DNA from: Planctomycetes bacterium RIFCSPLOWO2_12_FULL_50_35 | GTDB taxonomy: Bacteria > Planctomycetota > Brocadiia > Brocadiales > Bathyanammoxibiaceae | NCBI GenBank assembly: GCA_001828605.1 | Contig: MHZB01000026.1 | Coordinates: 1-59,733, forward strand | Direction of reading: 5' to 3' | Length of the DNA: 59,733 nucleotides | Shown: one piece after another, positions 1-59,733 of the stretch | Numbering within the stretch: the first letter of the stretch is position 1 | How the letters are laid out: each line of letters begins with the position of its first letter | Made by a program: the position numbers and the translations under genes | The notes under the pieces: generated by a model | Told to the model about the DNA's origin: nothing | What the model saw: the letters and a program-made list of their open reading frames with translations, nothing else | Database searches by the model: none

Positions 1-170
1 TCTTCGGCGTGCTGTCTGACTGAACAGGTGTTAAAGAGTATGACGTCTGCAGATGCCTCATCGGGGGCGATTCGGTAGCCTTTTTCCATAAAAATTCCCA
101 GGGAGAGCTCCGAGTCCGCCTTATTCATCTGACACCCGAATGTGGTTATGTGGATGGATTTAGCGGTCAT
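1..170 (-). CDS. miaB: MiaB-type tRNA methylthiotransferase, N-terminal fragment (gene runs off the window start)
   Basis: Open-ended, so absent from the ORF track. Reverse strand from ATG 170..168 reads [57 protein letters not shown]. This is the MTTase N-terminal domain (GCQMN ... NTC.VR). Confidence 0.75.
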
Positions 171-804
171 TTTTATATTTTAGAATCAAAGCGTCAACTT
201 TTTGAGAGATAACATCTGGGTAATTTTTAAATTTACAGATGATTTGTAACTTACAATTTTCGATTTTCCTAGGATGTCCAATAAACAATCCATCTATTGT
301 TGCAATATTTTTAGAACTGGACATTTCGATCCGCTCATTATAGTCAAAAGCTTGATTTAAAATATCGGCTTCATTATTACAGTAAAGTTTTGCAATAACC
401 CTTGTAAGAACTAAATCTCGTTTGTGTTCAATACCATTAATAACATCAAAAGAAAAATGGAGACCATACAAATAAGGAAACTTTTGTTGATCGAACTGTG
501 GATGATCTTTACGGTCTTTTATGTCAAAACTTTTGATACTGATAGTTGGTTTAACAATAGCAGTTTGGATATTTCCTTCATTGGAAATTCTCAATGCTCT
601 GGTATAATCTTCACTAAAAACCATGCTTGGTTTTTCAGGGAACCATTTTTGTTGGAGGTATGAGCTCAAACAAGATAGGGCATATAAGATAACTGCGGTA
701 GGTAAAATAATCCCCCACGACGATCTATTAGAGTCTACCCGGCTGGAAATCAACAAAATTACAAGAAATAAGACAAAAAGTATAATGTGGAAAACGATTT
801 TCAT
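160..804 (-). CDS. hypothetical membrane protein (two N-terminal TM helices plus a soluble domain of unknown fold)
   Basis: 214-aa ORF, visibly A+T-rich. Hydrophobic N-terminus [21 protein letters not shown] and a second helix [14 protein letters not shown]. No motif recognised. Its stop overlaps the miaB start. Confidence 0.5.
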
Positions 805-953
805 TTCATTACTTAAACGTACTAAACGCGCTTTGTGACTATGTAGCTACTGTTGCTACAATTGCTCTGATTATTTAATCTCTCAGGGTGCCACAGGTTT
901 CAGAGTTATATGTCATCCGCAGGGCTAAAGCCCTGCGGCACCCTTCTACTTAC

Positions 954-1033
954 TGTAGTGGTAAAGCAAGCTCGACTTAGGGCAGAGTGAACTCTGCCGC
1001 TACAATCTTAGCAGAGCAAGCTCTGCCACTACA
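954..1033. repeat. TGTAGTGG...CCACTACA bracketed palindromic element (family B, variant copy)
   Basis: tgtagtggtaaagcaagctcgac...gcagagtgaactctgc...gcagagcaagctctgccactaca. It shares the GTCGAGCAAGCTCGAC and GCAGAGCAAGCTCTGC hairpin modules with the copies at 50838 and 58345. Confidence 0.7.
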
Positions 1034-1055
1034 AAGACTGAAAGAAATATGAAAT

Positions 1056-1115
1056 TAGACCTTTGCAAAATTCTGCATAACTGCCATTCTGAGGGAGCAA
1101 AGCGACCGAAGAATC
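1056..1115. repeat. solo arm of the GTCATTCTGAG palindromic element (family A)
   Basis: tagacctttgcaaaattctgcataactgccattctgagggagcaaagcgaccgaagaatc closely matches the left arm at 50404..50460. No matching right arm follows. Confidence 0.65.
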
Positions 1116-1189
1116 CAGAGGTGCAGCGTCCGATCGGTTCGGCTGAGCGGTTCGGCCCTGAGGCTTCGACAGGCTCAGCCCCTGAGTTA

Positions 1190-1230
1190 ACCGAAGGGCT
1201 CACCACCGAAGGGCTCACCGCCGAAGCCTC
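1190..1230. repeat. short tandem repeat (15-mer, about 2.7 copies)
   Basis: accgaagggctcacc occurs at 1190..1204 and again at 1205..1219, then a degenerate gccgaagcctc. The latter is the inverse of gaggcttcg at about 1161. Confidence 0.7.
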
Positions 1231-1370
1231 TGCATCGGACGTACTCGAAAACGTCTGGTGCAGAGCCCCGACGCTACAAAAACCAGATTCTCCACCGCAC
1301 CCGGAATTACATACAGTAACAGTATTAGTAGACTTTCGCAGAACTATCGGAATAGTCAGTTCCCGGATTC

Positions 1371-1877
1371 TTAATTTTGCAGCCGCTCAAGTTCTTTCGT
1401 AATTTTGTCAATCAACCGCGTAAGTTTTTCTCGAAGGTCCTCGCTCAGTACGCCAAACTCCTCTTTCAACAGTTTCTGCAGGTTCTCCAGGTCTTCTTTC
1501 AACTCTTTGCGCATCTGCTCCCGTTCGGCCTTTTGCTTGGCGCGACGCTCGTCCCGGGTGGCTTCCATCTCCTGCCGCTGTTTGGCCCTTAGTTCTCCCA
1601 TTTCTAACTTCTGCTTGGCGCGTAATTCAGCCATCTCCTGCTGCTGGCGCTGTTTAAGGTCATTTTTGCCTGCGTCAGCAGGCTCAGGAGCCGGACTGGA
1701 CTCCTCCTTAGCAGGGGCAGTTTCGGCAGGTACGGGAGCTGAAGGCTCTTTCGCTTCCTGGGCAGGTGTGATTTCTGAAGCCGGAGGGATTGGAGGCAGC
1801 TGCTCTTCCTGAGCATGGGCAGCTGTGCAAAGGGTCAAAGAAAATATCATAAAGACAAGTGTTATGTTATATCGCAT
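1371..1877 (-). CDS. secreted coiled-coil protein, hypothetical
   Basis: 168 aa. Signal peptide MRYNITLVFMIFSLTLCTAAHA, a Pro/Ala/Glu-rich linker, then charged heptad-like repeats (ELRAKQKLEMGELRAKQRQEME). GAGGT lies 9 nt upstream of the ATG. Confidence 0.6.
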   Translation of the reverse strand: MRYNITLVFMIFSLTLCTAAHAQEEQLPPIPPASEITPAQEAKEPSAPVPAETAPAKEESSPAPEPADAGKNDLKQRQQQEMAELRAKQKLEMGELRAKQRQEMEATRDERRAKQKAEREQMRKELKEDLENLQKLLKEEFGVLSEDLREKLTRLIDKITKELERLQN

Positions 1878-1943
1878 TTATTTACCTCATTATGGGTTAG
1901 ATAATGGTGAGACAATCTCTGTCGTGACATGGGGTAAGAATGA

Positions 1944-2420
1944 TTATGCCTTAGACGGCACTTCTGATTCTTCCAGGAACCCGCGGACACATTTCTCGAC
2001 ATCTTCCATGGTTATGTCCGTGTCCTTGCAGTAGCCGTGGGGCCTTAGGTTAGGTACGGAAAATATGGCCTTCGGGAATGCGGCCATTAACCCGATGCGG
2101 AGTTCCTTCTCGCATGCTATGGCCACCACCCCGCGGATATCTTGTGACTTAACCCTCTGCAGTGCAGCTCTGCCGCCGGTGGCCACAGCCAGTTGAACGC
2201 CGTATTTCTCAGACAGCGCTATCAGGTTCATTACCTTACACTTGCCGCATCGCTTGCACTCATTAAGGTCAAGGGTTATCTTTTGTGGGCATTTTGACCA
2301 TTGGATGCAGTGTGGGAACATAATAAGCAGGCTGGAGGGCGGGCACTTAGAGCCCTTCAGTTTCTGTAACATATTGCTAAGTGAGACAAACTTAGCGTCT
2401 AGTACTTCTCCAATGGACAT
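1944..2420 (-). CDS. DUF116 family protein (Cys-rich, putative metal-binding)
   Basis: 158 aa with LLIMFPHCIQ ... CKRCGKCKV ... VATGG ... VVAIACEKEL, the pattern I associate with DUF116. It lies downstream of def-fmt, as in many bacteria. Confidence 0.7.
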   Translation of the reverse strand: MSIGEVLDAKFVSLSNMLQKLKGSKCPPSSLLIMFPHCIQWSKCPQKITLDLNECKRCGKCKVMNLIALSEKYGVQLAVATGGRAALQRVKSQDIRGVVAIACEKELRIGLMAAFPKAIFSVPNLRPHGYCKDTDITMEDVEKCVRGFLEESEVPSKA

Positions 2421-2439
2421 GTTCTTTTTCCGTTAAAAT

Positions 2440-2527
2440 GAGACCTCTGTAAGACCTTACATAAATTGTCATTCTCCGCTTCACTCGGAATGACATGCAG
2501 TATTTATGGGATTTTTGCAGTGGTCTC
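2440..2527. repeat. family A palindromic element, short copy
   Basis: gagacctctgtaag...ttgtcattctccgcttcactcggaatgacatgc...tttttgcagtggtctc. Inner inverted repeat GTCATTC/GAATGAC and outer arms GAGACCTCTG/CAGTGGTCTC. Confidence 0.7.
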
Positions 2528-2582
2528 TAAGTAAAGATTTACCCCATTTTATAAAGGGCTGGGTGAAAGTCAAGGGTGTTTA

Positions 2583-3545
2583 TTACGGCGTAAAGCACTC
2601 TCCCCCGTCTATCTGATGGCCCCGGAGGTATTCCTGTGCCGTCATCACCCTGCCGCCCTCCGGTTGGAGCTTGGTTATCCATAGTGAGCCGTCTGCCGTG
2701 GCTACCTGTACGCCGTGGGCTGAGGTATTGAGTACAGTTCCCGGTTTGCAGATTTCTTGTGGTGTCTTTTGTGTCTCCAGGTGTGAACACAGGATGATGA
2801 GCCTCTTCTTTGACATGCCGTCTTGGTCGGTAATGAATGAGAAGGCGCCTGGTTTCGGGTTCATCCCGCGGATGAAATCATGTATCTTTTCTGCAGGCTG
2901 ATTCCAGTTGATGAGGCCGTCCTGTTTCTTTAAGCGAGTGGCATAGGTTACTAATTCCTTCCGTTGAGGGGAATAAGATACGGTGGATTGTTTGTAGGCG
3001 TCGAGCACCTTTATCAGGAGGTTTCCTGCCGCCTCTGAGAGCCTTGGCTCCAGGTCTCCAGCCGTATCGTCAGGGCCTATATCCACGGCCTCTTGGAGGA
3101 TGATGTCGCCGGCATCCATTTCATATACTACTTTCTGAGCCGTGACGCCCGTTGTCTTTTCGCCGTTTACAACGGCCCATATAATGGGTGCAGCCCCGCG
3201 GTACTTGGGCAGCAGTGAGGCGTGAAGGTTGATGCAGGCGATTTTTGGGATTTCGAGAAATTCTTGCGACAACTTCTGGCCGAACGCAACCACGACGATC
3301 AGGTCCGGGCCCATATCCCTAAGCTCTCTGAGGGTCTTTGGATCGTTGACGTTCTCCGGCTGCATTACTTTCAGACCAAGTTTCTCGGCCAACTGTTTTA
3401 CGGGCGGGGGGGATGCGTGTTTAAGGTGTCGGCCCTTGGGCCTGTCCGGTTGTGTGATTACGGCAATTATGTTATGCGAGGTTTCTGCAAGGCGCCTGAG
3501 GCTGGGCAGTGCAAAGTCCGGTGTTCCCATAAAGACGACGTTCAT
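2583..3545 (-). CDS. fmt: methionyl-tRNA formyltransferase
   Basis: 320 aa. MNVVFMGTPDFALPSL N-terminus, HASLLPKYRGAAPI motif, directly downstream of def. Confidence 0.95.
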   Translation of the reverse strand: MNVVFMGTPDFALPSLRRLAETSHNIIAVITQPDRPKGRHLKHASPPPVKQLAEKLGLKVMQPENVNDPKTLRELRDMGPDLIVVVAFGQKLSQEFLEIPKIACINLHASLLPKYRGAAPIIWAVVNGEKTTGVTAQKVVYEMDAGDIILQEAVDIGPDDTAGDLEPRLSEAAGNLLIKVLDAYKQSTVSYSPQRKELVTYATRLKKQDGLINWNQPAEKIHDFIRGMNPKPGAFSFITDQDGMSKKRLIILCSHLETQKTPQEICKPGTVLNTSAHGVQVATADGSLWITKLQPEGGRVMTAQEYLRGHQIDGGECFTP

Positions 3546-3599
3546 GATTGATATAAGTTCTCCGAACGGTGCGCAACTGCGGGGGACTAAAAGGACGGT

Positions 3600-4121
3600 T
3601 TACAGGCTGCGAGTGATGGCTACCCCTTCTTTGTATATCGCCTCCAGCTCTTTGATCCTTCTCGAGTTTGCTATGCTGCTGGCGGGGGTCATCTTGTCTA
3701 TGATTAAGACACCGTTGAGATGGTCTATCTCGTGCTGCCACACCCGCGCCTCAAGGCCGCTCGCCTCTAGCGCCAACTCATCTCCCTCAAGATTGTATGC
3801 CGATACTTTTACCTTCTCTGACCTCGGTATTTTCCCGAAGACACCGGGCAGGCTGAGACAGCCTTCTTCTTCCAGCGACTCACCCTCTTGGTGGATTATA
3901 ACAGGGTTTATGTAGACGCGCTCGCCGGCCTTCTCGCCGGTGGGATCTTTTACCAGGAGCCTTACGGGCCAGCCTGCCTGGGTGGCGGCAAGCCCTATAC
4001 CCTCGGCCTGGTACATGAGTTGGAGCATAACTTCTGCCTTTTCTCGGAGGTCTTCGGTTATCTCCTTTACGGGTTTGGCCTTCTGCCTAAGTCGTGGGTC
4101 AGGGTAAATTAATATATTCAT
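3600..4121 (-). CDS. def: peptide deformylase
   Basis: 173 aa with the three PDF motifs: GIGLAATQ, EGCLSLPG, QHEIDHLNG. Confidence 0.95.
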   Translation of the reverse strand: MNILIYPDPRLRQKAKPVKEITEDLREKAEVMLQLMYQAEGIGLAATQAGWPVRLLVKDPTGEKAGERVYINPVIIHQEGESLEEEGCLSLPGVFGKIPRSEKVKVSAYNLEGDELALEASGLEARVWQHEIDHLNGVLIIDKMTPASSIANSRRIKELEAIYKEGVAITRSL

Positions 4122-4290
4122 AGTTGGGTACGATTCAAAGATATATTAAATTGAATGGCCCCTTGGATGCCCATAAAAACCAAGTATAGCAATCATGTGG
4201 CAGTAATGCAAGGGGCGGTGGGTTTATTTCTGTTGACAGACGGTCTTTAGTGTAATAAGTTACTTAACTTTGATACTTGTGGAGGATATT

Positions 4291-4587
4291 ATGACACATA
4301 GACCAACGTCTGCAAAGAGTCTGAGACAAAATATAAAGCGCCGGGCCGGTAACCGTACTGCGATATCCAGGCTGAGGACGCAGTTAAAGAAATTCGCTAA
4401 GGCCACTGAGGCAGGTAACACAGCGGCTGCCAGGGAGGAGTTGCGTATTACCGTTAAGGCGCTTGATCAGGCGGCAGCCAAGAGTCTCATCAAAAAGGGT
4501 ACGGTGTCCCGCTACAAATCCCGTCTGACAAAGAGACTTAACAAGCTCTCGGGAGCGGGTAAAGAGACCTCGAAGGCCGCGGAATAA
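4291..4587 (+). CDS. rpsT: 30S ribosomal protein S20
   Basis: MTHRPTSAKSLRQNIKRRAGNRTAISRLRTQLKKF..., basic and alpha-helical as expected for S20. GGAGGA at 4281..4286 precedes ATG 4291. The track ORF starts earlier, at TTG 4270. Confidence 0.9.
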   Translation: MTHRPTSAKSLRQNIKRRAGNRTAISRLRTQLKKFAKATEAGNTAAAREELRITVKALDQAAAKSLIKKGTVSRYKSRLTKRLNKLSGAGKETSKAAE

Positions 4588-4595
4588 CAAACAGA

Positions 4596-5534
4596 TTATG
4601 TAATCTCCAGAAGGGCGTTCAAGTGCTGTTCTATGCAGAGCGGCAAACCCTGGAGGCTGTAGCCACCCTCAAGGCACGATACTATTCGGTCCTGGCTGCA
4701 TCTTTTTGCCACGTCCATGGTTATTTTGGTAAGCGTGGCGAAATCTTTTGCTGACAGGCCGAGTCCCGCTATAGGATCTTCCGCATAGGTGTCAAAGCCT
4801 GCAGATATAATGATAAACTCCGGGTCAAATGCCGAGGCACTCCCGTTCATCACATTCCTGAATGACTGGATATATTCCTCAGGAGAGGTGCCTTCCCGGA
4901 TGGGTATGTTTATGGTAAAGCCGTCTCCCTCGCCGTTTCCCCTCTCGTCTTTGCCGCCCGTGCCGGGATAGAAAGGCCATCTGTGGAGCGACAGGTAAAG
5001 CACACGTGGGTCGTTATAGAATATCTCCTGGGTGCCGTTGCCGTGGTGGCAGTCCCAGTCCACAATCAGCACGCGCTCGAGTTTGTGTCTGGATATAAGG
5101 TATTGTGCGGCGATTGCGGCATTGTTAAAGATGCAGAATCCCATGCCCCGTGCGGGTCTTGCATGGTGACCCGGCGGTCTGACCAGGCAGAAGGCGTTTG
5201 TGTCCTTTTTCCCCATCACAAGGTCCGACGCAGTAAGAAGCGCCCCTGCGGCGTAGATGGCGGCCTGGTAGGAATCACGCGAAAGCACCGTGTCCGGGTC
5301 CAACTGACCGCCACCACCCTCGGCCACCTTCCTGGCCCTGCTGATGTAACCCCTGTCATGTACAAGCGCAATCTCTTCTACAGTTGCAGCCCTGGGGCTC
5401 ACCAGGGTTAATTTATTCCACAGACCGGCGGATTTCAGGTGGTCAATGGTACACTCAAGCCGTTTATAATTTTCAGGGTGATAGGGGGCGGTGTCGTGTT
5501 TAAGGTAGATATCGTCATAAAGGAGAAGTGTCAT
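4596..5534 (-). CDS. histone deacetylase-family amidohydrolase (AcuC/HDAC-like)
   Basis: 312 aa with RPPGHHARPARGMGFCIFNNAAIAA and DWDCHHGNGTQ, the class I/II HDAC catalytic signatures. Confidence 0.9.
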   Translation of the reverse strand: MTLLLYDDIYLKHDTAPYHPENYKRLECTIDHLKSAGLWNKLTLVSPRAATVEEIALVHDRGYISRARKVAEGGGGQLDPDTVLSRDSYQAAIYAAGALLTASDLVMGKKDTNAFCLVRPPGHHARPARGMGFCIFNNAAIAAQYLISRHKLERVLIVDWDCHHGNGTQEIFYNDPRVLYLSLHRWPFYPGTGGKDERGNGEGDGFTINIPIREGTSPEEYIQSFRNVMNGSASAFDPEFIIISAGFDTYAEDPIAGLGLSAKDFATLTKITMDVAKRCSQDRIVSCLEGGYSLQGLPLCIEQHLNALLEIT

Positions 5535-5567
5535 TTATACCTCTCGAAACTTTCTATGGATACAACA

Positions 5568-5683
5568 AAATCTCTGCAGGATACGCAAACTGTCATTGCG
5601 AGGAACGGCAGTGACGAAGCAATCTCATAAGCGGTCTTTACCGGAGAATATGGGATTGCTTCGCCTCGCTCGCAATGACAACG
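5568..5683. repeat. family A palindromic element, GTCATTGCGAG variant
   Basis: ctgtcattgcgaggaacggcagtgacgaagcaatc ... gattgcttcgcctcgctcgcaatgacaa. Long imperfect inverted repeat; the left outer arm aaatctctgcagg is present. Confidence 0.7.
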
Positions 5684-5777
5684 TGTAACATTAAGTTACA
5701 AGGGTATATAGTTTAGGTGTGGTACTAGGTGCTAATTAGAGTTGATTTATTTTTAAGTGTCAAATAGAATCTGTGCC

Positions 5778-6197
5778 ATGACAAAGGGACACGTGCTGGG
5801 TGTGTCGTTGTTACTGGTAACCTTTCTTTTCACAGGAGTTACTACACTCGGGGTACACGTCCCGAAAAGGGTAACGTTGTCACAGTGCTGCGGCGGCGAC
5901 TGCCGTTGTCCTCCAGGACAGTGTGAGTGTTGTGGACACGCACCGGAGGTGGAACATAGCGTTCCACCCAACCAAAACGAGAGTCAGGCTAATGACACGG
6001 CGTCTTTTTGGAGAAGCCTAGCCTGTACCGGGCATACCACGGTATTATTCCACTTCGCACACGACCCTTATATGCACGATTTTGGTCCTATTGCCCTGTT
6101 TGATGATGTCTACTCATGGCAAGAAGAACCTGGTGTCCCCATAATTGAGGACAGCCTTATTCTTCCTCCCGACAAAGTTCCCAGACTCCTTTCTTGA
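5778..6197 (+). CDS. hypothetical protein with N-terminal TM/signal and a metallothionein-like Cys cluster
   Basis: MTKGHVLGVSLLLVTFLFTG, then CCGGDCRCPPGQCECCGH. The start is ambiguous (GTG 5757 or ATG 5778). No known family recognised. Confidence 0.4.
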   Translation: MTKGHVLGVSLLLVTFLFTGVTTLGVHVPKRVTLSQCCGGDCRCPPGQCECCGHAPEVEHSVPPNQNESQANDTASFWRSLACTGHTTVLFHFAHDPYMHDFGPIALFDDVYSWQEEPGVPIIEDSLILPPDKVPRLLS

Positions 6198-6339
6198 CCT
6201 AACCCATCTCAAAAGTTTCGTGACTATCACCGCAGGAGAAGTGCGTCCGTAGTGCGCCCACGGTATACCCACCATGCGCCCGGTGGTTGCACTGCACGCT
6301 TATTCTGAGGTAACTGATATTGGTTGAGAAAGGAGCAAC

Positions 6340-7383
6340 ATGATGAGACTCTTTGCGGTAATATTGTCTTTACTGCTTTATGTAATGGCGCCAGTTGACT
6401 ATGTCTATGGGCATCACGCTGTGGTTAGTGGACTGGGTACGGGTCGTTCTGGTCCCATCACTACAGCTTCAGCCGGGCCTGTTTCTGTGGGCGGCTTTTT
6501 TTCAGACATTCGGACGGACCTTATACAGTTCCGCAGATTTACGGATTCACAGTTGCTCAGCTTCGCGCAGGAGGATCAGCACGTAGACAGCACTGACTTC
6601 ACGCTTACGTCATCCATCGGAGTTGCGTATGGCGCTATGGAACACCTCACTGTGGGCTTCCGAATGCCGTATGTATGGCAGCAGGACATACGCGAGGGGC
6701 ACAATGACGACGGTGATGTAGAGCTTCATAAGGAAGGTAGTTCTGCTGGTTTTGGCGACTTGACGCTTTATGGTATGTACAGGTTTCTTGAAGACAAGGA
6801 CAGGGACATTCATATTGCCGGAATCTTAGGTGTGAGCGTCCCTACGGGTGAAACCACTAAGAGGACGGACCTCGGCACCCGATTCGAGACGGAGCATCAG
6901 CCCGGCTCAGGTTCATGGGACCCCATGGCCGGCCTTGCCTTCACTAAGCATTGGGGCGGTCTTTCCCTTAGTAGCAATGTCTTGTACATCTATACAACCC
7001 CCGGTGCGCAGCGCACCGTTCTTGGCGACAGCTTTGAGTACAACCTGGCCCTTTCCTATAGGGTTGGTAAAGAAAAGCATGTGCACAACCATAGTTACGA
7101 CCATGGTTCTGGTAATAAGCATGACCATGGTGGCCATTGGCACGTTGACTGGGACCTCGTTACTGAGCTCAATGGAGTGTGGACTCAAAAGCAGGAGATT
7201 AGGGGTAAGAAGGACGACGACAGCGGCGGGACGATACTCTACCTTTCTCCCGGGGTGAGAATGTTGGTAGGAAATCATGTCTCTTTTACGGCGGCATTTT
7301 TGTATCCAATTCAGCAGGATCCTAATGGCAAGGAACATGAAGTTGATTATCGGGCTATTGTTGGGGCCGGTGTTGGGTTCTGA
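6340..7383 (+). CDS. outer-membrane beta-barrel, MetA-pathway/transporter-like family, with a His-rich loop
   Basis: 347 aa. Signal peptide, FGDLTL and SVPTGE motifs, alternating beta-strand pattern, C-terminal ...GAGVGF (terminal Phe). Has the loop HVHNHSYDHGSGNKHDHGGHWH. AAAGGAG Shine-Dalgarno (SD) site. Confidence 0.7.
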   Translation: MMRLFAVILSLLLYVMAPVDYVYGHHAVVSGLGTGRSGPITTASAGPVSVGGFFSDIRTDLIQFRRFTDSQLLSFAQEDQHVDSTDFTLTSSIGVAYGAMEHLTVGFRMPYVWQQDIREGHNDDGDVELHKEGSSAGFGDLTLYGMYRFLEDKDRDIHIAGILGVSVPTGETTKRTDLGTRFETEHQPGSGSWDPMAGLAFTKHWGGLSLSSNVLYIYTTPGAQRTVLGDSFEYNLALSYRVGKEKHVHNHSYDHGSGNKHDHGGHWHVDWDLVTELNGVWTQKQEIRGKKDDDSGGTILYLSPGVRMLVGNHVSFTAAFLYPIQQDPNGKEHEVDYRAIVGAGVGF

Positions 7384-7417
7384 GTCTTGGGAGATATAAT
7401 GCATTAATCGTTACAGG

Positions 7418-7460
7418 CCGCAGTGTACAATAAACAAGTACACTGTGGCAGGTTTTTGTT
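7418..7460 (+). terminator. rho-independent terminator after the OMP gene
   Basis: ccgcagtgtac / gtacactgtgg stem (one G-U pair), 9-nt loop, then caggtttttgttt. Confidence 0.65.
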
Positions 7461-7536
7461 TGGCAGTGGTTCGTTTAGGAGCTAAAATCAGCTAACTTTG
7501 GAAGCGTGCCACAATAAATAGGTGAGCAAGGTAAGA

Positions 7537-8133
7537 ATGGGCAGCATATCTGACCAAGAACTGCTGGGACTAATTCGTAAGAGTATAGACCCGGACAGCA
7601 TCGCCGCCAAGGACTCCAGGATTACCCGGAGGAGACTGGAAGAGTTCTTTGGCCATCTCAATAGTATCATAAAGACGGGGCCAGGCTTGGTTAAAGATAA
7701 GGTGGGTAAGCCTTTTTCCGGGGGACATGTCCTTGTATATACAGACGGCGCATCTCGCGGCAATCCCGGTAAGGCGGGTATCGGGGTGGTTATATGCGAC
7801 AAAGAGCAAAATGTCCTGGAGGAGATTAGTGAGTATATAGGGGAGACCACAAACAACGTTGCCGAATACAGGGCACTGATAAGCGGTCTGGAAGGGGTGC
7901 GGAAGTACCATCCAAAGGAATTGGAAATGTTTTCCGACAGTGAGTTGTTGGTTAAGCAGATAAACGGCCAATACAAGGTAAGGTCGCCGTCAATACTGCC
8001 CCTTTACAAAGAGGCCAAAAGGCTGGCGGAGACGCTGCCGAAGTGGAAAATACGGCATATCCCAAGGGAAGAAAACCCGCTGGCCGACGCGCTGGCGAAC
8101 AGGGCCATAGACGAACATTGTGGGTGCCCATAG
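7537..8133 (+). CDS. rnhA: ribonuclease HI-family protein with an N-terminal extension of about 65 aa
   Basis: VYTDGASRGNPGKAG, NNVAEYRAL, SDSELLVKQ, EENPLADALAN: the RNase H DEDD pattern. Start is either ATG 7537 or GTG 7522. Confidence 0.85.
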   Translation: MGSISDQELLGLIRKSIDPDSIAAKDSRITRRRLEEFFGHLNSIIKTGPGLVKDKVGKPFSGGHVLVYTDGASRGNPGKAGIGVVICDKEQNVLEEISEYIGETTNNVAEYRALISGLEGVRKYHPKELEMFSDSELLVKQINGQYKVRSPSILPLYKEAKRLAETLPKWKIRHIPREENPLADALANRAIDEHCGCP

Positions 8134-8139
8134 TGAGAG

Positions 8140-8269
8140 AGTTTTGAAAAAGTCTCCTATAGAGTATGTTGATGTCATTCTGAGCGTAGCGAAGAATCTC
8201 CAAAATACGAGATTCTTCGGTCGTTTCACTCCCTCAGAATGACAGTAGTGCGGACTTTTCAGAGGTCTC
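8140..8269. repeat. family A palindromic element
   Basis: gatgtcattctgagcgtagcgaagaatctc caaaatac gagattcttcggtcgtttcactccctcagaatgacag, flanked by ttttgaaaaagtctc and ttttcagaggtctc. Confidence 0.75.
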
Positions 8270-8328
8270 AGTGACTGAGGAACCTCTACATTTTCAAGCG
8301 CTTTGGGTATGTGGAAGGGCTTTTATTC

Positions 8329-8358
8329 TTGACAATTACTGCAAATAAAAGATATTAT
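8329..8358 (+). promoter_or_regulatory. sigma-70-like promoter upstream of the small zinc-ribbon gene and leuC
   Basis: TTGACA, 18-nt spacer, TATTAT. Confidence 0.45.
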
Positions 8359-8456
8359 TACGATTTAAGATTGAGACCTTGAAGGGAGGTGTCTGTTTAG
8401 CAAAAATAGGAATCTTTTGTTCCGGCAAAAGGCCTACGGGACACGGAGGATAATTG

Positions 8457-8759
8457 ATGATACATTATTCGTGTGATATGTGCGGCAGTATTATAAAGAC
8501 CGAGGAGGAGTTGCGGTATGTCGTAAAGATAGAGATTTATCCCGCCGACGACGATGAAGAGGAAAACGAGGAGCTTGGCAGTATTGGTGACGATATAGCA
8601 GGGTTCGACCTCGAAGATGAGAAGGGATTAGAAGAAGACTCTGCGGATGATATGGAATACAAGACCCTCCGTTTTGATTTGTGTTCAGAATGTCATAAGA
8701 GATACGTGCGCGACCCGTTATTTGTAAAGAGTCACAGGAGTCGCTTCCTTGATAATTAA
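8457..8759 (+). CDS. small zinc-ribbon protein with an acidic central linker, hypothetical
   Basis: CDMCG near the N-terminus and CSECH near the C-terminus, flanking a D/E-rich tract (ADDDEEENEE...DLEDEKGLEEDSADD). GGAGGA lies 6 nt before ATG 8457. Confidence 0.6.
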   Translation: MIHYSCDMCGSIIKTEEELRYVVKIEIYPADDDEEENEELGSIGDDIAGFDLEDEKGLEEDSADDMEYKTLRFDLCSECHKRYVRDPLFVKSHRSRFLDN

Positions 8760-8854
8760 ACAAATGATGGGTCTTTTCCTTCCATAAATAAGACACCTCT
8801 AGTAATTATCTCACCGTGTTGATTATTCGTGTTATTTATGAATAGTTTAAGATT

Positions 8855-10117
8855 ATGGTAATGACGCTGGCAGAGAAGATTATTGCGGCACATACGGACC
8901 AGGCTGAGGTCCAGGCCGGACAGTTTGTGTATGCGGGAGTGGACTTTTGCCTTGGCAATGACATCACTGCTCCAATAGCCATAAAAGAGTTTGAAGACGC
9001 CGGTATTGAGAGGGTATTTGACAGGAAGAGGATAGCGCTGGTCCCGGACCATTTTACCCCAAACAAGGATATAGCCTCTGCAGAGCAGGTAAAGATGCTG
9101 AGGAGATTTGCGGAGAGGCATCGGATTGAATATTTCTTCGAGATAGGCAGGATGGGAATAGAGCATGCGCTTCTGCCCGAAATGGGGCTGGTGCTGCCGG
9201 GCGACCTTGTAATAGGAGCTGATTCCCACACGTGTACGTACGGTGCCTTGGGTGCCTTTGCCGTCGGCGTAGGCAGTACAGACCTGGCGGCTTGTTTTGC
9301 CACAGGGAAGGTATGGCTGAGGGTGCCCGAGACGATAAGGTTTATGTTCGACGGTAAACTGCCGCGGTGGAGCTCGGGGAAGGATATAATTCTGCATGTG
9401 ATAGGGGATATAGGAGTAGACGGCGCTTTGTACAAGGTTATGGAATTTACCGGCCCGACAATCTCGTCATTGCCAATGGACGACCGTTTTGCCATATGCA
9501 ACATGGCGATAGAAGCAGGTGCAAAGACCGGGATTATTAAGACGGACGACGTAACCGAAGACTACGTAAGGGGTCGCGCAAAGAGGGGTTACCGGCCTTG
9601 TCACGTTAACGGCAGTCCGGACAATATAGAGACGCGTAGTTATAACGCCTCTAAAATCTCTCCCCAGGTGGCGATGCCCAGTTTGCCGTCGAACGTCTGC
9701 CCCGCGGAGGAGCTCTCTCACATAAAGATTGATCAGGTAGTCATTGGTTCCTGTACCAATGGCAGGATATCTGACATGAGGATAGCGGCCCAGATACTCC
9801 AGGGTAGGAAGGTGCACCCGTCTGTAAGGCTCCTTATCTTCCCCGCTACACAGGAGACGTATCTTCAGGCGGTGAGGGAGGGTTTAATGGACGTGTTCAT
9901 CGGCGCCGGGGCTGCCGTATCTACCCCGACCTGTGGACCATGTCTGGGGGGTCATTCGGGGGTACTGGCTGAGGGCGAGAGGTGTCTGTCTACAACAAAC
10001 CGCAATTTTCCAGGCAGGATGGGTCACCCCAAGAGCGAGGTCTATCTTTCCAGTCCTGCCGTAGCGGCCGCTTCGGCCGTGACAGGTAGGATTACTCACC
10101 CCGAAGAGCTGATTTAG
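8855..10117 (+). CDS. leuC: 3-isopropylmalate/homoaconitate dehydratase large subunit (archaeal-type, about 420 aa)
   Basis: MTLAEKII..., DSHTCTYGALG, GSCTNGR, CGPCLGG: the aconitase-family Fe-S ligand motifs. Confidence 0.9.
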   Translation: MVMTLAEKIIAAHTDQAEVQAGQFVYAGVDFCLGNDITAPIAIKEFEDAGIERVFDRKRIALVPDHFTPNKDIASAEQVKMLRRFAERHRIEYFFEIGRMGIEHALLPEMGLVLPGDLVIGADSHTCTYGALGAFAVGVGSTDLAACFATGKVWLRVPETIRFMFDGKLPRWSSGKDIILHVIGDIGVDGALYKVMEFTGPTISSLPMDDRFAICNMAIEAGAKTGIIKTDDVTEDYVRGRAKRGYRPCHVNGSPDNIETRSYNASKISPQVAMPSLPSNVCPAEELSHIKIDQVVIGSCTNGRISDMRIAAQILQGRKVHPSVRLLIFPATQETYLQAVREGLMDVFIGAGAAVSTPTCGPCLGGHSGVLAEGERCLSTTNRNFPGRMGHPKSEVYLSSPAVAAASAVTGRITHPEELI

Positions 10118-10208
10118 CACGGTCTTCGGACGAGAGTCTTCTTTTCTTCAATGTAGTAAGTTACTTAGTGCCGGGATAACTTTTGTATCTTTTTCATTGA
10201 GGAGCGGC

Positions 10209-13200
10209 ATGGCAGAGAAGAAATACATTGGTCTGGATATCGGTTCAGTCAGTTTGAAGGTTGTCCTTATTAACGATAAAAAAGAGGTCTTGGAGGAGCA
10301 TTATGTCCGAGCACAAGGCCAGCCGTTAGAGGCGACTCTGGAGGTCTTGAATGGTGTCTACAGTCGTACCCCCAGGGAGCAGATAAAGGGTATGGCCTGC
10401 ACCGGTTCGGGTGGAAAACTCCTCTCCGAGATATTTGGCATATATTTCGTTAACGAAGTGGTGGCACAGAGTAAGGGCACTGCCACCTATTACCCGGAGG
10501 TACGCAGTATCATAGAAATCGGCGGTCAGGACTCAAAGCTGATGCTCCTGGAATACGACAAGTCAATCGGCCAGATAAGGGTGGCCGATTTTGCCATGAA
10601 CACGATGTGCGCCGCAGGCACGGGCTCGTTTCTGGACCAACAGGCCTCACGTGTAGGTATCTCCATTGAAGGTGAATTTGCCGAGTTGGCGTTGAAGTCG
10701 AAAAACCCGCCCAGGATTGCAGGCCGTTGCAGCGTATTTGCCAAGTCAGACATGATACATCTCCAGCAGGAGGCCACCCCCGTCCACGACATATTGGCAG
10801 GTTTGTGTTATGCGATGGCCAGGAATTTCAAGAGTGCCATTGCAAAGGGCAAGGGGATGGCGAAACCGATCGCATTCCAGGGGGGTGTGGCGGCCAATAA
10901 GGGCATGATAAAGGCGTTTGAGGACGTTTTGGACCTCAAACCAGGTGATCTGATTATACCGAAACACCACGCCTCGTTGGGTGCCATTGGTGCGGCACTT
11001 ATGATTATGGAGAAGGGTGCCGAGCACGGTTGTAACGGTCTGGGGGCCCTGGAGTCATATTTGAGAAACCGCAAGAGTAATGCGGCAATGCTGGAGGCGC
11101 TGAAGGGCGACAATTATGACATCGTGACCCACTGTGTGCCTGTTAACGGAAACGGCAAGGTAGAAGCCTATGTCGGGGTTGATGTGGGCTCAATAAGCAC
11201 GAACGTAATTGTTATAGACAAGGACAAGAATGTCTTGGCCAGGCGTTATTTAATGACGGCGGGCAGGCCGCTTGAGGCAGTTACCAAAGGGCTGTTTGAA
11301 GTAGGGATGGAGGTCGGCGACAAGGTGGATGTTAAGGGGGTGTGCACCACGGGCTCCGGGCGCTACCTGACCGGAGACTATATAGGTGCGGATGTTACGA
11401 AGAATGAGATTACCGCCCACGCCAGAGCGGCTGCAAACGCATGCCCCGATGTGGATACAATCTTTGAGATAGGGGGTCAGGACTCGAAGTATATAAGGAT
11501 GGAAAACGGTGCAGTCGTGGATTTCGCGATGAATAAGGTCTGTGCGGCTGGGACCGGGTCATTTCTGGAGGAGCAGTCAGAGAGACTCGGCATAGCCATT
11601 AAAGAGGAGTTTGGGAAGAAGGCGCTGAGTTCTTGCGGAGGATGCGGTATGGGTGAGAGGTGTACCGTGTTTATGGAGTCGGATATTGTACACCATCAAC
11701 AAAAGGGGGCCACCAAGCAGGACCTTGTAGCGGGCCTTAGTTATTCAATCGTCCTTAATTACCTTAATCGCGTGGTGGAGAGCAGGAGGGTTGGTGACCG
11801 TATCCTGTTCCAGGGAGGTGTTGCGTATAACCGCGGGGTAAAGGCCGCATTCGAGAAGGTAACCGGTAAGGAGATTATTGTGCCGCCACACCACGATTGT
11901 ATGGGTGCAATAGGCTCTGCGATAATCGCCATGGAGGAGAGGAACTGGGAGAAATCCAAGTTCAAGGGTTTCGACTTACGAAAGCGGAAATGTGAAGTAG
12001 GTTCCTTTGTGTGCAGGGATTGTTCAAACATATGCACGGTTAAGAAGGTAGAGATTAGCGGTGAGGAACCGCTATATTACGGCGATCGCTGCGGTAAGTA
12101 CGAAGATTCCGGAAAACCCAAGAAGGGGCGTGGAATCCCAAGACTATTTAAGGAACGGGAGAAGGTCCTGTTCAATTCCTATCCTAAAGATAAACCCGAT
12201 GCCCCCAACGGTATGAAGGTGGGTATGCCGCGGGCAAACATGTTCTTCGAGCTGTACCCCATGTGGAAGGCATTCTTTACGGAACTGGGTTTTGAGGTGG
12301 TCCCGTCGAGTCCGACCAACCCTGAACTGATAAAGGAGGGTGTGGAGAATATTGCTGCTGAGACCTGCTTCCCCATAAAGGTAGCTCACGGGCACGTGAT
12401 GGACATGCTGGACAAGGACATAGATTACCTGTTTATACCCAGCGTTGTTAATTTCCCCAATGCCAGTCCGAAGCTGGTCCATTCGTATATGTGTCCGTAC
12501 GTACAAGGACTTCCGTACATGGTTCGTGCTGTAGCAAAGTTTGCGGAAAACGGCAAGAAATTCAAGGTCCTTGAGCCAGCCTTCCATCTGGAGTGGGGAA
12601 TGGAGCATCTGAAAAATATATTCCGCGAGATAGCCAGAGATATAGGCCAGACGGGTGAACGTGTGGAAAAGGCCGTAGCTACCGCGCTATCAGCCCAGCA
12701 AGATTTTTATGACACGCTTGCCAAACGCGGTAAGGAGGCACTTGCCAGCCTTAAAGAGGACGAAATTGCACTGGTAATAGTGGGCCGGACCTACAACTCC
12801 TGCGATGAGGTTGTCAGTCTTCGTATCCCTGATAAGCTTAGGGAACTTGGTGTGCTTGCCATACCAATGGACATGCTGCCGCTGGACGTGGTGGAGATTG
12901 CCGAGGAGTATCCGCACATGTATTGGAGGTCCGGGCAAAAGATTATAGCTGCGGCAAGGTTTATTGGCAAAGACAAGAGGTTGTACCCACTTTATATAAC
13001 GAACTTCGGTTGCGGTCCGGACGCCTTTATCTTAAAGCATTTTGAGAAAGAACTGTCCCACAAACCGCAGCTTACAATAGAGATAGACGAGCATAGCGCC
13101 GATGCCGGCATTATAACGCGTTGTGAGGCATACCTTGACAGCCTTAAGAATGTAAGGAATGGCGCAGGATACGCACATAAACCACCAGTTACCACAAGCC

Positions 13201-14429
13201 TGACGGCAAATGCGAAGACCAAACGGAAGGTGTTTATCCCGTACATGGACGACCACGTATTTCCCATGGCCGCCGCAATGAGCGCCTGCGGTGTGGACGC
13301 CGAGCCACTGCCGATGCCCGACAAGCAGAGCCTGGACATAGGCCGAAGATTTACGTCAGGCAAGGAGTGTTACCCCGCAATCCTTACCACTGGGGACATC
13401 GTTAAGAAGGCCACCGACGATGACTTCGACCGCAGCTGTAGCGCCTTTTTCATGGCTACCGCCTACGGACCCTGCCGTTTCGGTCAATATAACAGGTTCC
13501 ACCGTATGGTGCTTGATGACCTGGGCTTCAAAGACGTACCCGTGATTACGCTTGACCAGGACAAGGACTACCAGTCTAACATGGCGTCTCTGGGGACTGA
13601 TTTTAAGAAACTGGCATGGCAGGGCATTCTGCTGGTTGACTACCTGCAGAGGCTCTTGAGAGAGACGCGCCCGTATGAGCTGAGTAAGGGGCAGTCTGAC
13701 GCCGTGTATAAACATTATCTGGAGATGGGCACTGAGTGGACCAGGAATCGTAAAGATCTGCTTAGGGTGGCACAGAAGGCAAGAGACGCCTTTCATAATA
13801 TACCGGTAGACAGAGGCATCAGAAAGCCGCTTATAGGTATCATAGGCGAGGTATACGTGCGAAGCTGCGCCTACTCTAACAGCTTTGTGGTAGACCGTAT
13901 TGAGAAACTGGGCGGTGAAGCCATCCTACCCCCGTTTGAGGAGTGGATAAACTACATAGGCTATTGCAGACGGGAGGACTGTCTCAGGGAGCAAAGATGG
14001 GGTGCTTATCTTAAGGAGTTGATAACGGACTTGATCCAGCGTTGGCAGGCCTTCAAGAGGGCTAGACCCTTCAAGGGGCATATAAGACACTTCTACAGAG
14101 AATCACCGTCCTGGGACGTCATACAGAAAGGGAAGAAATACCTGCACCCGTCCTTTAGGGGCGAAGCCATTCTCAGCATGGGCAGGGCGGTGGAGTATGC
14201 TGAGCACGGGGTTCACGGTATAATAAACATGGTACCATTCCACTGCATGCCCGGCACGGTTGTAAACGCACTGCTTGAGAGGTTGCAGAAGGACCACGAC
14301 GGCATTCCAATTATAAAGATGGCCTTCGACGGTCAGGAAGAGACCAACGAGCAAACCCGTCTGGAGGCATTTATGCATCAGGCCCACCAGAGAATGGAAT
14401 CCAAGTCAGGTACCAACGGAGGTCATTAA
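10209..14429 (+). CDS. BcrAD/BadFG/HgdC-type double ATPase fused to a 2-hydroxyacyl-CoA-dehydratase-related (DUF2229-like) domain
   Basis: Two activase modules: [26 protein letters not shown], and [28 protein letters not shown]-terminal region of about 770 aa follows. GAGGAG precedes ATG 10209. Confidence 0.8.
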
Positions 14430-14432
14430 GGG

Positions 14433-14921
14433 GTGCGCGGGCGATGCTGGAAATTTGGCGATAACATAAGCACTGACCATATTATTGCAGGAAGATTCCT
14501 CAGTACCTCAGAGCCCGGTGCACTGGCAGCCCACTGTATGGAAGATGCCCGCCCTGAATTCCACAAGGAGGTAAGTCCAGGGGACATAGTTGTTGCGGGT
14601 GACAACTTTGGCTGCGGTTCTTCACGGGAGCACGCGCCCATCGCAATGAAGGGTTGTAAGATAGGGGCGGTTATTGCATCCAGTTTTGCCCGAATTTTTT
14701 TCAGAAATTCCATAAACATCGGACTTCCAATCATAGAAAGCGTCGAGGCCGCAAGGGAGATAGAAGAGGGCGATGACGTTGAGATAGACATGAATAAGAG
14801 CCGAATCCTTAACCACACAAGCGGTAAGACCTACAGTTTTGAACCATTTCCACAAGAGATAAGAGACATTATTGCCGCGGGTGGTCTCATGAAGTACGTG
14901 AAGAAAAAGATGGGAAAGTAG
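14433..14921 (+). CDS. leuD: 3-isopropylmalate/homoaconitate dehydratase small subunit
   Basis: 162 aa. [17 protein letters not shown] and GCGSSREHA motifs. GTG start 3 nt after the preceding stop. Confidence 0.9.
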
Positions 14922-15032
14922 ACGAGGTCCTGTCGCCGGCAGACTTCTTTGTCTGCCTTCGACCAAACGGTGTCAGGTTGGCCTGGTGGTAGGATGCCAG
15001 GTCATATTTAATCGTAGTACAGGTGCAATTTA

Positions 15033-15863
15033 TCACGCACCTCCCTTCCGTCTGCTGTACATAAATAGATACTCCTGTGCGTAACCCGCATACTGGCCAA
15101 AGTATTCGCGTGCGAAGCCGTGTATGACCTTGTTCGGTGTCGGTCTGTCTCGGAAGTATACTTCCTGCATCACCCTCTTTATCCATCTGTCTACGGGAAA
15201 GGCTTCAGTGAAGCCCAGGGAAAATAGGAGGACGCAGTCCGCCACCTTGTCCCCTACGCCGAGATTTTGCATAAGTAGTTGTTTTGCATCATCATATACC
15301 AGTTCCCTAAGTGCATCCAGGTATGGGTCATTTATCCTCTGACTGGCCTCTTGCACGTACCTTGCCCTGAACCCAAGGCCAATTTCATCGAGGGCCTTCT
15401 TTTGTAATTTAATGTGGGGTCCCGGGAAGGTGTTACTCTCGATACCGTCAAGGACGATCCTTTTGCCAAATCTTTCGGCGACGCCCTCCATGCAGGTTCT
15501 TATTCGTGGGATATTAGAGGCAGAGGAGCAGATGTATGAGATGAGACATTCCCACGGATCCTGCCGGATAATTCGAAGGCCACGATAGAGCCTTACCGCC
15601 TTTTCAATGTGTTTATCCCTGATTATTGAACTGAGGATTTCATCGAGAGGCACATCGAGTGAAAAAAGGTATTTTATATACTTGTCGTCTGCCCCTTTGT
15701 ATTCAAGAATGTCACCCGTCTGTCTTATCTTAAAAAAAGTGTCTCTTGAGTTAATAAAGTACCAGCCGTCAACCAGTCTTACTCTGAAGAACTGTCCACA
15801 CTCAAGAGTGTGGCGCAGGCTAAAATCTTTTATCCTTATTCGCCGAAGTTTGTTCTTTGTCAT
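15033..15863 (-). CDS. ogg: 8-oxoguanine DNA glycosylase / DNA lyase (OGG1-type, HhH-GPD)
   Basis: 276 aa. N-terminal LECGQFFRV (OGG_N-like) and an HhH-GPD core LMQNLGVGDKVADCVLLFSLG...FPVDRWIKR. Confidence 0.8.
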   Translation of the reverse strand: MTKNKLRRIRIKDFSLRHTLECGQFFRVRLVDGWYFINSRDTFFKIRQTGDILEYKGADDKYIKYLFSLDVPLDEILSSIIRDKHIEKAVRLYRGLRIIRQDPWECLISYICSSASNIPRIRTCMEGVAERFGKRIVLDGIESNTFPGPHIKLQKKALDEIGLGFRARYVQEASQRINDPYLDALRELVYDDAKQLLMQNLGVGDKVADCVLLFSLGFTEAFPVDRWIKRVMQEVYFRDRPTPNKVIHGFAREYFGQYAGYAQEYLFMYSRRKGGA

Positions 15864-16388
15864 AAGACTTTCACACCCTGATTTTGTTTAAGCCAATGGC
15901 AGTCAATGGGATGCAACGCATTGATGTATGGCGTTACGGGAGATGTCCTAAGTATTGATAATCTAATAACATAAGATGTGGAGAATTACTGACTTTTATA
16001 ATAGTAAATAAATGCAACAATGAGTAAAGAATTTTTAAAAAATCTTAAGACTACTGTGAATCTTCAATCATGTTGACAAGAAGAATCTTACACAGTTTTG
16101 ATTTTTCGTAAAGTATGATCCCGGTGTGATCAGAAAGAATTTCTTTTTGACAGCTTGGAAATTTTTGATATGCTTCCTCCTGTTTTCTTGAGACATGCCC
16201 GCCAATGATTAGTCCCGATGTTATCGAGGACGCTAACTGGTTCTTGCCGCTAGGGGGCTATCGGCAGGGCCGGAGGGGTATTCGTATTTTGCGTAGTGCG
16301 AATGGTTAAATCTTCGTGAGATTCTGTTGCTGCACTTCGAGTTTTTAATTAGCGATTATTGGTAATTTTGTTTCTTCCGGGAGTCTAC
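15864..16388. other. candidate replication origin region (AT-rich spacer upstream of dnaA)
   Basis: 525-bp gene-free spacer with a strongly AT-rich core (about 15950..16180). One near-consensus DnaA box, TGTGGAGAA, at 15977..15985. Four (A/G)AATCTT repeats at 16041, 16058, 16083 and 16308. Confidence 0.3.
16147..16174 (+). promoter_or_regulatory. possible dnaA promoter
   Basis: TTGACA, 16-nt spacer, TATGCT. Confidence 0.35.
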
Positions 16389-17759
16389 GTGCCCAAAAGT
16401 TGTGAAGAAATTTGGGGGAATGTGCTTAGCGGCATTGAGCGGCACGTAAGCCCGGCAACTTACAATCTATGGTTTAGGAACACTACTCTCCTTTCGGTTG
16501 ATGGCGAGTGTTGTACCATCGGCGTTCCCAATTCCTACACAGCCATCTGGCTTAAAAAGCATTTCTCGTCCGTAATTAAGGATATTTTGAATGCCTCGTT
16601 GGATAGAGAGATTGATATAGGGTTTTCCGTAGTTAAACAGATGCCTTCCAACAAGATAGGGGAATGTATTGTCAACAAAGAAGTTAGAAAGGAAGAGGCA
16701 GGGGATAAAAGACATTCAGCACCACCCCGCAGGGTAGAACACAGGGTTATGCGCCTTGAGGAGTTCGTTGTCGGCCCGTCAAACCAGTTGGCATACATGT
16801 CGGCCCAGGAGATGTTTCGATCACCCGACCCACCGTTCAGCACCTTATTCATTTACGGTTCCGTAGGTCTTGGGAAGACGCATATACTTCAAGGTATATG
16901 TAATCAGGTCAATGAGAATAGGAATTTGCGAAAGGCCATCTACATGCCGGCCGAGCACTGGACAAACGAATTCATTGCCGCGCTTAAGAAAGGAAAGGTG
17001 GATAGTTTCAGGAATGAGTATAGAGGGGCGGATGTGCTGCTGATAGACGACGTGCATTTTCTTTCGAACAAAAGCGGTATACAAGAAGAGTTCCTTCACA
17101 CGTTCAATACACTTCATCACTCATCCAAGAGGATTATCCTCGCAAGCGACGCACATCCCAAGTTAATAAAGAAGATCAAGGAGAGTCTTGCCAGCCGCAT
17201 GATGTCTGGTATGGTTGCGGAGATACGTCCTCCTGATTTCGAGACGGCACTAGCCATACTTAAGGCTAAGACTGGGGTTGCAGGGAAGGTCATGCCGCAG
17301 GAAGTGCTGGCATATATGGCAGAGAGACTGAAGGAAAGAAGTGTGAGGGAATTTGAAAGTGTCCTTACAACCGTTACTGCAATCGCAACGGCCTATAAGA
17401 GAAAGATAAACGTCTCTCTGGTGAAGGAAGTTTTGTCGGGTGTCTCAAGCCAGAGACTGCGGAAGGTAAGGATAGAAGACATAGAAAAATGTGTGAGCGA
17501 TTATTTCCAGCTCAGCCCGGAGGAACTGCGCTCCTCGAATAAAAAGAGGTCCCAGATACTGCCCATCCACATGTGCTGCTACTTGGCAAGGACCCTTACA
17601 GCCGCTTCTTATCAAGAGATAGGAGACCATTTCGGCAACAGACGGCATACGACCTGCATAGCAGCCATGAGGAAGATAAAAAGAAGGCTGGAGACAGATA
17701 GTGAGTTTAGTTGCCTCGTGGACAGGTTGTCAGAAGAAATAAGACGAAACCCCTCATAG
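16389..17759 (+). CDS. dnaA: chromosomal replication initiator protein DnaA
   Basis: FVVGPSNQLAY, Walker A GSVGLGKTH, LLIDDVHFL, C-terminal DNA-binding helix region. GTG 16389 gives the usual ...EEIWGNVL... N-terminus; the track ORF begins at 16359. Confidence 0.92.
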   Translation: MPKSCEEIWGNVLSGIERHVSPATYNLWFRNTTLLSVDGECCTIGVPNSYTAIWLKKHFSSVIKDILNASLDREIDIGFSVVKQMPSNKIGECIVNKEVRKEEAGDKRHSAPPRRVEHRVMRLEEFVVGPSNQLAYMSAQEMFRSPDPPFSTLFIYGSVGLGKTHILQGICNQVNENRNLRKAIYMPAEHWTNEFIAALKKGKVDSFRNEYRGADVLLIDDVHFLSNKSGIQEEFLHTFNTLHHSSKRIILASDAHPKLIKKIKESLASRMMSGMVAEIRPPDFETALAILKAKTGVAGKVMPQEVLAYMAERLKERSVREFESVLTTVTAIATAYKRKINVSLVKEVLSGVSSQRLRKVRIEDIEKCVSDYFQLSPEELRSSNKKRSQILPIHMCCYLARTLTAASYQEIGDHFGNRRHTTCIAAMRKIKRRLETDSEFSCLVDRLSEEIRRNPS

Positions 17760-17861
17760 GCCCTCTTCCGTGCGGCCTGTAACCAAGAACTGGCATACAA
17801 TTAATATCTCTGCAAACACCGGTTTTGGATTCATTACATTTTCAATTGAAAGGCCATATCA

Positions 17862-18941
17862 TTGAGCACCCCAAAACGACTCTTGCAATTAAGAGAAATG
17901 ATAAAGAAGCGCGGATTGGATGGCCTCATAGTGGGTAATATCGCAAACATCCGGTATCTCAGCGGTTTCAGCGGTTCGGAAGGCATGATGCTGCTCACCG
18001 ATGAACGCGATATATTAATTACAGATTTCAGATACGTTGAGCAGGTTCAGAAGGAATGTAGAGGCGTAGAGCTGGTTGAGAGGAAACGAGGCCTGATAAG
18101 GACCACCTCCAGTCTGGTAAGACGTTTAAAGCTGTCTGTGCTGGGTTTTGAGGCAGATTCGCTGACGTATTCGCAGTACGCCGAGTTAAAGACCGCCTTG
18201 GGCCGGAAGAAAATGGTGCCTACAAAGGGCATGGTTGAGTGTTTGAGGGAGATAAAAGATGACGAAGAAGTTAAGAAGATTAGGATGGCCCTAGAGATAG
18301 CTGAGGCGGGATTCCAGTCCCTCAGGAGGGATGTACGACAGGGAGTAACGGAAAAACAGTTGGCTGACGGTCTTGAGTCGGCCATGAAGAGTGGCGGCGC
18401 GGTCGGTCCGGCCTTCAACACCATAGTTGCAGTGGGTGAGCGCTCGTCCCTGCCCCACGCACCTTTAACCGAGAGGAAAATTGGCCGGGGTGATATGGTG
18501 CTCGTTGATTGGGGTGCGTCTTGGCAGGCTTACAATTCAGACTTGACACGGGTACTATTCCTAAATAGAATCAGCGCACAGGCAAGAAAGATTTATGGCA
18601 TTGTTTTGAATGCCCAAAAGCGGGCCATAGATAGGGTTAGGGGTGGTGTAAGTGTCAGGGAGGTAGACCTGGCCGCCAGGTCGTATATCGAGAAAATGGG
18701 CTACGGTAGTAATTTTGGGCATGGCCTAGGCCATGGAATAGGTCTTGATGTCCATGAGAATCCAAGGCTTAATCGCACCAATAGAAGGCTGCTGAAGAGG
18801 GGCATGGTTATCACGGTAGAGCCGGGCATCTACATCCCAAATTGGGGTGGTGTGAGGATAGAAGACATGATCCTGGTCAAAGAAGATGGGTGTGAAGTCC
18901 TTAGCCGTCTACCCAAGGACCTTGACGAAGCAATAGTTTAA
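17862..18941 (+). CDS. pepP: Xaa-Pro aminopeptidase (M24 family)
   Basis: 359 aa. Creatinase-like N-domain plus the pita-bread domain with DWG..Y.SD and HGLGHGIGLDVHE, VEPGIY. Confidence 0.88.
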   Translation: MSTPKRLLQLREMIKKRGLDGLIVGNIANIRYLSGFSGSEGMMLLTDERDILITDFRYVEQVQKECRGVELVERKRGLIRTTSSLVRRLKLSVLGFEADSLTYSQYAELKTALGRKKMVPTKGMVECLREIKDDEEVKKIRMALEIAEAGFQSLRRDVRQGVTEKQLADGLESAMKSGGAVGPAFNTIVAVGERSSLPHAPLTERKIGRGDMVLVDWGASWQAYNSDLTRVLFLNRISAQARKIYGIVLNAQKRAIDRVRGGVSVREVDLAARSYIEKMGYGSNFGHGLGHGIGLDVHENPRLNRTNRRLLKRGMVITVEPGIYIPNWGGVRIEDMILVKEDGCEVLSRLPKDLDEAIV

Positions 18942-19021
18942 TACTTAATACATCGTTGCCCTCCGATTAAACCGGCATTTACGGACCTTGTCAGAAAGGT
19001 CGTTTATGAAAAGCATTGCCG

Positions 19022-19501
19022 ATGAAAAGGACTCCCATAAACATGAGTACGATGGACAAAATTAAAGAGCTTATTTCATTGATGAACGCTAATGACCTGT
19101 CTGAAATCGAAATTCAAGAGGATACGTTAAGGATAAAGGTAAAAAAAACAAACGGCGGTTTTCAACCGGCTTTCCTCCCTTCCGTTCCTTCAGGTAGTCT
19201 TCCGGCTCCTGTGGGGTCAGTGCAGCATCCCCTTCTTAAAAAGGACAATTTAAAAGAAATAACCTCTCCGATGGTGGGTACGTTCTATAGGGCGGCTACG
19301 CCCGGGGCTGAGCCCCATGTAGGAGTCGGTGATGTACTGGACCCTGATACCGTAGTTTGTGTAATAGAAGCTATGAAGATTATAAACGAGATAAAGGCAG
19401 AGGTGACTGGAAAGGTGGTAGAGGTGTTGGTTGAGGATGGTATGCCGGTGGAGTTTGGCCAACCACTTTTCAGGGTACAGCCGACAGTGTCTGGGGGGTA
19501 A
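19022..19501 (+). CDS. accB: acetyl-CoA carboxylase biotin carboxyl carrier protein
   Basis: C-terminal biotinyl domain with EAMKIINEIKAE. Immediately upstream of accC. The exact start is uncertain (19016/19022/19043). Confidence 0.88.
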   Translation: MKRTPINMSTMDKIKELISLMNANDLSEIEIQEDTLRIKVKKTNGGFQPAFLPSVPSGSLPAPVGSVQHPLLKKDNLKEITSPMVGTFYRAATPGAEPHVGVGDVLDPDTVVCVIEAMKIINEIKAEVTGKVVEVLVEDGMPVEFGQPLFRVQPTVSGG

Positions 19502-19512
19502 AGGACGGTTAA

Positions 19513-20865
19513 ATGTTTTCTCGGGTGTTAATCGCAAACAGAGGAGAGATAGCGCTTAGAATAATCAGGGCTTGTAAAGAATTAGGCGTAGAGACGGTAG
19601 CTGTTTGCTCAAAAGCGGACGAAGGGGCCGAGTACCTGAAATTAGCCGATAATACTGTGTGTATCGGTCCTTCATCGCCGGAGCAGAGCTATCTTAACGT
19701 GCCGAGCATAATCAGTGCTGCAGAGATAACAGACGTAGAAGCGATCCATCCCGGGTACGGTTTTCTTTCAGAGGCAAGCCATTTTGCCGAGATCTGCGAG
19801 TCCTCTAACATCACCTTTATAGGCCCATCCGCAAAGACCCTCAAGATGATGGGAGACAAGGCGGAGGCCAGACGGGTGGCTGTTGCGAACAAGGTCCCCG
19901 TCTTGCCCGGCAGCGAGTCTACCGTGACGGGCCAGCAAGAGGCGCTGGGCATAGCTCATAAGATAGGCTATCCGGTGCTTATAAAGGCTGCGGCGGGCGG
20001 CGGGGGTAGGGGGATAAGAATTGCCCACAACGATGCCAGCCTTGTGAGCTCTATGGCCGTTGCCCAGAGAGAATCCGAGACCGCTTTTAAGGACTCATCG
20101 CTTTATATTGAGAAGTTTATCGAACATGCGTGCCATGTAGAGGTGCAGATTCTCGCTGACCAGCACGGCAACATTATTCACCTTGGCGAGAGAGATTGCA
20201 GCCTGCAGCGGCGACATCAAAAGCTTTTGGAGGAGACACCATCTCCAAGCATATCGCAGCATCAAAGGTCTGAGTTGTATAAGACCGCTGTCAAGCTGGC
20301 AAAGGCCGTAAACTATGTGAATGCAGGTACTGTGGAGTTCCTGGTTAACAAGCAGGATGGAAAATTCTATTTTATAGAGATGAACACCAGGTTGCAGGTT
20401 GAACACCCCGTAACAGAGATGGTTAGCGGAGTAGACCTGGTTAAGGAACAGCTAAGGATTGCATCCGGGGAACACCTTGGGCACAGACAAAAACAGATAA
20501 CCCTTAACGGGGTAGCTATTGAGTGCCGCATTTATGCAGAGGACCCAGATAATGGCTTCCGTCCCCAGCCCGGCAGGATCACAGTGTACCATGTCCCTGG
20601 TGGAAACGGTGTAAGGATAGACTCACACGTCCACCAAGGTTATGAGATACCATCCTATTACGACTCCATGATAGGAAAACTGATAGTACATCAGGGTACA
20701 CGACAGGAGGCTGTTGCGTGCCTGAAGCGTGCCCTCAACGAATACCGTATAGAGGGTGTAAAGACTACTATCCCCCTTCATTTAAGGATATTAAATCATC
20801 CTAACTATCTAAACGGCGACGTAGACACTGCGTTTGTTGAAAGATTATTGATGAACGGGGGGTAA
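19513..20865 (+). CDS. accC: acetyl-CoA carboxylase biotin carboxylase subunit
   Basis: 450 aa. MFSRVLIANRGEIALRIIRA, ATP-grasp GGGGRGIR, EMNTRLQVEHPVTE. Confidence 0.95.
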   Translation: MFSRVLIANRGEIALRIIRACKELGVETVAVCSKADEGAEYLKLADNTVCIGPSSPEQSYLNVPSIISAAEITDVEAIHPGYGFLSEASHFAEICESSNITFIGPSAKTLKMMGDKAEARRVAVANKVPVLPGSESTVTGQQEALGIAHKIGYPVLIKAAAGGGGRGIRIAHNDASLVSSMAVAQRESETAFKDSSLYIEKFIEHACHVEVQILADQHGNIIHLGERDCSLQRRHQKLLEETPSPSISQHQRSELYKTAVKLAKAVNYVNAGTVEFLVNKQDGKFYFIEMNTRLQVEHPVTEMVSGVDLVKEQLRIASGEHLGHRQKQITLNGVAIECRIYAEDPDNGFRPQPGRITVYHVPGGNGVRIDSHVHQGYEIPSYYDSMIGKLIVHQGTRQEAVACLKRALNEYRIEGVKTTIPLHLRILNHPNYLNGDVDTAFVERLLMNGG

Positions 20866-21092
20866 TTTCTGCAGGTATTACACGAACCTCTTGGATAAAG
20901 CCCACAAGACCTCACAAAAAATCTGCCGTGAGAAAAATATGCCCATGGCGCCAGATTTTAATTTTGGAGACTGAGACATACAGGAATAAAAAATACAGAG
21001 AAGGACAAATGGGCGGGAAGGACGAGAGGGAGAGCGGAGTAAGGGAAACGTAGGGTCACGTTCTTTTAAGGAAATGGGAAGAGGGGTTGAAG

Positions 21093-21461
21093 ATGATTGG
21101 GATGACCAGGTTGATTAGAGGATTGTGCGTTTTTGTCATTATGCCATGCCTTACGGTGGTGCTGACTTTTGGAACACTGCCGGTCTCCAGTTCGATAAGT
21201 CTGGCAGGAGAGACAAGCGGGGAGAAAGTATATCTAACGGTTCAAGGTGTCGCAACGGATGCTGACGCTGAGGCAATCAAATCGGCTTTGGCGCAGATGC
21301 CGGGTATCAAGAGCTGCAAAATAGACCCGAAGAGAGGCGTTGTTGAACTTACAGTAACGGAAGATGCAGACCTCGAGGCCGTTGTAGATGCCATAGAAGG
21401 AGGCGGTTATACGGTTGTTAATGTAATGTACGAAGAAGGAGATGGAGAGGATTATGAATAA
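21093..21461 (+). CDS. secreted HMA-fold (ferredoxin-like) domain protein lacking the CxxC metal site
   Basis: Signal/TM N-terminus, then VYLTVQGVATDADAEAIKSALAQMPGIKSCKIDPKRGVVELTV...AIEGGGYTV. This follows the HMA pattern, with GMxCxxC replaced by GVATDAD. Confidence 0.55.
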   Translation: MIGMTRLIRGLCVFVIMPCLTVVLTFGTLPVSSSISLAGETSGEKVYLTVQGVATDADAEAIKSALAQMPGIKSCKIDPKRGVVELTVTEDADLEAVVDAIEGGGYTVVNVMYEEGDGEDYE

Positions 21462-21698
21462 GGAGTAAAGCTTAGCGGGCGTAGTATATACACCCTGTTG
21501 CCTTAACTCCTTTATTTGGTTTTTAGGGATTTATGGATGATGTAAACAACAGGACCCCTGCAAAAGTCAAAAGCTTGGGTCTATCGGCCGTGTCAATTGG
21601 TATTTAGGATGTTTAGTGGCATTACTCCCCCGGCGACACGGTTGCCGTACACTTATAGAGGTCTTGCCTACTTATCGAACTGCGTGTTTATTTTTCAC

Positions 21699-21727
21699 TT
21701 GACTATCTTTTTGGGCTTTGCTAGTAT
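21699..21727 (+). promoter_or_regulatory. sigma-70-like promoter of the haem-c/cytochrome-b module
   Basis: TTGACT, 17-nt spacer, TAGTAT, about 90 nt upstream of ATG 21817. Confidence 0.55.
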
Positions 21728-21816
21728 TTTTTCCCTTCCATTTTGAATCTTCCATAAAATAAAAAAGGAAGCCGACGTTGGGCCCTGCCCAATTGAATTC
21801 GAAAGGAGAAGGATAA

Positions 21817-22581
21817 ATGTTTGTTGGTAGATTTGCAGCATTCCTTTTAATCACTTTGGTAGGTACGTTTCTGGTCCTTGCACCCACGTCTTCAGTTGAA
21901 GCTGCGGATAAACAAAAATATAAGTATACAGGGAACAAGGGTTGTAAGTGCCACCTGTCTCCCGGTGTTTGGGAGGGCGATGAGTGGAAGCAGATAGACC
22001 ATTCCAAGGCATTCAAGAGACTCCAGACTGACGAGGAGAAGAAGGACCCCAAATGTCTCAAGTGCCACACTACAGGCTACGGCGGGAAATTCAAAAACCC
22101 CAAGGAAACTTATCTTGAAGACGTTACCTGTGAGGCCTGTCACGGCCCCGGCGAGGCATACTCGGAGCTGAAGAACAACTACCAGGGCAAGGGCAAAAAG
22201 GCCTTTAACGAACTGCTCGAGAAAGACCCCATGGCGGCCCGCAAGGCGCAGTACGACGCAGGGCTTATTGTTGCCGGTATCAATAACGCATCTGGCAAGG
22301 TCAAGGACCAGTGTCTTGAGTGTCACTGGGAGGATCCTAACGACCCTGAAAAATGTCCGAAGTGCGACAAGGACGACAAAGGTAATCCTATCGCCATGAA
22401 CTTCGATGAGTATTTTAAGAAGGACGATCACAGAGACCTTGATACCATAGACGAGGTCATCAAGAAGATGAGCGATGGGGACAAGGCAAAGTGGAAAGGG
22501 TGCATTGAGAGGGACCCAATCCTTAACACGCCTATAAAGCCGGAAGCCAAGGGAAAGAAGAAAGCGGTAGCAGAGGATTAG
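21817..22581 (+). CDS. soluble tetrahaem cytochrome c with one contracted CXCH site (Kuenenia KsTH/kuste2854-like)
   Basis: 254 aa, signal peptide. Three CXXCH (CLKCH, CEACH, CLECH) plus CKCH, encoded by tgt aag tgc cac at about 21951..21962. First gene of the hzs-associated module. Confidence 0.8.
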   Translation: MFVGRFAAFLLITLVGTFLVLAPTSSVEAADKQKYKYTGNKGCKCHLSPGVWEGDEWKQIDHSKAFKRLQTDEEKKDPKCLKCHTTGYGGKFKNPKETYLEDVTCEACHGPGEAYSELKNNYQGKGKKAFNELLEKDPMAARKAQYDAGLIVAGINNASGKVKDQCLECHWEDPNDPEKCPKCDKDDKGNPIAMNFDEYFKKDDHRDLDTIDEVIKKMSDGDKAKWKGCIERDPILNTPIKPEAKGKKKAVAED

Positions 22582-22638
22582 TATCCGTTGGAATAACCTA
22601 CACAGCTTTGCTGGATAACATAGAGGAGGGTGGGTGTA

Positions 22639-23616
22639 ATGCGTGCAAGGAAGCGAGCGGGAATCTCTGGACTTTCTATTAGTCTACGGTCACTGCTCGC
22701 TTTCTTTTTGTTCTTTGCGTTTTGCAGCGGCGGCCTTGTTATCGCCCAGGAGATTGAGGACTGTATGGAGTGCCACGGCGACCCTGAAAAGGTTGGCAGA
22801 GTTGCGCGTGTAGACAGGGAGACGGGCGAGGTCAAGGTCGTGAACATGCTGGTGGAACAAGATGCATTTATGCAGTCCGCTCACGGCCGCTCAAAAGAAG
22901 GTTTTGTATGCATTGACTGTCATCAGGACCTTGACGGTGTCTACGGGGAGCACAAGCCGCTTTTAAACACCGTTGATTGCATTACCTTCTGTCACGATGA
23001 CCCGGCCGCAGAATTTCTCGAAAGTACCCATGTGGAGCACATGAAGGAGAAGGAGAAGACTCCTCCACGGTGTACGGACTGTCACATGGGGAAAAATTCA
23101 GCGCGAGAGACGCCGGTGGCAGAAGATGCGTTTCACCGCTCCAACGTAAATAAGACATGCGGTCAATGTCACGAGGATTACCTCTTTACTTACTGTACGA
23201 ACATGCACGGCCAGCTTTCAACGCTGGGCGTTCTGACGGACGAAGTGCCGAACTGCTATGACTGTCACGGCGGGCATGACATCCTCAAGTCAGATAACCC
23301 GGACTCCAATGTTGGGGAAAATCATAAAGTAGAGACGTGCGGGAAGTGCCATACGGGTGCAGGTAAAAATTTTGTAAAGCATATCGCTCATCCTGCCTTC
23401 AAGACCCGCAAATTCTATGCGGAGGCATATAAGACATTTACGGAAAAAGGTATCCTGGGAGTCCTTGCAGATCCTCAGTCTTACCTTGCTCTGGTATTCG
23501 TATTGTACATGGGAATAATTGCTCAGGCATTTTCTATGTTCGGAGGCCATGCACTTCTGATGTGGATTAGGACGCTGTTAGACGAGAGAAAGGGCGGGGG
23601 CGGACATGACCACTAA
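22639..23616 (+). CDS. membrane-anchored heptahaem cytochrome c (kuste2855-like)
   Basis: Six CXXCH (CMECH, CIDCH, CTDCH, CGQCH, CYDCH, CGKCH) plus one CX3CH (CITFCH). Signal peptide and a C-terminal TM helix YLALVFVLYMGIIAQAF. GAGGAGGG SD site. Confidence 0.8.
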   Translation: MRARKRAGISGLSISLRSLLAFFLFFAFCSGGLVIAQEIEDCMECHGDPEKVGRVARVDRETGEVKVVNMLVEQDAFMQSAHGRSKEGFVCIDCHQDLDGVYGEHKPLLNTVDCITFCHDDPAAEFLESTHVEHMKEKEKTPPRCTDCHMGKNSARETPVAEDAFHRSNVNKTCGQCHEDYLFTYCTNMHGQLSTLGVLTDEVPNCYDCHGGHDILKSDNPDSNVGENHKVETCGKCHTGAGKNFVKHIAHPAFKTRKFYAEAYKTFTEKGILGVLADPQSYLALVFVLYMGIIAQAFSMFGGHALLMWIRTLLDERKGGGGHDH

Positions 23617-24436
23617 CGGAAAACTATACCAGAGGTTCAGCCCATTTCACAGAATAACTCATTTTCTGTTGATTATAAGTTTCTTTGGTCTGGTGCTGAC
23701 GGGCATGCCCTTGGCCTTTCAAGACCAGGCGTGGGCGCGTTGGCTGTACGAAACCATGGGTGGCCATCCCACCGCCGGTTATATCCATCGCATATGCGCA
23801 GGGATGACGTTCTTCTGCGCCTTTATGCATTTTGCCTATTGCTCATATCTCGCGTTAGTGAAGAGGCATGCAGCGAACATAATCTGGGGTGCGGATGCCA
23901 TTATGATACAGCCAAGGGACGTTAAGGACATTGTTGCGGACCTAAAATGGCTCTTGGGGTTTGGACCACGTCCTGCCTTTGACAGGTGGATATACTGGGA
24001 AAAATTTGAATATCTATCCCTACTGTGGGGCACATTTGTGATGGCCCTTACGGGCCTAATGCTGTGGTTCCCGACGACTTTTTCTATATTCCTGCCTGGC
24101 TGGGCTATTGATATGGGTCTCATTGCCCATAGATACGAGGCAATCCTCGCCGCCGCATTCGTATTTACCATACATTTCATTCATACACACCTGCTTCCGG
24201 AGAAGGTGCCTGTGGACGAGGCCATGTTCACCGGCATCGTGAGCGAAGAGGAGATGCTGCATGAGAGGCCCAGGCATCACAAAAGGCTAAAAGAGGCGAA
24301 TTTACTCAAAAAGTACGAGACCGTACCAAATGTGCCGCTTTCGATAATATCAAAGATAATTGCCGTGCCTTTGCTCTTGATCGGGCTTTTCCTGACAAGC
24401 TTAATGGTTTCGTCACTATTACTTAGCCTGATATAG
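23606..24436 (+). CDS. integral-membrane b-type cytochrome (FdnI/HydC/PhsC-like quinone-interacting subunit; kuste2856-like)
   Basis: 276 aa, 5-6 TM helices with conserved His (HRITHFLL, IHRICAG, HRYEAI, HFIHTH). Overlaps the heptahaem gene by 11 nt. Confidence 0.75.
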   Translation: MTTNGKLYQRFSPFHRITHFLLIISFFGLVLTGMPLAFQDQAWARWLYETMGGHPTAGYIHRICAGMTFFCAFMHFAYCSYLALVKRHAANIIWGADAIMIQPRDVKDIVADLKWLLGFGPRPAFDRWIYWEKFEYLSLLWGTFVMALTGLMLWFPTTFSIFLPGWAIDMGLIAHRYEAILAAAFVFTIHFIHTHLLPEKVPVDEAMFTGIVSEEEMLHERPRHHKRLKEANLLKKYETVPNVPLSIISKIIAVPLLLIGLFLTSLMVSSLLLSLI

Positions 24437-24567
24437 TTTAGTGAGAAAACTGTGCGTATAATCCAGTGGGTCTGGGAGCGCTGGATACTGGTTATTCTGG
24501 GTCACTGCCGATTTTCCAGTACGTTGTAGTACACGCTGGCCTGGGTCAAAAAATCTGGAAAAAATTA

Positions 24568-24595
24568 TTGATTTATTGTGTATTGTGAGTATAAT
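24568..24595 (+). promoter_or_regulatory. strong sigma-70-like promoter ahead of the Cys-rich gene and hzsCBA
   Basis: TTGATT, 16-nt spacer, TATAAT, about 55 nt upstream of GTG 24653. Confidence 0.6.
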
Positions 24596-24652
24596 TGACG
24601 ACCACCTAACCTGAAACTGCCTGGAATAATAAAAAAGGAGGGGGGTGAGAAA

Positions 24653-25174
24653 GTGAAAAAGTTTGGAGTAATAAGCCTAATTGTGCTTCTTGCCTTCTGT
24701 TTTGTTGCTTCACAAGTAGTGCTGGCTGAGGAGAAGCCCTGCCCGAAGGCAAAAATCCTGAAGAAATTCTGGTGTGAACAGTGTAAAGAGGTCAGTGAAT
24801 TTTCGGACTGCTCAAACCAGGAATACATGTGGAACACTGCGGAACACAAAGCAAAAGAAGCGAATCCCCATTCGAATTTACCGCAAACATGGTCTTGTGC
24901 GACCGCAGGTTATTACTGCATAAAGTGTGGTAGGTGCTATCCAAAGCCCGGTATTTGTCTTGACTGCAACGATGATACGGAAAGCAGGAAGAGCTTCTCA
25001 AAGATATTGTTCAAGTGTCCAGACGGGCATGAGCACCACGAAGCGGGCACAGGCTTTAAGTTGAAAGAAGGTGCGTACGAAGAAGAGTTGGTGGACGCCG
25101 GTAATTGTCCAACGTGTGGGAAACATCTGGAGATGATTTGTACAAAGTCCGGAACCTGCCCACACACCACATAG
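24653..25174 (+). CDS. secreted Cys-rich protein (multiple CxxC pairs), hypothetical
   Basis: 173 aa. Signal peptide MKKFGVISLIVLLAFCFVASQVVLA. 16 Cys in the mature part, including CEQCK, CIKCGRC, CLDCN, CPTCG. No CXXCH. Strong SD site aaaggagggggg. Confidence 0.65.
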   Translation: MKKFGVISLIVLLAFCFVASQVVLAEEKPCPKAKILKKFWCEQCKEVSEFSDCSNQEYMWNTAEHKAKEANPHSNLPQTWSCATAGYYCIKCGRCYPKPGICLDCNDDTESRKSFSKILFKCPDGHEHHEAGTGFKLKEGAYEEELVDAGNCPTCGKHLEMICTKSGTCPHTT

Positions 25175-25223
25175 CTCGTAGTGTTTTTAGAGTTCATATT
25201 TAAAAAGGAGGAGGGTTCGCTAG

Positions 25224-26363
25224 ATGAAAAAGAAGTCGTTGTGTAGCGGATTACTAAGTGCCGCGGTGCTCTCCTTGGCGCTTATTTTCATACAGACTGC
25301 TGATGCAGGATATATCCAAGGAACCCGCGTACAATCAGAACACCCCTCGCCATTCAGCATTTCGATCTCGCCTGACGGAAATACCCTTGCAGTTGCAAAC
25401 CAGTCGGGCCATAGTGTTACCTTCATAGACGCTAAGAGTCAGAAGGTGACGGGTGAGGTGGCAGTACATGATCAGCCAGAGTCGTCGGTCTTCTCGCGTG
25501 ACGGCAAGACTCTGTACGTCTGCAACGCAGAATCCGACAGCGTCTCAGTGGTTGATGTTGCTTCTAAGAAAGAGACCAAGGAAATTAAGGTAGGTGACTG
25601 GCCTTGCAATATAAAGCTTAGCAAGGACGGTTCCAAGGCCTATGTGTGTTGCTCTGGGAACATGTGGAACACGGTTGACGTCATTGACACCAGCCGCAAC
25701 GAGAGAGCCAGTGTGATTGAACTACCTGATTATGGTCCTAGGGATATTGCCATATCACCTGATGGTGGCACGGCTGCTTGTATTTGCGATACTGCAGGTT
25801 CCATCAACAGGGCCGTATGCTTTATAGACTTGGCCTCAAATAAGGTCGTAGACAGAAGGCCAATCCGTCACAGCGCCAATCTCAGGAGCGTTGTTTACTC
25901 TCCAGATGGACAGTATGTAGCGGTTACATACATGAAGCCGAAGAACTGGCTGCCTGTCTGCGAGGCCGAGAACGGCGAAGTATTTACGAACAATGTGGCC
26001 GTTATAGAGACAAAGCCCCATGGTAAGCTGGCCCAGCTCCCGTTGGACGAGCTTAACAACTACGATGGGACTCCGTACGGTCTGGCGATCGACCCGCAGG
26101 GAAAGTATCTCTACATTGCCGTACGTGGCATGCACAGGGTTACTATCCTGGACTTCGATAAGATTCGTGACATAATGATCAGCAATACCCAAGAGCAGCT
26201 TGACAGCTACACGGATGACCTGGATTTTGTAAACCACTATCTGGTGCAGAGGGTGCCCGTGGGCCTTGGACCAAGCTGGCTTGCACTTTCCCCAGACGGG
26301 AAGTATTGCTACGTGTGCAATTATTTCTCTAACAACGTGTCGGTTATAAAGACACCGTTATAA
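25224..26363 (+). CDS. hzsC: hydrazine synthase beta subunit (seven-bladed YVTN-type beta-propeller)
   Basis: 379 aa, signal peptide. Repeated D.K..YV.N..S..VSV.D blades (AVANQSGHSVTFID, YVCNAESDSVSVVD, YVCNYFSNNVSVI). Positioned immediately before hzsB-hzsA. Confidence 0.8.
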   Translation: MKKKSLCSGLLSAAVLSLALIFIQTADAGYIQGTRVQSEHPSPFSISISPDGNTLAVANQSGHSVTFIDAKSQKVTGEVAVHDQPESSVFSRDGKTLYVCNAESDSVSVVDVASKKETKEIKVGDWPCNIKLSKDGSKAYVCCSGNMWNTVDVIDTSRNERASVIELPDYGPRDIAISPDGGTAACICDTAGSINRAVCFIDLASNKVVDRRPIRHSANLRSVVYSPDGQYVAVTYMKPKNWLPVCEAENGEVFTNNVAVIETKPHGKLAQLPLDELNNYDGTPYGLAIDPQGKYLYIAVRGMHRVTILDFDKIRDIMISNTQEQLDSYTDDLDFVNHYLVQRVPVGLGPSWLALSPDGKYCYVCNYFSNNVSVIKTPL

Positions 26364-26425
26364 GGACTAAGTTAGTCCCTGAAACTGGATTGTGATAGGT
26401 TTTAGGAAAAGGAGGGGAAGATAGA

Positions 26426-27448
26426 ATGCGTAAGACGATTGTATTTCTTGCGATGGCTGCCCTCATGTTGTTCGGCTTTACGGCCGTTGGTGATGTGACG
26501 GCTGGTGAGGCCAAGGTGGTAGCCACCATACAGACTGGACCGGAGTGGACTCCTCCGGAGAGGGGTGAGCCTCTGACCATTCCTGAGGTTCATTACAGGG
26601 TAAAGCACTCTCCGTACAGGAGTGAGCTTGTGCGTTCAGGACAGTTTTTGTTTAACGATGCCAGCTGGGGTCTTCAGGGCGAGTATTCGTGCGCTGCCTG
26701 CCATTACGAGAGGGGACAGTCCACGGGGCTTATATGGGACCTTGGTGACGAGGGCTGGGGCTCCTGGAAGAACGTGAAGTACATCCGGGGGGGCCGTTAT
26801 CTGCCGCCCTTCAGGCACGAGGGTTTCACCGGTCATCCGGACGAGATAGTCGGTGCAACCAGTTCGATTGACAGGGTATGCGGTCGTGACCCTGGTTTTG
26901 TGTTCAGGAGCGAGAACTGGTCAGCAGACAGGCTTGAGGCGCTTATTGCCTACATAAGGAGCCTTGAGTATACCGGAAGTCCTTTCAGGAATGCCGACGG
27001 TTCGCTGACGGAGGTGCAGAAGAGGGGCATGAAGACGTTCTATGACCCCAAGGTAGGATGCGCCAACTGTCATCCTGGCGATCCGATGGACAAGAGAGGC
27101 ATGTTTGGAGACGGGCAGACCCATGATGTGGGGACTGGCCGTGTGGGGAAGTACGGGTTCAGGTCTACGCCTGGCGCCGTGTTTAACACGAAGGCGCTGG
27201 ATGCCGGAGTAGACCCGTATGGTGAGGAATATGACGTGCCGATTATCGGTCTTGATCTGGTGAAGGAGTTTGACACGCCGACGTTGAGGGACAGCTATGC
27301 ATCAGCGCCCTATTTCCACGACGGCAGTGCGCAGTCCTTGATACAGACCATAGACAACTCCGCTACGGAGAAGGACAAGCACGGAGTTACTTCTCATCTG
27401 ACAGAACAGGAACTCCAAGACGTGGTGGAGTTCATGAAGGCGCTATAA
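26426..27448 (+). CDS. hzsB: hydrazine synthase gamma subunit (di-haem, cytochrome c peroxidase/MauG-like)
   Basis: 340 aa, signal peptide. Two CXXCH (CAACH, CANCH). Contains the peptides GWGSWK and QTHDVGT, which I recall as conserved hzsB primer targets. Confidence 0.85.
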   Translation: MRKTIVFLAMAALMLFGFTAVGDVTAGEAKVVATIQTGPEWTPPERGEPLTIPEVHYRVKHSPYRSELVRSGQFLFNDASWGLQGEYSCAACHYERGQSTGLIWDLGDEGWGSWKNVKYIRGGRYLPPFRHEGFTGHPDEIVGATSSIDRVCGRDPGFVFRSENWSADRLEALIAYIRSLEYTGSPFRNADGSLTEVQKRGMKTFYDPKVGCANCHPGDPMDKRGMFGDGQTHDVGTGRVGKYGFRSTPGAVFNTKALDAGVDPYGEEYDVPIIGLDLVKEFDTPTLRDSYASAPYFHDGSAQSLIQTIDNSATEKDKHGVTSHLTEQELQDVVEFMKAL

Positions 27449-27723
27449 AGAGGAGCTAATGTGAAAAGAGAAGACGGTTGGTTACTACTCCTGGACCAGC
27501 CTGACCTCTCTCCTCTCTGAGGTTGCATGCGTAAAAAGGAGGGTTATCGCTTAGACGTTTTTGAGTACAGAGATTGACCTGGGTCGTTAGCTGACCGAAG
27601 ATTCGTTCGTCTAGTGCCTGCCTTTTAAGCTAATGACGGGTAGGGGTCTAAGACGAGAGGGGAAAAGGTAGTCTCTGGTATTATTATGAGTCGGAGCGGA
27701 CTGAAAGGAGGATGTAGCCAACC

Positions 27724-30171
27724 ATGAAGCAATGGTTATTAAGAACCACTGCCATCCTGTCGGTTGGGCTGTTGGTTGCCGCTGGCCATTACGGCAGTGC
27801 ATCGGCCGCCAACGTGAATATAGGTGGCCTAAAACCCGGGACGGCATACTATACCGATTATTGGGGAATCTCCAAAGAGTGGCAGGGTGACGTAAACACC
27901 ATCTTGTTTACACAGTCGCCCAAAACGGCTGCTGGTGACCCGTATCATCAGTATCCCAATTATATCCCCGTGGGTAGCCGTATAACATCAATGAGCCTCG
28001 GCAACAAGCAGGTAAAAGTGCTGACGGCCGATTTCTCAACTGCTTTTGACCCTTGTACGGATTGGGATGGCAAGAGGTTTGCGTTTGCCGCTATCAAGGG
28101 AAGTGGTAGCCCACAGATATGGGAAATGGGCATTGACGGCTCTAATCCCCGTCAGTTGACCGACCTTCCTGGAAGTTGCAGAAGCCCTGTCTATTATCCA
28201 GCCGGTGCGATAGAACCTGGCGAAGGAAACATAGTATGGCGTGATAGGTATTTCGAGGGTGACTGGAAGATCCGCGGAAAGGTCGAAAAGACAGGATTTA
28301 TCCTCTTTGCCTATGCTCCAGATGGCGTAAGGGATGAGTATTACAACCCATTCAGCTACCAGCTTTGGAGGATCGACCCCATTGGTGGAAAGATGCTGGA
28401 GCGTATCACCGGGGCAAAGATGAGCGGTATTGACTCCCCGAAGCTGAATACTGTAGTGGATAAGATAACCTACAACATGAGTTCCGACTTTGACCCCTGG
28501 CTGACCAGGGATGGAAGGGTCGGTTTCTCAAGTACACAGGCTTTGGGCAGCAGGATGTATGGTCATGGCAGGATTGCTATCTTTACCGATAACTGGGATG
28601 GTTCCTATCCTCAGCCGTTCTATGGTAACTGCGAGGGTGAGGGTGAGATAAACCACTCCAGGGTGCAGGCAAAGGAGCATCCTGATAATATGTTGATCTT
28701 CACGGAAGGCCCTTACCAGAATTATGGTGTTGGGCAGTTGTCGGCCGTAAAGTACTCAGCCCCGTTCCAGAGCAGCTACAGGCAAATCTCTGACGGAAAA
28801 GGCTGGTACAGGGATCCGTCCCCGCTTCCAGACGGCAGAATGGCTGTCTCTTATGCGGAGAGGGCGGACTACGGTATCTATTGGTTTGATTTCAATAAGG
28901 GAACCGCTGGTGAGCTGATTAACGACGACCCGAACTGGAACGACCACCAGCCAACGCCTGTTTACAGGAAGTACAAACCTCGTTGGATTAATACGTTTAC
29001 AGCTGGTAAGAACTTCGGCGTTACCGTTGTGACCTACCAGCCTTTCGACCAGGTAAAGATTGAAGGTTACCCGTCCTCTTGGGGAACAGCTTGCTGCTTT
29101 GACACCACCTATACACCTCCTCCAGGAAGTACCACCATCGGAGGTATTACGGTTGGTCCTTATCCATGGCAGTTGGCGAAGGCCCTGAAGCAGGGTGACG
29201 TGAAGGCCGTAAGGACCATGGGTGGCTATCAGTGCAAAGAGCCAGACCCGAAGAGGTTCGCCGTCGGTGCAGGAAAGCACCTGTTGGGCGGAAACCGTAC
29301 AAGCAGCAACTCGGGTACTTCATTTGCCCAGGTCTCAATATGGGGCTATCAGAACGTGTTTGACGACGGCTCTGTAGTAACATCGTGCCCGGCTGATTCA
29401 CCTGCGTTCGTGCAGACCCTGGACGAGAGAGGCATGGCCCTCTGCTCAGAGATGTGGTGGGGTTACCTTAGACCGTACGGTGGTAGAATATGCAGTGGCT
29501 GCCACGACGGTTCTTACAGGGGAAGGGCTTTCAAGAATGAGCATTTTAAGGCCCTTTACAACTGGTGGTATGATGACAGAAGCCACTATGACTCACCGTT
29601 CTTGTTTTCCAACGTGAGGATTGACAAGGATGGCTTATACAAGGGAGTAAAGCACGGTGACGACGTAGTGGTGCCTGCTGACGTGTATTACGGCGGTCCT
29701 TCTGGTACAACTTCTCAGCCGGTAGAAGGTCTTACCAGGGAGAAGTGGAGAACGGTTGACTTCAGAAGAGACATTCAGCCGATTATAGATTCAAAGTGTG
29801 CCAGCTGCCACAACGGGACAATCTCACTCGATTTGAGTGGTGGTGCAAACCCGGTGGATGTCGAGGGCGTCGCTGCTTTCAGCAATGCGTATAACAACTT
29901 GCTCGCAAGGCAGCCCGGCAAAGACCCGTCACTAGGTGGAAAGTACGTACATCCGGCTAGCGCCAGGAACAGCCTGCTCATCTGGAGGCTTTACGAAGAG
30001 ACGCTTAGTGATTTCGTACCAAGGCCTAATCCCTTCCCAGCCGAAGGTAGGCTGTTGCACAATAAGTTCCTCACCTCCGACGAGAGATATCTCTTTGTGG
30101 AGTGGGCGGACATTGGCGCACAGTGGGATAACATCCCAGGTCCTGACTTCTACCCGGGATACCGTGGTTAG
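27724..30171 (+). CDS. hzsA: hydrazine synthase alpha subunit
   Basis: 815 aa, signal peptide. CSGCHDGSY (Tyr at His+4) and CASCH. Blocks ILFTQSPKTAAGDPY, RDRYFEGDW, WINTFTAGKNFGVTVVTYQPFDQVK and SHYDSPF match my memory of anammox HzsA. Confidence 0.92.
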   Translation: MKQWLLRTTAILSVGLLVAAGHYGSASAANVNIGGLKPGTAYYTDYWGISKEWQGDVNTILFTQSPKTAAGDPYHQYPNYIPVGSRITSMSLGNKQVKVLTADFSTAFDPCTDWDGKRFAFAAIKGSGSPQIWEMGIDGSNPRQLTDLPGSCRSPVYYPAGAIEPGEGNIVWRDRYFEGDWKIRGKVEKTGFILFAYAPDGVRDEYYNPFSYQLWRIDPIGGKMLERITGAKMSGIDSPKLNTVVDKITYNMSSDFDPWLTRDGRVGFSSTQALGSRMYGHGRIAIFTDNWDGSYPQPFYGNCEGEGEINHSRVQAKEHPDNMLIFTEGPYQNYGVGQLSAVKYSAPFQSSYRQISDGKGWYRDPSPLPDGRMAVSYAERADYGIYWFDFNKGTAGELINDDPNWNDHQPTPVYRKYKPRWINTFTAGKNFGVTVVTYQPFDQVKIEGYPSSWGTACCFDTTYTPPPGSTTIGGITVGPYPWQLAKALKQGDVKAVRTMGGYQCKEPDPKRFAVGAGKHLLGGNRTSSNSGTSFAQVSIWGYQNVFDDGSVVTSCPADSPAFVQTLDERGMALCSEMWWGYLRPYGGRICSGCHDGSYRGRAFKNEHFKALYNWWYDDRSHYDSPFLFSNVRIDKDGLYKGVKHGDDVVVPADVYYGGPSGTTSQPVEGLTREKWRTVDFRRDIQPIIDSKCASCHNGTISLDLSGGANPVDVEGVAAFSNAYNNLLARQPGKDPSLGGKYVHPASARNSLLIWRLYEETLSDFVPRPNPFPAEGRLLHNKFLTSDERYLFVEWADIGAQWDNIPGPDFYPGYRG

Positions 30172-30201
30172 TAGTTAGGGTTTGAGCTGTGCGGTAATTA
30201 T

Positions 30202-30241
30202 AAAGGCTGACGGGGCCTAGTTGCCCCGTCAGCCTTTTTTT
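30202..30241 (+). terminator. rho-independent terminator of hzsCBA
   Basis: Perfect 15-bp stem aaaggctgacggggc / gccccgtcagccttt, 6-nt loop, 7-T run. Confidence 0.85.
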
Positions 30242-30372
30242 GTGATAAGCAGTGCTTGGGGTTGTTAGAGTGACAAACCAGTTGCCCACCGGCTTTTGCG
30301 GAACTGATGTATAGAATCTTTTCAGGAGTCTCATTTACCGAGGGTCACTATCCCTTCGAGAAAAGGAGGGTG

Positions 30373-30972
30373 ATGGTGATGGATTGTATAAAAAGGCTGT
30401 TATCAGTTGCTGTACTTGTAACTTTGATTTGGTCTCTTCCCGCCGCCTATGCAGCCTCAGTAGTAGAGAATGAAAGACGCTTGAGAGAAACCAAAAAATG
30501 TCCCAACTGCGACCTGCAAGGCGCCAGCCTTGCGTACGCTCACCTGGTTGACGCCGACCTGAGCGGTGCCATACTGCAGAGTGCCGACCTGCGCAATACT
30601 AATCTGAGCGGTGCGAACTTATACGGAGCTAACTTGGGCAATGCCAAGGTGAACAATGCTAACCTTACACGCGTTGACCTTAGGCGTGCCAATCTGGCTG
30701 GTGCGGACTTGAGCGCTGCCAACCTTCGTGCGGCTGACGTACGCGACGTTGACCTGCGTGGTGCCAACCTGCGTGGCGCAGATCTGACCCACACCGATCT
30801 GCGCGGCGCCGACCTTCGTGCAGCCGACCTGCGCGATGCTGAGATGACTCGTGCCGATTTGCGCACTGCCCAGGTAATTTACGCCGACATGCGCGGCGCC
30901 AAAGGTATTATCCCGGAGCATAAGGCGGATCTTCGCAATCGCGGTGCCAAGGTTGACGAATCTCCGTTCTAG
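30373..30972 (+). CDS. secreted pentapeptide-repeat protein
   Basis: Signal peptide MVMDCIKRLLSVAVLVTLIWSLPAAYA, then about 25 consecutive A(D/N)LxG-type pentapeptides (ADLSGAILQSADLRNTNLSGANLYGANL...). AAAGGAGGG SD site before ATG 30373. Confidence 0.85.
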   Translation: MVMDCIKRLLSVAVLVTLIWSLPAAYAASVVENERRLRETKKCPNCDLQGASLAYAHLVDADLSGAILQSADLRNTNLSGANLYGANLGNAKVNNANLTRVDLRRANLAGADLSAANLRAADVRDVDLRGANLRGADLTHTDLRGADLRAADLRDAEMTRADLRTAQVIYADMRGAKGIIPEHKADLRNRGAKVDESPF

Positions 30973-31099
30973 ACCTTTCCCGCAAGGAGTCGGATTAGAT
31001 ATACTCAAGGGTCGTGTGATTATGGCCTGAAGGACAGGGATAAGTTCGTGCGTTTTTTCATCATATCTGCATACTCCACCGATGGTTCTCAAAAATATC

Positions 31100-31127
31100 T
31101 TGACAGCAAATGGTTTCTTAGTATAAT
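31100..31127 (+). promoter_or_regulatory. consensus sigma-70 promoter of the HAO-like gene
   Basis: TTGACA, 16-nt spacer, TATAAT (both hexamers perfect). About 160 nt upstream of ATG 31294. Confidence 0.65.
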
Positions 31128-31293
31128 TCAGCGATATTTCGTGTTGAGGTCAAGTGGAGGGAACTTGAGAGGAGGGGTTTGTACGGTTTCTAAACTCTTG
31201 CCACAGAAGTCCTTGCTAGCCCCAAAAGACATCTTAGATAACCTTCACTTAGAATTACTAAAGAAGAGCATAGAGAAAGGAGACAAGCCGGGT

Positions 31294-32973
31294 ATGAAAA
31301 TTCTTAGGGGACCTTTAGCATACTGCACCATTCTGGCGATGGTGGGGCTTCTCCTGTTAGGTAGTCAGGGTGTGTCTTTGGGCAACCCGGATCCTACGTT
31401 TCAGGAGGTAGCGTCATCGATTTATGGCCAGCCTGTGGGCAAGGGTGATAGTGGTGACCTATATGTGTTTGGTCTCACCTCGGAGTATGTCCAGCCGGAG
31501 TACGTAGACGGTGTAGGACCGTACAAGTCATTTACAAAATTCTTACCTGTAGTGCGTTGGTACAGACCGCAGGAGTACTGGGTTAACAAGAACAGTGTGG
31601 AAGGTGTGTTTAAGACGGAGGAGTGTGTGCTCTGTCACTCCGTGCAGACGCCGACCATTGTGAACGACTGGAGAGCCAGCGGTCACGCCAACCCGAGACC
31701 GGACGCCGAGGCCGCTAAAAAGTATTATCTAGGCGACCCGGCCGCGATGGCCCAGAAGGCAGATGCTATAGCAAAGAAAATCGGTGAAGATATAACGGTA
31801 GTTGGATGTGACAAGTGTCACGGAAACGACCACCAGAAGCTTCAGATGCCTACCTGGCAGACATGCCAGAAGTGCCATCCCGAGCAGACGGCCGGGCATC
31901 GTTCCGGCGGACTTGGCTCGCACACCCATGCATGGACGGTGAACGTGTTGGAGTTCTCCTGGCAGCTTGGGAAACCACCGGAGGAAGTCAACGGATGTCA
32001 GGCATGTCACGCCATAATAGAGAACAGGTGCGACGGCTGTCACACCAGACACAAGTTTAACGCTGCTGAGTCCAGACAGGCCCACGCATGTAGGTACTGC
32101 CACCTGGGTGTAGACCACAGGGAGTGGGAGATGTACAGCACCTCCATGCACGGCATACTTCATGACGAGGAGCAGTCTATACAGGACTGGACAAAGCCTC
32201 TGAAGAAGGGTAATCACAGGGTACCTGGCTGTGCGTACTGCCACATGCAGGAGGGCGACCACAACGTACAGAGGTTTGGTACAATCTATAGTGACATGGG
32301 TATGTTTGAGGTAGACCGTGGCGCGCCGAAATGGGCGGCAAAGAGGGAGGCATGGATAAAGAAGTGTATGGATTGCCATTCTCCCAACTTTGCAAGGGAT
32401 CAGTTGAGGTCGATGGACTATGGTGTAAGGTTGAGCTTTACCAAGTGGCGTGAGGCCGCTAACGTTATCGTGGGTTGTTTCCTCGGAGGCGAGCTGGACC
32501 CCATGCCGACGGACCTTGCTCCGGACTGGTACGGTCACTATACCTTCAGTCTGTTGCCAACCGGAGACCCCAGGTTTTATAACGTTTCCGACCTAGAGAG
32601 GATGGGGCTTGAGATGATTTGTTATCTCACGGATAACGTGTACAAGGCCCTCGCCCACATGGCTATTTACAACGCCACTTACGGGACGGGCGGTGCCTTT
32701 GAGCAGGACCGTATGCTGATTCAGATTAAGGCTGAGGCCAGCCGTCTGAAGAGGTTTAAGGCCCTTGAGCAAAAGGTCGGAATTGAGTACAAGGCTCAGC
32801 CGTATTGGAAGCATGGCGAGTACTTGGACCTTCTGACCGGTTGGAAGAGGAAGGAAGGCGACGTGGACCTTGCCTGGTTCCAGAGGAACGATATCCCGCA
32901 TCGTCATAACGCCGATTCGGGTCTGGAGGCCCATGTTCCAGAGGTGCACGGAAGTCCTGTTCACGGTCAGTAG
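31294..32973 (+). CDS. octahaem hydroxylamine-oxidoreductase-like protein (HAO/HOX family, all eight sites canonical)
   Basis: 559 aa from ATG 31294 (SD site agaaaggag), signal peptide. Eight CXXCH with HAO spacing, including CDKCHGNDH, CDGCHTRHKF, CRYCHLGVDHREW, CAYCHMQEGDH. Candidate cross-link Tyr in NATYGTG. Confidence 0.85.
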   Translation: MKILRGPLAYCTILAMVGLLLLGSQGVSLGNPDPTFQEVASSIYGQPVGKGDSGDLYVFGLTSEYVQPEYVDGVGPYKSFTKFLPVVRWYRPQEYWVNKNSVEGVFKTEECVLCHSVQTPTIVNDWRASGHANPRPDAEAAKKYYLGDPAAMAQKADAIAKKIGEDITVVGCDKCHGNDHQKLQMPTWQTCQKCHPEQTAGHRSGGLGSHTHAWTVNVLEFSWQLGKPPEEVNGCQACHAIIENRCDGCHTRHKFNAAESRQAHACRYCHLGVDHREWEMYSTSMHGILHDEEQSIQDWTKPLKKGNHRVPGCAYCHMQEGDHNVQRFGTIYSDMGMFEVDRGAPKWAAKREAWIKKCMDCHSPNFARDQLRSMDYGVRLSFTKWREAANVIVGCFLGGELDPMPTDLAPDWYGHYTFSLLPTGDPRFYNVSDLERMGLEMICYLTDNVYKALAHMAIYNATYGTGGAFEQDRMLIQIKAEASRLKRFKALEQKVGIEYKAQPYWKHGEYLDLLTGWKRKEGDVDLAWFQRNDIPHRHNADSGLEAHVPEVHGSPVHGQ

Positions 32974-33000
32974 TACAGCTGGAATCATTTGCTAAGAACC

Positions 33001-33040
33001 AGGAGGGTAGCAGGGATTTTTGCTACCCTCCTGTCATTTT
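33001..33040 (+). terminator. rho-independent terminator after the HAO-like gene (just before trpB)
   Basis: Perfect 12-bp stem aggagggtagca / tgctaccctcct, 8-nt loop, tail gtcatttt. Confidence 0.7.
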
Positions 33041-33078
33041 GGTGTGGTGTAGTTTTTTACTTAGGAGGTGCTTATATA

Positions 33079-34320
33079 ATGGGCACAGGTGTTGCAAAAT
33101 CTGTAACAACGCAAAAGCTTGTAAATGAGAAGGGGCGTTTCGGAAGGTTCGGAGGCAGGTACGTCCCTGAGACGTTGATTCCCGCGCTTGAACAGCTTGA
33201 GCGGGAGTATCTTGCCGCTAAGAAGGACAGGGACTTCCAGAAGGAATTAAACTATTATCTGAAGGAATATGTAGGGAGACCATCACCTTTATATCTGGCC
33301 GAAAGACTGGGGAAGCGTTTGGGTGATGTGAAGGTATATTTAAAGAGAGAGGACTTAAATCACACGGGCGCCCACAAGATAAATAATACTTTAGGTCAGG
33401 CACTTCTGGCGAAGAGGATGGGCAAGCGGCGAATAATCGCAGAGACAGGCGCCGGGCAGCACGGTGTAGCCACGGCCACGGCGTGCGCTATGTTTGGCCT
33501 GGAGTGCGAGGTATATATGGGAGAGGAGGATATGCGACGTCAGTCCCTGAACGTATTCCGCATGAAGCTCCTCGGCACGAACGTTATACCGGTTAAGACC
33601 GGTTCAATGACGTTAAAAGACGCTACCAACGAGGCTCTGAGGGATTGGATGGCCTCGGTTGGAAATACTCACTATATATTGGGTTCCGTCGTAGGTCCAC
33701 ACCCGTATCCTACAATGGTAAGGGATTTTCAGTCTATAATTGGCAAGGAAGCAAGGGACCAGATCCTTGAAAAAGAAAATCGGCTTCCTGACTGTTTAAT
33801 TGCCTGTGTGGGTGGCGGCAGTAATTCAATAGGGCTGTTCCACCCGTTCATTGAGGACGAAGGTGTGCGGATGATAGGTGTGGAGGCTGGCGGTATCGGC
33901 TTAAAAGTTGGTGAGCATGCAGCAACACTTTCTTACGGAAAGGTAGGGGTCTTGCACGGCAGTATGAGCTATGTGCTTCAGGATGATGACGGTCAGACTC
34001 AGCCAGTTCACTCCATATCGGCCGGCCTGGACTATCCAGGTGTGGGTCCTGAGCATAGTTACCTCAAGGACATAGGCAGGGCAGAGTACGTGTCTGTGAC
34101 TGATGCCGAGGCGCTGGAGGCCTTCCAGGCATGTGCCAGGTCAGAAGGCATAATTCCCGCACTTGAGGCGGCACATGCCCTGGCTTATACCATGAAGGTT
34201 GCACCCTCTTTAGACAGGGGGAGCGTAATTCTTGTCTGCCTTTCCGGCAGTGGAGATAAGGACTCCTTTGAGGTTGCTGCAAAGCTGGGAATAAAGATTA
34301 ATTCACCAGCTCATGGATAA
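33079..34320 (+). CDS. trpB: tryptophan synthase beta chain
   Basis: [21 protein letters not shown] (PLP lysine), GGGSN. AGGAGG precedes ATG 33079; the track ORF extends upstream through the terminator. Confidence 0.95.
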
Positions 34321-35125
34321 CAGGATTGACCAGAGGTTTAAGCTACTAAAGAGCAAAAAGGAATCCGCCTTTATCCCCTTTATAACCGCCGGTGATCCGA
34401 GCCTCGAGGTTACCAGGGGACTTATACTGGAACTAGAAAGATGTGGCGCCGACATCATAGAGCTCGGCATCCCTTTTTCTGACCCTATCGCAGACGGCCC
34501 CGTCATACAGGCTTCCTATTATAGAACACTTGCCAAGGGACTCAGGGTAGAAGACGTCTTCCGCTTAGTTAAAGATGTAAGAAAGGAGACGGATATTCCC
34601 ATCGTTTCTATGGTGTCCTATAGTATCGTCTTCAAAATTGGTGTGGAGAAATTTTTGGTAAGTGCCAAGGAGTCCGGTTTCGATGGCGCCACTATCCCGG
34701 ACTTACCCGTAGAAGAAAGTCAGGCGCTAATTCGTTCTGCAAGCGAGAAAGATTTTCGTATAGTTTGCTTCGCCGCCCCGACCACAACCCCTGACCGCAT
34801 GGAACAAATTGCAAAAGGCACACAGGGTTTTCTATACTACATGTCCGTTGTAGGGATAACCGGTGTAAGAGACAGTTTACCCAAGGACATGAAGGAGAAT
34901 ATCTGTAGATTAAAGAGGTTGACAGATAAGCCTATTGCACTTGGCTTTGGCATCTCAACGCCTGAGCAGGCCAAGATAGCAGGCAGTGTGGCTGACGGTG
35001 TGATTGTGGGCAGTGCCCTGATAAAAGAGTTGGAGCGCAATATCGACAAGTCCCCGTCCGAGATTATAAAGGCGGTTGGACAGCTTGCAGGGAAACTGTC
35101 TGCGGGTGCCAAGGGCAGGGTTTAG
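34313..35125 (+). CDS. trpA: tryptophan synthase alpha chain
   Basis: 270 aa. [27 protein letters not shown]. Overlaps the trpB stop by 8 nt. Confidence 0.95.
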
Positions 35126-35185
35126 ACGTAATTTTGGCATTCTGTAAGGTATTTGGTGCCGCAAGGTAATGGGTTGGAAATTCTG

Positions 35186-36400
35186 ATGGGCAAAGCGGAC
35201 ATTTCGTCAAGATCGATAGAGATAGCCCCTGGTGTATTTTGGGTCGGTGTACTGGACCGCAACCGCACTATCTTCGACAGTTTTATGAGCCTTCCTTACG
35301 GGACCACGTACAACGCCTACCTGGTTGTCGGCAGAGACAAAATAGCGCTGATTGACACGGTCAGTTCTGAGTTCGGCGACGTCCTTATAAAGAAGATAAG
35401 CGACGTGGTGAGACCGGAAGATATAGATTACTTGGTGATGAACCATGCTGAACCGGACCACGGTGGGTCAATACCGAAGGTGTTATCTATTGCCAAAGAG
35501 GCCAGGCTGGTTGCCTCAAATAAGGGGGTGGGCGTAGCAAAACTATTCTACGACGTCCAGGAAGAAAGGGTCACAGCCGTGGGAGACGGGGCGCATATTG
35601 ACCTTGGCGGCAAGACACTGAGATTTATAGACGCACCTTGGCTTCATTGGCCGGAGACAATGTTTACCTACTGCGAAGAGGACAAGGTCCTTTTCAGTTG
35701 TGATTTCCTCGGCGCCCACGTGGCGGCAGATAAGATATACGAAGACGAAGTTGGCGACATAGTGCTTGCCGAGGCCAAGAGATACTATGCCGAGATTATG
35801 ATGATATTTATAAACCCTCTCAGAAAGGCGCTCGATAAGTTGGATGGGTTAGACATTAAGATAATAGGTCCAAGTCATGGGCCTGTGTACCGGAACCCAC
35901 GGCGCATACTGGATGCCTATAACAAGTGGGCAAAGGGCCCTTTGGAAAAGAAGGCGGTAGTTATTTATGTGTCCATGTATGGCAGTACCGCTGCACTGGA
36001 GAAGACGGTGGTTAAGGCCATGGAAGAAGAGGGGATTGATGTGGTAGCTTACAACATGGTAAGGTCAGATGTCTCCCACATAGTTACGGACCTTGTGGAT
36101 TCCAGTGCCATAGTCTTCGGCTCACCGTCCTTTTACGGAGGTATGCATCCCAGGCTTGCCTCCTCGGTGGAGCTAATTAGGAGTATCAAGCCTCGGGGTA
36201 AGGTAGTGGCAGTGTTCGGTTCTTATGGTTGGGGAGGTGGAGCCGCTAAAGAAATAAAGGCCAGGCTGGCGCCGGCCGGCTTCGATGTGATAGAGACATT
36301 GGAAATAAAGGGCCCTCCCAGGGAAGAAGCTCTGGATAAGGCCCGTGCCCTTGGCAAATTGGTCGCAGATAAGGTGAAGGAAATCTTGGCGAAGAATTAG
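35186..36400 (+). CDS. flavodiiron protein (metallo-beta-lactamase plus flavodoxin; O2/NO reductase type)
   Basis: About 404 aa. Di-iron motif NHAEPDHGG, C-terminal flavodoxin-like domain (VVIYVSMYGSTA...). Confidence 0.88.
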   Translation: MGKADISSRSIEIAPGVFWVGVLDRNRTIFDSFMSLPYGTTYNAYLVVGRDKIALIDTVSSEFGDVLIKKISDVVRPEDIDYLVMNHAEPDHGGSIPKVLSIAKEARLVASNKGVGVAKLFYDVQEERVTAVGDGAHIDLGGKTLRFIDAPWLHWPETMFTYCEEDKVLFSCDFLGAHVAADKIYEDEVGDIVLAEAKRYYAEIMMIFINPLRKALDKLDGLDIKIIGPSHGPVYRNPRRILDAYNKWAKGPLEKKAVVIYVSMYGSTAALEKTVVKAMEEEGIDVVAYNMVRSDVSHIVTDLVDSSAIVFGSPSFYGGMHPRLASSVELIRSIKPRGKVVAVFGSYGWGGGAAKEIKARLAPAGFDVIETLEIKGPPREEALDKARALGKLVADKVKEILAKN

Positions 36401-36582
36401 CTTTGGACAAGATATTCTGATATTTCACCTATGTCGTCCGGGGTGAACTCAGAATTGCAGTAAAGACATATAAAAGAGGTTACAACTTTTCCGCATGCAG
36501 GACAACCCGTCTGGACGGTCTCTGTCTCGTCAGAAAACCTTGTTTCCTTCTGGCATACGGGGCAGCCAACAATTTTTAACAT
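36397..36582 (-). CDS. small triple CxxC zinc-ribbon protein, hypothetical
   Basis: 61 aa. CPVCQ, CPACG, CLYCN. Convergent with the flavodiiron gene and overlapping it by 4 nt. Confidence 0.45.
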   Translation of the reverse strand: MLKIVGCPVCQKETRFSDETETVQTGCPACGKVVTSFICLYCNSEFTPDDIGEISEYLVQS

Positions 36583-36760
36583 CGTATGTTTTTATCTTAT
36601 ACGCCTTGCGTAAGGGCAGTGAAATTAATGTCTTATGTTTCTAAACCCAGCATATAGCCTTTTGTCGAGACGGTCAATCTTCTCGAAAAGATGCGTTTAT
36701 TTATAGTCCATGAGGAGCTGCTATTTTAGGCATTCTTTTAAGTAAAAAGGGGTTTTTTAA

Positions 36761-36788
36761 TTGACATTTAAGATGACATCTCTATAAT
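36761..36788 (+). promoter_or_regulatory. consensus sigma-70 promoter of hydrazine dehydrogenase
   Basis: TTGACA, 16-nt spacer, TATAAT (both hexamers perfect). Confidence 0.65.
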
Positions 36789-36928
36789 GTGTCTTTCTTA
36801 GCCACAGATACCAATCTATACATATAAAGTATAGTAGTATTTGGAAAGGAGGTGTAAGGTAATTGGGGAAAGGAGGAGGAGTTACAAGGTCTATGAATAG
36901 ATCTAGGAAAGGAGGAGGACGTTTTAAC

Positions 36929-38701
36929 ATGCCTAAAACGTTGAAGGTACTGCTAATCTTAGGTTTTGTTGCAGGCCTGTGTTTCATAAGCTCCTTCAAC
37001 GGTGGGTTTGATAATGATGTGTATGCAGTAGAAATCATTACCCACTGGGTGCCTCACGAAGTATATGGTATGCCAGGCGAGCCAGATAATAATGGAAAGG
37101 TTTACTTCTCTGGTCTTGGCGCCAAGTACATGGGTGCACCGAAGGGAGGACCGCCCTGGCCTGGTAAGTACAGTAGGTTTTTTAGGACATTACCTGCCTA
37201 TCGCTATTACATTCCTGACGGTATGTATAATAGAGAGGACCTCCGTCCACCGAACCCGATAAAGGGTGTCTTCCGCAATGAGCAGTGCGTGGGGTGTCAT
37301 GAGGTTTTGACTCCCGGAATTGCAAGAGACTGGAAGATGAGCAGGCATGCTTCAGTTGAGCCCGCTCCGGTAGGTTGTCCGACCTGTCATAACTCTGACC
37401 ACCAGAAGCTGCATATGCCCAGCTCAAAGACCTGTGGTACAGAGGATTGTCACAGCACGCAGTACACACAGCAGATGGAAGGTGGAATTGGTTCTCACGG
37501 ATCCTGCGCCAGCTTTGCTCAGGTAGAGTGCGCATGGTCCATCGAGAGACCACCAGGAGATACTGCCGGTTGTGTGCTTTGTCACACCAGTGCTGAGGAG
37601 AGATGTTCGACTTGTCACGCAAGGCACCGTTTCGATCCCAGGACAGCCAGGAAGTCTGAGCAGTGCAAGACCTGCCACTGGGGTAAAGATCACCGTGACT
37701 GGGAGGCCTATGACATATCCATTCACGGCGTAGTGTATCAGACCGGCAAGTGGGACCCGAAGCTGTTTGACTGGGAACAAAAGTTGTCTGAGGCAACTTA
37801 CACCGGTCCGACATGCGCATATTGCCACATGCGTGGTGGTCATCACAACGTGCAGAAGCTGTCCACGGTCTACACAAGTATGGGTATGTCCATGTGCGAC
37901 CGCGGCGCTCCTCTCTGGCAGGAAAAGAGAGATACATGGGCATCAGTTTGTGACGATTGTCACTCACCCAGATTCGGCAAAGAAATCCTTCAGTGTATGG
38001 ACGAGGCAGTTAAGGATGCCGCCCTTAAGTATCGTGAGACCTTCAAGGTTGCAGAAGATCTCTACAGGGACGGTGTACTAGACCCCATGCCTAAGGACTT
38101 GGCGCCAGACTGGTCTGGTCAGCACATCTGGAGTCTTAAGATCGGCGCTTATCACGGCAACGAGTTTGGTGGAAAGACAGGCGAGTCCGGTGAGTTCAGG
38201 ATGTCCAACTGTACCAACGTAGAGCGTCTGTGCTTCGAGAGCGTTGGTTACTGGCAGACCTATATATTCAAGGGTATGGCTCACGGCAGCTGGAACGACG
38301 CCACATACTGCGATGGCTCCTTTGGTATGGACCGTTGGCTGGTGGACGTCAAGACGCAGGCTTCCAGGGCCAGAAGGCTTGCAGCCCTTGAGAAGAAGGT
38401 CGGAATCACCTGGGTCCCAGAAGACTTCTGGAGACACGGTGAGTGGCTTGACCAGCTTAGTGGTTGGAAGATTGTCAGGGAGTATCCTGGCAAGACCATG
38501 TTTGACCTCTGCCCAGAGCCGGGTTGGCTTGATACACATCATGCACCAGCCGCTGAGGTGGAGTATATCGAGAGAATGATTAAGCAGCTCGGTATGAAGG
38601 CTGGTAGGCATTCTGTTCACGGCCACGGTCATGAGGAGCATGGCACTCAAGGTCCTGAGACGCATGAACACGAATCGCCTGAACATACTCACGCCAGATA
38701 G
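36929..38701 (+). CDS. hdh: hydrazine dehydrogenase (octahaem HAO-like, hzo cluster-1 type)
   Basis: Seven CXXCH plus a CX4CH third site (CGTEDCH). CKTCHW and GQHIWS peptides (recalled hzo primer targets). Signal peptide MPKTLKVLLILGFVAGLCF. In-frame alternative starts at 36863 and 36893. Confidence 0.88.
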   Translation: MPKTLKVLLILGFVAGLCFISSFNGGFDNDVYAVEIITHWVPHEVYGMPGEPDNNGKVYFSGLGAKYMGAPKGGPPWPGKYSRFFRTLPAYRYYIPDGMYNREDLRPPNPIKGVFRNEQCVGCHEVLTPGIARDWKMSRHASVEPAPVGCPTCHNSDHQKLHMPSSKTCGTEDCHSTQYTQQMEGGIGSHGSCASFAQVECAWSIERPPGDTAGCVLCHTSAEERCSTCHARHRFDPRTARKSEQCKTCHWGKDHRDWEAYDISIHGVVYQTGKWDPKLFDWEQKLSEATYTGPTCAYCHMRGGHHNVQKLSTVYTSMGMSMCDRGAPLWQEKRDTWASVCDDCHSPRFGKEILQCMDEAVKDAALKYRETFKVAEDLYRDGVLDPMPKDLAPDWSGQHIWSLKIGAYHGNEFGGKTGESGEFRMSNCTNVERLCFESVGYWQTYIFKGMAHGSWNDATYCDGSFGMDRWLVDVKTQASRARRLAALEKKVGITWVPEDFWRHGEWLDQLSGWKIVREYPGKTMFDLCPEPGWLDTHHAPAAEVEYIERMIKQLGMKAGRHSVHGHGHEEHGTQGPETHEHESPEHTHAR

Positions 38702-38736
38702 ATTCGTTTACTTTGTGTGATGTTCTGTTGTTAATC

Positions 38737-38781
38737 AAGAGCTGCACAGATGGGTAGTTGCCTCTGTGCAGCTCTTTTTTT
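38737..38781 (+). terminator. rho-independent terminator of hdh
   Basis: 14-bp perfect stem aagagctgcacaga / tctgtgcagctctt, 12-nt loop, 7-T run. Confidence 0.85.
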
Positions 38782-38802
38782 ATAGAATGGAGTTTTGCTG
38801 AG

Positions 38803-40953
38803 ATGAGAATGGTACTTTCAATAGCGCTAAGCTTGTTCCTTGTAGGCCAAATATTTGCGGGTACCGGTGTTGCCGGAGAGGGCTCCGTACTCCACAAAGA
38901 CGTTGCGCAAGATTATTACAAAAAAGGTCAGTATGACGATGCCGTAAATGAATATAAACAGTGGCTCAAGAAGAATCCGTTTGACCCGGAGGCCTTTTTG
39001 GAACTGGGTCAAAGCTACGTGGCTAAGGGGTTGTACAAAGAGGCCGTCGAAGAGTATAAGCAGGCGCTGAAATTCTATCCGGACTATCCCGAGGCACATC
39101 TCAAGTGTGCAGATGCGTATTTTGCGCTTAATGATATGGAGAAGGCCGAATATGAATACCATCAGGCAATCAGGACGAACCCAACCATGGTTGAGGCCTA
39201 CTACAAGCTGGCAGTAATACTTAATATGACGGGAAGATACGATCAGGCCATAGCGCAGTGCAAGAGGGCCATTAACAAGGACCCCCAGTATGCGCAGGCG
39301 TATGTTGCAATGGGTCTTGCTCATTACAAAAATGGCAATTTGGACGAGGCGGTAAATAACTGCAAAAAATCGTTGGAATTAAAGCCGGAACTGATAGAGC
39401 CTCACAGGACACTGGGTCTTGCGTATGCCGGAAGCGGTATGGTTGATGAAAGCATAAGGGAGCTTAGGGTAGTGCTCAATGCGGTCACTGAGGATACGGA
39501 GGCGCGTCTCTGGCTTGGGAAATCACTGGCAAAGAAGGGCCAAAAAGACGAGGCCGTGGAGGAGTACAGGAAGATTCTTTCAGTAAAACCGCAGTATGCA
39601 GATGCCCATTATTATCTTGGTCTCATCTACTATGACAAAGGCCTTGTTGACGAGGCAATAGTGGAATACAAGAGCACGATAGATACCAACCCCAAACACC
39701 CGGAGGTACACACTGGACTGGGGATGGCATATAGTCAGAAAAGGGCATTTGAGGGGGTTATATCTGAGTTTGGGAAGGCGGTTGAGATAAAATCCTCACA
39801 ACCGGACGAGTTTATAGCGGCCATGAGAGAGGCCATAAATTCCGACCCGAACAATGTGGAGGCAAAGGTCTATCTTGGGATTGCGCTGGCGGATAAAGGG
39901 AGATTGGATGAGGCGATAGAACTTTATCAAAATGCCATTTCCCTGAGCCGTTATTACGTTGATGCCCATTACCGTCTCGGTCTGGCATATGCAGAAAAGG
40001 GTCTTTTGGAGGAAGCTGCCGCAGAATTCAAGCAAGTTATAGAGATAAACCCAAAATATGCGGATGCCCATAAAGAATTGGCCGATACATTCAATAGGAT
40101 TGGTGCACCTAAGGATGAGTACACGATATGGTCCAACGCAGTGGAACGCGACCCCGACGACACCAAGGCCCATCTGGGGCTCGGTATGTATTTCCACCGC
40201 ATGAATAATATTGACGACGCCAAGGCAGAGTATGACAAGGTACTGGAGCTGGACCCTTATAATGCCAGCGCATGCTATAACCTGGGTGTACTGTACCAGG
40301 ATTTGCACCTTTCCGAACGGGCGATACCTTACTATCAAAGGTGCATAGAGCTTAAGCCGCAGTACGACAAGGCTTATTTCAATCTGGCACTTGCATATCA
40401 GGATCAGGAGAGGTACGAAGAGGCGATAGGAATATACGAGAAGGCACTTAATATCAATCCTGACTATGCTCAGGGTCGAGTTAATCTGGGCCTCCTCTAC
40501 TATGCGCAGGATATGTTTGATGAGGCCCAGCTGCAGTTTAATAAGGCCCTGGAGGCTGACCCGGACCTTGCAGAGGCCTACTACCTTATCGGCGTGATAG
40601 AGGGGAAGAAGGGGAATGTTGACGTTGCGCTCGAGAAGACGCGAAAGGCCCTTGAACATGACCCGGATCATGTCCATGCCCATTTCAATCTGGCTACCAT
40701 CCTCTACATGAAGGGTAACCTGGAGGAAGCACTAAAGGAGTATCAGAAGACGATACAGATGAATAGAACCTATGCCGACGCCTACTATAACGTCGCCAAG
40801 ATATATGAGGAGTGGGGCATGAGAGCCGAGGCGGAGAGCTATTTTGTGCAGTATGAAAAGGCTAAGGCAACACAGCAGGATGCCACAGGAGTTGCGCGTA
40901 AGGTCGTTGAAGAACAGGAGTTGATGCCGGATCCAAGCACATACGTTAGGTAA
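38803..40953 (+). CDS. secreted TPR-repeat protein (about 20 TPR units)
   Basis: Signal peptide MRMVLSIALSLFLVGQIFA, then continuous 34-aa repeats (A..Y..AL...P....A...LG..Y). The track ORF start at 38758 lies inside the hdh terminator. Confidence 0.85.
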   Translation: MRMVLSIALSLFLVGQIFAGTGVAGEGSVLHKDVAQDYYKKGQYDDAVNEYKQWLKKNPFDPEAFLELGQSYVAKGLYKEAVEEYKQALKFYPDYPEAHLKCADAYFALNDMEKAEYEYHQAIRTNPTMVEAYYKLAVILNMTGRYDQAIAQCKRAINKDPQYAQAYVAMGLAHYKNGNLDEAVNNCKKSLELKPELIEPHRTLGLAYAGSGMVDESIRELRVVLNAVTEDTEARLWLGKSLAKKGQKDEAVEEYRKILSVKPQYADAHYYLGLIYYDKGLVDEAIVEYKSTIDTNPKHPEVHTGLGMAYSQKRAFEGVISEFGKAVEIKSSQPDEFIAAMREAINSDPNNVEAKVYLGIALADKGRLDEAIELYQNAISLSRYYVDAHYRLGLAYAEKGLLEEAAAEFKQVIEINPKYADAHKELADTFNRIGAPKDEYTIWSNAVERDPDDTKAHLGLGMYFHRMNNIDDAKAEYDKVLELDPYNASACYNLGVLYQDLHLSERAIPYYQRCIELKPQYDKAYFNLALAYQDQERYEEAIGIYEKALNINPDYAQGRVNLGLLYYAQDMFDEAQLQFNKALEADPDLAEAYYLIGVIEGKKGNVDVALEKTRKALEHDPDHVHAHFNLATILYMKGNLEEALKEYQKTIQMNRTYADAYYNVAKIYEEWGMRAEAESYFVQYEKAKATQQDATGVARKVVEEQELMPDPSTYVR

Positions 40954-41007
40954 CAGCCTTACAGATGCTTTGTTAATTGGCCTCCGAGGGAAGACAATAT
41001 TTGCAGT

Positions 41008-41201
41008 GAGACCTCTGAAAGACATTGTGAAGCTGTCATTCTGAGGGCGCGAAGCGACCGATGTGGCGTTGGGGCTTGCTCTCCGCCTAAGGCAAATTGA
41101 ACGTGGCAGCTTGCTGTCACGCTACACGACCTTGTGAAACTGTCATTCTTCGCTTCGCTCAGAATGACAACATCCAATAAACTGACTTTCGCAGAGGTCT
41201 C
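41008..41201. repeat. family A palindromic element, full-length copy with nested cargo hairpins
   Basis: Outer arms gagacctctgaaag / ctttcgcagaggtctc. Inner arms gctgtcattctgagggcgcgaagcgacc / ttcttcgcttcgctcagaatgacaac. The interior holds CCGCCTAAGGC and GTGGCAGCTTGCTGTCAC modules. Confidence 0.8.
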
Positions 41202-41230
41202 GTAGTAGTTACCAAAGGGATGGGACTATT

Positions 41231-42652
41231 TTACCTGGTGTCTGCGACGCAGCGAAAACCGATTGCCCTGTTTCTTTCATCCGGCCTGGCAAAGGATCTC
41301 TTTGTGCATCTGAGCAGATACGCGGAGTTGGCAAAGAGTGATCCCCCCCGCATAGACCTGACCCCGGTAGATTTTTCCGGTCCTTTTGGGTTAGATGTCG
41401 GACCTCTTTTGTAGTAGTAGCGGTCAAACCAGTCGCTGCACCATTCCATCACACTACCCGCCATATCGTGGCATCCAAAAACACTCTTGCCGTCCTCATA
41501 ACTGCCGACTGTAAGAGGTCCGGTTGCTCCCCAGTTTACCCTTGAGGCGCTGAAGACGTCACCCCAGGGAAACCGTCTGCCATCGGTGCCCCTTGCCGCC
41601 TTTTCCCATTCTGCCTCTGCTGGAAGGCGCTTTCCCGCCCATGCGGCATAGGCATAGGCGTCGTACCAGTCTATTCTTATTACTGGAAAATCAGGATGGT
41701 CGAAGTATCTGTCTTCATACCACTTATCGGGTGTGTGGTCTTTGTCTTTGGGTTCGCCTGGGTAGCATTTGCTGTGGTCGCCGGTCTCACGAACGTGCTT
41801 TAAAAACGCCCAGTATTGGGCATTTGTAACTTCATATTTGTCTATGTAAAAGGCGTCCAAATATACTTCCCTTTGCGGCGTTTCCTCCAGCCTTGCATTC
41901 TCGCTCATTTCATCCCTGAAATTGCTTCCCATTACAAAGATACCTGCGGGCACGACGACCATCTCTTCCCATTTGCTCCGGTTCTCCTCCAGGGCCTTCT
42001 TCATTATCTCACTTTTCCGCTCTTCCTTATCCTGGAGCCTTTTCTCTTTCTCCCGCGGCTTTAGGCTGGTCTCCGCCTCTTCCAGTTTCGCCACATAACC
42101 CTCGATTTGCTGCCTTGCCTCGGTATTCTCATAGGGTATCAACTTTAAACATTCGTCCAGGTGTTTCAAGGCCGACTTTTTGTCACCCAACTGCCAGTAA
42201 ACACCCCCAAGCTTGTAGTGCACAGATGGGTCTGAAGGGTCTAGTTCCAACACACGTAAGAGTTCGTTCAATGCATCCTCAAAGTATGCCTCTTCTATCA
42301 GTTGGTCCGCCTTTTCTGTGCGCTTCTTGGCCATTTCCTTGAGCTGTTCCTTGGTAAGTTCTTCCGGGGCGGCCCCTGGTTTTTCGGCCGGTGCAGGTTC
42401 CAGTTCAGCTCCGTCGTTGCGGCAGAAGGTCTCTCCGAGTTCACCCCTTTGCCCGCATTTTGGACAGATGAGTTCCGCCTCCACTGCGAGTAGTTCCGTA
42501 CCGTCTTTTCCGCAGAATTTTATATCTTCCGTATACATCTGGCCGCAGTCCGGACACCTCTTTGTTTCCGGCGTTTCGGGCTCGGACCATGTTACAGACG
42601 TTGATATGCAGATGGTAACGACAAACAGTAGGTGCAAAAATAACCTAATCAT
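41231..42652 (-). CDS. secreted/anchored protein: double zinc ribbon, TPR, and formylglycine-generating-enzyme (SUMF1/FGE) domain
   Basis: ATG 42652 with a GGAGG SD site. Hydrophobic N-terminus, CPDCG..FCGKDG and CPKCG..FCRNDG ribbons, TPR segment. C-terminal FGE-type domain (YDAYAYAAWAGKRLPAEAEWEKAARG, RGGS, GFRCV). Confidence 0.8.
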   Translation of the reverse strand: MIRLFLHLLFVVTICISTSVTWSEPETPETKRCPDCGQMYTEDIKFCGKDGTELLAVEAELICPKCGQRGELGETFCRNDGAELEPAPAEKPGAAPEELTKEQLKEMAKKRTEKADQLIEEAYFEDALNELLRVLELDPSDPSVHYKLGGVYWQLGDKKSALKHLDECLKLIPYENTEARQQIEGYVAKLEEAETSLKPREKEKRLQDKEERKSEIMKKALEENRSKWEEMVVVPAGIFVMGSNFRDEMSENARLEETPQREVYLDAFYIDKYEVTNAQYWAFLKHVRETGDHSKCYPGEPKDKDHTPDKWYEDRYFDHPDFPVIRIDWYDAYAYAAWAGKRLPAEAEWEKAARGTDGRRFPWGDVFSASRVNWGATGPLTVGSYEDGKSVFGCHDMAGSVMEWCSDWFDRYYYKRGPTSNPKGPEKSTGVRSMRGGSLFANSAYLLRCTKRSFARPDERNRAIGFRCVADTR

Positions 42653-42753
42653 CTTTACCTCCAACAACTTACACAAATGCGTGTACCCAGTAATATGTGG
42701 CGTAAAAATAAATGTTACCATATAGACACCAAAAATCAACACGCTAAAAACAC

Positions 42754-42783
42754 TTGAAACGGCCGGTATCATTGTGGTAAAAT
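42754..42783 (+). promoter_or_regulatory. possible promoter of the 11-haem gene
   Basis: TTGAAA, 18-nt spacer, TAAAAT, about 55 nt upstream of ATG 42837. Confidence 0.35.
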
Positions 42784-42836
42784 TCCTATCTCTCAAACCT
42801 TATCCTAGATAGAGTCCAACAAAGAGGAGGGGCCTC

Positions 42837-44042
42837 ATGGCAGAAGGTGAGAAGTGTGAATGCTGGTCAACCAAGACCATAGACTGGGTAAAGCAGAATA
42901 AAAGGACAGTAAGGATTGGTCTTGTCGTTTTCCTGCTGGTATTCGGCTTTGCCAACCTGCAGATGTACCACTACTCAGAGACCTGCGAGTTTTGCGGCTT
43001 GCTCTGCCATGAGATGAATGTGCATTATTCCTCCTTCATGGAGTCAAAGCACCACAACGAACACGTTCACAACTGTCACGAGTGTCATGTGGGAGCAGGC
43101 ATGAAGGGTTTTCTCCATGCGAAACTCAGCGACGGTACGCACGACACATTTGAGCATCTTAAGGGTACTTTTGCCGACGGCAGGATTATAGAGGTTGCAG
43201 AAGATAGCGTACCCACGGTAAACAGCAATTGCATTAGGTGTCATTCAGAGGGGTACACAAAAGACCAGACGCATCTGCCTGCGGTTGCCGTAAGTACGCG
43301 CAAAATAAGCGAAGGTGTCTTTAAGAATCTTATGTGCACCGATTGTCATGCCGGCCTGGTACACCCGCATATGCCTGGGGACCTCTTCAAGGCATATACA
43401 GAAATGAAAAAGTCTCATCCGGATGCCAAGATAGAACCGATAGGTACGTATAAGGATGTAGAGTGTCTCGGCTGCCACAAGAACACTACCCCTGAGGTCG
43501 TAAAGGAATGGACCAACAGCGGACACGCAAAGAAAGGCGTGACCTGCGATGGGTGCCATGGTAACGACCACAGCGTAATTAAAGAAAGGTCCGGGCACGT
43601 TACAGCGGCCAGTTGCGCCCAGTGCCATGAGAAGGCCTACAATGAGTTTAAGGAGACCAAACATATACAAGGCCGGGTTGTAGCCACTGTCGCTGGACAA
43701 GATGTCATGACGAAGCAGCTGAGTATGTATCTCTGCAAGGACTGCCACCGCTTTGGAATGATACGCCCATGGGACGAAACCGGCGAGGACTGCGGCTCGT
43801 GTCACCTGGGGCACGTATTTTCCAAACAAGAGGCATCGAAGTCCACCGCATGTGAGAAGTGTCATACGGGTGGGGCATTCCCCGACCATTCGCAGCTTGA
43901 CGTATCCGAGAACTCACCGCATGGTAAGATGTATGCCAAGTGGAGTGAAAGGATGGGGCGCACACCTGCCTGTCAGGAGTGTCACGGTCCTGAACACAGC
44001 CACAATTTTGAAAAATTCAGTGTTGTACACGAATCACTTTGA
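42837..44042 (+). CDS. membrane-anchored 11-haem cytochrome c: NapC/NirT/NrfH-like N-terminus fused to a truncated HAO-like haem core
   Basis: TM helix, CX3CH-EM (CGLLCHEM), then CHECH, CIRCH, CTDCH. HAO-like spacing follows: CLGCH..W..SGHA..CDGCHGNDH, CAQCH, CKDCH, CGSCHLGHVF, CEKCHTGG..DH, CQECHGPEH. Confidence 0.8.
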   Translation: MAEGEKCECWSTKTIDWVKQNKRTVRIGLVVFLLVFGFANLQMYHYSETCEFCGLLCHEMNVHYSSFMESKHHNEHVHNCHECHVGAGMKGFLHAKLSDGTHDTFEHLKGTFADGRIIEVAEDSVPTVNSNCIRCHSEGYTKDQTHLPAVAVSTRKISEGVFKNLMCTDCHAGLVHPHMPGDLFKAYTEMKKSHPDAKIEPIGTYKDVECLGCHKNTTPEVVKEWTNSGHAKKGVTCDGCHGNDHSVIKERSGHVTAASCAQCHEKAYNEFKETKHIQGRVVATVAGQDVMTKQLSMYLCKDCHRFGMIRPWDETGEDCGSCHLGHVFSKQEASKSTACEKCHTGGAFPDHSQLDVSENSPHGKMYAKWSERMGRTPACQECHGPEHSHNFEKFSVVHESL

Positions 44043-44101
44043 AAGATTTTATGTTCTGACAGATTCTAATTAACCGGAAGGTCTTTAAGTTGAATGTTTT
44101 T

Positions 44102-44138
44102 AAAAAATCCCGCCAAGTTAAGGTGGGATTTTTTATTT
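44102..44138 (+). terminator. rho-independent terminator after the 11-haem gene
   Basis: aaaatcccgcc / ggtgggatttt stem (one G-U pair), 7-nt loop, T-run. Confidence 0.7.
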
Positions 44139-44206
44139 GCAGGTGGTTTGAATCGCCCGCAAAAGTGTTTAATGTATTTTCGTTAAGTTCTTTGTAGGTA
44201 GTGCTA

Positions 44207-44236
44207 TTAACAAACCCATACAATTGAGGTTATAAT
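44207..44236 (+). promoter_or_regulatory. possible promoter of the acn-mdh-sdh cluster
   Basis: TTAACA, 18-nt spacer, TATAAT. Confidence 0.4.
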
Positions 44237-44276
44237 ATTGAGGTTCAGGAAAAGAGGGTTTAGATAAGCCGTGGGC

Positions 44277-46214
44277 ATGAATCTAGTAGAAAAGATATTT
44301 AAGACACACCTGGTATCCGGGGAGTTAAAGGCTGGTACGGAGATAGGTTTATCCGTAGACCAGACCTTAACCCAGGACGCTACGGGCACTATGGCCTACC
44401 TGCAGTTTGAAGCAATGGGGATACCAAGGGTTCGTACCAAGATTTCTGTGAGCTATGTGGACCACAACACCCTTCAAACGAGTGTTGAGAACGCGGATGA
44501 CCATCTCTATCTCCAGACGGTAGCGGCCAGGTACGGAATATACTATTCTAGGCCCGGGAACGGCATCTGCCATCAGGTACACCGTGAACGGTTTGCTGTC
44601 CCAGGGCAGATTATGCTCGGTTCCGACAGCCACACACCCACGTGCGGCGGTGTGGGGATGATTGCCATAGGGGCCGGGGGGCTTGACGTCGCCATGGCCA
44701 TGGCAGGTGCACCGTTTTACACGACCATGCCGAAGGTAGTGCTTGTGAGACTGGAGGGTAAGCCTGGAGCATGGGTGGCGGCCAAGGACGTCATACTTGC
44801 ACTCCTTGGGAGGCTTAGCGTCAAGGGAGGTGCTGGCAAGATATTTGAATACGGTGGGCCTGGAATAAAGTTCTTTCAAGTACCGGAACGTTCTACCATT
44901 ACAAATATGGGTGCAGAGCTTGGGGCAACCACGTCGATCTTCCCCAGCGATGAAATAACGCGCAAGTGTATGAAGCACCAAAGAAGGGAAAAGGACTGGA
45001 TAGATATAGGTCCGGATGGGGATGCTGCATATGATGAAGAGATCGTATTAGACCTAAACGGTCTTGAGCCGATGATCGCGAGGCCCAACAGCCCGGACAA
45101 TGTCTGTCCGGTAAGGGACGTTGCCGGAACGAAGGTGCATCAGGTGTGCATCGGAAGCTGTACGAATTCCTCTTTCCATGACCTGATGATGGTTGCCGCT
45201 ATCTTAAAGGGAAAGAAGGTTCCGCCCGGTCTTAGCCTGACAATAAGTCCCGGCTCCCGTCAGGTCTTGGAACTTATAGGCAGGAATGGTGCCTTAGAAG
45301 ACTTGATTGAATCCGGGGCGCGGGTACTGGAACCTGCCTGCGGGCCCTGTATAGGTATGGGGCAGGTCCCACCTTCGGGGGGCGTGTCATTGAGGACATT
45401 TAACAGAAATTTCCGCGGCCGCTGCGGCACGCTAGATGCCGAGGTGTATCTGGCAAGTGTTGAGACGGCAGCCGCTACGGCGCTGACAGGGGTTATAACA
45501 GACCCAAGGGAACTGGGCAAGTCGGTAAAGTCCTATGGACTGGGTAATGTAAGGATAGATGATTCATTCATAGTGCCTCCCGCAAATGACCCGGAAAAGG
45601 TTGTGGTTATAAGGGGTCCGAACATTAAAGAACTGCCGAAGAAGGGGCCCCTTGGTGATTCTGTAGAGGGTGAGGTACTCTTGAAACTAGAAGACAACAT
45701 AAGCACTGACCACATTCTGCCTGCAGGGGACCAGGTCCTTAAATACCGTTCCAATATACCCGCCATTTCCGAATTTACCTTTCTATACGTGGACAAGGAC
45801 TTTGTCGGCAGGGCCAAAGAGAAGAAGGGCGGCTTTATACTGGGTGGCGCTAACTATGGTCAGGGTTCGAGTAGAGAGCACGCTGCGCTGGCCCCGATGT
45901 ATTTAGGGATAAAGGCCGTTATAGCGAAGTCCTTTGCCAGGATACACAGGAATAACCTCATTAATACCGGAATCTTGCCGCTTGTCTTTACGAACGAAGC
46001 AGAGTACGATTCGGTAGATAAAGGAGACGCGCTGAGGCTTAAAGATGTTAGAACGGCACTTGTAAGAGGAGATAAGCGTATAGCTGTTCTAAACATTACC
46101 AAGAAGAGTATGGCCGTCTGGACAGAACACAATTTTAGTGAAAGAGAGAAACAGATAATTCTTGCCGGTGGACTGCTTAATTATCAGGCTCAAAAGAGTG
46201 CGGGTGGGCAATGA
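44277..46214 (+). CDS. acn: aconitate hydratase (short, about 645-aa Aquifex-type)
   Basis: MNLVEKIF..., [25 protein letters not shown]-terminal swivel domain [13 protein letters not shown] 44271 is an alternative start. Confidence 0.9.
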
Positions 46215-47143
46215 GGCCGAAGATAACCATAGTCGGGGCGGGAAATGTTGGAGGGACTGCGGCCCAAAGACTTGCCGAGAAGGAGGTTGGAGATATTGTG
46301 CTGGTAGACGTGGCTGAAGGTATACCGCAGGGCAAATCCCTGGATTTACTGGAGGCAGGGCCGATTTGTGGGTATGATACTAACATCATCGGTACAAACA
46401 CTTACGATGAGACAGAGGGCTCAAGTATATGCGTAATTACTGCCGGAAGGGCCAGAAAACCCGGTATGACCAGGAGTGACCTCTTGGAGAATAACGTCAA
46501 TGTGGTAAAGTCTGTTGTAGAGGAACTGGTAAAAAGGTCTCCGGAGACGATACTTCTGTTGGTAACCAACCCCCTGGATGCAATGGCGTACGTAGCATAC
46601 AAGGTGAGTGGGTTTCCCAAAGAGAGGGTAATAGGCATGGCAGGTGTGCTGGATACATCCAGGTTTGCCACCTTTATTTCAATGGAGCTGGGCGTTTCCG
46701 TTGAGAACGTGCAGGCGATGCTCATAGGCGGACATAGCGACCCATTACCATTGGCGAGATATACGACCGTTGCCGGTGTACCAATAACGGAACTCCTGTC
46801 TAAAGAGAGGATTGATGCACTGATAAAACGGACAATCCATGGAGGCGCTGAGATAGTGCATCTCCTTAAAACTGGTAGTGCATATTTTGCCCCGTCCGCA
46901 GCGATAACAGAAATGGTCACTGCAATACTTATGGATAAGAAAAAGATTCTTCCTTCCACCGTCCTATGCCAGGGTGCGTATGGGCTGAAAGATATTTTTA
47001 TTGGCGTTCCTGCAAAGTTGGGTTCAAAGGGTGTTGAGGGCATTATTGAACTGCACCTTACAGAAGAGGAAGGAAATCTATTACGCAAATCGGCCCAGGA
47101 AGTAAAGGCCGAATGCTCAGAGGTGGACAGGCTTATAAAATAG
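46211..47143 (+). CDS. mdh: malate dehydrogenase (LDH-like family)
   Basis: 310 aa. [12 protein letters not shown] Rossmann motif, [21 protein letters not shown] start/stop overlap with acn. Confidence 0.92.
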
Positions 47144-47152
47144 GAGCAAGAA

Positions 47153-47491
47153 ATGACCTGTGGCTCAAGCCTTTGGCCCTGGCTCTTACAGCGTATCAGC
47201 GGCCTGTTTCTTAGCGCGGGGGTTATTATTCATTTCTGGATGCTTCATAAGGGCGGTGGTCCACCGGTTTACGAACAGGTGGTTGCACGTCTTATCTCTC
47301 CATGCTGGGTGTCATTTTATTTCCTGCTGCTGGCGGTGCTTCTCTATCATGGGCTTAATGGCGCTTGGGCCATTTTCCTTGATTTTAATACCTCTTCCTC
47401 CGCTAAATACATATTCAAGGTAACGCTCTATCTTATAGGGTTTTGTACATTCACTGCAGGGGTTATTGTACTGACAGGCTTTACTCCCTAG
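47153..47491 (+). CDS. sdhD: succinate dehydrogenase/fumarate reductase membrane anchor subunit (SdhD-like)
   Basis: 112 aa, 3 TM helices. QRISGLFL...H and LLYHGLNGAWAIFLDF resemble the haem-ligand/quinone helices of small Sdh anchors. Confidence 0.6.
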   Translation: MTCGSSLWPWLLQRISGLFLSAGVIIHFWMLHKGGGPPVYEQVVARLISPCWVSFYFLLLAVLLYHGLNGAWAIFLDFNTSSSAKYIFKVTLYLIGFCTFTAGVIVLTGFTP

Positions 47492-47507
47492 AGAGAAACA
47501 AACAGGG

Positions 47508-47537
47508 TGTAGGGGCGACCCGCCGGGCCACCCCTAC
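47508..47537. repeat. TGTAGGGG...CCCCTAC palindromic unit inside the sdh operon
   Basis: tgtaggggcgacccgccgggccacccctac, an imperfect hairpin in the 57-bp gap between the two anchor-subunit genes. Confidence 0.7.
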
Positions 47538-47548
47538 CGGGATGAACC

Positions 47549-47914
47549 ATGGCAAAACTTTGTCAAATAATAAGTGAAATCAGGTGGAATCCTGGTACCG
47601 AGGTCATTTCTTTTACCTTGCACAGGATTACTGGTGTAGCACTTGTCCTCTTTTTGTTTCTTCATATATGGACCCTCAGTGCCGTGTTCCGGGGCCCGGA
47701 GGCGTTCAATAAGGCTATCGGCAAATTCGACAATCCCATGGGGCATCTCATGGAATACACGCTCCTTCTGGCAGTAATACTCCATTTATTGAACGGGCTG
47801 AGAATAACCCTTATAGACCTCTTCGACCTTACTGCAATACAGGGGAGGCTTCTATGGGGGTCTTTGTGCATATTTGTCGTGATAGCGGTTTACAGTATTG
47901 GGATGTTATTTTAG
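47549..47914 (+). CDS. sdhC: succinate dehydrogenase/fumarate reductase cytochrome b subunit (SdhC-like)
   Basis: 121 aa, 3 TM helices. LHRITGVALVLFLFLH and HLLNGLRITLIDL motifs. Confidence 0.65.
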   Translation: MAKLCQIISEIRWNPGTEVISFTLHRITGVALVLFLFLHIWTLSAVFRGPEAFNKAIGKFDNPMGHLMEYTLLLAVILHLLNGLRITLIDLFDLTAIQGRLLWGSLCIFVVIAVYSIGMLF

Positions 47915-47925
47915 GGGGAAATTTA

Positions 47926-49659
47926 ATGCCGTACCACGACGTACTGGTTATTGGAGGCGGGCTTGCGGGATTGAGGGCGGCGATTGCGGTCAATGAGATG
48001 AACGCAAGTGTCGGCGTTATATCCAAGGTACATCCGTTGAGGTCGCACTCCGTAGCCGCACAGGGAGGGGTTAACGCCCCGCTGGGGAACCATCCAAGGG
48101 GAGGACATGACAGCTGGAAGAAACTTGCATATGACACAGTTAAGGGCAGCGACTTCCTGGCAGACCAGGATGCGGTTATCAAAATGGCCACGGAGGCAGC
48201 CTCGCGCATCCATGAGATTGAACACTGGGGCTGTCCCTTTAGCCGCACGGAGGAGGGGAAGATAGCCCAGAGGCCGTTCGGCGGCGCCGGGTTCCCCAGG
48301 ACGTGTTATGCCTCTGATACAATCGGTCACGCCCTTTTAAATACCGCTTATGAGCAGACTGTCAGGTTCAAGCAGGCCGCCGAGCGAAGAGAGCTGGCTA
48401 TTTACCCGGAGTGGCTGGTGTTGGCGCTTGTAAGAGAGGGTGACGAGTGCCAGGGTGTGGTGGCAATGGAATTGAAAAGCGGTAAGCTGGAGGTCTTCGG
48501 GTCCGGTGCGGTTATATTTGCCACAGGCGGCTCAGGAAGGATTTATGCCAATACCAGTAACGCACTTATTAACACGGGCATAGGCATGGCTGTCCCCTAC
48601 TGGGCCGGTGTGCCATTGAAGGACATGGAGTTCGAACAGTTTCACCCCACCACCCTGTTGGGCAAGAACATACTCGTCACGGAGGGTGCAAGGGGGGAGG
48701 GTGGCTTTCTGCTGAATAGTAAGGGCGAGAGATTTCTGGCCAATTATCCTGATTCTCAGAAGGCCATGGAGGTGGCCCCGAGGGACATAGTGTCTAGGAA
48801 TATTACCAGAGAGATACTCGACGGTAGAGGGTTTGAAGGGGGTGGGGGCTATGTACACCTGGATCTCCGCCACCTGGGTAGGGAGAAAATTATGGAAAGG
48901 CTTCATGGGATACGGACGATATGCCTGGAATTTGCCGGTGTAGACCCCATTACCGATCTCATCCCCATCCAGCCCGGGCACCACTATACTATGGGTGGGA
49001 TTTCATGCAATACCGCCTGTGAGACAGGTCTGCACGGTCTTTATGCGGCAGGTGAGGTGGCCTGTGTCAGCGTGCACGGCGCGAACCGTCTCGGCGGGAA
49101 TTCCTTGCTTGAAACTCTGGTATTCGGCAAGATTGCCGGTGAGAATGCCGCCAAGTACGTGCAGGGCAAGGGGGCGGCCGGCAAGATTGGGAAGGCTCAC
49201 GAAAGGGCGCTAAAAAAGACGGAAGAGAAGATTGAGGGTTTATTGACGAGAGAAAATGGAGAAGACGCGGCTAGTATCAAGAAAGAGATGACAGAGGTGA
49301 TGGCTAAAAAGGTAGGAGTGTTTCGCGAGGAACGCTGCCTGGCCGAGGCACTTGCGTGTATAAAAGAGCTCAGGGTGCGGTTTAAGGACGTTGCGCTGAG
49401 GCACAGGGGGAGGGGATGGAACCTTTCACTGCAAATGGCCCTTGAGCTTGAGGGCAGCCTGGACGTGGCCGACGCCGTGGCGGCGGGCGCACTTTCCAGG
49501 GAAGAGAGCAGGGGCTCTCACTTCCGTACGGATTTTCCCAAGAGGGACGATGAGAAGTGGCTGAAGCATACCCTGGCGTTTTATTCCGAAGACGGCGCAA
49601 GACTCCAGTACTGTGATGTTAGACCCGGTCCGGTTAGGCTGGAAGAGAGGAAATATTAG
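47926..49659 (+). CDS. sdhA: succinate dehydrogenase/fumarate reductase flavoprotein subunit
   Basis: MPYHDVLVIGGGLAGLRAA, RSHSVAAQGG (covalent-FAD His), HPT, GANRLGGNSL. Confidence 0.95.
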   Translation: MPYHDVLVIGGGLAGLRAAIAVNEMNASVGVISKVHPLRSHSVAAQGGVNAPLGNHPRGGHDSWKKLAYDTVKGSDFLADQDAVIKMATEAASRIHEIEHWGCPFSRTEEGKIAQRPFGGAGFPRTCYASDTIGHALLNTAYEQTVRFKQAAERRELAIYPEWLVLALVREGDECQGVVAMELKSGKLEVFGSGAVIFATGGSGRIYANTSNALINTGIGMAVPYWAGVPLKDMEFEQFHPTTLLGKNILVTEGARGEGGFLLNSKGERFLANYPDSQKAMEVAPRDIVSRNITREILDGRGFEGGGGYVHLDLRHLGREKIMERLHGIRTICLEFAGVDPITDLIPIQPGHHYTMGGISCNTACETGLHGLYAAGEVACVSVHGANRLGGNSLLETLVFGKIAGENAAKYVQGKGAAGKIGKAHERALKKTEEKIEGLLTRENGEDAASIKKEMTEVMAKKVGVFREERCLAEALACIKELRVRFKDVALRHRGRGWNLSLQMALELEGSLDVADAVAAGALSREESRGSHFRTDFPKRDDEKWLKHTLAFYSEDGARLQYCDVRPGPVRLEERKY

Positions 49660-50379
49660 GTGGCAGACGCAACCTTCAAAATTTTACGATTCGATCCGGA
49701 TTCGGGTAAAGGTCCCTACTTTCAGGCATTTCGTGTACCTCTCGAGAATAAGGGACTTACCGTGCTGGATGGGCTTAATCACATACTGGAGAATATTGAT
49801 GGCTCCCTGGCCTTCAGGTCTTCCTGCAGGGCGGCCGTGTGTGGTTCCTGCGCCATGCACATCAACGGAAAGCACAGGCTGGCATGTAACACGCAGGTCT
49901 CCTCACTCAATACCCAGAGTATCACCATCAGACCCCTGGCCCACCTGGAGGTAGAGAAAGACCTGTGCGTGAACATGGATCAGTTCTGGGAGAAGTACGA
50001 GTTAGTAAGACCCTACCTTGTCCCTGGTTCGCCTCCGCCGGAGAAGGAGCGGATACAGAGCCAGGAGGATAGGGAGGAGTTAAACGTGGTGATTGACTGC
50101 ATCCAGTGCGGTTGTTGCTATTCCGCCTGCCCCGTTACCCTGAGCAGCAAGGAATACCTGGGCCCCGCGGCGCTCCTGAAGATAGACCGTTTTGTAAGTG
50201 ATTCTCGTGATGGCGCTCATGTCCAGAGGATAGAGCAGGCAGACGGCCCCTACGGTGTGTGGAGATGCCACAACGTATTCGCCTGCCAGTGCTGCCCCAA
50301 GGAACTTGACCCGCCCCGCTCCATCGCCCACGTCAAGCGACGCCTCATGCGCAGGAGACTGTTGGGCGGGGGTAAATAA
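49660..50379 (+). CDS. sdhB: succinate dehydrogenase/fumarate reductase iron-sulfur subunit
   Basis: 239 aa. CRAAVCGSCAM (2Fe-2S), CIQCGCCYSACP, and a C-terminal C..CC.CP-like cluster. GTG start directly after the sdhA stop. Confidence 0.92.
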   Translation: MADATFKILRFDPDSGKGPYFQAFRVPLENKGLTVLDGLNHILENIDGSLAFRSSCRAAVCGSCAMHINGKHRLACNTQVSSLNTQSITIRPLAHLEVEKDLCVNMDQFWEKYELVRPYLVPGSPPPEKERIQSQEDREELNVVIDCIQCGCCYSACPVTLSSKEYLGPAALLKIDRFVSDSRDGAHVQRIEQADGPYGVWRCHNVFACQCCPKELDPPRSIAHVKRRLMRRRLLGGGK

Positions 50380-50403
50380 TCCGCATTTCTAATTTGTAGC
50401 CTC

Positions 50404-50600
50404 AGCAAAATTCTGCATAGCTGTCATTCTGAGGGAGTGAAACGACCGAAGAATCCTGTAGGGGCGGGGTTACCCCGCCCCTACTCCAATCCGCCTTAGG
50501 CGGAAACGTGACAGTCCACCTTAGGCGGACCACGCTACATGACCAGATTCTTCGCTTCGCTTAGAACGACATACAGCAGTAACAAACTTTGTAGAACTCT
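50404..50600. repeat. family A palindromic element, full-length copy
   Basis: Arms gctgtcattctgagggagtgaaacgaccgaagaatc / gattcttcgcttcgcttagaacgacat. The interior holds GTAGGGGCGGGGTTACCCCGCCCCTAC and two CCGCCTTAGGCGG-type hairpins. Confidence 0.8.
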
Positions 50601-50726
50601 CAAATAAATTGTTAATGCAGGGGTAGGCTCCCGTGCCTGCCCAAACAGCAATTACCATGGGCAACCACAGAGGGTTGCCCCTACAACGATGCATATTTTA
50701 GAGAAAGTGCTGGGAGACAAAGATTT

Positions 50727-50781
50727 TGTAGTTGCTCGATTTATCGAGCCTGCTGAAAGCCCCATAAATGGGGCAACTACA
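50727..50781. repeat. TGTAGTTGC...GCAACTACA bracketed double-hairpin element (family C)
   Basis: Inner hairpins GCTCGATTTATCGAGC and CCCCATAAATGGGG, with 9-bp terminal inverted repeats. Confidence 0.75.
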
Positions 50782-50837
50782 CCGCCAATAAGGTGTACCT
50801 AGACGTACGCTACAATACTACGACCTTGGGAAAAGAC

Positions 50838-50888
50838 TGTAGTGGCAGAGCTCGCTCTGCTTAGTGTCGAGCAAGCTCGACCACTACA
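50838..50888. repeat. family B element (TGTAGTGG...CCACTACA)
   Basis: tgtagtggcagagctcgctctgc ttagt gtcgagcaagctcgaccactaca. Near-identical ends to the copy at 58345..58408. Confidence 0.8.
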
Positions 50889-50961
50889 TCAAAAATGGGT
50901 TGCACATGGCTTACTGCCATGCGGTTGTTGTAGTTACTGTAGCGTTGGGAGATGAAGGGCC

Positions 50962-51075
50962 ATGAGGGTAACCTATGATGAGCAGGCCGATGCCATGTAT
51001 ATATACTTCAGTGAACTGCCTGTCGCCGACACAAAAAGGTTAGGGGAAGGAGTCTTTGTTGACCTTGTGTCCTAG
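50962..51075 (+). pseudogene. truncated DUF2283-like small ORF
   Basis: MRVTYDEQADAMYIYFSELPVADTKRLGEGVFVDLVS* matches the N-terminal YD.EADA.YI pattern of DUF2283 (normally about 60-80 aa). It stops where the conserved G.IVGIEI strand should follow. Confidence 0.4.
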
Positions 51076-51095
51076 CATGATTTCGTTATTATTTT

Positions 51096-51584
51096 TCATA
51101 TTATTTCCCATCTATCCTTATGACTTTCTAAATTCTTAGTGGATAGACGGGTGTGTGTTGATTTTGTGTTCTTTGGCCTCTTTCCTTTCTTTTTAGATAG
51201 CCAATCTGAATAGCCCTCGTATATCATTTTTCGGACGTCTTCTTCTCGGCAAATGTAAAATTCATCCTGATTTTGTTCCCCCAATTTTACGAATACATAT
51301 ATTAAGTTTGAATTGGGGGGTTCAGTTTTTCTACGCACGGTTTGAATATCTCCTGATTGTGAAATTTCTAAAAACTTGCTTGCATCGAATTGCCAGTCAC
51401 CCTTTTTAATTGTTTTGACTTGGATTGTAATAGTCTTTTCTGACTGTTCAGTAATCCCGAGTATATCAAATTCAGGAACATTTCCAGTAAAAGTTGTTGC
51501 AACAAACCCTCTCCTACAAAGTTCTGCAGCAACTAAATATTCGCCAGCTTGTTTTATAAGTTGAGTACTTCTACCAGGCGCCAT
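51096..51584 (-). CDS. PD-(D/E)xK nuclease-fold protein, hypothetical (AT-rich)
   Basis: 162 aa. GEYLVAAELCRRGF ... FDILG ... IQVKT is the E / D / (E/Q)xK arrangement of restriction-endonuclease-like folds. Basic C-terminal tail. Visibly A+T-rich compared with its neighbours. Confidence 0.55.
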   Translation of the reverse strand: MAPGRSTQLIKQAGEYLVAAELCRRGFVATTFTGNVPEFDILGITEQSEKTITIQVKTIKKGDWQFDASKFLEISQSGDIQTVRRKTEPPNSNLIYVFVKLGEQNQDEFYICREEDVRKMIYEGYSDWLSKKKGKRPKNTKSTHTRLSTKNLESHKDRWEII

Positions 51585-51702
51585 GTGTTGACCTCCTTCT
51601 GGTTCTACTTAGCGGTTCCATTAGATGTTCCAGGGTTTTAGCCCTGGGCGTAGTTGCACAGGTGTTTAATATGCGCAGGGCGGAAGCTCTGCGTTACCCG
51701 AT

Positions 51703-51732
51703 TTTACTGTAGCGTGGCAGCTTGCTGCCACG
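51703..51732. repeat. TGTAGCGTGGCAGCTTGCTGCCACG hairpin module
   Basis: Perfect palindrome cgtggcagcttgctgccacg. The same module occurs inside the family A copies at 41008 and 57188. Confidence 0.7.
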
Positions 51733-51802
51733 TTCAACGTTGAGCGGAATGAAGAATCTAAGTAGAGTGCGTCTGGACGTACCGAAGATGTTGTTCACCC
51801 CT

Positions 51803-51825
51803 GTAGTGCCCCATAAATGGGGCAG
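51803..51825. repeat. TGTAG + CCCCATAAATGGGG hairpin module
   Basis: tgtagtgccccataaatggggcag, the same 14-nt palindrome as at 50760..50773. Confidence 0.7.
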
Positions 51826-51860
51826 CGGCAAATAATGTGGGGTTTTATAGAGATTCTTTT

Positions 51861-54629
51861 TTACACGGTTGAGGACGTTTCCGTCCCCTGGATGTTGGCC
51901 CTGGCGGCCGTGAGGCGGGCGATGGGTACTCTGTATGGGGAACAGCTTACGTAGTTCATGCCTACGCGGTGGCAGAATTCTATGGAGTCAGGATCGCCGC
52001 CGTGCTCGCCGCAGATTCCTATTTTTATGTCTGGCCTGGTGCTCCTGCCCTTCTTGACGCCTATTTCTACCAGTTGTCCTACGCCAGTCTGGTCGAGTGA
52101 CTGGAAGGGGTCATTCTCGAGGATGCCCTTTTCTATGTAGTCCGGCAGGAATCCGGCTATGTCATCGCGGCTGAAGCCGTATGTCATTTGTGTCAGGTCG
52201 TTGGTACCGAAGGAAAAGAACTCTGCGTCCTTTGCTATCTCATCGGCTATCAGGGCCGCCCTGGGCAGTTCAATCATGGTGCCCACGGAATATTTGACAT
52301 TAACCCCCTTACCATCCATTATGGTCTTGGCCAGGGCGTTTATATTATCTCTGAGCAGCCGAAACTCTGCGGGTATGCCCACCAGGGGAATCATTATTTC
52401 CGGGTATACCTCTATGCCCTTCTTCTTCACGTTGCATGCGGCCTCAATAATAGCCCTCACCTGCATGTCGTATATATCCTTGTATGTGATTCCGAGCCGG
52501 CAGCCGCGATGGCCGAGCATGGGGTTGAGTTCATCCAGTCGAGAAACGGCCATCTTGACGCTCTTTAGGGTCATGCCCATCTTCTTTGCCATCTCCTTCT
52601 GGCTCTTTTCTTCATGGGGCAGGAATTCGTGCAGGGGTGGGTCCAGCAGACGCATGGTCACGGGCAGGTTTTCCATGGCCTTGAATATCTTTTCAAAATC
52701 GCCCCTCTGCATGGGCAGTAACTTGTTCAAGGCCTTTGTATATAACATGTTAGGACACTTGAATGCCTCTTTTACTTCGGCAAGTTCTTTCTTTAGTTCG
52801 GGTTTCTTTTCTTTTGGTGCATTTTCAAGTTCTTTCTGCAGAGCGTCAATCCGTATCTTTAAATTCTTTACCTCCGGAGCAAGCAGTATCATCTGCCTTA
52901 CAAAGTCTATTCTGTGTTCCCCGAAGAACATGTGTTCGGTACGGCAGAGACCGATTCCCTGTGCCCCAAATGCCCTCGCCTTGACGGCGTCTTCAGGGGT
53001 ATCGGCATTGGTTCTTACAGCGAGCTTCCTAAATTCATCTGCCCAACCCATGAGTACGGCGAAATCACCGCTGAGTTTCGGTTCGATTGTAGGAACCCGC
53101 CCCATCATTACCTCGCCCATGCTGCCGTCCAATGAGATGTAGTCCCCCCTCTTTACTATCTTGCCGTTCACGCTGAACCGCTGCGATTTGTAGTCAACGT
53201 TTACATCACTCGCGCCGACCACGCAGCACCTTCCCATACCCCTTGCTACCACGGCGGCGTGTGACGTCATACCGCCACGGCAGGTAAGGATACCCTGTGC
53301 GGCATGCATGCCTGCCACGTCCTCCGGAGAGGTCTCTTTTCTGACCAGAATGACCTTTTCGTTCTTAGCTGCCAGATTTTCGGCCTCTTCGGCGTTAAAG
53401 ACCACCTTGCCCGTGGCCGCACCGGGTGAGGCAGGTAATCCTGTGGCTATTACCACCTTTTTGGCCTTGGGGTCAAATATCGGGTGCAGGAGTTGGTCCA
53501 ATTGCTGGGGGTCTATCCTCAGGACGGCCATTTTCTTGTCTATAAGCCCCTCGTTTACCATGTCAACGGCTATTTTCATGGCCGCCTCTGCGGTTCGTTT
53601 GCCGTTTCGTGTCTGCAGCATATAGAGCTTGCCCTCCTGGATAGTGAACTCTATATCCTGCATGTCCTTATAGCGTTTCTCCAGGATGTCTTTATAGCGC
53701 AGGATTTCGTTATATATGCGGGGCATCTCTTTTTGCAGATTGCTGATGGATTCCGGTGTGCGAATTCCCGCTACTACGTCCTCACCCTGGGCGTTGATAA
53801 GGAACTCGCCGTAGAGGGCATTTTCGCCGGTTGAAGGATTCCTTGTGAAGCAGACGCCGGTTGCAGAATGACTGCCCATATTGCCGAATACCATTGCCTG
53901 AACGTTTACGGCGGTACCCGGAAGACCTTTGATGTTGTACAGCTGTCTATATTTAATTGCCCGCGGGTTATTCCACGATGCAAACACTGCGTCAATTGCC
54001 TTTTGGAGCTGAATCCTTGGATCGTCAATAAGGTTTTCGCCGGTGTTCTTTTTATATATGTCTTTGAACTTTTCAACGAGTTCCTGGAGATGTTTAGTGG
54101 TGAGTTCCGTGTCGTTCTTGACGCGGACTTTCTTCTTTATGTTTTCTACTTCATGTTCAAACTTGTCGCGGCTTATTCCCATGACCACGTTGCTGAACAT
54201 GGATATGAACCTGCGGTAGGCGTCCCACGCAAATCTTTCGTTGCCTGTTTTGTTTATAAGCGCCCGAAGGGTAGCCTGATTCAGTCCAAGGTTTAGGACG
54301 GTGTCCATCATCCCGGGCATGGAGGCCGCTGCGCCGCTACGAACCGATACAAGGAGGGGATTCTTGGTATCGCCGAAACCTGCCCGCATTGTCTCTTCCA
54401 ACCTGTTTAAATATTTACCAACTTCCTCTGAAAGTTCGGCAGGGTATGTCTGGTTATTCTCGTAATAGTATTTACATACATCGGCGCTTATGGTAAAGCC
54501 AGGAGGGACCGGCAGCCCAAGATTGCTCATCTCAGCGAGATTGGCGCCTTTGCCACCCAAGAAGGCGCGCATGCCTGCACTTCCCTCTGCCTTGCCGTTG
54601 CCAAAGGAATATATGTACTTATTGCCCAT
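51861..54629 (-). CDS. ppdK: pyruvate, phosphate dikinase
   Basis: 922 aa. MGNKYIYSFGNGKAEG...GGKGANLAEM N-terminus, phospho-His motif GGMTSHAAVVARGMG, C-terminal PEP-utilising TIM barrel (GICGEHGGDP). Confidence 0.95.
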   Translation of the reverse strand: MGNKYIYSFGNGKAEGSAGMRAFLGGKGANLAEMSNLGLPVPPGFTISADVCKYYYENNQTYPAELSEEVGKYLNRLEETMRAGFGDTKNPLLVSVRSGAAASMPGMMDTVLNLGLNQATLRALINKTGNERFAWDAYRRFISMFSNVVMGISRDKFEHEVENIKKKVRVKNDTELTTKHLQELVEKFKDIYKKNTGENLIDDPRIQLQKAIDAVFASWNNPRAIKYRQLYNIKGLPGTAVNVQAMVFGNMGSHSATGVCFTRNPSTGENALYGEFLINAQGEDVVAGIRTPESISNLQKEMPRIYNEILRYKDILEKRYKDMQDIEFTIQEGKLYMLQTRNGKRTAEAAMKIAVDMVNEGLIDKKMAVLRIDPQQLDQLLHPIFDPKAKKVVIATGLPASPGAATGKVVFNAEEAENLAAKNEKVILVRKETSPEDVAGMHAAQGILTCRGGMTSHAAVVARGMGRCCVVGASDVNVDYKSQRFSVNGKIVKRGDYISLDGSMGEVMMGRVPTIEPKLSGDFAVLMGWADEFRKLAVRTNADTPEDAVKARAFGAQGIGLCRTEHMFFGEHRIDFVRQMILLAPEVKNLKIRIDALQKELENAPKEKKPELKKELAEVKEAFKCPNMLYTKALNKLLPMQRGDFEKIFKAMENLPVTMRLLDPPLHEFLPHEEKSQKEMAKKMGMTLKSVKMAVSRLDELNPMLGHRGCRLGITYKDIYDMQVRAIIEAACNVKKKGIEVYPEIMIPLVGIPAEFRLLRDNINALAKTIMDGKGVNVKYSVGTMIELPRAALIADEIAKDAEFFSFGTNDLTQMTYGFSRDDIAGFLPDYIEKGILENDPFQSLDQTGVGQLVEIGVKKGRSTRPDIKIGICGEHGGDPDSIEFCHRVGMNYVSCSPYRVPIARLTAARANIQGTETSSTV

Positions 54630-54830
54630 CGTATACTACCTCTCCTTTCACGTTTGTCGCATAGGTGTGGGGGCATGGTTGGAAGTGACAAAGTAGCAAT
54701 ACTACAGTAAGGGGTCATAACCTCTACTGTAATATGACTTCGATGTCGCCCATGGAAAATAAGTGGTAAAAGTTTAGCAGAAATTTTTAGTCATAGCAAG
54801 ACATTTCTCACGGACACGGCCTTATTACAT

Positions 54831-54859
54831 TTGACATAACTATATTGTTCTGTTAGTAT
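54831..54859 (+). promoter_or_regulatory. sigma-70-like promoter of purH-trpF
   Basis: TTGACA, 17-nt spacer, TAGTAT. Confidence 0.5.
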
Positions 54860-54975
54860 TACGCCACTTCTGTATATTGCCCAAAATAGAGGACCTGATG
54901 ACACTTAAGCCCGGTAAGGAGCTCGTGGCGGGCCAATCGATCATACTAAATCAACCTGGCAAAGAAACAGGAACC

Positions 54976-56550
54976 ATGCCTAAGATACGAAGGGCCTTGA
55001 TAAGTGTTTATGATAAGGAGGGTATTGTAGCGTTTGCAAGGGGTCTGGCTGAGCTTGGCGTGGAAATAATGTCTTCCGGTGGAACGGCCAGACTTATCAG
55101 GGAAAGCGGAATAAACGTTATTGAGGTCTCTGCGTATACAGGGTTTCCTGAGATGATGGACGGCCGCGTGAAAACCCTTCATCCCAAGGTGCACGGTGGG
55201 TTACTTGCACTCAGGGACAATACTACCCATATCCGACAGATGAAAGAACACGGCATTTTACCCATAGACATGGTTGTCGTAAATTTGTACCCCTTCGAGA
55301 GGACCGTTGCCAAGGAGGGCGTTACAATGGAGGAGGCCGTGGAGAACATAGACATCGGCGGCCCTTCCATGATACGCTCCGCAGCGAAGAACTATAAACA
55401 CGTTGCCGTAATAGTTGACCCCGACCAGTATGCACCAGTGTTGGAAGAAATGAAGAAAAATGATGGACGGATATCGGAATCCAAGACCCTCGAATTGGCC
55501 GTTCAGGCATTTAGGCTTACGGCCCGTTACGACGGCGCAATATCCGGCTTCCTCGCCAGAGAGACGCAAGACGCCTTTCCCCAGAGACTTTTTGCAGAGT
55601 TTCTTAAGAGGCAGGAACTCCGGTACGGGGAAAACCCGCACCAGGCCGCCGCATTTTATGTGGAGGCGAAAGGCAGTATAGAACCGTGCGTCTCACGGCT
55701 GGATCAACTGTGTGGCAAGGAGCTTTCGTTTAATAATATACTCGACCTGAATGCGGCCCTTGAACTGGTAAAGGAGTTAGATGATCCGGGTGCGGTAGTA
55801 ATAAAACACACAAATCCTTGTGGTGCAGGAGTTGCCGAAACGCTTTCCGAGGCCTTTCGTAAGGCCCACAGCGGGGACCCCGTGTCCGCATTTGGTTCTA
55901 TTGTCGGTTTAAACCGCTGCGTGGATGTACAGACCGCCGAGGAGGTTACCGCGCCTGGTAACTTTGTGGAAGCCGTGGTCGCACCTGATTTTACGTCAGA
56001 GGCATTAGAGATTCTCAAGACTAGGCGAAAGTGGGGGGCGAACCTGCGGGTACTTCGGTCCGGTGAACTCGGCAGGGTGCACCCTGGAAGGACCTCGATG
56101 GATATGAAGAAGGTGGTAGGGGGCATGTTGGTACAGACAAGAGACGCCGTGTTTGAAGACTTTAGTAATGTTAAATGCGTTACAACCAGGAAACCCTCGC
56201 AGAAGGAGTTGAATGACCTTAAGTTTGCCTGGATAGTGGTCAAGCACGTAAAATCAAATGCCATAGTGCTGGTTAAAGACGGGACGCTGGTAGGTGTGGG
56301 TGCAGGACAGATGAGCCGTGTGGACTCGGTTGAAATAGCCGTAAAGAAGGCGGCCGGGAGGGCAAAGGGCTCCGTCCTGGCATCCGATGCCTTTTTCCCC
56401 TTTAGAGACGGTGTGGACGTTGCAGCCAGCGGAGGGGCAGTGGCCATCATCCAGCCCGGCGGCTCCACCAAGGACGACGAGGTAATCGGTGCCGCCGAGG
56501 GACATGGGATTTCAATGCTCTTTACCGGCAGGAGGCATTTCAGGCATTAG
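54976..56550 (+). CDS. purH: bifunctional AICAR transformylase / IMP cyclohydrolase
   Basis: MPKIRRALISVYDKEGIV (MGS-like domain), KTLHPKVHGG, C-terminal AICARFT domain ending GRRHFRH. The track ORF starts earlier, at 54877. Confidence 0.93.
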   Translation: MPKIRRALISVYDKEGIVAFARGLAELGVEIMSSGGTARLIRESGINVIEVSAYTGFPEMMDGRVKTLHPKVHGGLLALRDNTTHIRQMKEHGILPIDMVVVNLYPFERTVAKEGVTMEEAVENIDIGGPSMIRSAAKNYKHVAVIVDPDQYAPVLEEMKKNDGRISESKTLELAVQAFRLTARYDGAISGFLARETQDAFPQRLFAEFLKRQELRYGENPHQAAAFYVEAKGSIEPCVSRLDQLCGKELSFNNILDLNAALELVKELDDPGAVVIKHTNPCGAGVAETLSEAFRKAHSGDPVSAFGSIVGLNRCVDVQTAEEVTAPGNFVEAVVAPDFTSEALEILKTRRKWGANLRVLRSGELGRVHPGRTSMDMKKVVGGMLVQTRDAVFEDFSNVKCVTTRKPSQKELNDLKFAWIVVKHVKSNAIVLVKDGTLVGVGAGQMSRVDSVEIAVKKAAGRAKGSVLASDAFFPFRDGVDVAASGGAVAIIQPGGSTKDDEVIGAAEGHGISMLFTGRRHFRH

Positions 56551-56551
56551 G

Positions 56552-57178
56552 ATGGTGAGGGTCAAGATATGCGGCATAACCAACCTGCGGGATGCCAAGT
56601 ATGCAATAGAGTACGGTGCTGACGCCCTTGGCTTTGTCTTTGCGCCGAGTGTTCGCAGAATAACGCCTGAAAAGGCAAGAAGGATAGTGAGGTCACTAGG
56701 GCCTTTCGTTAACTGTGTGGGCGTCTTTGTTGATGAAGATTTGCGGGTGATAAGAGAGACGGGACGGTACTGTGGACTCGACACCGTCCAGCTCCATGGT
56801 GATGAGCCGCCCGAAGATGTGGAGGCTCTCAAGCGAGACTATCGTGTAGTAAAGGCGCTGAGGATGAGAGGCAGAGGAGAGCTGAACCTGCTCGGTTGCT
56901 ATAGGGCAAGCGCCTTCTTGCTGGATACGTATGAGAAGGGAAGGATGGGAGGCACCGGCAGGGCCATTCCATCAATGTGGAAGGTCGCACGAATAGCGGG
57001 AGAGAGGGGATCTGTTCCCATAATTCTTGCAGGTGGTTTAAATCCCGGGAACGTGCGGGAGGCCGTAGAGGCGGCGAACCCGTTTGCGGTGGACGTATCG
57101 TCCGGGGTGGAATGCAGTCCCGGTAAAAAAGACGAGCGGCTTATCAAAGAATTCATTCGGGCAGCAAAGGGTTTTTAG
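56552..57178 (+). CDS. trpF: phosphoribosylanthranilate isomerase
   Basis: MVRVKICGITNLRDA..GADALGFVF, LAGGLNPGNV, DVSSGVE. ATG lies 1 nt after the purH stop. Confidence 0.9.
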   Translation: MVRVKICGITNLRDAKYAIEYGADALGFVFAPSVRRITPEKARRIVRSLGPFVNCVGVFVDEDLRVIRETGRYCGLDTVQLHGDEPPEDVEALKRDYRVVKALRMRGRGELNLLGCYRASAFLLDTYEKGRMGGTGRAIPSMWKVARIAGERGSVPIILAGGLNPGNVREAVEAANPFAVDVSSGVECSPGKKDERLIKEFIRAAKGF

Positions 57179-57187
57179 TAAACGTTA

Positions 57188-57356
57188 AGAGCTCTGGAAA
57201 AGTTTCTTAACACCATGTTGACATTCTGAACGAAGTGTGTGGCGTGACAGGTTACTGCCACGCTAAATCCGCCTTAGGCGGAGAGCAGGCTCCAACGCTA
57301 CATTCGGCTGCCTTGCTCCCTCAGAATGACAAACGTGCAGAGTTTTTCTGAAGAGG
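57188..57356. repeat. family A palindromic element (interior inverted relative to the copy at 41008)
   Basis: Arms ttgacattctgaacgaag / ccttgctccctcagaatgacaa. Interior 57266..57302 is the reverse complement of 41062..41098 with few mismatches. Confidence 0.8.
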
Positions 57357-57499
57357 TAGGGTGCAATGTTACCTCGCCCCTACGGTGGTAATCACCGGGG
57401 CCGGGTAGGTCATGGTTACACCATGACCTTATAATGGGTCACATTGACGGTCAAGTCATTCCGTGTTTTGCCGCTAGAAGAGGGAAGGAAACAGGTATT

Positions 57500-58279
57500 T
57501 TGAGCACAGATAAGAATTTTCAGGACCTTGTGAAATTAATGCGCAAATTGAGGGACGAAGGCGGCTGCCCATGGGATAAGGAACAGACACACGAGACGCT
57601 TAAACCTTATCTGGTGGAAGAGACATATGAGGTAATAGATGCGATAGATTCCAATGATGCAGCGAAATTGAAAGAGGAGTTGGGCGACCTGCTTTTTCAG
57701 ATATTCTTCCATTCCCAGATAGCCAAAGAGAGGAAGGAGTTCGATATAAGCGACGTTATGAAGGCCTGTCTGGACAAGATGACCTCAAGACATCCGCACG
57801 TTTTTGGAGATGCCCGTCTGCAGACGGCGGAGGAGGTAATTAAGATGTGGCATAAGATAAAGATGGATGAGGGTAAAGAAAAGAATGAGAAATCAGTCAT
57901 CGGCAGTCTTCCGAAACATCTGCCGGCGCTTCAGAAGGCGCAAAAGGTCCAGAAGAAGGCCTCACGGGTGGGCTTTGACTGGGAGAGGGTGGAAGATGTG
58001 ATGGCAAAGGTTGAGGAAGAACTGGAGGAGGTAAAGGCCGCCATGGCGCAGGGTAAGTACAAAGAGGTGGAAGAAGAGATTGGAGACCTGCTTTTTGCCG
58101 TGACCAACTTGTCCAGATTTCTAAAGATAGACCCTGAGGAGGCACTGCATAAGACCGTAAAGAAATTTGTTGATCGCTTTCGGAAAGTAGAGGCCGAACT
58201 GGCCGCTATGGGGAAGGACATCGAACAGTGTTCATTGGAAGAGATGGACACGGTGTGGGAGGCTGTAAAGAAGAGATAA
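57500..58279 (+). CDS. mazG: nucleoside triphosphate pyrophosphohydrolase MazG (tandem MazG domains)
   Basis: GGCPWDKEQTHETL, EELGDLLFQ and EEIGDLLFA motifs. Start uncertain: TTG 57500 gives the typical length, while the ORF is open from 57434. Confidence 0.88.
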   Translation: MSTDKNFQDLVKLMRKLRDEGGCPWDKEQTHETLKPYLVEETYEVIDAIDSNDAAKLKEELGDLLFQIFFHSQIAKERKEFDISDVMKACLDKMTSRHPHVFGDARLQTAEEVIKMWHKIKMDEGKEKNEKSVIGSLPKHLPALQKAQKVQKKASRVGFDWERVEDVMAKVEEELEEVKAAMAQGKYKEVEEEIGDLLFAVTNLSRFLKIDPEEALHKTVKKFVDRFRKVEAELAAMGKDIEQCSLEEMDTVWEAVKKR

Positions 58280-58344
58280 GTTCACTCTTGTCCAAAATAA
58301 TTTTAGGAAAAATCCCACTCAAAAGCGGGTTTGTTCTATGTGAT

Positions 58345-58408
58345 TGTAGTGGCAGAGCTTGCTCTGCATAATTTGCCATTATTAAGTCGAGCAAGCTCGA
58401 CCACTACA
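58345..58408. repeat. family B element (TGTAGTGG...CCACTACA)
   Basis: tgtagtggcagagcttgctctgc ataatttgccattattaa gtcgagcaagctcgaccactaca. Confidence 0.8.
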
Positions 58409-58544
58409 TCTTAAAATGCCCCTGATTAAATCAGGGGTAAATTGAGTTTTTCAGAAGTCTCAGCCGGTCTTACAAGGATTATTGGGCAAAGATTCAATAC
58501 AAAAAGAGGACATCAAAAAATTGCATCATTTTCTCTTTAATATC

Positions 58545-58573
58545 TTGACAAGGGGCTAGTTAAATGGTATATA
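58545..58573 (+). promoter_or_regulatory. sigma-70-like promoter of the ammonium transporter gene
   Basis: TTGACA, 17-nt spacer, TATATA, about 185 nt upstream of ATG 58758. Confidence 0.5.
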
Positions 58574-58757
58574 CCCTCAACTAACCTGTTTTGCTCACCT
58601 TGGGTATGGTTGTACGGAGTTCGCAGTAGGGAGTTTGTAGTTAAAGGGTGTTCCGTATTTCCTCATTTCTTTTTTGTACCAACCGTTTCAATGCTATTAG
58701 GGGTGTTTTGACAACAAGCTTATCTTTTCTGGGAAAAATCTTAGGAGTAGAAAAAAT

Positions 58758-59733
58758 ATGAAAAGACTCTTGCCATTTGTTCTCCCACTGGCAGTGTTGT
58801 GTGCCGTTGTGGGGTATGCCTATGCTCCTGTGGCCATGGCTCAGGAGGTGCAGGTTGTAGTAGAGGAAGAAGTGGTATGGACTCTTGTGGACATAGGTGA
58901 CGCCGATGGCTCAGAGGTAGACATGACCACCGTTACAGGTCTGAGCACGGCGATTAACTTTACCTGGACCCTGCTTGCCGCAGTGTTGGTCTTTATCATG
59001 CAAGCCGGTTTTGCGTTCTTGGGTGGTTTCCTGGACAGGAAACATATGCTCAATTATCTGTGCGCGTGCTTCCTTGACACCACCCTTGCGGGTCTTATCT
59101 TCTGGCTGTGGGGATTTGCCCTTATGTTTGGAGGCAGCGGCTACCCTGGTGCCGAGGCTGGTGGCCCCACACATGGTTGGAGCGGTTTTCTCCTGCACGG
59201 GGCTGCGTATGATGTCAATACCTTCATGCTGTGGATGTTCCAGATGGTCTTCTTAACTAAGGCCGTCGTTATTCCTGTCGGTGCTATAGCTGGTAGGTGT
59301 AAGTTTCCAGTATACCTTATTAATGCCTGCTTTATCGCCGGTGTAGTATATCCAATCTATGGCCACTGGGTGTGGGGAGGCGGCTGGCTTAGCCAGTTAC
59401 CCATCGGCTCAGGCGCCCTGGATTTTGCCGGTTCCGGCGTTGTCCACGCAATAGGCGGTATAATGGGCTTTGTGGGTGCATGGGCGTTAGGTCCTCGGAA
59501 AGGAAAGTTCAATCCGGACGGTACTCCCAACGACATGCCCGGCCACAACATGACCTACGTAGTGATAGGCACCTTCCTGCTGTACTTCGGTTGGTTCGGA
59601 TTTAACCCAGGTAGCACCCTTGCCGCAACAGATTTGAGGATATCGGTTATCATCGTTAATACCTTCCTGGCTGGTGCTGCCGGTGCGGTTACCGCCCTAT
59701 TCGTAACGTGGGGTAAACAGGGCAAACCGAACG
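58758..59733 (+). CDS. amt: ammonium transporter (Amt family), 5-prime part; runs off the window end
   Basis: Open-ended, so absent from the ORF track. MKRLLPFVLPLAVLCAVVGYAYA signal, then VFIMQAGFAFL, DFAGSGVVHAIGG, GTFLLYFGWFGFNPGS: the Amt/MEP signatures. Confidence 0.88.
   Translation, partial: MKRLLPFVLPLAVLCAVVGYAYAPVAMAQEVQVVVEEEVVWTLVDIGDADGSEVDMTTVTGLSTAINFTWTLLAAVLVFIMQAGFAFLGGFLDRKHMLNYLCACFLDTTLAGLIFWLWGFALMFGGSGYPGAEAGGPTHGWSGFLLHGAAYDVNTFMLWMFQMVFLTKAVVIPVGAIAGRCKFPVYLINACFIAGVVYPIYGHWVWGGGWLSQLPIGSGALDFAGSGVVHAIGGIMGFVGAWALGPRKGKFNPDGTPNDMPGHNMTYVVIGTFLLYFGWFGFNPGSTLAATDLRISVIIVNTFLAGAAGAVTALFVTWGKQGKPN

Follow-up and report, generated by a model that had tools for sequence, protein, structure and literature searches.

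Hydrazine synthesis and oxidation genes of a Bathyanammoxibiaceae bacterium form a probably ancestral gene block shared across anammox families

In the DNA analyzed here (59,733 nt, hereafter the window, to which all positions refer), the genes for hydrazine synthesis and oxidation lie within about 22 kb, between 21699 and 44042. This stretch is most probably (about 85%) the ancestral core of anammox catabolism, passed on vertically as a block, rather than a consolidation peculiar to one lineage or a mobile island. The term ancestral is based on parsimony over three of the five families and not on a rooted reconstruction. The source matches 'Ca. Avalokitesvara rifleensis' from the Rifle aquifer, or a very near relative of it, in the basal family 'Ca. 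Bathyanammoxibiaceae': the octahaem hydroxylamine oxidase (HOX) shares 99% identity with a protein of Ca. Avalokitesvara rifleensis, and the undecahaem cytochrome (c11) was 100% identical to its counterpart in RIFCSPLOWO2_02_FULL_50_16. Bin_313, a member of the Bathyanammoxibiaceae, has a GC content of 50%.

A preliminary description of the window had placed an electron module, hzsCBA, an HAO-like gene, hdh, trpBA, a flavodiiron protein, TPR and FGE proteins and an 11-haem cytochrome in this cluster. We recovered every one of them where it had been placed, and the clustering within 22 kb is real. Two genes had been overlooked, one for a Cys-rich kuste2858-like protein and one for a pentapeptide-repeat protein. 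All genes between 21699 and 44042 lie on the + strand except FGE. The features of the block and its flanks are as follows (ETM, electron-transfer module; HDH, hydrazine dehydrogenase; TM, transmembrane).

19016-20865, +: accB (biotin carboxyl carrier protein) and accC (biotin carboxylase), conserved left flank (Pfam Biotin_lipoyl; Biotin_carb_N/CPSase_L_D2/Biotin_carb_C)
21699-21727, +: promoter-like site 5' of ETM subunit 1, TTGACT-17-TAGTAT with TG (weak 9/12 match, background level)
21817-22581, +: ETM subunit 1, exported trihaem c554-like cytochrome, kuste2854 equivalent (Pfam Cytochrome_C554; 3 CXXCH; signal/TM segment)
22630-23616, +: ETM subunit 2, heptahaem cytochrome with C-terminal TM segment, kuste2855 equivalent (6 CXXCH and 1 CX3CH; multihaem Pfam matches)
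23606-24436, +: ETM subunit 3, FdoI/cytochrome b561-like integral membrane protein, kuste2856 equivalent (4 TM segments)
24653-25174, +: exported 173-aa Cys-rich protein, kuste2858 equivalent, directly 5' of hzsC (signal peptide)
25224-26363, +: hzsC, hydrazine synthase beta subunit, seven-bladed propeller (5c2v_B 538 bits; NCBIfam hydrazine_beta 724, cut-off 560)
26426-27448, +: hzsB, hydrazine synthase gamma subunit, dihaem CCP/MauG-like (5c2v_C 582 bits; 2 CXXCH; NCBIfam hydrazine_gamma 701, cut-off 625)
27724-30171, +: hzsA, hydrazine synthase alpha subunit (5c2v_A 1187 bits; Pfam HZS_alpha; NCBIfam hydrazine_alpha 1557, cut-off 800)
30202-30237, +: intrinsic-terminator-like hairpin 3' of hzsA (15-bp stem, then T run)
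30307-30972, +: 221-aa pentapeptide-repeat protein with N-terminal hydrophobic segment (Pfam Pentapeptide E 2e-38)
31100-31127, +: perfect sigma-70 consensus promoter for HOX, TTGACA-16-TATAAT (12/12 match)
31294-32973, +: HOX, octahaem hydroxylamine oxidase, kustc1061 orthologue (8 CXXCH; Hao_C domain)
33000-33033, +: hairpin 3' of the HOX stop codon, possible terminator/attenuator before trpB (15-bp stem; weak T tail)
33079-34320, +: trpB, tryptophan synthase beta (TIGR00263 637, cut-off 392)
34313-35125, +: trpA, tryptophan synthase alpha (TIGR00262 278, cut-off 102; Pfam Trp_syntA)
35153-36400, +: class-A flavodiiron protein lacking a signal peptide (Pfam ODP and Flavodoxin_1)
36761-36788, +: perfect sigma-70 consensus promoter for HDH, TTGACA-16-TATAAT (consensus match)
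36929-38701, +: HDH, hydrazine dehydrogenase (6hif 1038 bits; NCBIfam hydrazine_HDH 1180, cut-off 900)
38758-40953, +: exported TPR-repeat protein, directly 3' of HDH (Pfam TPR families; signal-like N-terminus)
41231-42796, -: membrane-anchored FGE protein, zinc ribbon, TPR and FGE-sulfatase domain (Pfam FGE-sulfatase E 3e-55; DZR; TPR)
42837-44042, +: c11, 401-aa membrane-anchored undecahaem cytochrome (10 CXXCH and 1 CX3CH; TM 25-43)
44271-50379, +: acn, mdh and sdhCDAB, conserved right flank (Pfam)

In profile searches, every catabolic gene scored above its curated equivalog cut-off; the solved structures nearest to these genes are Kuenenia crystal structures. The longest open reading frames of HOX, trpB and HDH begin too far upstream, with likely starts at 31294, 33079 and 36929. 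The label hzsCBA used in the preliminary description is right as gene nomenclature, hzsC being the beta-propeller kuste2859 and hzsB the dihaem kuste2860. Its label HAO-like can be refined to an orthologue of the kustc1061-type HOX, for which the best solved structure was 4n4j (kustc1061, 824 bits), with 6t5e at 824 and 6hif at 352. Reading this gene as an HDH was rejected at an HDH equivalog score of 388 against a cut-off of 900. The HDH itself carries seven CXXCH motifs and one CX4CH, the latter being diagnostic for HDH (PMC6469936). The ETM equivalents in Kuenenia are annotated as triheme (kuste2854), hepta heme (kuste2855) and fdoI-like (kuste2856). Subunit 1 is kept at 46-65% identity across families; subunit 3, a putative quinol-interaction site, matches Pfam Ni_hydr_CYTB weakly and the formate dehydrogenase gamma profile TIGR01583 at E 8e-10. 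Searches of Pfam and NCBIfam profiles gave no match for the 173-aa Cys-rich protein. Its orthologues hold the corresponding place in every family, and 15 Cys as well as the Lys of a CxxCK motif are invariant among them. By analogy with Kuenenia biochemistry, the ETM would deliver electrons from the quinol pool to hydrazine synthase, whose alpha, beta and gamma subunits would form N2H4 from NO and NH4+; HOX would return leaked NH2OH to NO, and HDH would oxidize N2H4 to N2.

Adjacency could mean that all 22 kb are transcribed together as a super-operon, with all members co-regulated. This is compatible with the co-orientation of all genes but FGE, with several short gaps and with the overlaps of the genes for ETM subunits 2 and 3 and of trpB and trpA; nevertheless, we consider it unlikely. 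Promoters and terminators were read from the sequence as consensus matches only. hzsA is followed by a strong hairpin and a T run, HOX by a further hairpin, and FGE lies on the opposite strand, convergent with the TPR gene. Perfect consensus promoters stand before HOX and HDH and are kept in other families: in other loci, the 12/12 match precedes HOX in 42 of 43 cases and alignment places an equivalent of the hzsA hairpin ahead of it, and an 11-12/12 match with a 16-nt spacer precedes 44 of 49 HDH genes. In addition, the flanks are divided between hzs copies in Brocadia-like genomes. With a terminator-like hairpin behind hzsA and separate promoters for HOX and HDH, the genes of the block are predicted not to form one operon. 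The conserved sigma-70 promoters of HOX and HDH are among the most useful by-products of this analysis. The promoter-like site 5' of ETM subunit 1 coincides with position 21699, at which the preliminary description had begun the cluster.

The preliminary description took the consolidation to be unusual, possibly reflecting a genus-level architecture, unless it proved standard in all sequenced anammox genomes. We compared 105 loci anchored on hzsA or HDH from public genomes and metagenomes (numbered L001 onwards). The order accBC–ETM–hzsCBA–HOX–trpBA–HDH–TPR–FGE(-)–c11–TCA genes was seen in Bathyanammoxibiaceae, in Scalinduaceae and, within the Brocadiaceae, in Brocadia and Loosdrechtia, including the complete Brocadia pituitae genome (L017), so that the arrangement is not unusual; it is largely the standard, though not in every lineage. 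A HOX-type gene directly follows hzsA in 36 of the 43 loci that extend 2.5 kb or more beyond hzsA, trpB comes next after HOX in 33/39, and HDH is reached in 15 of the 28 loci with at least 9 kb. Seen from HDH, trpA lies 5' in 33 of 39 loci and is lacking there in six, the TPR gene lies 3' in most, and FGE and c11 follow in 12 of the 18 with enough downstream sequence. The order from the ETM through the Cys-rich gene, hzsCBA, HOX, trpBA, HDH and TPR to FGE(-) is found in L017, L010, L011, L019 and L050, and through TPR in Loosdrechtia (L013) and Scalindua arabica (L036, L038). HOX-trpBA-HDH-TPR-FGE-c11-acn is present on nine Brocadia-like metagenome contigs and hzsCBA-HOX-trpBA-HDH-TPR-FGE-c11-mdh-sdhA in L088. 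In L003, L004 and L052, a subgroup of the loci closest in hzsA, HDH does not follow the flavodiiron gene, and in some Scalindua loci (L041, L043, L048, L034) other HAO paralogues or a gap precede HDH. Gene order of this kind, intact in the window, is ordinary for most anammox bacteria without being universal, Kuenenia being the exception.

That ancestrally dispersed genes, as in Kuenenia, were gathered here as a derived genus-level novelty is highly unlikely. Kuenenia, the best-studied reference, does have separate hzs, HDH and HOX loci, and nothing recognisable follows hzsA in Anammoxibacter (L029), Subterrananammoxibius (L051) and the groundwater MAG L009. However, Brocadia, Loosdrechtia and Scalindua share the order including trpBA, TPR, FGE and the strand of FGE, and it is very improbable that 10 genes, housekeeping insertions among them, would have come into the same order independently. 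A recent transfer from a Bathyanammoxibiaceae donor is opposed by a protein divergence of 20-45% that tracks trpBA. On this comparison, the shared gene order already largely refutes a derived novelty, and the housekeeping genes trpBA are indicated to have occupied the place between HOX and HDH before the families split. What is lineage-specific here is the insertion of the flavodiiron and pentapeptide genes and the lack of the σ54 regulator. The flavodiiron protein, which is cytoplasmic, resembles NorV, with a score under the NorV cut-off, and its gene lies 3' of trpA only in L001-L004, L047, L052, L106, L108 and L109, the hzsA-closest, Bathyanammoxibiaceae-like loci. The pentapeptide gene, a species-specific insertion that sits between the hairpin of hzsA and the promoter of HOX, also occurs in L106 and L107 (97.7% nucleotide identity) and is missing from L001, L002 and all other families compared.

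Still less probable is a transferable island that moved horizontally between anammox lineages; a transferable island was one of the possibilities raised in the preliminary description. Key functions are tightly packed, and the duplication of hzsCBA in several genomes indicates that the module can be copied. Against this, composition does not set the cluster apart from its flanks (GC 0.509 vs 0.506, GC3 0.572 vs 0.561; Mann-Whitney p 0.87 and 0.44). The window contains no tRNA, profile searches of it turned up no integrase or transposase domain, and no hzsA homologue was found in the plasmid, phage and viral (IMG/VR) collections searched. The flanks consist of housekeeping genes and are syntenic across families: in loci of Brocadia, Anammoxibacter and Scalindua, accBC (44-71% identity) precedes the ETM, and c11 is followed by acn in Brocadia-like and by mdh-sdh in Scalindua-like loci. 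By divergence, hzsA, HOX, HDH, trpB and trpA each separate the three families, and their pairwise distance matrices are correlated (r 0.89–0.97), the catabolic genes tracking trpBA.

Least likely of all is an assembly chimera joining separate loci across repeated HAO/hzs sequences: there are multiple copies of the hzs and HAO genes, many public contigs end at hzsA, and the short metagenome contig L086 fuses unrelated sequence to an HDH fragment 100% identical to the window, yet seven independently assembled contigs (NCBI, ENA, JGI, Logan) reproduce every junction of 21679-54042 at 97.7-99.9% identity, and more distant genomes have the same order. L106 and L107 are collinear with the window over 21679-36478 save one indel (97.7%), and L108-L112 over parts of 32837-54042 (99.8-99.9%). 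With at least seven independent assemblies agreeing, the arrangement is judged not to be chimeric.

The block retains the TPR, FGE and c11 genes together with HDH across families, which strengthens the earlier idea that their association hints at function; in Brocadia- and Scalindua-like loci, FGE has the same position and is likewise on the minus strand. A further particularly useful by-product is that c11 is linked to HDH throughout the anammox bacteria, and every c11 match bearing a source name came from the anammox lineage. Like the NapC/NirT/NrfH membrane quinol dehydrogenases, c11 has an N-terminal TM segment followed closely by a tetrahaem module aligned over the full NrfH profile (TIGR03153, E 2e-18, residues 27-176), scoring 66.8, below the curated cut-off of 134. 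Its homologues carry the FCxSCHEM first-haem signature and match Pfam PF03264; in Bathyanammoxibiaceae the first haem motif is CX3CH. Unlike these enzymes, c11 has seven extra haems in a C-terminal part that resembles the HAO/HDH core (residues 202-401), all 11 haem motifs being invariant in 10 homologues, and it has no neighbouring gene for an NrfA-, Nap- or Nir-type partner.

Similar arrangements have been described for KSU-1 (Jettenia) and Scalindua profunda (scal01318-scal01317), where an octahaem HOX-type hao directly follows hzsA and Kuenenia is named as the exception (PMC3655542). The KSU-1 accessions run from BAF98477 (HzsA) and BAF98478 (HAO) to BAF98481 (HzoB) (PMC3655542), a gap consistent with two intervening genes, which would be trpBA. 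The beta and gamma subunits, separate in the window, are fused in S. profunda, and the window additionally has the pentapeptide-repeat and flavodiiron genes. B. pituitae (AP021856.1, 846-868 kb) agrees with the window in order and strands from accBC to FGE(-), with consecutive accessions BBO16434 (hzsA) and BBO16435 (HAO) and TTGACA/T-16-TATAAT before HOX and HDH. Its proteins are 41-77% identical to those of the window, apart from the TPR region with two separate, much weaker matches (35-37%). Unlike the window, it lacks the flavodiiron and pentapeptide genes and possesses a second, bare hzsCBA copy (L018) and a sigma-54 regulator, identified by Pfam: a 463-aa activator occupies the place between ETM subunit 3 and the small Cys-rich protein where the window has a 217-bp gap.

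In Kuenenia stuttgartiensis, kuste2854-2861 encode the trihaem, heptahaem, FdoI-like, small, beta-propeller, dihaem and alpha proteins in the same order as the window, which differs in lacking the sigma-54 response regulator kuste2857 (taken as annotated). HOX (kustc1061) and HDH (kustc0694, kustd1340) lie elsewhere in that genome, for kustc1061 according to the S. profunda paper (PMC3655542). The dispersed layout was taken from two papers, and the separate loci given in the preliminary description are borne out by the CSTR1 locus tags (hzs KsCSTR_12670-90 and _28190-210; HDH _46980 and _11820; HOX _43280). This layout would be a derived rearrangement, probably favoured by duplicated hzsCBA copies, because two such copies split the ancestral flanks in several Brocadia-like genomes.

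The genes between 21.7 and 44.0 kb of the window form a conserved catabolic block whose layout is the norm among anammox bacteria. The cluster is real but ordinary, and it has partly been in the literature since 2008-2013, in the KSU-1 and Scalindua genome papers. According to the ORF listing, Pfam, NCBIfam and comparison with solved structures, its genes are nearly all co-oriented.

Genes of the catabolic block in the window (positions, product, supporting matches)
21817-22581, trihaem c554-like cytochrome of the three-gene electron-transfer module (ETM); haem count 3
22630-23616, heptahaem cytochrome of the ETM; six CXXCH motifs and one CX3CH
23606-24436, FdoI/cytochrome-b561-like membrane protein of the ETM; four TM segments, similarity to TIGR01583
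24653-25174, exported Cys-rich protein of 173 aa, kuste2858-like; no family match
25224-26363, hzsC, beta-propeller subunit of hydrazine synthase (HZS); 5c2v_B 538 bits, NF052340 724 (cut-off 560)
26426-27448, hzsB, dihaem gamma subunit of HZS, CCP-like; 5c2v_C 582 bits, NF052341 701 (cut-off 625)
27724-30171, hzsA, alpha subunit of HZS; 5c2v_A 1187 bits, NF052339 1557 (cut-off 800)
30307-30972, pentapeptide-repeat protein
31294-32973, HOX, octahaem HAO of the kustc1061 (hydroxylamine oxidase) type; eight CXXCH motifs, Hao_C (PF22142)
After HOX, trpB and trpA; each above its own NCBIfam equivalog cut-off
After trpA, class-A flavodiiron protein; no signal peptide
After the flavodiiron gene, HDH, hydrazine dehydrogenase of the kustc0694 type; 6hif 1038 bits, NF052343 1180 (cut-off 900)
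After HDH, exported TPR protein
Minus strand, FGE, membrane protein with zinc ribbon, TPR and FGE-sulfatase domain
42837-44042, c11, undecahaem cytochrome of 401 aa; 11 haem motifs, N-terminal TM helix

The catabolic genes listed in the preliminary description were all confirmed, with minor corrections: two genes had gone unmentioned, and three start codons sit 3' of the longest-ORF starts. Its label hzsCBA was also right, as in the published nomenclature hzsC names the propeller beta subunit (kuste2859) and hzsB the dihaem gamma subunit (kuste2860) (PMC3655542). A wrong subunit order, suspected because the propeller gene precedes the dihaem gene, was therefore dismissed, and the order beta-gamma-alpha of the window is the one given in PMC12758564. 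The haem and TM make-up of the ETM agrees with the Kuenenia annotations of kuste2854-2856. The HZS alpha subunit contains the HZS middle domain PF18582 and two CXXCH motifs. From orthology to the Kuenenia enzyme we infer that the HZS of the window makes N2H4 from NO and NH4+.

The best solved relatives of HOX are 4n4j (kustc1061) and 6t5e with 824 bits each, compared with 352 bits for 6hif and 154 bits for 6h5l, and on the HDH equivalog it scores 388, below the cut-off of 900. The difference between 824 and 352 bits together with the failed HDH equivalog identifies this octahaem HAO as the HOX orthologue. Its sequence YNATYGTG aligns with YNQTYGNG of kustc1061, and the tyrosine of this motif is presumably the cross-linking tyrosine of oxidative HAOs. 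Compared with kustc1061, about 17 extra residues are inserted in HOX at residues ~137-170, a surface-like stretch ahead of the second haem motif. HDH reaches 1038 bits with 6hif and 399 bits with HOX among the solved structures. It carries seven CXXCH motifs and a CX4CH at residue 191 (haem 3), the latter being described as diagnostic of HDH (PMC6469936). The HDH match in a contig of the metagenomic bin Bin_313 (L002:8936-10684) contains three in-frame stops, which could mean a pseudogene or an error of assembly or of sequencing.

Gene order was compared in two scans, one of species-representative genomes with an HzsA alignment as query (57 loci) and one of JGI metagenomes with an HDH alignment as query (47 loci), and the window proteins were mapped onto all loci of both by tblastn. 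A HOX-type gene was located at most 1.2 kb downstream of hzsA in 36/43 loci with at least 2.5 kb of sequence after hzsA. Likewise, trpB followed hzsA in 33 of the 39 loci with at least 5.5 kb and HDH in 15 of the 28 loci with at least 9 kb of such sequence. Among the HDH loci, trpA was present upstream of HDH in 33 of the 39 that have 2.5 kb or more of upstream sequence, and minus-strand FGE and c11 were found downstream of HDH in 12 of the 18 that have 7.5 kb or more of downstream sequence. The ETM lay directly upstream of hzs in most loci with at least 8.5 kb before hzsA (16/20). The complete order accBC, ETM, Cys-rich protein, hzsCBA, HOX, trpBA, HDH, TPR and minus-strand FGE occurs in the complete genome of Brocadia pituitae (L017), where the accessions of HzsA and HAO are consecutive. 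The stretch from hzsCBA to HDH is also present in other Brocadia-like genomes, in Loosdrechtia and in Scalindua arabica. Metagenome contigs reach c11 and then continue into acn in Brocadia-like or mdh–sdh in Scalindua-like loci, and one Scalindua-like contig (L088) holds hzsCBA through sdhA. The flanks of the window's block are syntenic with other lineages as well. The clustering had been put forward as unusual, perhaps a genus-level architecture; the recurrence of this order in Brocadia-like, Loosdrechtia and Scalindua loci speaks against that view.

The premise behind it, that catabolic genes lie at separate loci, holds for Kuenenia but not beyond. In Scalindua profunda and KSU-1 hao adjoins hzsA on the downstream side, whereas kustc1061 of Kuenenia is sited elsewhere in the genome (PMC3655542), and the locus tags of Kuenenia CSTR1 confirm dispersed catabolic genes. 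The Kuenenia layout is taken from the literature, our own DNA hits being a 2.6-kb contig and, in the genome scan, a 4.9-kb K. hertensis contig and nothing from K. stuttgartiensis. Exceptions to the order comprise second hzsCBA copies in Brocadia-like loci (L008, L018, L046), Anammoxibacter (L029), Subterrananammoxibius (L051), a groundwater MAG (L009) and a subgroup of the loci closest in hzsA, which have unrelated genes after the flavodiiron gene (L052). In B. pituitae, which has two hzsCBA copies (L017/L018), both ancestral flanks have stayed with one of them. Two further Brocadia-like genomes (L008/L010 and L046/L019) have the ETM flank on one copy and the HOX–trpBA–HDH flank on the other. 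Such a split of the flanks between copies may have been a route to a dispersed layout like that of Kuenenia.

An alternative raised in the preliminary description was that the block is a transferable catabolic island. Its base composition equals that of its flanks, with a GC of 0.509 in 16 cluster genes versus 0.506 in 21 flanking genes (p 0.87) and a GC3 of 0.572 versus 0.561 (p 0.44). The window contains no tRNA genes and no Pfam domains of integrases, transposases or conjugation proteins, and no HzsA relatives were found in PLSDB plasmids, INPHARED phages or IMG/VR. The neighbouring genes are housekeeping genes, namely dnaA, pepP and accBC upstream and acn, mdh, sdhCDAB, ppdk, purH and trpF downstream. 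Moreover, the pairwise distance matrices of hzsA, HOX and HDH are correlated among themselves and with those of the embedded trpB and trpA (r 0.89-0.97; 15 loci, three families). For none of these genes does any distance within a family reach the smallest distance between families, so that the three families are recovered from the distance matrices. Composition, housekeeping flanks, the lack of mobile carriage and congruent distances argue for vertical co-inheritance and against transfer, and the mobile island was rejected. The dnaA gene (16359-17759) lies about 4 kb 5' of the block in the same orientation, and the block has a positive GC skew along its length. A position of the block at oriC was discarded, as the number of DnaA-box matches (16, with 13 expected) does not rise above chance and the matches form no cluster.

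A chimeric assembly is very unlikely, since every junction is reproduced by independent overlapping assemblies. MHYX01000011.1 (NCBI) and contigs from ENA, JGI and two Logan runs match the window at 99.8-99.9% identity and are collinear with it over 32837-54042 or parts thereof. JAUQZY010000016.1 and DBJWZC010000088.1 (NCBI) are 97.7% identical and collinear over 21679-36478 except for one insertion. This insertion of 6.5 kb in the sister-strain contig JAUQZY010000016.1 (L106:13545-20060, corresponding to 35126-35143 of the window) lies between trpA and the flavodiiron gene and encodes two pseudopilin-like proteins (N_methyl/T2SSG) and several of unknown function; it is missing from the window and from five other assemblies. 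In a metagenome contig of 1.8 kb (L086), 518 bp of unrelated sequence (L086:1-518) are fused to an HDH fragment 100% identical to the window. L086 is probably a small chimera, a defect of that contig itself and not of the window.

Inherited together, the genes of the block do not appear to be transcribed as a single unit. A hairpin with a 15-bp stem and a T run follows hzsA (30202-30237), and a second hairpin follows HOX (33000-33033). Perfect TTGACA-N16-TATAAT sequences are located at 31100-31127, 5' of HOX, and at 36761-36788, 5' of HDH. Upstream of HOX genes a 12/12 sigma-70 match was present in 42/43 loci, and upstream of HDH 44 of the 49 genes had an 11-12/12 match, in every case with a spacer of 16 nt. 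This conservation spans three families from Bathyanammoxibiaceae to Scalinduaceae. The regions 5' of hzsA, hzsC and c11 gave only 8-10/12 matches, which is background level; all these promoter calls are consensus matches and not mapped transcription starts. The retention of the HOX and HDH promoters amid otherwise unalignable intergenic sequence argues for function. Together with the hairpins, these promoters of their own suggest that the block is not one operon, and this evidence against a single-operon organisation is new here. The conserved sigma-70 promoters also offer ready-made strong elements for expression work and future genetics in uncultured anammox bacteria.

By analogy with Kuenenia, the ETM would pass quinol electrons to HZS, which would combine NO and ammonium to hydrazine; HOX would return leaked hydroxylamine to NO, and HDH would oxidize hydrazine to N2. 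How the electrons of HDH reach the quinone pool is a standing question in the literature, for which the HDH-linked TPR, FGE and c11 genes are concrete candidates. c11 lies about 4 kb downstream of HDH in Brocadiaceae-like and Scalinduaceae-like loci as well as in the lineage of the window. As this position downstream of HDH, TPR and FGE has been kept, c11 is a candidate for the link from HDH to quinone; it adjoins TCA and sdh genes equally. The protein has a TM helix at residues 25-43 and its first four haem motifs at 53, 80, 132 and 167. Residues 27-176 span the entire NrfH profile (E 2e-18), and residues 202-401 resemble the haem core of HAO and HDH. Its NrfH score (TIGR03153) is 66.8 bits, below the cut-off of 134.2, and c11 was therefore not filed as a plain NapC/NirT/NrfH member. 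PF03264 is precomputed for the homologues of Brocadiaceae and Scalinduaceae and not listed for the window protein. From these similarities c11 may work like a NapC/NrfH quinol dehydrogenase without being a plain member of that family. The databases contain 70 homologues, all of about 400 aa and several annotated as NapC/NirT family, and their named sources are all anammox lineages, unclassified Planctomycetota or wastewater MAGs. In an alignment of ten sequences (A4) all 11 haem motifs are invariant. The first motif is CX3CH (FCGLLCHEM, with a one-residue insertion) in the window and its two closest aligned homologues (67-79% identical), that is in Bathyanammoxibiaceae, whereas the homologues of Brocadiaceae and Scalinduaceae have the canonical FCxSCHEM of NapC/NirT.

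Synteny suggests a further reading, which we consider rather improbable, namely that c11 is the long-sought membrane entry point for hydrazine-derived electrons, with TPR and FGE acting in assembly or maturation of the HDH module. In such a scheme c11, as a quinone-reactive anchor of the NapC/NrfH type fused to an HAO-like core of seven haems, would take electrons from HDH, directly or via a small cytochrome, and reduce the quinone pool of the anammoxosome membrane, and its TPR and FGE neighbours would assemble or mature the HDH side. In Kuenenia the HDH assembly factor Kustc1130 is encoded apart from HDH (locus tags kustc1130 and kustc0694), and among the genes of the window's block none is an obvious ~10-kDa candidate for it. 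As a claim of unusual architecture the cluster is of little importance, its layout being the norm for anammox bacteria; the useful by-products are the promoters conserved ahead of HOX and HDH and the finding that c11, TPR and FGE stay linked to HDH.

Some parts of the block are specific to the lineage of the window. A flavodiiron gene after trpA is restricted to loci with an hzsA that shares 72% identity or more with that of the window; one of these loci (Bin_313) is assigned to Bathyanammoxibiaceae. The pentapeptide-repeat gene, whose product has an N-terminal hydrophobic segment, is confined to the species of the window (the window and the two 97.7%-identical relatives) and lies as an insertion in the stretch from the hzsA terminator to the HOX promoter. 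Just 5' of the ETM, a small exported protein with a heavy-metal-associated (HMA) domain is encoded at 21087-21461; it was not found at this position in other lineages. The 173-aa Cys-rich protein has 15 invariant Cys including three CxxC pairs (alignment A3), and its likewise invariant CxxCK could be a site for lysine-ligated haem or belong to a metal or disulfide knot.

In B. pituitae (L017, 5396-6787) a sigma-54 response regulator is encoded between the ETM and hzs, and kuste2857 of Kuenenia is annotated as the equivalent regulator. In contrast, the gap of the window at 24436-24653 holds no ORF, and a regulator of the kuste2857 type is absent from the window. A regulator-sized gap between the ETM and hzs is seen in other Brocadia-like and Scalindua loci, and no such gap in L052 and Anammoxibacter (L027, L029). 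The sigma-54 regulator is an accessory, not a catalytic, feature of the ETM-hzs cluster.

HzsA of the window shares 86% identity at best with the clustered database proteins, the values being about 64% for Brocadia and Kuenenia and about 57% for Scalindua. For HOX, a protein named Ca. Avalokitesvara rifleensis shows 99% identity, and for c11, one from Planctomycetes bacterium RIFCSPLOWO2_02_FULL_50_16 shows 100%. A 930-bp fragment of Bin_313 matches hzsA of the window at 99% identity, and this bin has the same GC content as the window (50%). Bin_313 has been assigned to 'Ca. Bathyanammoxibiaceae', a family regarded as the basal anammox lineage, for which a 2025 study reported hzs genes split over contigs. 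The window provides an uninterrupted block from the ETM over hzsCBA, HOX, trpBA and HDH to c11 for this family. An intact block in a basal family supports the view that the block already existed before the anammox families diverged and that the layout in Kuenenia, the biochemical reference, is a rearranged one.

Follow-up and report, generated by a model that had tools for sequence, protein, structure and literature searches.

Does the three-gene cluster at positions 25224-30171 of this contig (59,733 nucleotides, hereafter the window) encode a true hydrazine synthase (HZS), and to what kind of organism does it belong? We are confident that these positions hold an hzsC-hzsB-hzsA operon whose host is an anammox bacterium from groundwater, as yet uncultured and placed in the basal family Ca. 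Bathyanammoxibiaceae. The open reading frames agree exactly in coordinates, strand and length with those of the initial annotation:

25224..26363, + strand: hzsC (classical name), HZS beta, 379 aa; match to PDB 5C2V_B and NCBIfam hydrazine_beta
26426..27448, + strand: hzsB (classical name), HZS gamma, 340 aa; match to PDB 5C2V_C and NCBIfam hydrazine_gamma
27724..30171, + strand: hzsA, HZS alpha, 815 aa; match to PDB 5C2V_A and NCBIfam hydrazine_alpha

In classical Kuenenia naming the propeller is kuste2859 (hzsC) and the dihaem protein kuste2860 (hzsB) (PMC3482989, PMC6423088); elsewhere (PDB, NCBI, Zhao et al.) the propeller is beta/HzsB and the dihaem protein gamma/HzsC.

All three subunits were aligned with the chains of 5C2V, the crystal structure of hydrazine synthase from Kuenenia. 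HzsA is collinear with 5C2V_A over its full length (1187 bits, E 0), and the hzsB and hzsC products align with zero gaps over residues 27-340 (5C2V_C, E 5.5e-174) and 29-378 (5C2V_B, E 9.9e-161); values of this order against HZS crystal chains rule out chance. Each product also passes the cut-off of its NCBIfam equivalog: 1557 bits against 800 for hydrazine_alpha, 724 against 560 for hydrazine_beta and 701 against 625 for hydrazine_gamma. Judged by sequence, the three are full-length orthologues of HZS alpha, beta and gamma of 5C2V. AGGAGG-type ribosome-binding sites lie upstream of all three genes, and each product begins with a signal-peptide-like segment (residues 1-28 in hzsC, 1-26 in hzsB, 1-28 in hzsA); what follows this segment matches the crystal chains from residue 1 onwards in beta and gamma, and from approximately residue 1 in alpha. 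The proposal of three consecutive exported proteins forming the HZS heterotrimer is thus borne out at the level of prediction.

The cofactor ligands point the same way. The beta subunit is a haem-free, seven-bladed YVTN beta-propeller, as first described (TIGR02276, E 8e-29); no CXXCH was found in it, and its tunnel loop, P239-F254 (PKNWLPVCEAENGEVF), is conserved, with Glu247 corresponding to Kuenenia Glu253. The gamma subunit, a CCP/MauG-like dihaem protein, carries CAACH (aa 89), CANCH (aa 212), GWGSWK (aa 110) and QTHDVGT (aa 231), and the alpha subunit CSGCHDGSY (aa 590), CASCH (aa 692), YFEGDW (aa 176) and SHYDSPF (aa 620), all where the initial annotation had reported them. Of the 36 anammox HzsA sequences in our sample, all have YFEGDW and 35 have SHYDSPF, against 0/14 non-anammox 'HzsA-related' proteins for either, so that both can indeed be called diagnostic within it. 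Residue mapping places C89, C92, H93, C152 (the third covalent link) and D155 at haem gamma-I, and C212, C215 and H216 at haem gamma-II (ligand identities from PMC12758564 and bioRxiv 10.1101/2023.01.22.525020). Alignment columns give C590, C593, H594 (Zn ligand), Y598 (iron ligand) and C303 (Zn ligand) for haem alpha-I, and C692, C695, H696 and H779 for haem alpha-II; Tyr598 stands four residues past the motif His594, as claimed, and S597, the other half of the Ser-Tyr pair, is also conserved. Every published cofactor ligand is therefore retained, from haem-attachment, axial and zinc ligands to the third Cys link, Asp168 and the tunnel loop. Best hits to generic propeller or CCP proteins, or missing catalytic ligands, had been named as grounds for abandoning the assignment; given the 5C2V matches, the equivalog scores and the complete set of ligands, neither was found.

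How far does the unit extend? The three hzs genes are intact, but the description 'complete operon' understates the unit, as a Cys-rich gene and an electron-transfer module lie upstream:

21817..22581, + strand: trihaem cytochrome c, 254 aa, three CXXCH; kuste2854 counterpart
22630..23616, + strand: heptahaem cytochrome c, 328 aa; kuste2855 counterpart by six CXXCH plus CITFCH, multihaem Pfam and synteny
23606..24436, + strand: FdoI/FdnI-like membrane cytochrome b, 276 aa; kuste2856 counterpart
24568..24595, + strand: sigma-70-like promoter candidate TTGATT-16-TATAAT, 10/12 consensus, 58 nt 5' of orf173
24653..25174, + strand: orf173, predicted exported Cys-rich protein, 173 aa; positional equivalent of kuste2858
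27449..27723, + strand: hzsB-hzsA spacer, 275 nt, with the hzsA ribosome-binding site at its 3' end
30202..30244, + strand: intrinsic terminator of the hzs unit, stem 30202-30237 followed by a T-run

Because orf173 ends 49 nt before hzsC and the three module genes precede it, these genes belong to the conserved cluster. The trihaem protein matches Pfam Cytochrome_C554 (E 7e-10) and has same-position relatives in Scalindua (locus L006, 56% identity) and JP1 (L007, 65%); kuste2854 is proposed to bring electrons to HZS as a soluble carrier (Kuenenia cluster annotation in PMC6423088, PMC12053348). The cytochrome b is 57-72% identical to the same-position genes of these two loci and matches TIGR01583 (formate dehydrogenase gamma subunit; E 8e-10, under the cut-off) and Pfam Ni_hydr_CYTB weakly; the kuste2856 counterpart is the proposed quinol-oxidising electron entry point for HZS. 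orf173 matches no Pfam or NCBIfam family, every homologue recovered came from a Brocadiales or Planctomycetota MAG, and 15 Cys and 4 His are invariant across 12 homologues.

The chances are even, in our estimation, that the unit of transcription and function is a four-gene operon, orf173-hzsC-hzsB-hzsA, within an eight-gene-type cluster that includes the electron-transfer module; this would refine the three-gene reading and not replace it, and the coordinates 25224-30171 would then omit the first cistron. The 49-nt gap holds no terminator-like site, the sole promoter-like site lies upstream of orf173, and orf173 is conserved directly 5' of hzsC from Bathyanammoxibiaceae to Scalindua (L006 and L007 included), in the place taken in Kuenenia by kuste2858, whose product was detected in the proteome (PMC6423088). 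Against this, the promoter is a 10/12 match from a consensus scan that returned 21 sites where 11.7 were expected, and the proteome table of PMC6423088 shows the Kuenenia kuste2858 product ~100-fold below the HZS subunits in signal, so it is not a stoichiometric subunit. The transcript probably starts at 24568-24595, with orf173 co-transcribed with hzsCBA. A sigma-54 -24/-12 site was sought in this region and none was found; the sigma-54 response regulator of the Kuenenia (kuste2857) and Scalindua clusters is absent from that of the window, and regulation may therefore differ.

At the other end, the strong terminator proposed to close the operon is present (15-bp stem with 10 G-C pairs, 6-nt loop; fold z -4.8, with 0/200 shuffles folding equally well). 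Within the hzsB-hzsA spacer, a hairpin at 27476-27501 with loop ACUACUCCUG is conserved in an alignment of five clade members. Pairing may also occur between a CU-rich tract (27506-27511) and, further 3', an SD-like GGAGGG (27538-27543). RNAalifold returned 14 pairs, three with compensatory changes and a covariation term of ~0; folding of the entire spacer was not significant (z -1.8), no plausible ORF was found in it, and a search of the whole window gave no Rfam match.

Two further enzymes of the pathway follow downstream:

31294..32973, + strand: hydroxylamine oxidase (HOX), octahaem, kustc1061 orthologue; PDB 4N4J, E 7e-247
36863..38701, + strand: hydrazine dehydrogenase (HDH), which consumes the HZS product; NCBIfam hydrazine_HDH and PDB 6HIF

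HOX carries eight CXXCH, a start codon and ribosome-binding site at 31294 and its own promoter at 31100-31127 (TTGACA-16-TATAAT, 12/12 consensus); Scalindua and KSU-1 are known to have an HAO gene directly 3' of hzsA (PMC3655542). HDH scores 1180 bits, above its cut-off of 900, with E 0 to 6HIF. Hydrazine synthase is the defining enzyme of anammox bacteria, and the presence of HOX and HDH in the same window also speaks for an anammox host.

Phylogenetic placement of hzsA, which had been suggested as a route to the genus, led to a basal clade and a family, Ca. Bathyanammoxibiaceae, and to none of the four candidates Kuenenia, Brocadia, Jettenia and Scalindua (HzsA tree and identities; PMC9723696, PMC10467342). 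HzsA is only 57-66% identical to those of Kuenenia, Brocadia and Scalindua, and in a neighbour-joining tree of HzsA bootstrap support is 100% for the clade that includes the window and 99% for the larger basal clade around it. The protein is 99% identical to a fragment in MAG Bin_313, and 52_288 is a clade-mate; both MAGs have been named Bathyanammoxibiaceae (PMC10467342, PMC9723696). Identical HzsA sequences occur in NCBI assembly GCA_001824525.1 and on 23 contigs examined, and mates in the 90%-identity cluster bear the names Ca. Bathyanammoxibius sp. and Ca. Avalokitesvara rifleensis. These MAGs and RIFCSPLOWO2_02_FULL_50_16 share the HzsA clade of the window (bootstrap 99-100%) and show no substantive difference in their clusters; the clade has ~50% GC (50.0% in Bin_313; PMC10467342), and conservation of the HZS cluster, of its haem motifs and of the beta loop had been reported for the family before (PMC9723696). 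The window is gap-free, where NCBI scaffold MHXR01000038.1 has N runs at window positions 31210-31441 and 39505-39640. The operon is thus a known system in a described lineage, not a new one, and the remark that it was already in the literature was correct.

Set beside Kuenenia (kuste2859-2861; PDB 5C2V/5C2W), the window has the same three subunits in the same order, with identities to the Kuenenia hertensis locus (L005) of ~63% for alpha, 65% for beta and 76% for gamma. Common to both are all haem motifs, the His-to-Zn/Tyr-to-Fe haem alpha-I, Cys303, the third Cys link, Asp168 at haem gamma-I, the beta tunnel loop and the upstream layout of kuste2854-2861 (trihaem, heptahaem, FdoI-like cytochrome b, protein of unknown function; PMC6423088, PMC12053348). 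Unlike Kuenenia, the window has ~50% GC, a clade-specific 9-residue insertion in alpha (~aa 468-476), a 275-nt hzsB-hzsA spacer (roughly 70-90 nt in Kuenenia and Brocadia loci) and HOX directly 3', whereas in Kuenenia kustc1061 lies apart from the hzs genes (PMC3655542). An inserted pentapeptide-repeat gene is a further minor lineage-specific feature, beside the alpha insertion and the spacer. Scalindua shares the order of electron-transfer module, kuste2858-like ORF, hzs genes, HAO/HOX and trpB (PMC3655542), and beta and gamma are separate genes in the window as in Scalindua SCAELEC01 (L006), with stop codons between the two reading frames in the latter; the Scalindua alpha is only 57-60% identical, however, and has Glu in place of the Zn ligand Cys303, which the window keeps.

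Could the cluster instead be a relic without function, or a product of faulty assembly or binning, and so say nothing of an anammox host? The window is a metagenomic contig, hzs genes are often split at contig edges in published MAGs of this group (PMC10467342), and four loci (L001, L003, L014, L015) break 190-370 nt upstream of hzsA. Yet the hzs ORFs are unbroken, their ribosome-binding sites are strong and no ligand is missing; independent assemblies from several samples recovered the same DNA, at 99.9-100% identity over 13-22 kb; the contig, whose GC is uniform at ~50%, also bears dnaA, trpBA and TCA-cycle genes; and the hzsA-hox-trpB order recurs in other Brocadiales, Scalindua included. 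We consider this explanation very improbable.

Less probable still, and effectively refuted by equivalog scores, HzsA identities, ligand columns and the YFEGDW and SHYDSPF peptides, is a non-anammox 'HZS-like' complex of an HzsA-related alpha-domain protein with fused beta-gamma multihaem proteins, serving a role other than hydrazine synthesis: such bacterial and archaeal homologues do exist (P0028-P0041, 26-35% identical; PF18582, clades I-III of PMC12758564) and share the HZS_alpha middle domain, the haem alpha-I CXXCH and the propeller architecture, but they are only ~32% identical to the HzsA of the window (57-86% to anammox HzsA), they lack its Ser597-Tyr598 pair (deleted; PMC12758564) and Cys303, have Arg, Glu or Gly in place of its His at the Kuenenia His772 column and carry a large deletion around aa 430-455, whereas in the window beta and gamma are separate genes with zero extra N-terminal haems, and HOX and HDH adjoin.

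What, then, would an anammox HZS do in this lineage, which is reported to lack NirS and NirK (PMC10467342; bioRxiv 10.1101/2023.04.27.538623)? We carry the steps over from Kuenenia biochemistry (bioRxiv 10.1101/2023.01.22.525020 and 10.64898/2026.02.25.707902), with activity, localisation and assembly read by homology. The hzs products would be exported to the anammoxosome and assembled as (alpha-beta-gamma)2. Menaquinol electrons would pass through the FdoI-like cytochrome b and the heptahaem module to the trihaem carrier, and thence to the surface haem gamma-II and on to haem gamma-I, where NO and three electrons would yield hydroxylamine. A tunnel within the protein, with the beta-subunit loop as its gate, would let this intermediate diffuse to haem alpha-I, whose ferric iron is Tyr-ligated, and there it would condense with ammonia to N2H4. 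Such chemistry had been presented as the only known biological N-N bond-forming route to hydrazine, which is true of free N2H4 alone, as N-N bonds are also formed by other enzymes (PMC11705231). HOX, encoded 1.1 kb downstream, would return leaked hydroxylamine to NO, and HDH, 6.7 kb downstream, would oxidise the hydrazine to N2.

Hydrazine synthase (HZS) is the enzyme that characterises anammox, the process to which a large part of the world's loss of fixed nitrogen is due. HZS is also, to our knowledge, the sole enzyme producing free hydrazine. The initial annotation had read three consecutive genes of the window as a complete HZS operon, and we recovered all three ORFs on the plus strand at the same positions, each preceded by an AGGAGG-type ribosome-binding site. 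Minus-strand ORFs lying within these genes (e.g. 25836-26237 and 28756-29280) were taken for shadow ORFs and discarded, the plus-strand genes there being strongly supported.

Genes of the HZS region: coordinates, strand where assigned, description and basis.
16359-17759, same strand as the HZS cluster: dnaA, ~4 kb upstream of that cluster
21817-22581: trihaem cytochrome c, 3 CXXCH (Pfam hits, motif count)
22630-23616: heptahaem cytochrome c, 6 CXXCH plus CITFCH (Pfam hits, motif count)
23606-24436: FdoI-like membrane cytochrome b (Pfam/NCBIfam search)
24653-25174: orf173, exported Cys-rich ORF of 173 aa, ending 49 nt before hzsC
25224-26363, plus: hzsC, beta propeller, 379 aa (ORF call, 5C2V_B match)
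26426-27448, plus: hzsB, gamma dihaem protein, 340 aa (ORF call, 5C2V_C match)
27724-30171, plus: hzsA, alpha, 815 aa (ORF call, 5C2V_A match)
30373-30972: exported pentapeptide-repeat protein, between the hzsA terminator and hox (Pfam E 2e-38)
31294-32973: hydroxylamine oxidase (HOX), kustc1061 orthologue (PDB 4N4J, E 7e-247)
32989-35125: trpB and trpA, between hox and hdh
35153-36400: flavodiiron protein resembling anaerobic NO reductase flavorubredoxin, below cut-off
36863-38701: hydrazine dehydrogenase (HDH) (NCBIfam equivalog, 1180 bits vs cut-off 900; PDB 6HIF, E 0)
38758-40953: TPR protein, 731 aa, following HDH

When searched against all PDB chains, each of the three products has as its top match, by a wide margin, one chain of the Kuenenia stuttgartiensis HZS crystal structure 5C2V. 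The alpha subunit aligns with 5C2V_A over residues 33-813 (phmmer, 1187 bits, E 0), with no second PDB chain at E <= 0.001; gamma matches 5C2V_C without gaps over residues 27-340 (E 5.5e-174; the runner-up is a dihaem enzyme at 1e-7), and beta matches 5C2V_B without gaps over 350 residues, 29-378 (E 9.9e-161; the runner-up is a generic propeller at 1e-35). All three also pass the cut-offs of their NCBIfam equivalogs: 1557 bits against 800 for alpha (NF052339), 724 against 560 for beta (NF052340) and 701 against 625 for gamma (NF052341). The idea that the best hits might be generic propeller or CCP proteins is thus contradicted by both PDB and NCBIfam. Pfam, on the other hand, returns generic propeller and CCP_MauG domains plus HZS_alpha, and nothing more specific, so that a domain-level annotation would seem unremarkable. 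Nomenclature calls for some care here: in the classical Kuenenia naming hzsC is kuste2859 (the propeller), hzsB is kuste2860 (the dihaem protein) and hzsA is kuste2861 (PMC3482989, PMC6423088), whilst in PDB, NCBIfam and Zhao et al. the propeller is beta/HzsB and the dihaem protein gamma/HzsC, and locus tags are interchanged in at least one preprint. Annotations of HZS subunits should therefore name the protein type explicitly.

The haem-binding and diagnostic peptides listed in the initial annotation are all in place: CAACH (aa 89), CANCH (aa 212), GWGSWK (aa 110) and QTHDVGT (aa 231) in gamma, and CSGCHDGSY (aa 590), CASCH (aa 692), YFEGDW (aa 176) and SHYDSPF (aa 620) in alpha, where a tyrosine (Tyr598) indeed stands four residues after the motif His594. 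The two alpha peptides are diagnostic in our sample, with YFEGDW occurring in 36/36 anammox HzsA and SHYDSPF in 35/36, and neither in any of the 14 HzsA-related proteins from outside anammox. The published HZS ligands, taken from PMC12758564 and bioRxiv 10.1101/2023.01.22.525020 and transferred by alignment, are retained in alpha, gamma and beta alike. For haem alpha-I, residues C303, C590, C593, H594, S597 and Y598 correspond to Kuenenia C303, C583, C586, H587, S590 and Y591. In the characterised enzyme the CXXCH histidine binds Zn and not Fe, the tyrosine binds the iron and Cys303 is the second Zn ligand (PMC12758564, bioRxiv 10.1101/2023.01.22.525020); from the presence of these residues, the same coordination is predicted for the window protein. 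The Ser-Tyr pair is absent from the four HzsA-related proteins that we aligned, in which Cys303 is replaced by Phe, and this agrees with the earlier account of such proteins (PMC12758564).

The remaining haem sites are equally well preserved. C692, C695 and H696 of haem alpha-II are conserved in the second CXXCH, which belongs to a C-terminal cytochrome c domain. H779, invariant in 36/36 anammox HzsA, aligns with Kuenenia His772, which was reportedly described by Dietl et al. in 2015 as the distal ligand of haem alpha-II. In gamma, a dihaem protein of CCP/MauG type, C89, C92 and H93 of haem gamma-I correspond to Kuenenia C102, C105 and H106, C152 to Cys165 (the third covalent haem link) and D155 to Asp168 of the distal site; C212, C215 and H216 of the second CXXCH are present, and the peptide DRVCGRDPGF is invariant in 6/6 sequences. 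Beta is a propeller of seven blades that binds no haem, and its tunnel loop (P239-F254, Kuenenia 245-260), an insertion in blade 6, is identical to that of Kuenenia at 15/16 positions, E247 included; Dietl et al. in 2015 are said to have numbered the beta-loop Glu as Glu253. A conserved Mg-binding Glu is described in this loop (PMC12758564).

How the enzyme would work can be sketched from Kuenenia biochemistry, the exception being the N-termini, where each subunit has a hydrophobic segment, after which its sequence aligns with the start of the mature crystal chain. The precursors, with their signal-peptide-like N-termini, would be exported to the anammoxosome and assembled into an (alpha-beta-gamma)2 complex. 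Electrons from the quinol pool would pass through the FdoI-like cytochrome b and the heptahaem module to the trihaem carrier, and from there via the surface haem gamma-II to haem gamma-I, where NO would be reduced to hydroxylamine. A tunnel running past the beta loop would lead this intermediate to haem alpha-I, a Tyr-ligated ferric haem of very low potential, where it would be condensed with ammonia to give hydrazine (bioRxiv 10.1101/2023.01.22.525020), a second half-reaction recently corroborated by experiment (bioRxiv 10.64898/2026.02.25.707902). Finally, HDH would convert hydrazine to N2 and HOX would return leaked hydroxylamine to NO. The only HZS assayed for catalysis of NO (or NH2OH) + NH4+ -> N2H4 is that of Kuenenia (bioRxiv 10.64898/2026.02.25.707902), and the activity of the window enzyme is predicted by analogy with it.

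From the flanking genes it is evident that hzsC, hzsB and hzsA form the centre of a conserved unit extending beyond them. Upstream lies an electron-transfer module (21817-24436), syntenic with the Scalindua SCAELEC01 locus (L006) and that of the JP1 lineage (L007). In Kuenenia, kuste2854-2861 encode a trihaem protein, a heptahaem protein, an fdoI-like protein, a sigma-54 regulator, an unknown protein and hzsCBA (PMC6423088, PMC12053348); the layout of the window is the same, minus the sigma-54 regulator. In Scalindua L006 such a response regulator (L006 5338-6756) separates the cytochrome b gene from the Cys-rich ORF, whereas this gene, kuste2857 in Kuenenia, is missing both from the window (24437-24652) and from the sister-lineage locus L007. 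A sigma-54 promoter for hzs was likewise considered and rejected, as no -24/-12 site occurs in the intergenic regions upstream of hzs and matches across the window are at chance level (53 against 57 expected). A sigma-70-like site, TTGATT-16-TATAAT at 24568-24595, lies upstream of orf173, and the hzs transcript plausibly starts there; the transcription unit may then comprise four genes, with orf173 as its first cistron.

Downstream, HOX and HDH complete a set of three anammox enzymes within 17 kb, and with HZS beside them we can state firmly that the contig comes from an anammox-type bacterium. The strong terminator proposed after hzsA also holds up, as a hairpin whose stem (30202-30237) has 15 bp, 10 of them G-C, with a T-run behind it, and its fold is not equalled by any of 200 shuffles (z -4.8). 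The octahaem protein adjoining hzsA was weighed as a candidate HDH and dismissed, since it is of the HOX (kustc1061) type and scores 388 bits against an HDH cut-off of 900. The mechanical call places the start of this ORF too far upstream, at 31048: a promoter matching the consensus at 12/12 positions (TTGACA-16-TATAAT, 31100-31127) lies ~165 nt upstream of the likely ATG at 31294. The order hzsA-hox-trpB is common to all sister loci and Scalindua, and an HAO gene directly after hzsA has previously been noted in Scalindua and KSU-1 (PMC3655542). A role for the flavodiiron protein could be to remove NO or O2 in the neighbourhood of the NO-consuming enzyme. Elsewhere in the window (10197-14429; 42837-44042; 44271-50379; 51861-54629) are a 1410-aa protein in which an acyl-CoA dehydratase-activase (BcrA/D-like) domain is duplicated, another multihaem cytochrome c, aconitase, malate dehydrogenase, SdhA/SdhB-type flavoprotein and Fe-S subunits, and pyruvate phosphate dikinase. 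Cumulative GC skew climbs steadily in the dnaA/HZS part of the window, with no switch. If a replication origin were nearby, this would be a high-dosage, co-directional site for the most highly expressed anammox genes.

As for the host, the initial annotation had looked to BLASTP against Kuenenia, Brocadia, Jettenia and Scalindua and to an hzsA tree to assign the genus. Identity of 57-66% in HzsA, together with tree placement, rules out all four of these genera; HzsA is 62-66% identical to Kuenenia/Brocadia and 56-60% to Scalindua/Anammoxibacter, and reaches 72-86% with a set of groundwater MAG proteins. In a neighbour-joining tree (100 bootstraps, rooted on the HzsA-related proteins), the window sequence groups with two homologous proteins (P0001 and P0002) and comparison locus L001 at a bootstrap of 100. 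Their sister group contains loci L002, L003, L007 and L009 and protein P0003 (joint bootstrap 99), and the combined clade falls outside all other anammox families, whose monophyly has 73% support. L002 is MAG 52_288, a named Ca. Bathyanammoxibiaceae (PMC9723696), and the hzsA tree thereby joins the window to named members of this family. In addition, the Bin_313 fragment (L008) is 99% identical to the window; Bin_313 is listed as Ca. Bathyanammoxibiaceae with a GC content of 50.0%, and Bin_133 has 49.5% (PMC10467342), both in agreement with the ~50% of the window. Proteins in the same 90%-identity clusters are from organisms named Ca. Bathyanammoxibius sp., Ca. Avalokitesvara rifleensis and Planctomycetes bacterium RIFCSPLOWO2_02_FULL_50_16. 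No rRNA or tRNA genes were found in the window. Judged from these sequence comparisons, the organism belongs to Ca. Bathyanammoxibiaceae, a basal family from aquifers.

The initial annotation read the locus correctly. Both the enzyme system, as that annotation had itself remarked, and the lineage have been described before, and the locus is not a discovery: identical proteins are in NCBI, and the HZS cluster of the family has been published. The identical HzsA is encoded in NCBI assembly GCA_001824525.1 (MHXR01000038.1), and it recurs in many assemblies made independently by ENA, JGI and Logan; one ENA contig is 100% identical to the window over 13.6 kb, and scaffold MHXR01000038.1 is 99.97% identical. 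The cluster, its haem motifs and the beta loop have been reported as conserved in the family (PMC9723696), and "highly conserved" is the term applied elsewhere to its HZS, HDH and HOX (bioRxiv 10.1101/2023.04.27.538623). MHXR01000038.1 carries N runs at window positions 31210-31441 and 39505-39640, both of which the window sequence fills; the first deletes the hox 5' end in the deposited record, where hox is called as 502 aa. In this clade, numerous separately made assemblies break off shortly before hzsA, within the hzsB-hzsA spacer or close to it; L001, L003, L014 and L015 stop 190-370 nt upstream of the gene. These breaks match published remarks that HZS subunits lie on separate scaffold edges, and they suggest that strains differ there or that the region is repeated or duplicated.

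Some lineage-specific details of the locus, all minor, deserve mention. The hzsB-hzsA spacer (27449-27723) is unusually long at 275 nt, a feature common to the closest clade; in the sister group it measures ~137-149 nt, and Kuenenia, Brocadia and Scalindua have ~70-115 nt. Five clade members share a conserved 5' third of the spacer, in which an 8-bp hairpin (27476-27501) can fold with CUCCU in its loop, and a CU-rich tract (27506-27511) may pair with an SD-like GGAGGG (27538-27543). Three pairs show compensatory changes, with a covariation term of ~0 in these five sequences. The spacer as a whole has no significant structure (z -1.8) and no plausible small ORF, and Rfam has no match anywhere in the window. 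It is conceivable, if doubtful, that this spacer, with its conserved hairpin and anti-SD-like CUCCU loop, tunes the stoichiometry of alpha to beta-gamma. In alpha itself, the nine-residue insertion PPGSTTIGG (~aa 468-476, nt ~29125-29151) is present in the whole basal clade, sister group included, but absent from Brocadiaceae, Scalinduaceae, Anammoxibacteraceae and the HzsA-related proteins; it could act as a lineage signature. Apart from the window, the pentapeptide-repeat gene is confined to the two nearest relatives (L015 and L016), and L001, L014, the sister group and Scalindua lack it; its identity of 43-55% marks it as fast-evolving.

The Cys-rich orf173 is the last of these details. It stands directly upstream of hzsC in every case, in Bathyanammoxibiaceae, the JP1 lineage and Scalindua, and a homologue search returned 11 close relatives, only in Brocadiales-type genomes. 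Fifteen Cys and four His are invariant across 12 homologues; no Pfam or NCBIfam family matches the protein, and the model that AlphaFold2 built from the 12 aligned sequences is of unusably low quality (mean pLDDT 48, pTM 0.27). Its positional equivalent in Kuenenia, kuste2858, is an "unknown protein" detected in the proteome (PMC6423088). A structural subunit of HZS is unlikely, because kuste2858 is ~100-fold less abundant than HZS. That the product is an HZS-specific accessory or maturation factor is also a doubtful reading, in our estimation; candidate roles could be Zn delivery to haem alpha-I, formation of the third Cys-haem link, or Tyr ligation.

Regardless of these details, the locus is useful for the annotation and evolutionary comparison of anammox HZS. 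Ca. Bathyanammoxibiaceae is a basal, uncultured family of groundwater and marine sediment, and this earliest-branching family of anammox bacteria already carries Cys303 and the Tyr, predicted ligands of zinc and of the haem iron, encodes beta and gamma in separate genes and has hox linked to hzsA, all without the sigma-54 regulator.

Follow-up and report, generated by a model that had tools for sequence, protein, structure and literature searches.

An eleven-haem membrane cytochrome of anammox bacteria as a candidate acceptor of hydrazine-derived electrons

Introduction

Which membrane protein delivers the electrons of hydrazine oxidation to the quinone pool of anammox bacteria? The question is raised by a multihaem gene located close to the hydrazine dehydrogenase gene (hdh) of Planctomycetes bacterium RIFCSPLOWO2_12_FULL_50_35, in a stretch of DNA of 59,733 nucleotides that was analysed as a whole and is referred to as the window. 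Anammox contributes a large part of the nitrogen lost globally, and the oxidation of hydrazine yields four low-potential electrons. The first-pass annotation of this DNA treated their passage from hydrazine dehydrogenase (HDH) to quinone as an open question, and the literature searched agrees, still describing this route as unknown (PMC6469936, PMC8388095, PMC3701875). HDH is a soluble complex that is not associated with the anammoxosome membrane and has been proposed to be accessible to small partners only (PMC6469936, PMC8388095); no membrane partner of it is known (PMC6469936, PMC8388095, PMC3701875). The anammox version of the hydroxylamine:ubiquinone redox module (HURM) has been described as using an 'as yet unidentified cytochrome c' (PMC3701875). 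The gene described here combines the two protein families of which the HURM is composed. We asked what its product is, where it came from and in which direction it may carry electrons.

Results and Discussion

The gene (42837..44042; coordinates are on the plus strand unless stated otherwise) encodes a protein of 401 aa, the sequence of which matches OHB96251.1 (Planctomycetes bacterium RIFCSPLOWO2_02_FULL_50_16) with 100% identity. A ribosome-binding site, GAGGAGG (42824..42830), is read 6 nt 5' of the ATG, and a consensus scan returned a promoter-like site (TTGAAA, 18-nt spacer, TAAAAT, with TG; 42754..42783) that agrees in 10/12 positions as a pattern match only and falls in the divergent intergenic region. 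The protein carries 11 haem sites (10 CXXCH and one CX3CH) and a single transmembrane (TM) helix at residues ~24-43 (42906..42965; hydropathy 1.91 over residues 25-43), where AlphaFold2 models residues 22-47 as one helix. The basic stretch KQNKRTVR preceding this helix implies that the N-terminus lies inside and the haem domains outside. Together, these features show the product to be a type-II-anchored cytochrome c, with a predicted cytoplasmic N-terminus and with every haem facing outwards (anammoxosome or periplasm). As read from its sequence, it is a quinone-binding tetrahaem module joined to a shortened HAO haem chain. The anatomy claimed at first pass, namely a TM helix, a NapC/NrfH-type tetrahaem and HAO-like haems 1-7 with a stop before haem 8, agrees with the profile, phmmer and fold matches. 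The linker between both modules (residues 179-200, 43371..43436) was modelled with low confidence (pLDDT 53-65) and contains a clade-specific insertion.

The tetrahaem module (residues 44-178, 42966..43370) was assigned to the NrfH type by TIGR03153 and by the sequence and fold of 2j7a; its haem sites are C53/C57-H58, C80-H84, C132-H136 and C167-H171. The NCBIfam profile TIGR03153 (NrfH) aligned at full length (positions 4-138 of 138) to residues 27-176 with E = 2e-18, its score of 66.8 bits being below the equivalog cut-off of 134.2, and the NapC model NF007906 scored 17.1 bits versus a cut-off of 349. PF03264 was absent from the domain report of the window protein and was recorded for most orthologues. 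In the PDB, phmmer matched the N-terminal module to NrfH of D. vulgaris (2j7a), and Foldseek with the full-length model (pLDDT 73) found NrfH alone (2j7a, 2vr0; probability 1.00, target-normalised TM-score 0.52-0.53), which makes NrfH the best sequence match and the sole fold match for residues 27-179. Both proteins possess one N-terminal TM helix and four c-haems. Unlike NrfH, the 11-haem protein has no nrfA partner, its electron-transfer partner being fused to it instead, and far more histidines are conserved in its tetrahaem module.

The likeness to NrfH extends to the quinol site. Among the 62 aligned orthologues that underlie all conservation counts given here, C53, C57, H58 and M60 of the first haem site (CGLLCHEM, CX3CH-E-M; 42993..43016) are invariant (62/62), and Met60 is aligned with Met49 of NrfH. 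K96 and D103 (43122..43145), each likewise invariant in 62/62 sequences, were aligned by phmmer with NrfH Lys82 and Asp89 at the quinol-site haem, two residues that together with Met49 characterise the menaquinol site of NrfH. The NrfH-type quinol-site residues M60, K96 and D103 thus appear to be present, as judged by alignment only. The expanded first site pointed out at first pass is indeed found in the window protein, but as a one-residue insertion confined to the window's clade (7/62 sequences); CXXCHEM occupies this site in all orthologues outside the clade, so that CX3CH is a further difference from NrfH within the clade only. The methionine after it had been regarded as a distal ligand, which has to be corrected: the Met of the NrfH motif CXXCHXM replaces His as a ligand of the haem, on whose distal side an Asp is located (PMC8840924).

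NrfH itself is a quinol oxidase, and the Met ligand, Asp and Lys are the hallmark of this activity (PMC8840924). The 11-haem protein might accordingly oxidise menaquinol and pass electrons outward, either to soluble partners (nitrite reductases, reductases of the HAO-like type, carriers such as cytochrome c) or to its own haem at C300-H304. From sequence, we consider this direction nearly as likely as the reduction of quinone, the tentative reading towards which the remaining evidence leads us.

The C-terminal part forms an HAO-like heptahaem module (residues 201-391, 43437..44009), identified by profile, phmmer, fold search and family alignment, in which the motifs at C210, C237, C260, C300, C319, C339 and C379 represent HAO haems 1-7 in order. 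The hydrazine_HDH model matched residues 202-401 with profile positions 110-317 of 564 (E = 3e-15) at 55.6 bits versus a curated cut-off of 900. A phmmer search of the PDB gave E-values of 2e-12 to 2e-9 for Brocadia HAO, Kuenenia HDH and HOX, with all seven haem motifs in register, and profile matches of the module to octahaem HAO-like proteins reached down to E = 1e-37. These scores lie far beyond those expected from common CXXCH motifs alone. The HAO-like fold was not recovered by the search with the full-length model and was seen after the C-terminal domain had been modelled alone, when HAO-family structures only were returned. The suspected kinship of residues ~200-401 with HAO cores is thus borne out by an HAO-like fold and seven collinear haems.

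The seven motifs, together with six histidines outside them, follow the order of haems 1-7 in the octahaem HAO family (N. europaea HAO, HOX 4n4j, HDH 6hif, Brocadia HAO 6t5e), and of the catalytic Asp-His pair, the module keeps the His. In contrast to these enzymes, the 11-haem protein is membrane-anchored and shortened. Haem 8 is missing from the alignments, as the chain extends for just 18 residues after the haem 7 motif His; the family alignment shows no counterpart of the C-terminal helical domain that octahaem relatives conserve, nor of the His of the conserved 'AYH'; and Hao_C, which is present in the HAO-like gene of the window, was not found. In octahaem enzymes, this helical domain carries the interface of the trimer and, where the enzyme is an oxidising one, the tyrosine cross-linked to haem 4.

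The motif CKDCH (C300-H304, 43734..43748) is aligned with the catalytic haem 4 of HAO/HDH, both in the alignments to 6hif, 4n4j and 6t5e and in the family alignment, and D350-H351 (43884..43889) with the catalytic Asp-His pair, Asp255/His256 of KsHDH (PMC6469936). His351 is invariant (62/62), whereas the residue before it varies: 20 sequences have D at position 350, 25 have E and 17 have P/V/S/T/A/K. An acidic residue followed by His in 45/62 sequences leaves room for a catalytic haem and supports quinol oxidation; with its own haem as acceptor in nitrite, NO or hydroxylamine reduction, the protein would be a one-polypeptide reverse-HURM or HaoCA-type enzyme. The same reading is opposed by the loss of Asp/Glu in the 17 sequences, all of which belong to the Scalinduaceae-type group, and by the absence of haem 8, the helical domain and the 'AYH' His, while in Kuenenia >98% of the NO-forming nitrite reductase activity is soluble and membranes hold <2% (PMC12485887). 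The membrane-bound N-oxide reductase considered at first pass as an alternative is weakened by the variable Asp of Scalinduaceae and by the low membrane activity, although it retains the acidic residue and His of the 45 sequences. On this evidence, the HAO-like module is probably non-catalytic, and His351 would then be a structural residue or a sixth ligand.

The family alignment also points to H362 (43920..43922) as a probable distal haem ligand. In Brocadiaceae this position is Phe, and those sequences end in a C-terminal tail with a conserved His, H362 and Phe plus tail His forming a clean 31/31 split. This pattern suggests a clear case of compensating haem-ligand replacement within the 11-haem family, and such a swap indicates that full ligation of the haems in the wire is selected for, which counts against catalysis by the HAO-like module.

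Both modules scored best against rare 12-haem fusions (117 and 176 bits). These proteins are known from metagenomes (P0308, P0315, P0309, P0173), are non-anammox and uncharacterised, and carry a TM helix, a NapC/NrfH-like tetrahaem and an HAO-like module in the same order. They differ from the 11-haem protein in that haem 8 and a C-terminal helical domain of ~170 aa are kept, so that they have 12 haem sites and their octahaem HAO, which bears a PDH motif, is complete, and in having no Met at the first site, which reads CHEL, CHEI or CHNT. One of the 12-haem clusters stems from MAGs labelled Planctomycetota, and one fusion adjoins hydrogenase-like and rubrerythrin genes in its MAG. Unfused relatives of the HAO-like module occur in non-anammox anaerobes. 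The module scored 61-70 bits against the HDH/HAO-like proteins of the window versus 134-176 bits against non-anammox relatives, and these bit scores rule out that it is a recent copy of HDH or HOX.

Since the 12-haem fusions are the best relatives of both modules, the fusion is older than the truncation, and the 11-haem protein would be a pruned, one-polypeptide version of an HAO-plus-NapC/NrfH redox module. As in the HURM of nitrifiers (HAO, c554, cM552), an HAO-family protein is coupled to quinone via a tetrahaem of the NapC/NrfH/cM552 family. Unlike the HURM, which consists of separate proteins with a complete catalytic octahaem HAO, both component families are joined here in one polypeptide with seven HAO haems, and the true hydrazine oxidiser of anammox bacteria, HDH, is a separate soluble complex. 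A reverse HURM, in which epsilon-Hao is paired with a NapC/NrfH-type cytochrome, has been described in Nautilia and Campylobacter (PMC3701875); such pairs reduce nitrite (PMC3701875; Haase 2017 cited in PMC10949509). By this analogy, the 12-haem fusions and the unfused octahaem relatives most likely run from quinol to substrate, and the reductive direction is likelier to be ancestral. The kinship of both modules with complete octahaem fusions, the origin of the unfused relatives in non-anammox anaerobes and the epsilon-Hao precedent thus favour the 11-haem protein as a quinol oxidase and count against quinone reduction.

The 11-haem form itself was confined to Brocadiales in the data searched. 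Nearly all of the 78 loci found lie in labelled anammox MAGs or genomes, and every anammox genus recovered is represented (Brocadia, Kuenenia, Jettenia, Scalindua, Loosdrechtia, Wunengus, Subterrananammoxibius, Bathyanammoxibius), whereas an HMM search of 1.84 billion representatives yielded no further full-length 11-haem cluster. Wide occurrence outside anammox bacteria, which would have spoken against the interpretation proposed at first pass, was thus not observed. The gene is a single-copy core gene in all anammox lineages recovered. A copy with 38% identity (L077), considered as a paralogue of a second family, was rejected as such, since it has the same gene surroundings and is broken by frameshifts. 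The Kuenenia orthologue, which lies next to the aconitase gene and is probably kuste2877, bears no annotation beyond that of a 'putative undeca heme' cytochrome. Text searches for kuste287x and KSMBR1_271x/272x returned its neighbours (HPP kuste2872, kuste2875, kuste2876) and nothing on the orthologue itself, an earlier mention of which is possible. The 'multidomain HAO-like protein' of a 2026 preprint turned out to be a different protein, a multicopper-oxidase-HAO fusion of 840 aa.

Shortening relative to the nearest relatives and the frameshifts in L077 could be taken to mean that the protein is a decaying remnant of a 12-haem enzyme without present function. However, some 75 assemblies contain intact orthologues of ~400 aa, with identities of 45-82%. 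The 22 cysteines that bind haem are all invariant, as are 10/11 motif histidines, the remaining one being conserved in at least 90% of sequences, and the six non-motif histidines of the HAO-like module. In view of this conservation and of the compensating ligand swap, decay is effectively refuted.

The genomic context was conserved as well. In the window, hdh (36863..38701; NF052343, 1180 bits versus a cut-off of 900) is followed by an ORF for a TPR protein of 731 aa (38758..40953), replaced by two genes of ~400 aa in Brocadiaceae and Scalinduaceae, and by a divergent gene on the minus strand (41231..42796) whose domain matches comprise TM, zinc-ribbon, TPR and FGE-sulfatase segments and whose true start is probably near 42649. 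Two genes, one of them on the opposite strand, therefore separate hdh from the 11-haem gene, which had been placed three genes away. The order hdh, TPR gene(s), FGE/TPR gene (minus strand) and, last, the 11-haem gene forms a core common to three families, the outer flanks of which differ. The FGE neighbour lies upstream on the minus strand in 56/62 loci with enough flank, and hdh is found 4.1-7.8 kb upstream in 19/26 loci with >=7.5 kb of flank (4.1 kb in the window). Within 22 kb of the window, where the hdh block comes after the hzs cluster, are gathered the HZS electron-transfer module of the kuste2854-2856 type (positions 21817-24436, irrespective of strand), hzsBCA, an HAO-like gene, hdh and the 11-haem gene. 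In Kuenenia, the link to hdh is broken and that to hzs is kept. The expected linkage of orthologues to hdh, or in Kuenenia to hzs, was thus confirmed. On the other side, the gene of opposite orientation between hdh and the 11-haem gene precludes a common operon, and the missing co-transcription with hdh, together with the broken hdh link in Kuenenia, is an argument from gene order against an association with hydrazine oxidation. As the conserved block also includes trpBA and TCA-cycle genes, the linkage may in part reflect a gene order that was inherited.

The same context bears on a third possible role, that of a CymA-like hub for reversible exchange between the menaquinone pool and periplasmic or lumenal cytochromes, with no special tie to hydrazine and with uses such as iron, manganese or electrode respiration or formate-driven metabolism. 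Fusions of NapC/NirT-family modules to long haem wires exist in other phyla (a 717-aa Armatimonadota protein, L081), and in the description of the Scalindua genome, NapC/NirT genes are named among the possible intermediates of metal respiration (PMC3655542). Shaw et al. included membrane tetra- and undeca-haem cytochromes in their model of extracellular electron transfer (10.1101/855817), but the neighbours of their undeca-haem EX330_00380, an aminotransferase and a U32 peptidase, do not match our locus, and it is therefore probably another gene. A single-copy core gene with ties to the hzs/hdh block is more in keeping with core catabolism than with optional respiration, which renders a hub, on present sequence evidence, an unlikely assignment.

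Among core functions, the electron supply of HZS appears to be already provided for. The electron-transfer module assigned to it is, like the 11-haem protein, a quinone-pool-linked multihaem module inside the anammox catabolic cluster (PMC12053348), but is of unrelated build, consisting of a 4-TM protein, haem b-containing in Kuenenia (PMC12053348), and separate c-type cytochromes. A dedicated quinol module serving HZS counts against a second quinol oxidase, and since HDH has no known membrane partner, the 11-haem protein is left by elimination as a partner of HDH. Its architecture and homologies, invariant quinone-site residues, hdh/hzs synteny and anammox-only distribution are counted towards quinone reduction. 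On the basis of synteny, the conserved quinone site and this elimination, we propose the 11-haem protein as a candidate quinone reducer with hydrazine-derived electrons, a reading that we prefer while rating it somewhat short of an even chance.

In such a hydrazine:quinone redox module, the 11-haem protein would form the quinone-reducing end, its eleven haems constituting a single wire that leads from the site of quinone binding to the lumen. Electrons of soluble HDH would enter at the distal HAO-like end, most likely via a small cytochrome c, would move down the haem wire and would reduce menaquinone at the NrfH-type site, the protein being the anammox counterpart, as a single polypeptide, of HAO, c554 and cM552 of nitrifiers. 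A soluble cytochrome c shuttle is still required here because HDH is soluble and accessible to small partners only. Energetic considerations act on both directions. At a p-side NrfH-type site, the energy of the hydrazine electrons, whose potential is very low, would not be conserved at all, which counts against quinone reduction; as for quinol oxidation, a Rieske/cytochrome b route would conserve energy and the 11-haem route would not.

Conclusions

Taken together, the sequence evidence is compatible with an ancestral 12-haem quinol-dependent HAO-type reductase that was pruned to a non-catalytic wire and reversed to become the membrane acceptor of hydrazine electrons; this full scenario is offered with more reserve than quinone reduction as such. 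The analysis provides a concrete protein to express, localise and assay, which is anammox-specific, has a conserved NrfH-type quinone site and is tied to hdh/hzs. Even if the link to hydrazine is wrong, the family illustrates how multihaem cytochromes evolve by fusion and subsequent pruning, from separate HAO and NapC/NrfH proteins via a 12-haem fusion to the truncated 11-haem form, and it also displays the replacement of a haem ligand. If the 11-haem protein is indeed the membrane acceptor of hydrazine electrons, the respiratory chain of anammox bacteria would no longer contain an unassigned step.

Gene and predicted product

The gene at 42837-44042 (+) is a genuine open reading frame, as the first-pass annotation had stated, and codes for a 401-aa membrane cytochrome with eleven haem motifs, ten CXXCH and one CX3CH. 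Its ATG lies 6 nt downstream of GAGGAGG, and pattern matching revealed a promoter-like site ~55 nt upstream of the start. OHB96251.1 of Planctomycetes bacterium RIFCSPLOWO2_02_FULL_50_16 has exactly the same sequence, and their 90% cluster includes a partial member labelled Candidatus Avalokitesvara rifleensis. Hydropathy and an AlphaFold2 model place one hydrophobic helix at residues ~24-43, and since the basic stretch KQNKRTVR stands just before this single helix, the haem domains are placed on the outer face of the membrane, the site of c-type haem attachment. The cytoplasmic N-terminal tail (residues 1-23, 42837-42905) carries a CxC motif (EKCECW) conserved in the window's clade, and the Bathyanammoxibius tail contains a His-rich insertion (HHHGHSHHHGHDHDDDE) as well. 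Both features, absent in Brocadiaceae and Scalinduaceae orthologues, may form a metal-binding tail.

Predicted NrfH-type quinone site

The NCBIfam NrfH model matched end to end against residues 27-176 (E = 2e-18), the NapC model giving a far weaker match, and D. vulgaris NrfH (PDB 2j7a) was singled out by both phmmer, on sequence, and Foldseek, on fold. Met49, Lys82 and Asp89 of NrfH align to Met60, Lys96 and Asp103, all invariant across the 62 aligned orthologues, and the N-terminal module is predicted to carry an NrfH-type quinone site. The NrfH haem that interacts with menaquinol is five-coordinate; the Met of CXXCHXM binds it, and an Asp lies distally (PMC8840924). The earlier assignment of this Met as a distal ligand was therefore a slip, while the NrfH-type quinone site stands. 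The expanded CX3CH described at the first haem site is indeed present here, but orthologue comparison shows a one-residue insertion confined to the window's clade; Brocadiaceae and Scalinduaceae orthologues have CXXCHEM.

HAO-like heptahaem module

Profile positions 110-317 of 564 of the hydrazine_HDH model aligned to residues 202-401 (E = 3e-15). The phmmer matches in the PDB were Brocadia HAO, Kuenenia hydrazine dehydrogenase (HDH) and HOX (E = 2e-12 to 2e-9); the seven haem motifs are in register with these and the protein stops before haem 8, just as the first-pass annotation had read it. The domain modelled alone (pLDDT 74) matched HAO-family structures only in a fold search, with query-normalised TM-scores of 0.40-0.46, which bears out the proposed fold. 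In a family-wide alignment, octahaem HAO-like proteins have seven non-motif histidines and a catalytic Asp-His pair in common. In at least 61 of 62 sequences of the 11-haem family H230, H245, H276, H326, H351 and H389 are retained, whereas haem 8 is missing from the family, as are the C-terminal helical domain and the conserved 'AYH' histidine.

Three observations argue against catalysis by this part. The acidic position of the Asp-His pair varies, 45 of 62 orthologues having D or E and the others P, V, S, T, A or K; the helical domain found after haem 8 in octahaem relatives has been lost; and Kuenenia membranes account for <2% of the NO-forming nitrite reductase activity (PMC12485887). An open haem may still be present, because His351 is invariant in all 62. 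Residue 362 (43920-43922) divides the orthologues cleanly into two states, 31 vs 31. All Phe362 sequences bear a 20-odd-residue C-terminal tail, complete and ending in a conserved His in 29 of 31, the other two being cut short; in Brocadiaceae orthologues (e.g., P0009, P0026, P0127) it has 26-29 residues of the pattern LLFGG...P..H. The His362 sequences are all short-tailed and have no conserved tail His. His362 and the tail His probably represent a swap of haem ligand, suggesting selection that keeps the wire haems six-coordinate; as a single event on the tree, the swap is suggestive and not statistical evidence.

Origin of the fusion

Among 1.84 billion representative proteins searched by HMM, one full-length cluster showed the 11-haem architecture, along with short fragments. 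The next-best matches were three clusters of 12-haem proteins, in which a TM helix and a NapC/NrfH-like tetrahaem precede a complete octahaem HAO-like part, followed by hundreds of unfused octahaem HAO-like proteins; those that carry a source label are from Desulfobacterota, Nitrospirae, Bacillota, Acidobacteriota, Thermoleophilia and others. In a local search with an HMM built from the C-terminal module, the 12-haem fusions scored 112-176 bits (152-176 in 3 of 4), unfused octahaem proteins 111-149 bits (134-149 in 6 of 7), and the window's own HAO-like protein and HDH 70 and 61 bits, respectively. The N-terminal module likewise scored best against the 12-haem fusions (96-118 bits). On these bit scores, a recent copying of HDH or HOX as the source of the C-terminal module is ruled out. 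Judged from these similarities, fusion came first, and haem 8 and the helical domain were lost afterwards. An Armatimonadota MAG encodes (L081, 8636-10789) a 717-aa protein in which the same NrfH-like start (CKTCHEMDVHY) is fused to a long repeated CxxCH array that is not HAO-like, an alternative way of lengthening the NrfH module into a wire.

Distribution and gene neighbourhood

A pattern scan, with one genome per species, recovered 78 loci spanning every anammox genus recovered and nearly all labelled anammox or Planctomycetota MAGs; together with the single full-length cluster among the representatives, this agrees with the anammox link proposed earlier. A contig deposited as 'uncultured Thermodesulfobacteriota' (L061), with gene order and identity levels of Scalindua type, is probably mis-binned, given its Scalindua-type neighbours. 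The Kuenenia orthologue is annotated as 'putative undeca heme containing cytochrome c protein'. A second copy in Brocadiaceae MAG STL-AMX1 (L077, 3206-4432) stands in its usual place between the FGE and aconitase genes but is split by frameshifts into two ORFs, which reflects either pseudogene formation or misassembly.

The block of hdh, TPR gene(s), minus-strand FGE/TPR gene and cytochrome gene is kept in Scalinduaceae, Brocadiaceae and the window's clade, its outer flanks varying among them. Where enough flank was available, hdh lay upstream in 19 of 26 loci, upholding the suggested synteny, and the FGE gene in 56 of 62. The order in the window is hydrazine synthase (HZS) electron-transfer module, hzsBCA, HAO-like gene, trpBA, flavodiiron gene, hdh, TPR, FGE and the cytochrome gene, so that the whole anammox catabolic set lies within ~22 kb of the latter. 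The complete HZS cluster (21817-30171) comprises a kuste2854-2856-type electron-transfer module (two multihaem cytochromes with 3 and 6 CXXCH, and a 4-TM protein), a small secreted protein, beta-propeller HZS-beta, dihaem HZS-gamma and 815-aa HZS-alpha. The 641-aa octahaem HAO-like protein with a Hao_C domain (31048-32973) differs from HDH by a ~30-residue insertion between haems 1 and 2 and a longer N-terminal region; its HDH-model score of 388 bits falls far short of the cut-off and marks it as a HOX-type paralogue. The flavodiiron (flavorubredoxin-like) gene between trpA and hdh (35153-36400), found in the window's clade (L007, L012) and absent from Jettenia and Scalindua loci, may encode an NO or O2 scavenger. 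The TPR gene keeps its position between hdh and the cytochrome gene; it is a single 731-aa ORF here (38758-40953) and two adjacent genes of ~400 aa each in Brocadiaceae/Scalinduaceae (L001, 4480-6843; L003, 5201-7759), hence a fusion or split has occurred. In the product of the divergent FGE gene (41231-42796, -), the FGE-sulfatase domain is combined with TPR repeats, a TM segment and two zinc-ribbon-like CxxC pairs. In K. stuttgartiensis (L082, CP049055.1, 1127132-1148346) the orthologue follows hzsA at a distance of ~8 kb, the stretch between them being taken up by transposase fragments, a group II intron reverse transcriptase and an HPP-family gene (kuste2872); the missing hao-trpBA-hdh-TPR-FGE segment and the mobile-element genes in its place point to a rearranged locus.

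Direction of electron flow

The cytochrome is an anammox-specific, membrane-anchored, eleven-haem protein bearing a predicted quinone site. The hydroxylamine:ubiquinone redox module and its reverse form likewise couple an HAO-family protein to the quinone pool via a NapC/NrfH/cM552-type cytochrome; new here are the fusion into one polypeptide and the pruning of the HAO part to seven haems. No functional description was found in the searchable literature, outside which several key anammox reviews lie, so that an earlier mention is possible.

The eleven haems would form a single wire from the quinone site to the lumen. It is a serious possibility, nearly as likely as quinone reduction, that the protein acts as a quinol dehydrogenase and passes electrons to soluble reductases or to its own catalytic haem, since NrfH and, most likely, the nearest relatives run from quinol to substrate. 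We tentatively favour reduction of quinone with hydrazine-derived electrons, because the gene cluster already supplies HZS with a quinol module, no membrane partner of HDH is known (PMC6469936, PMC8388095, PMC3701875) and the conserved gene block ties the cytochrome to hdh. The HDH complex is soluble, does not associate with the anammoxosome membrane and is proposed to admit small partners only (PMC6469936, PMC8388095); for quinone reduction, a small cytochrome c would thus be needed as a shuttle between HDH and the eleven-haem protein.
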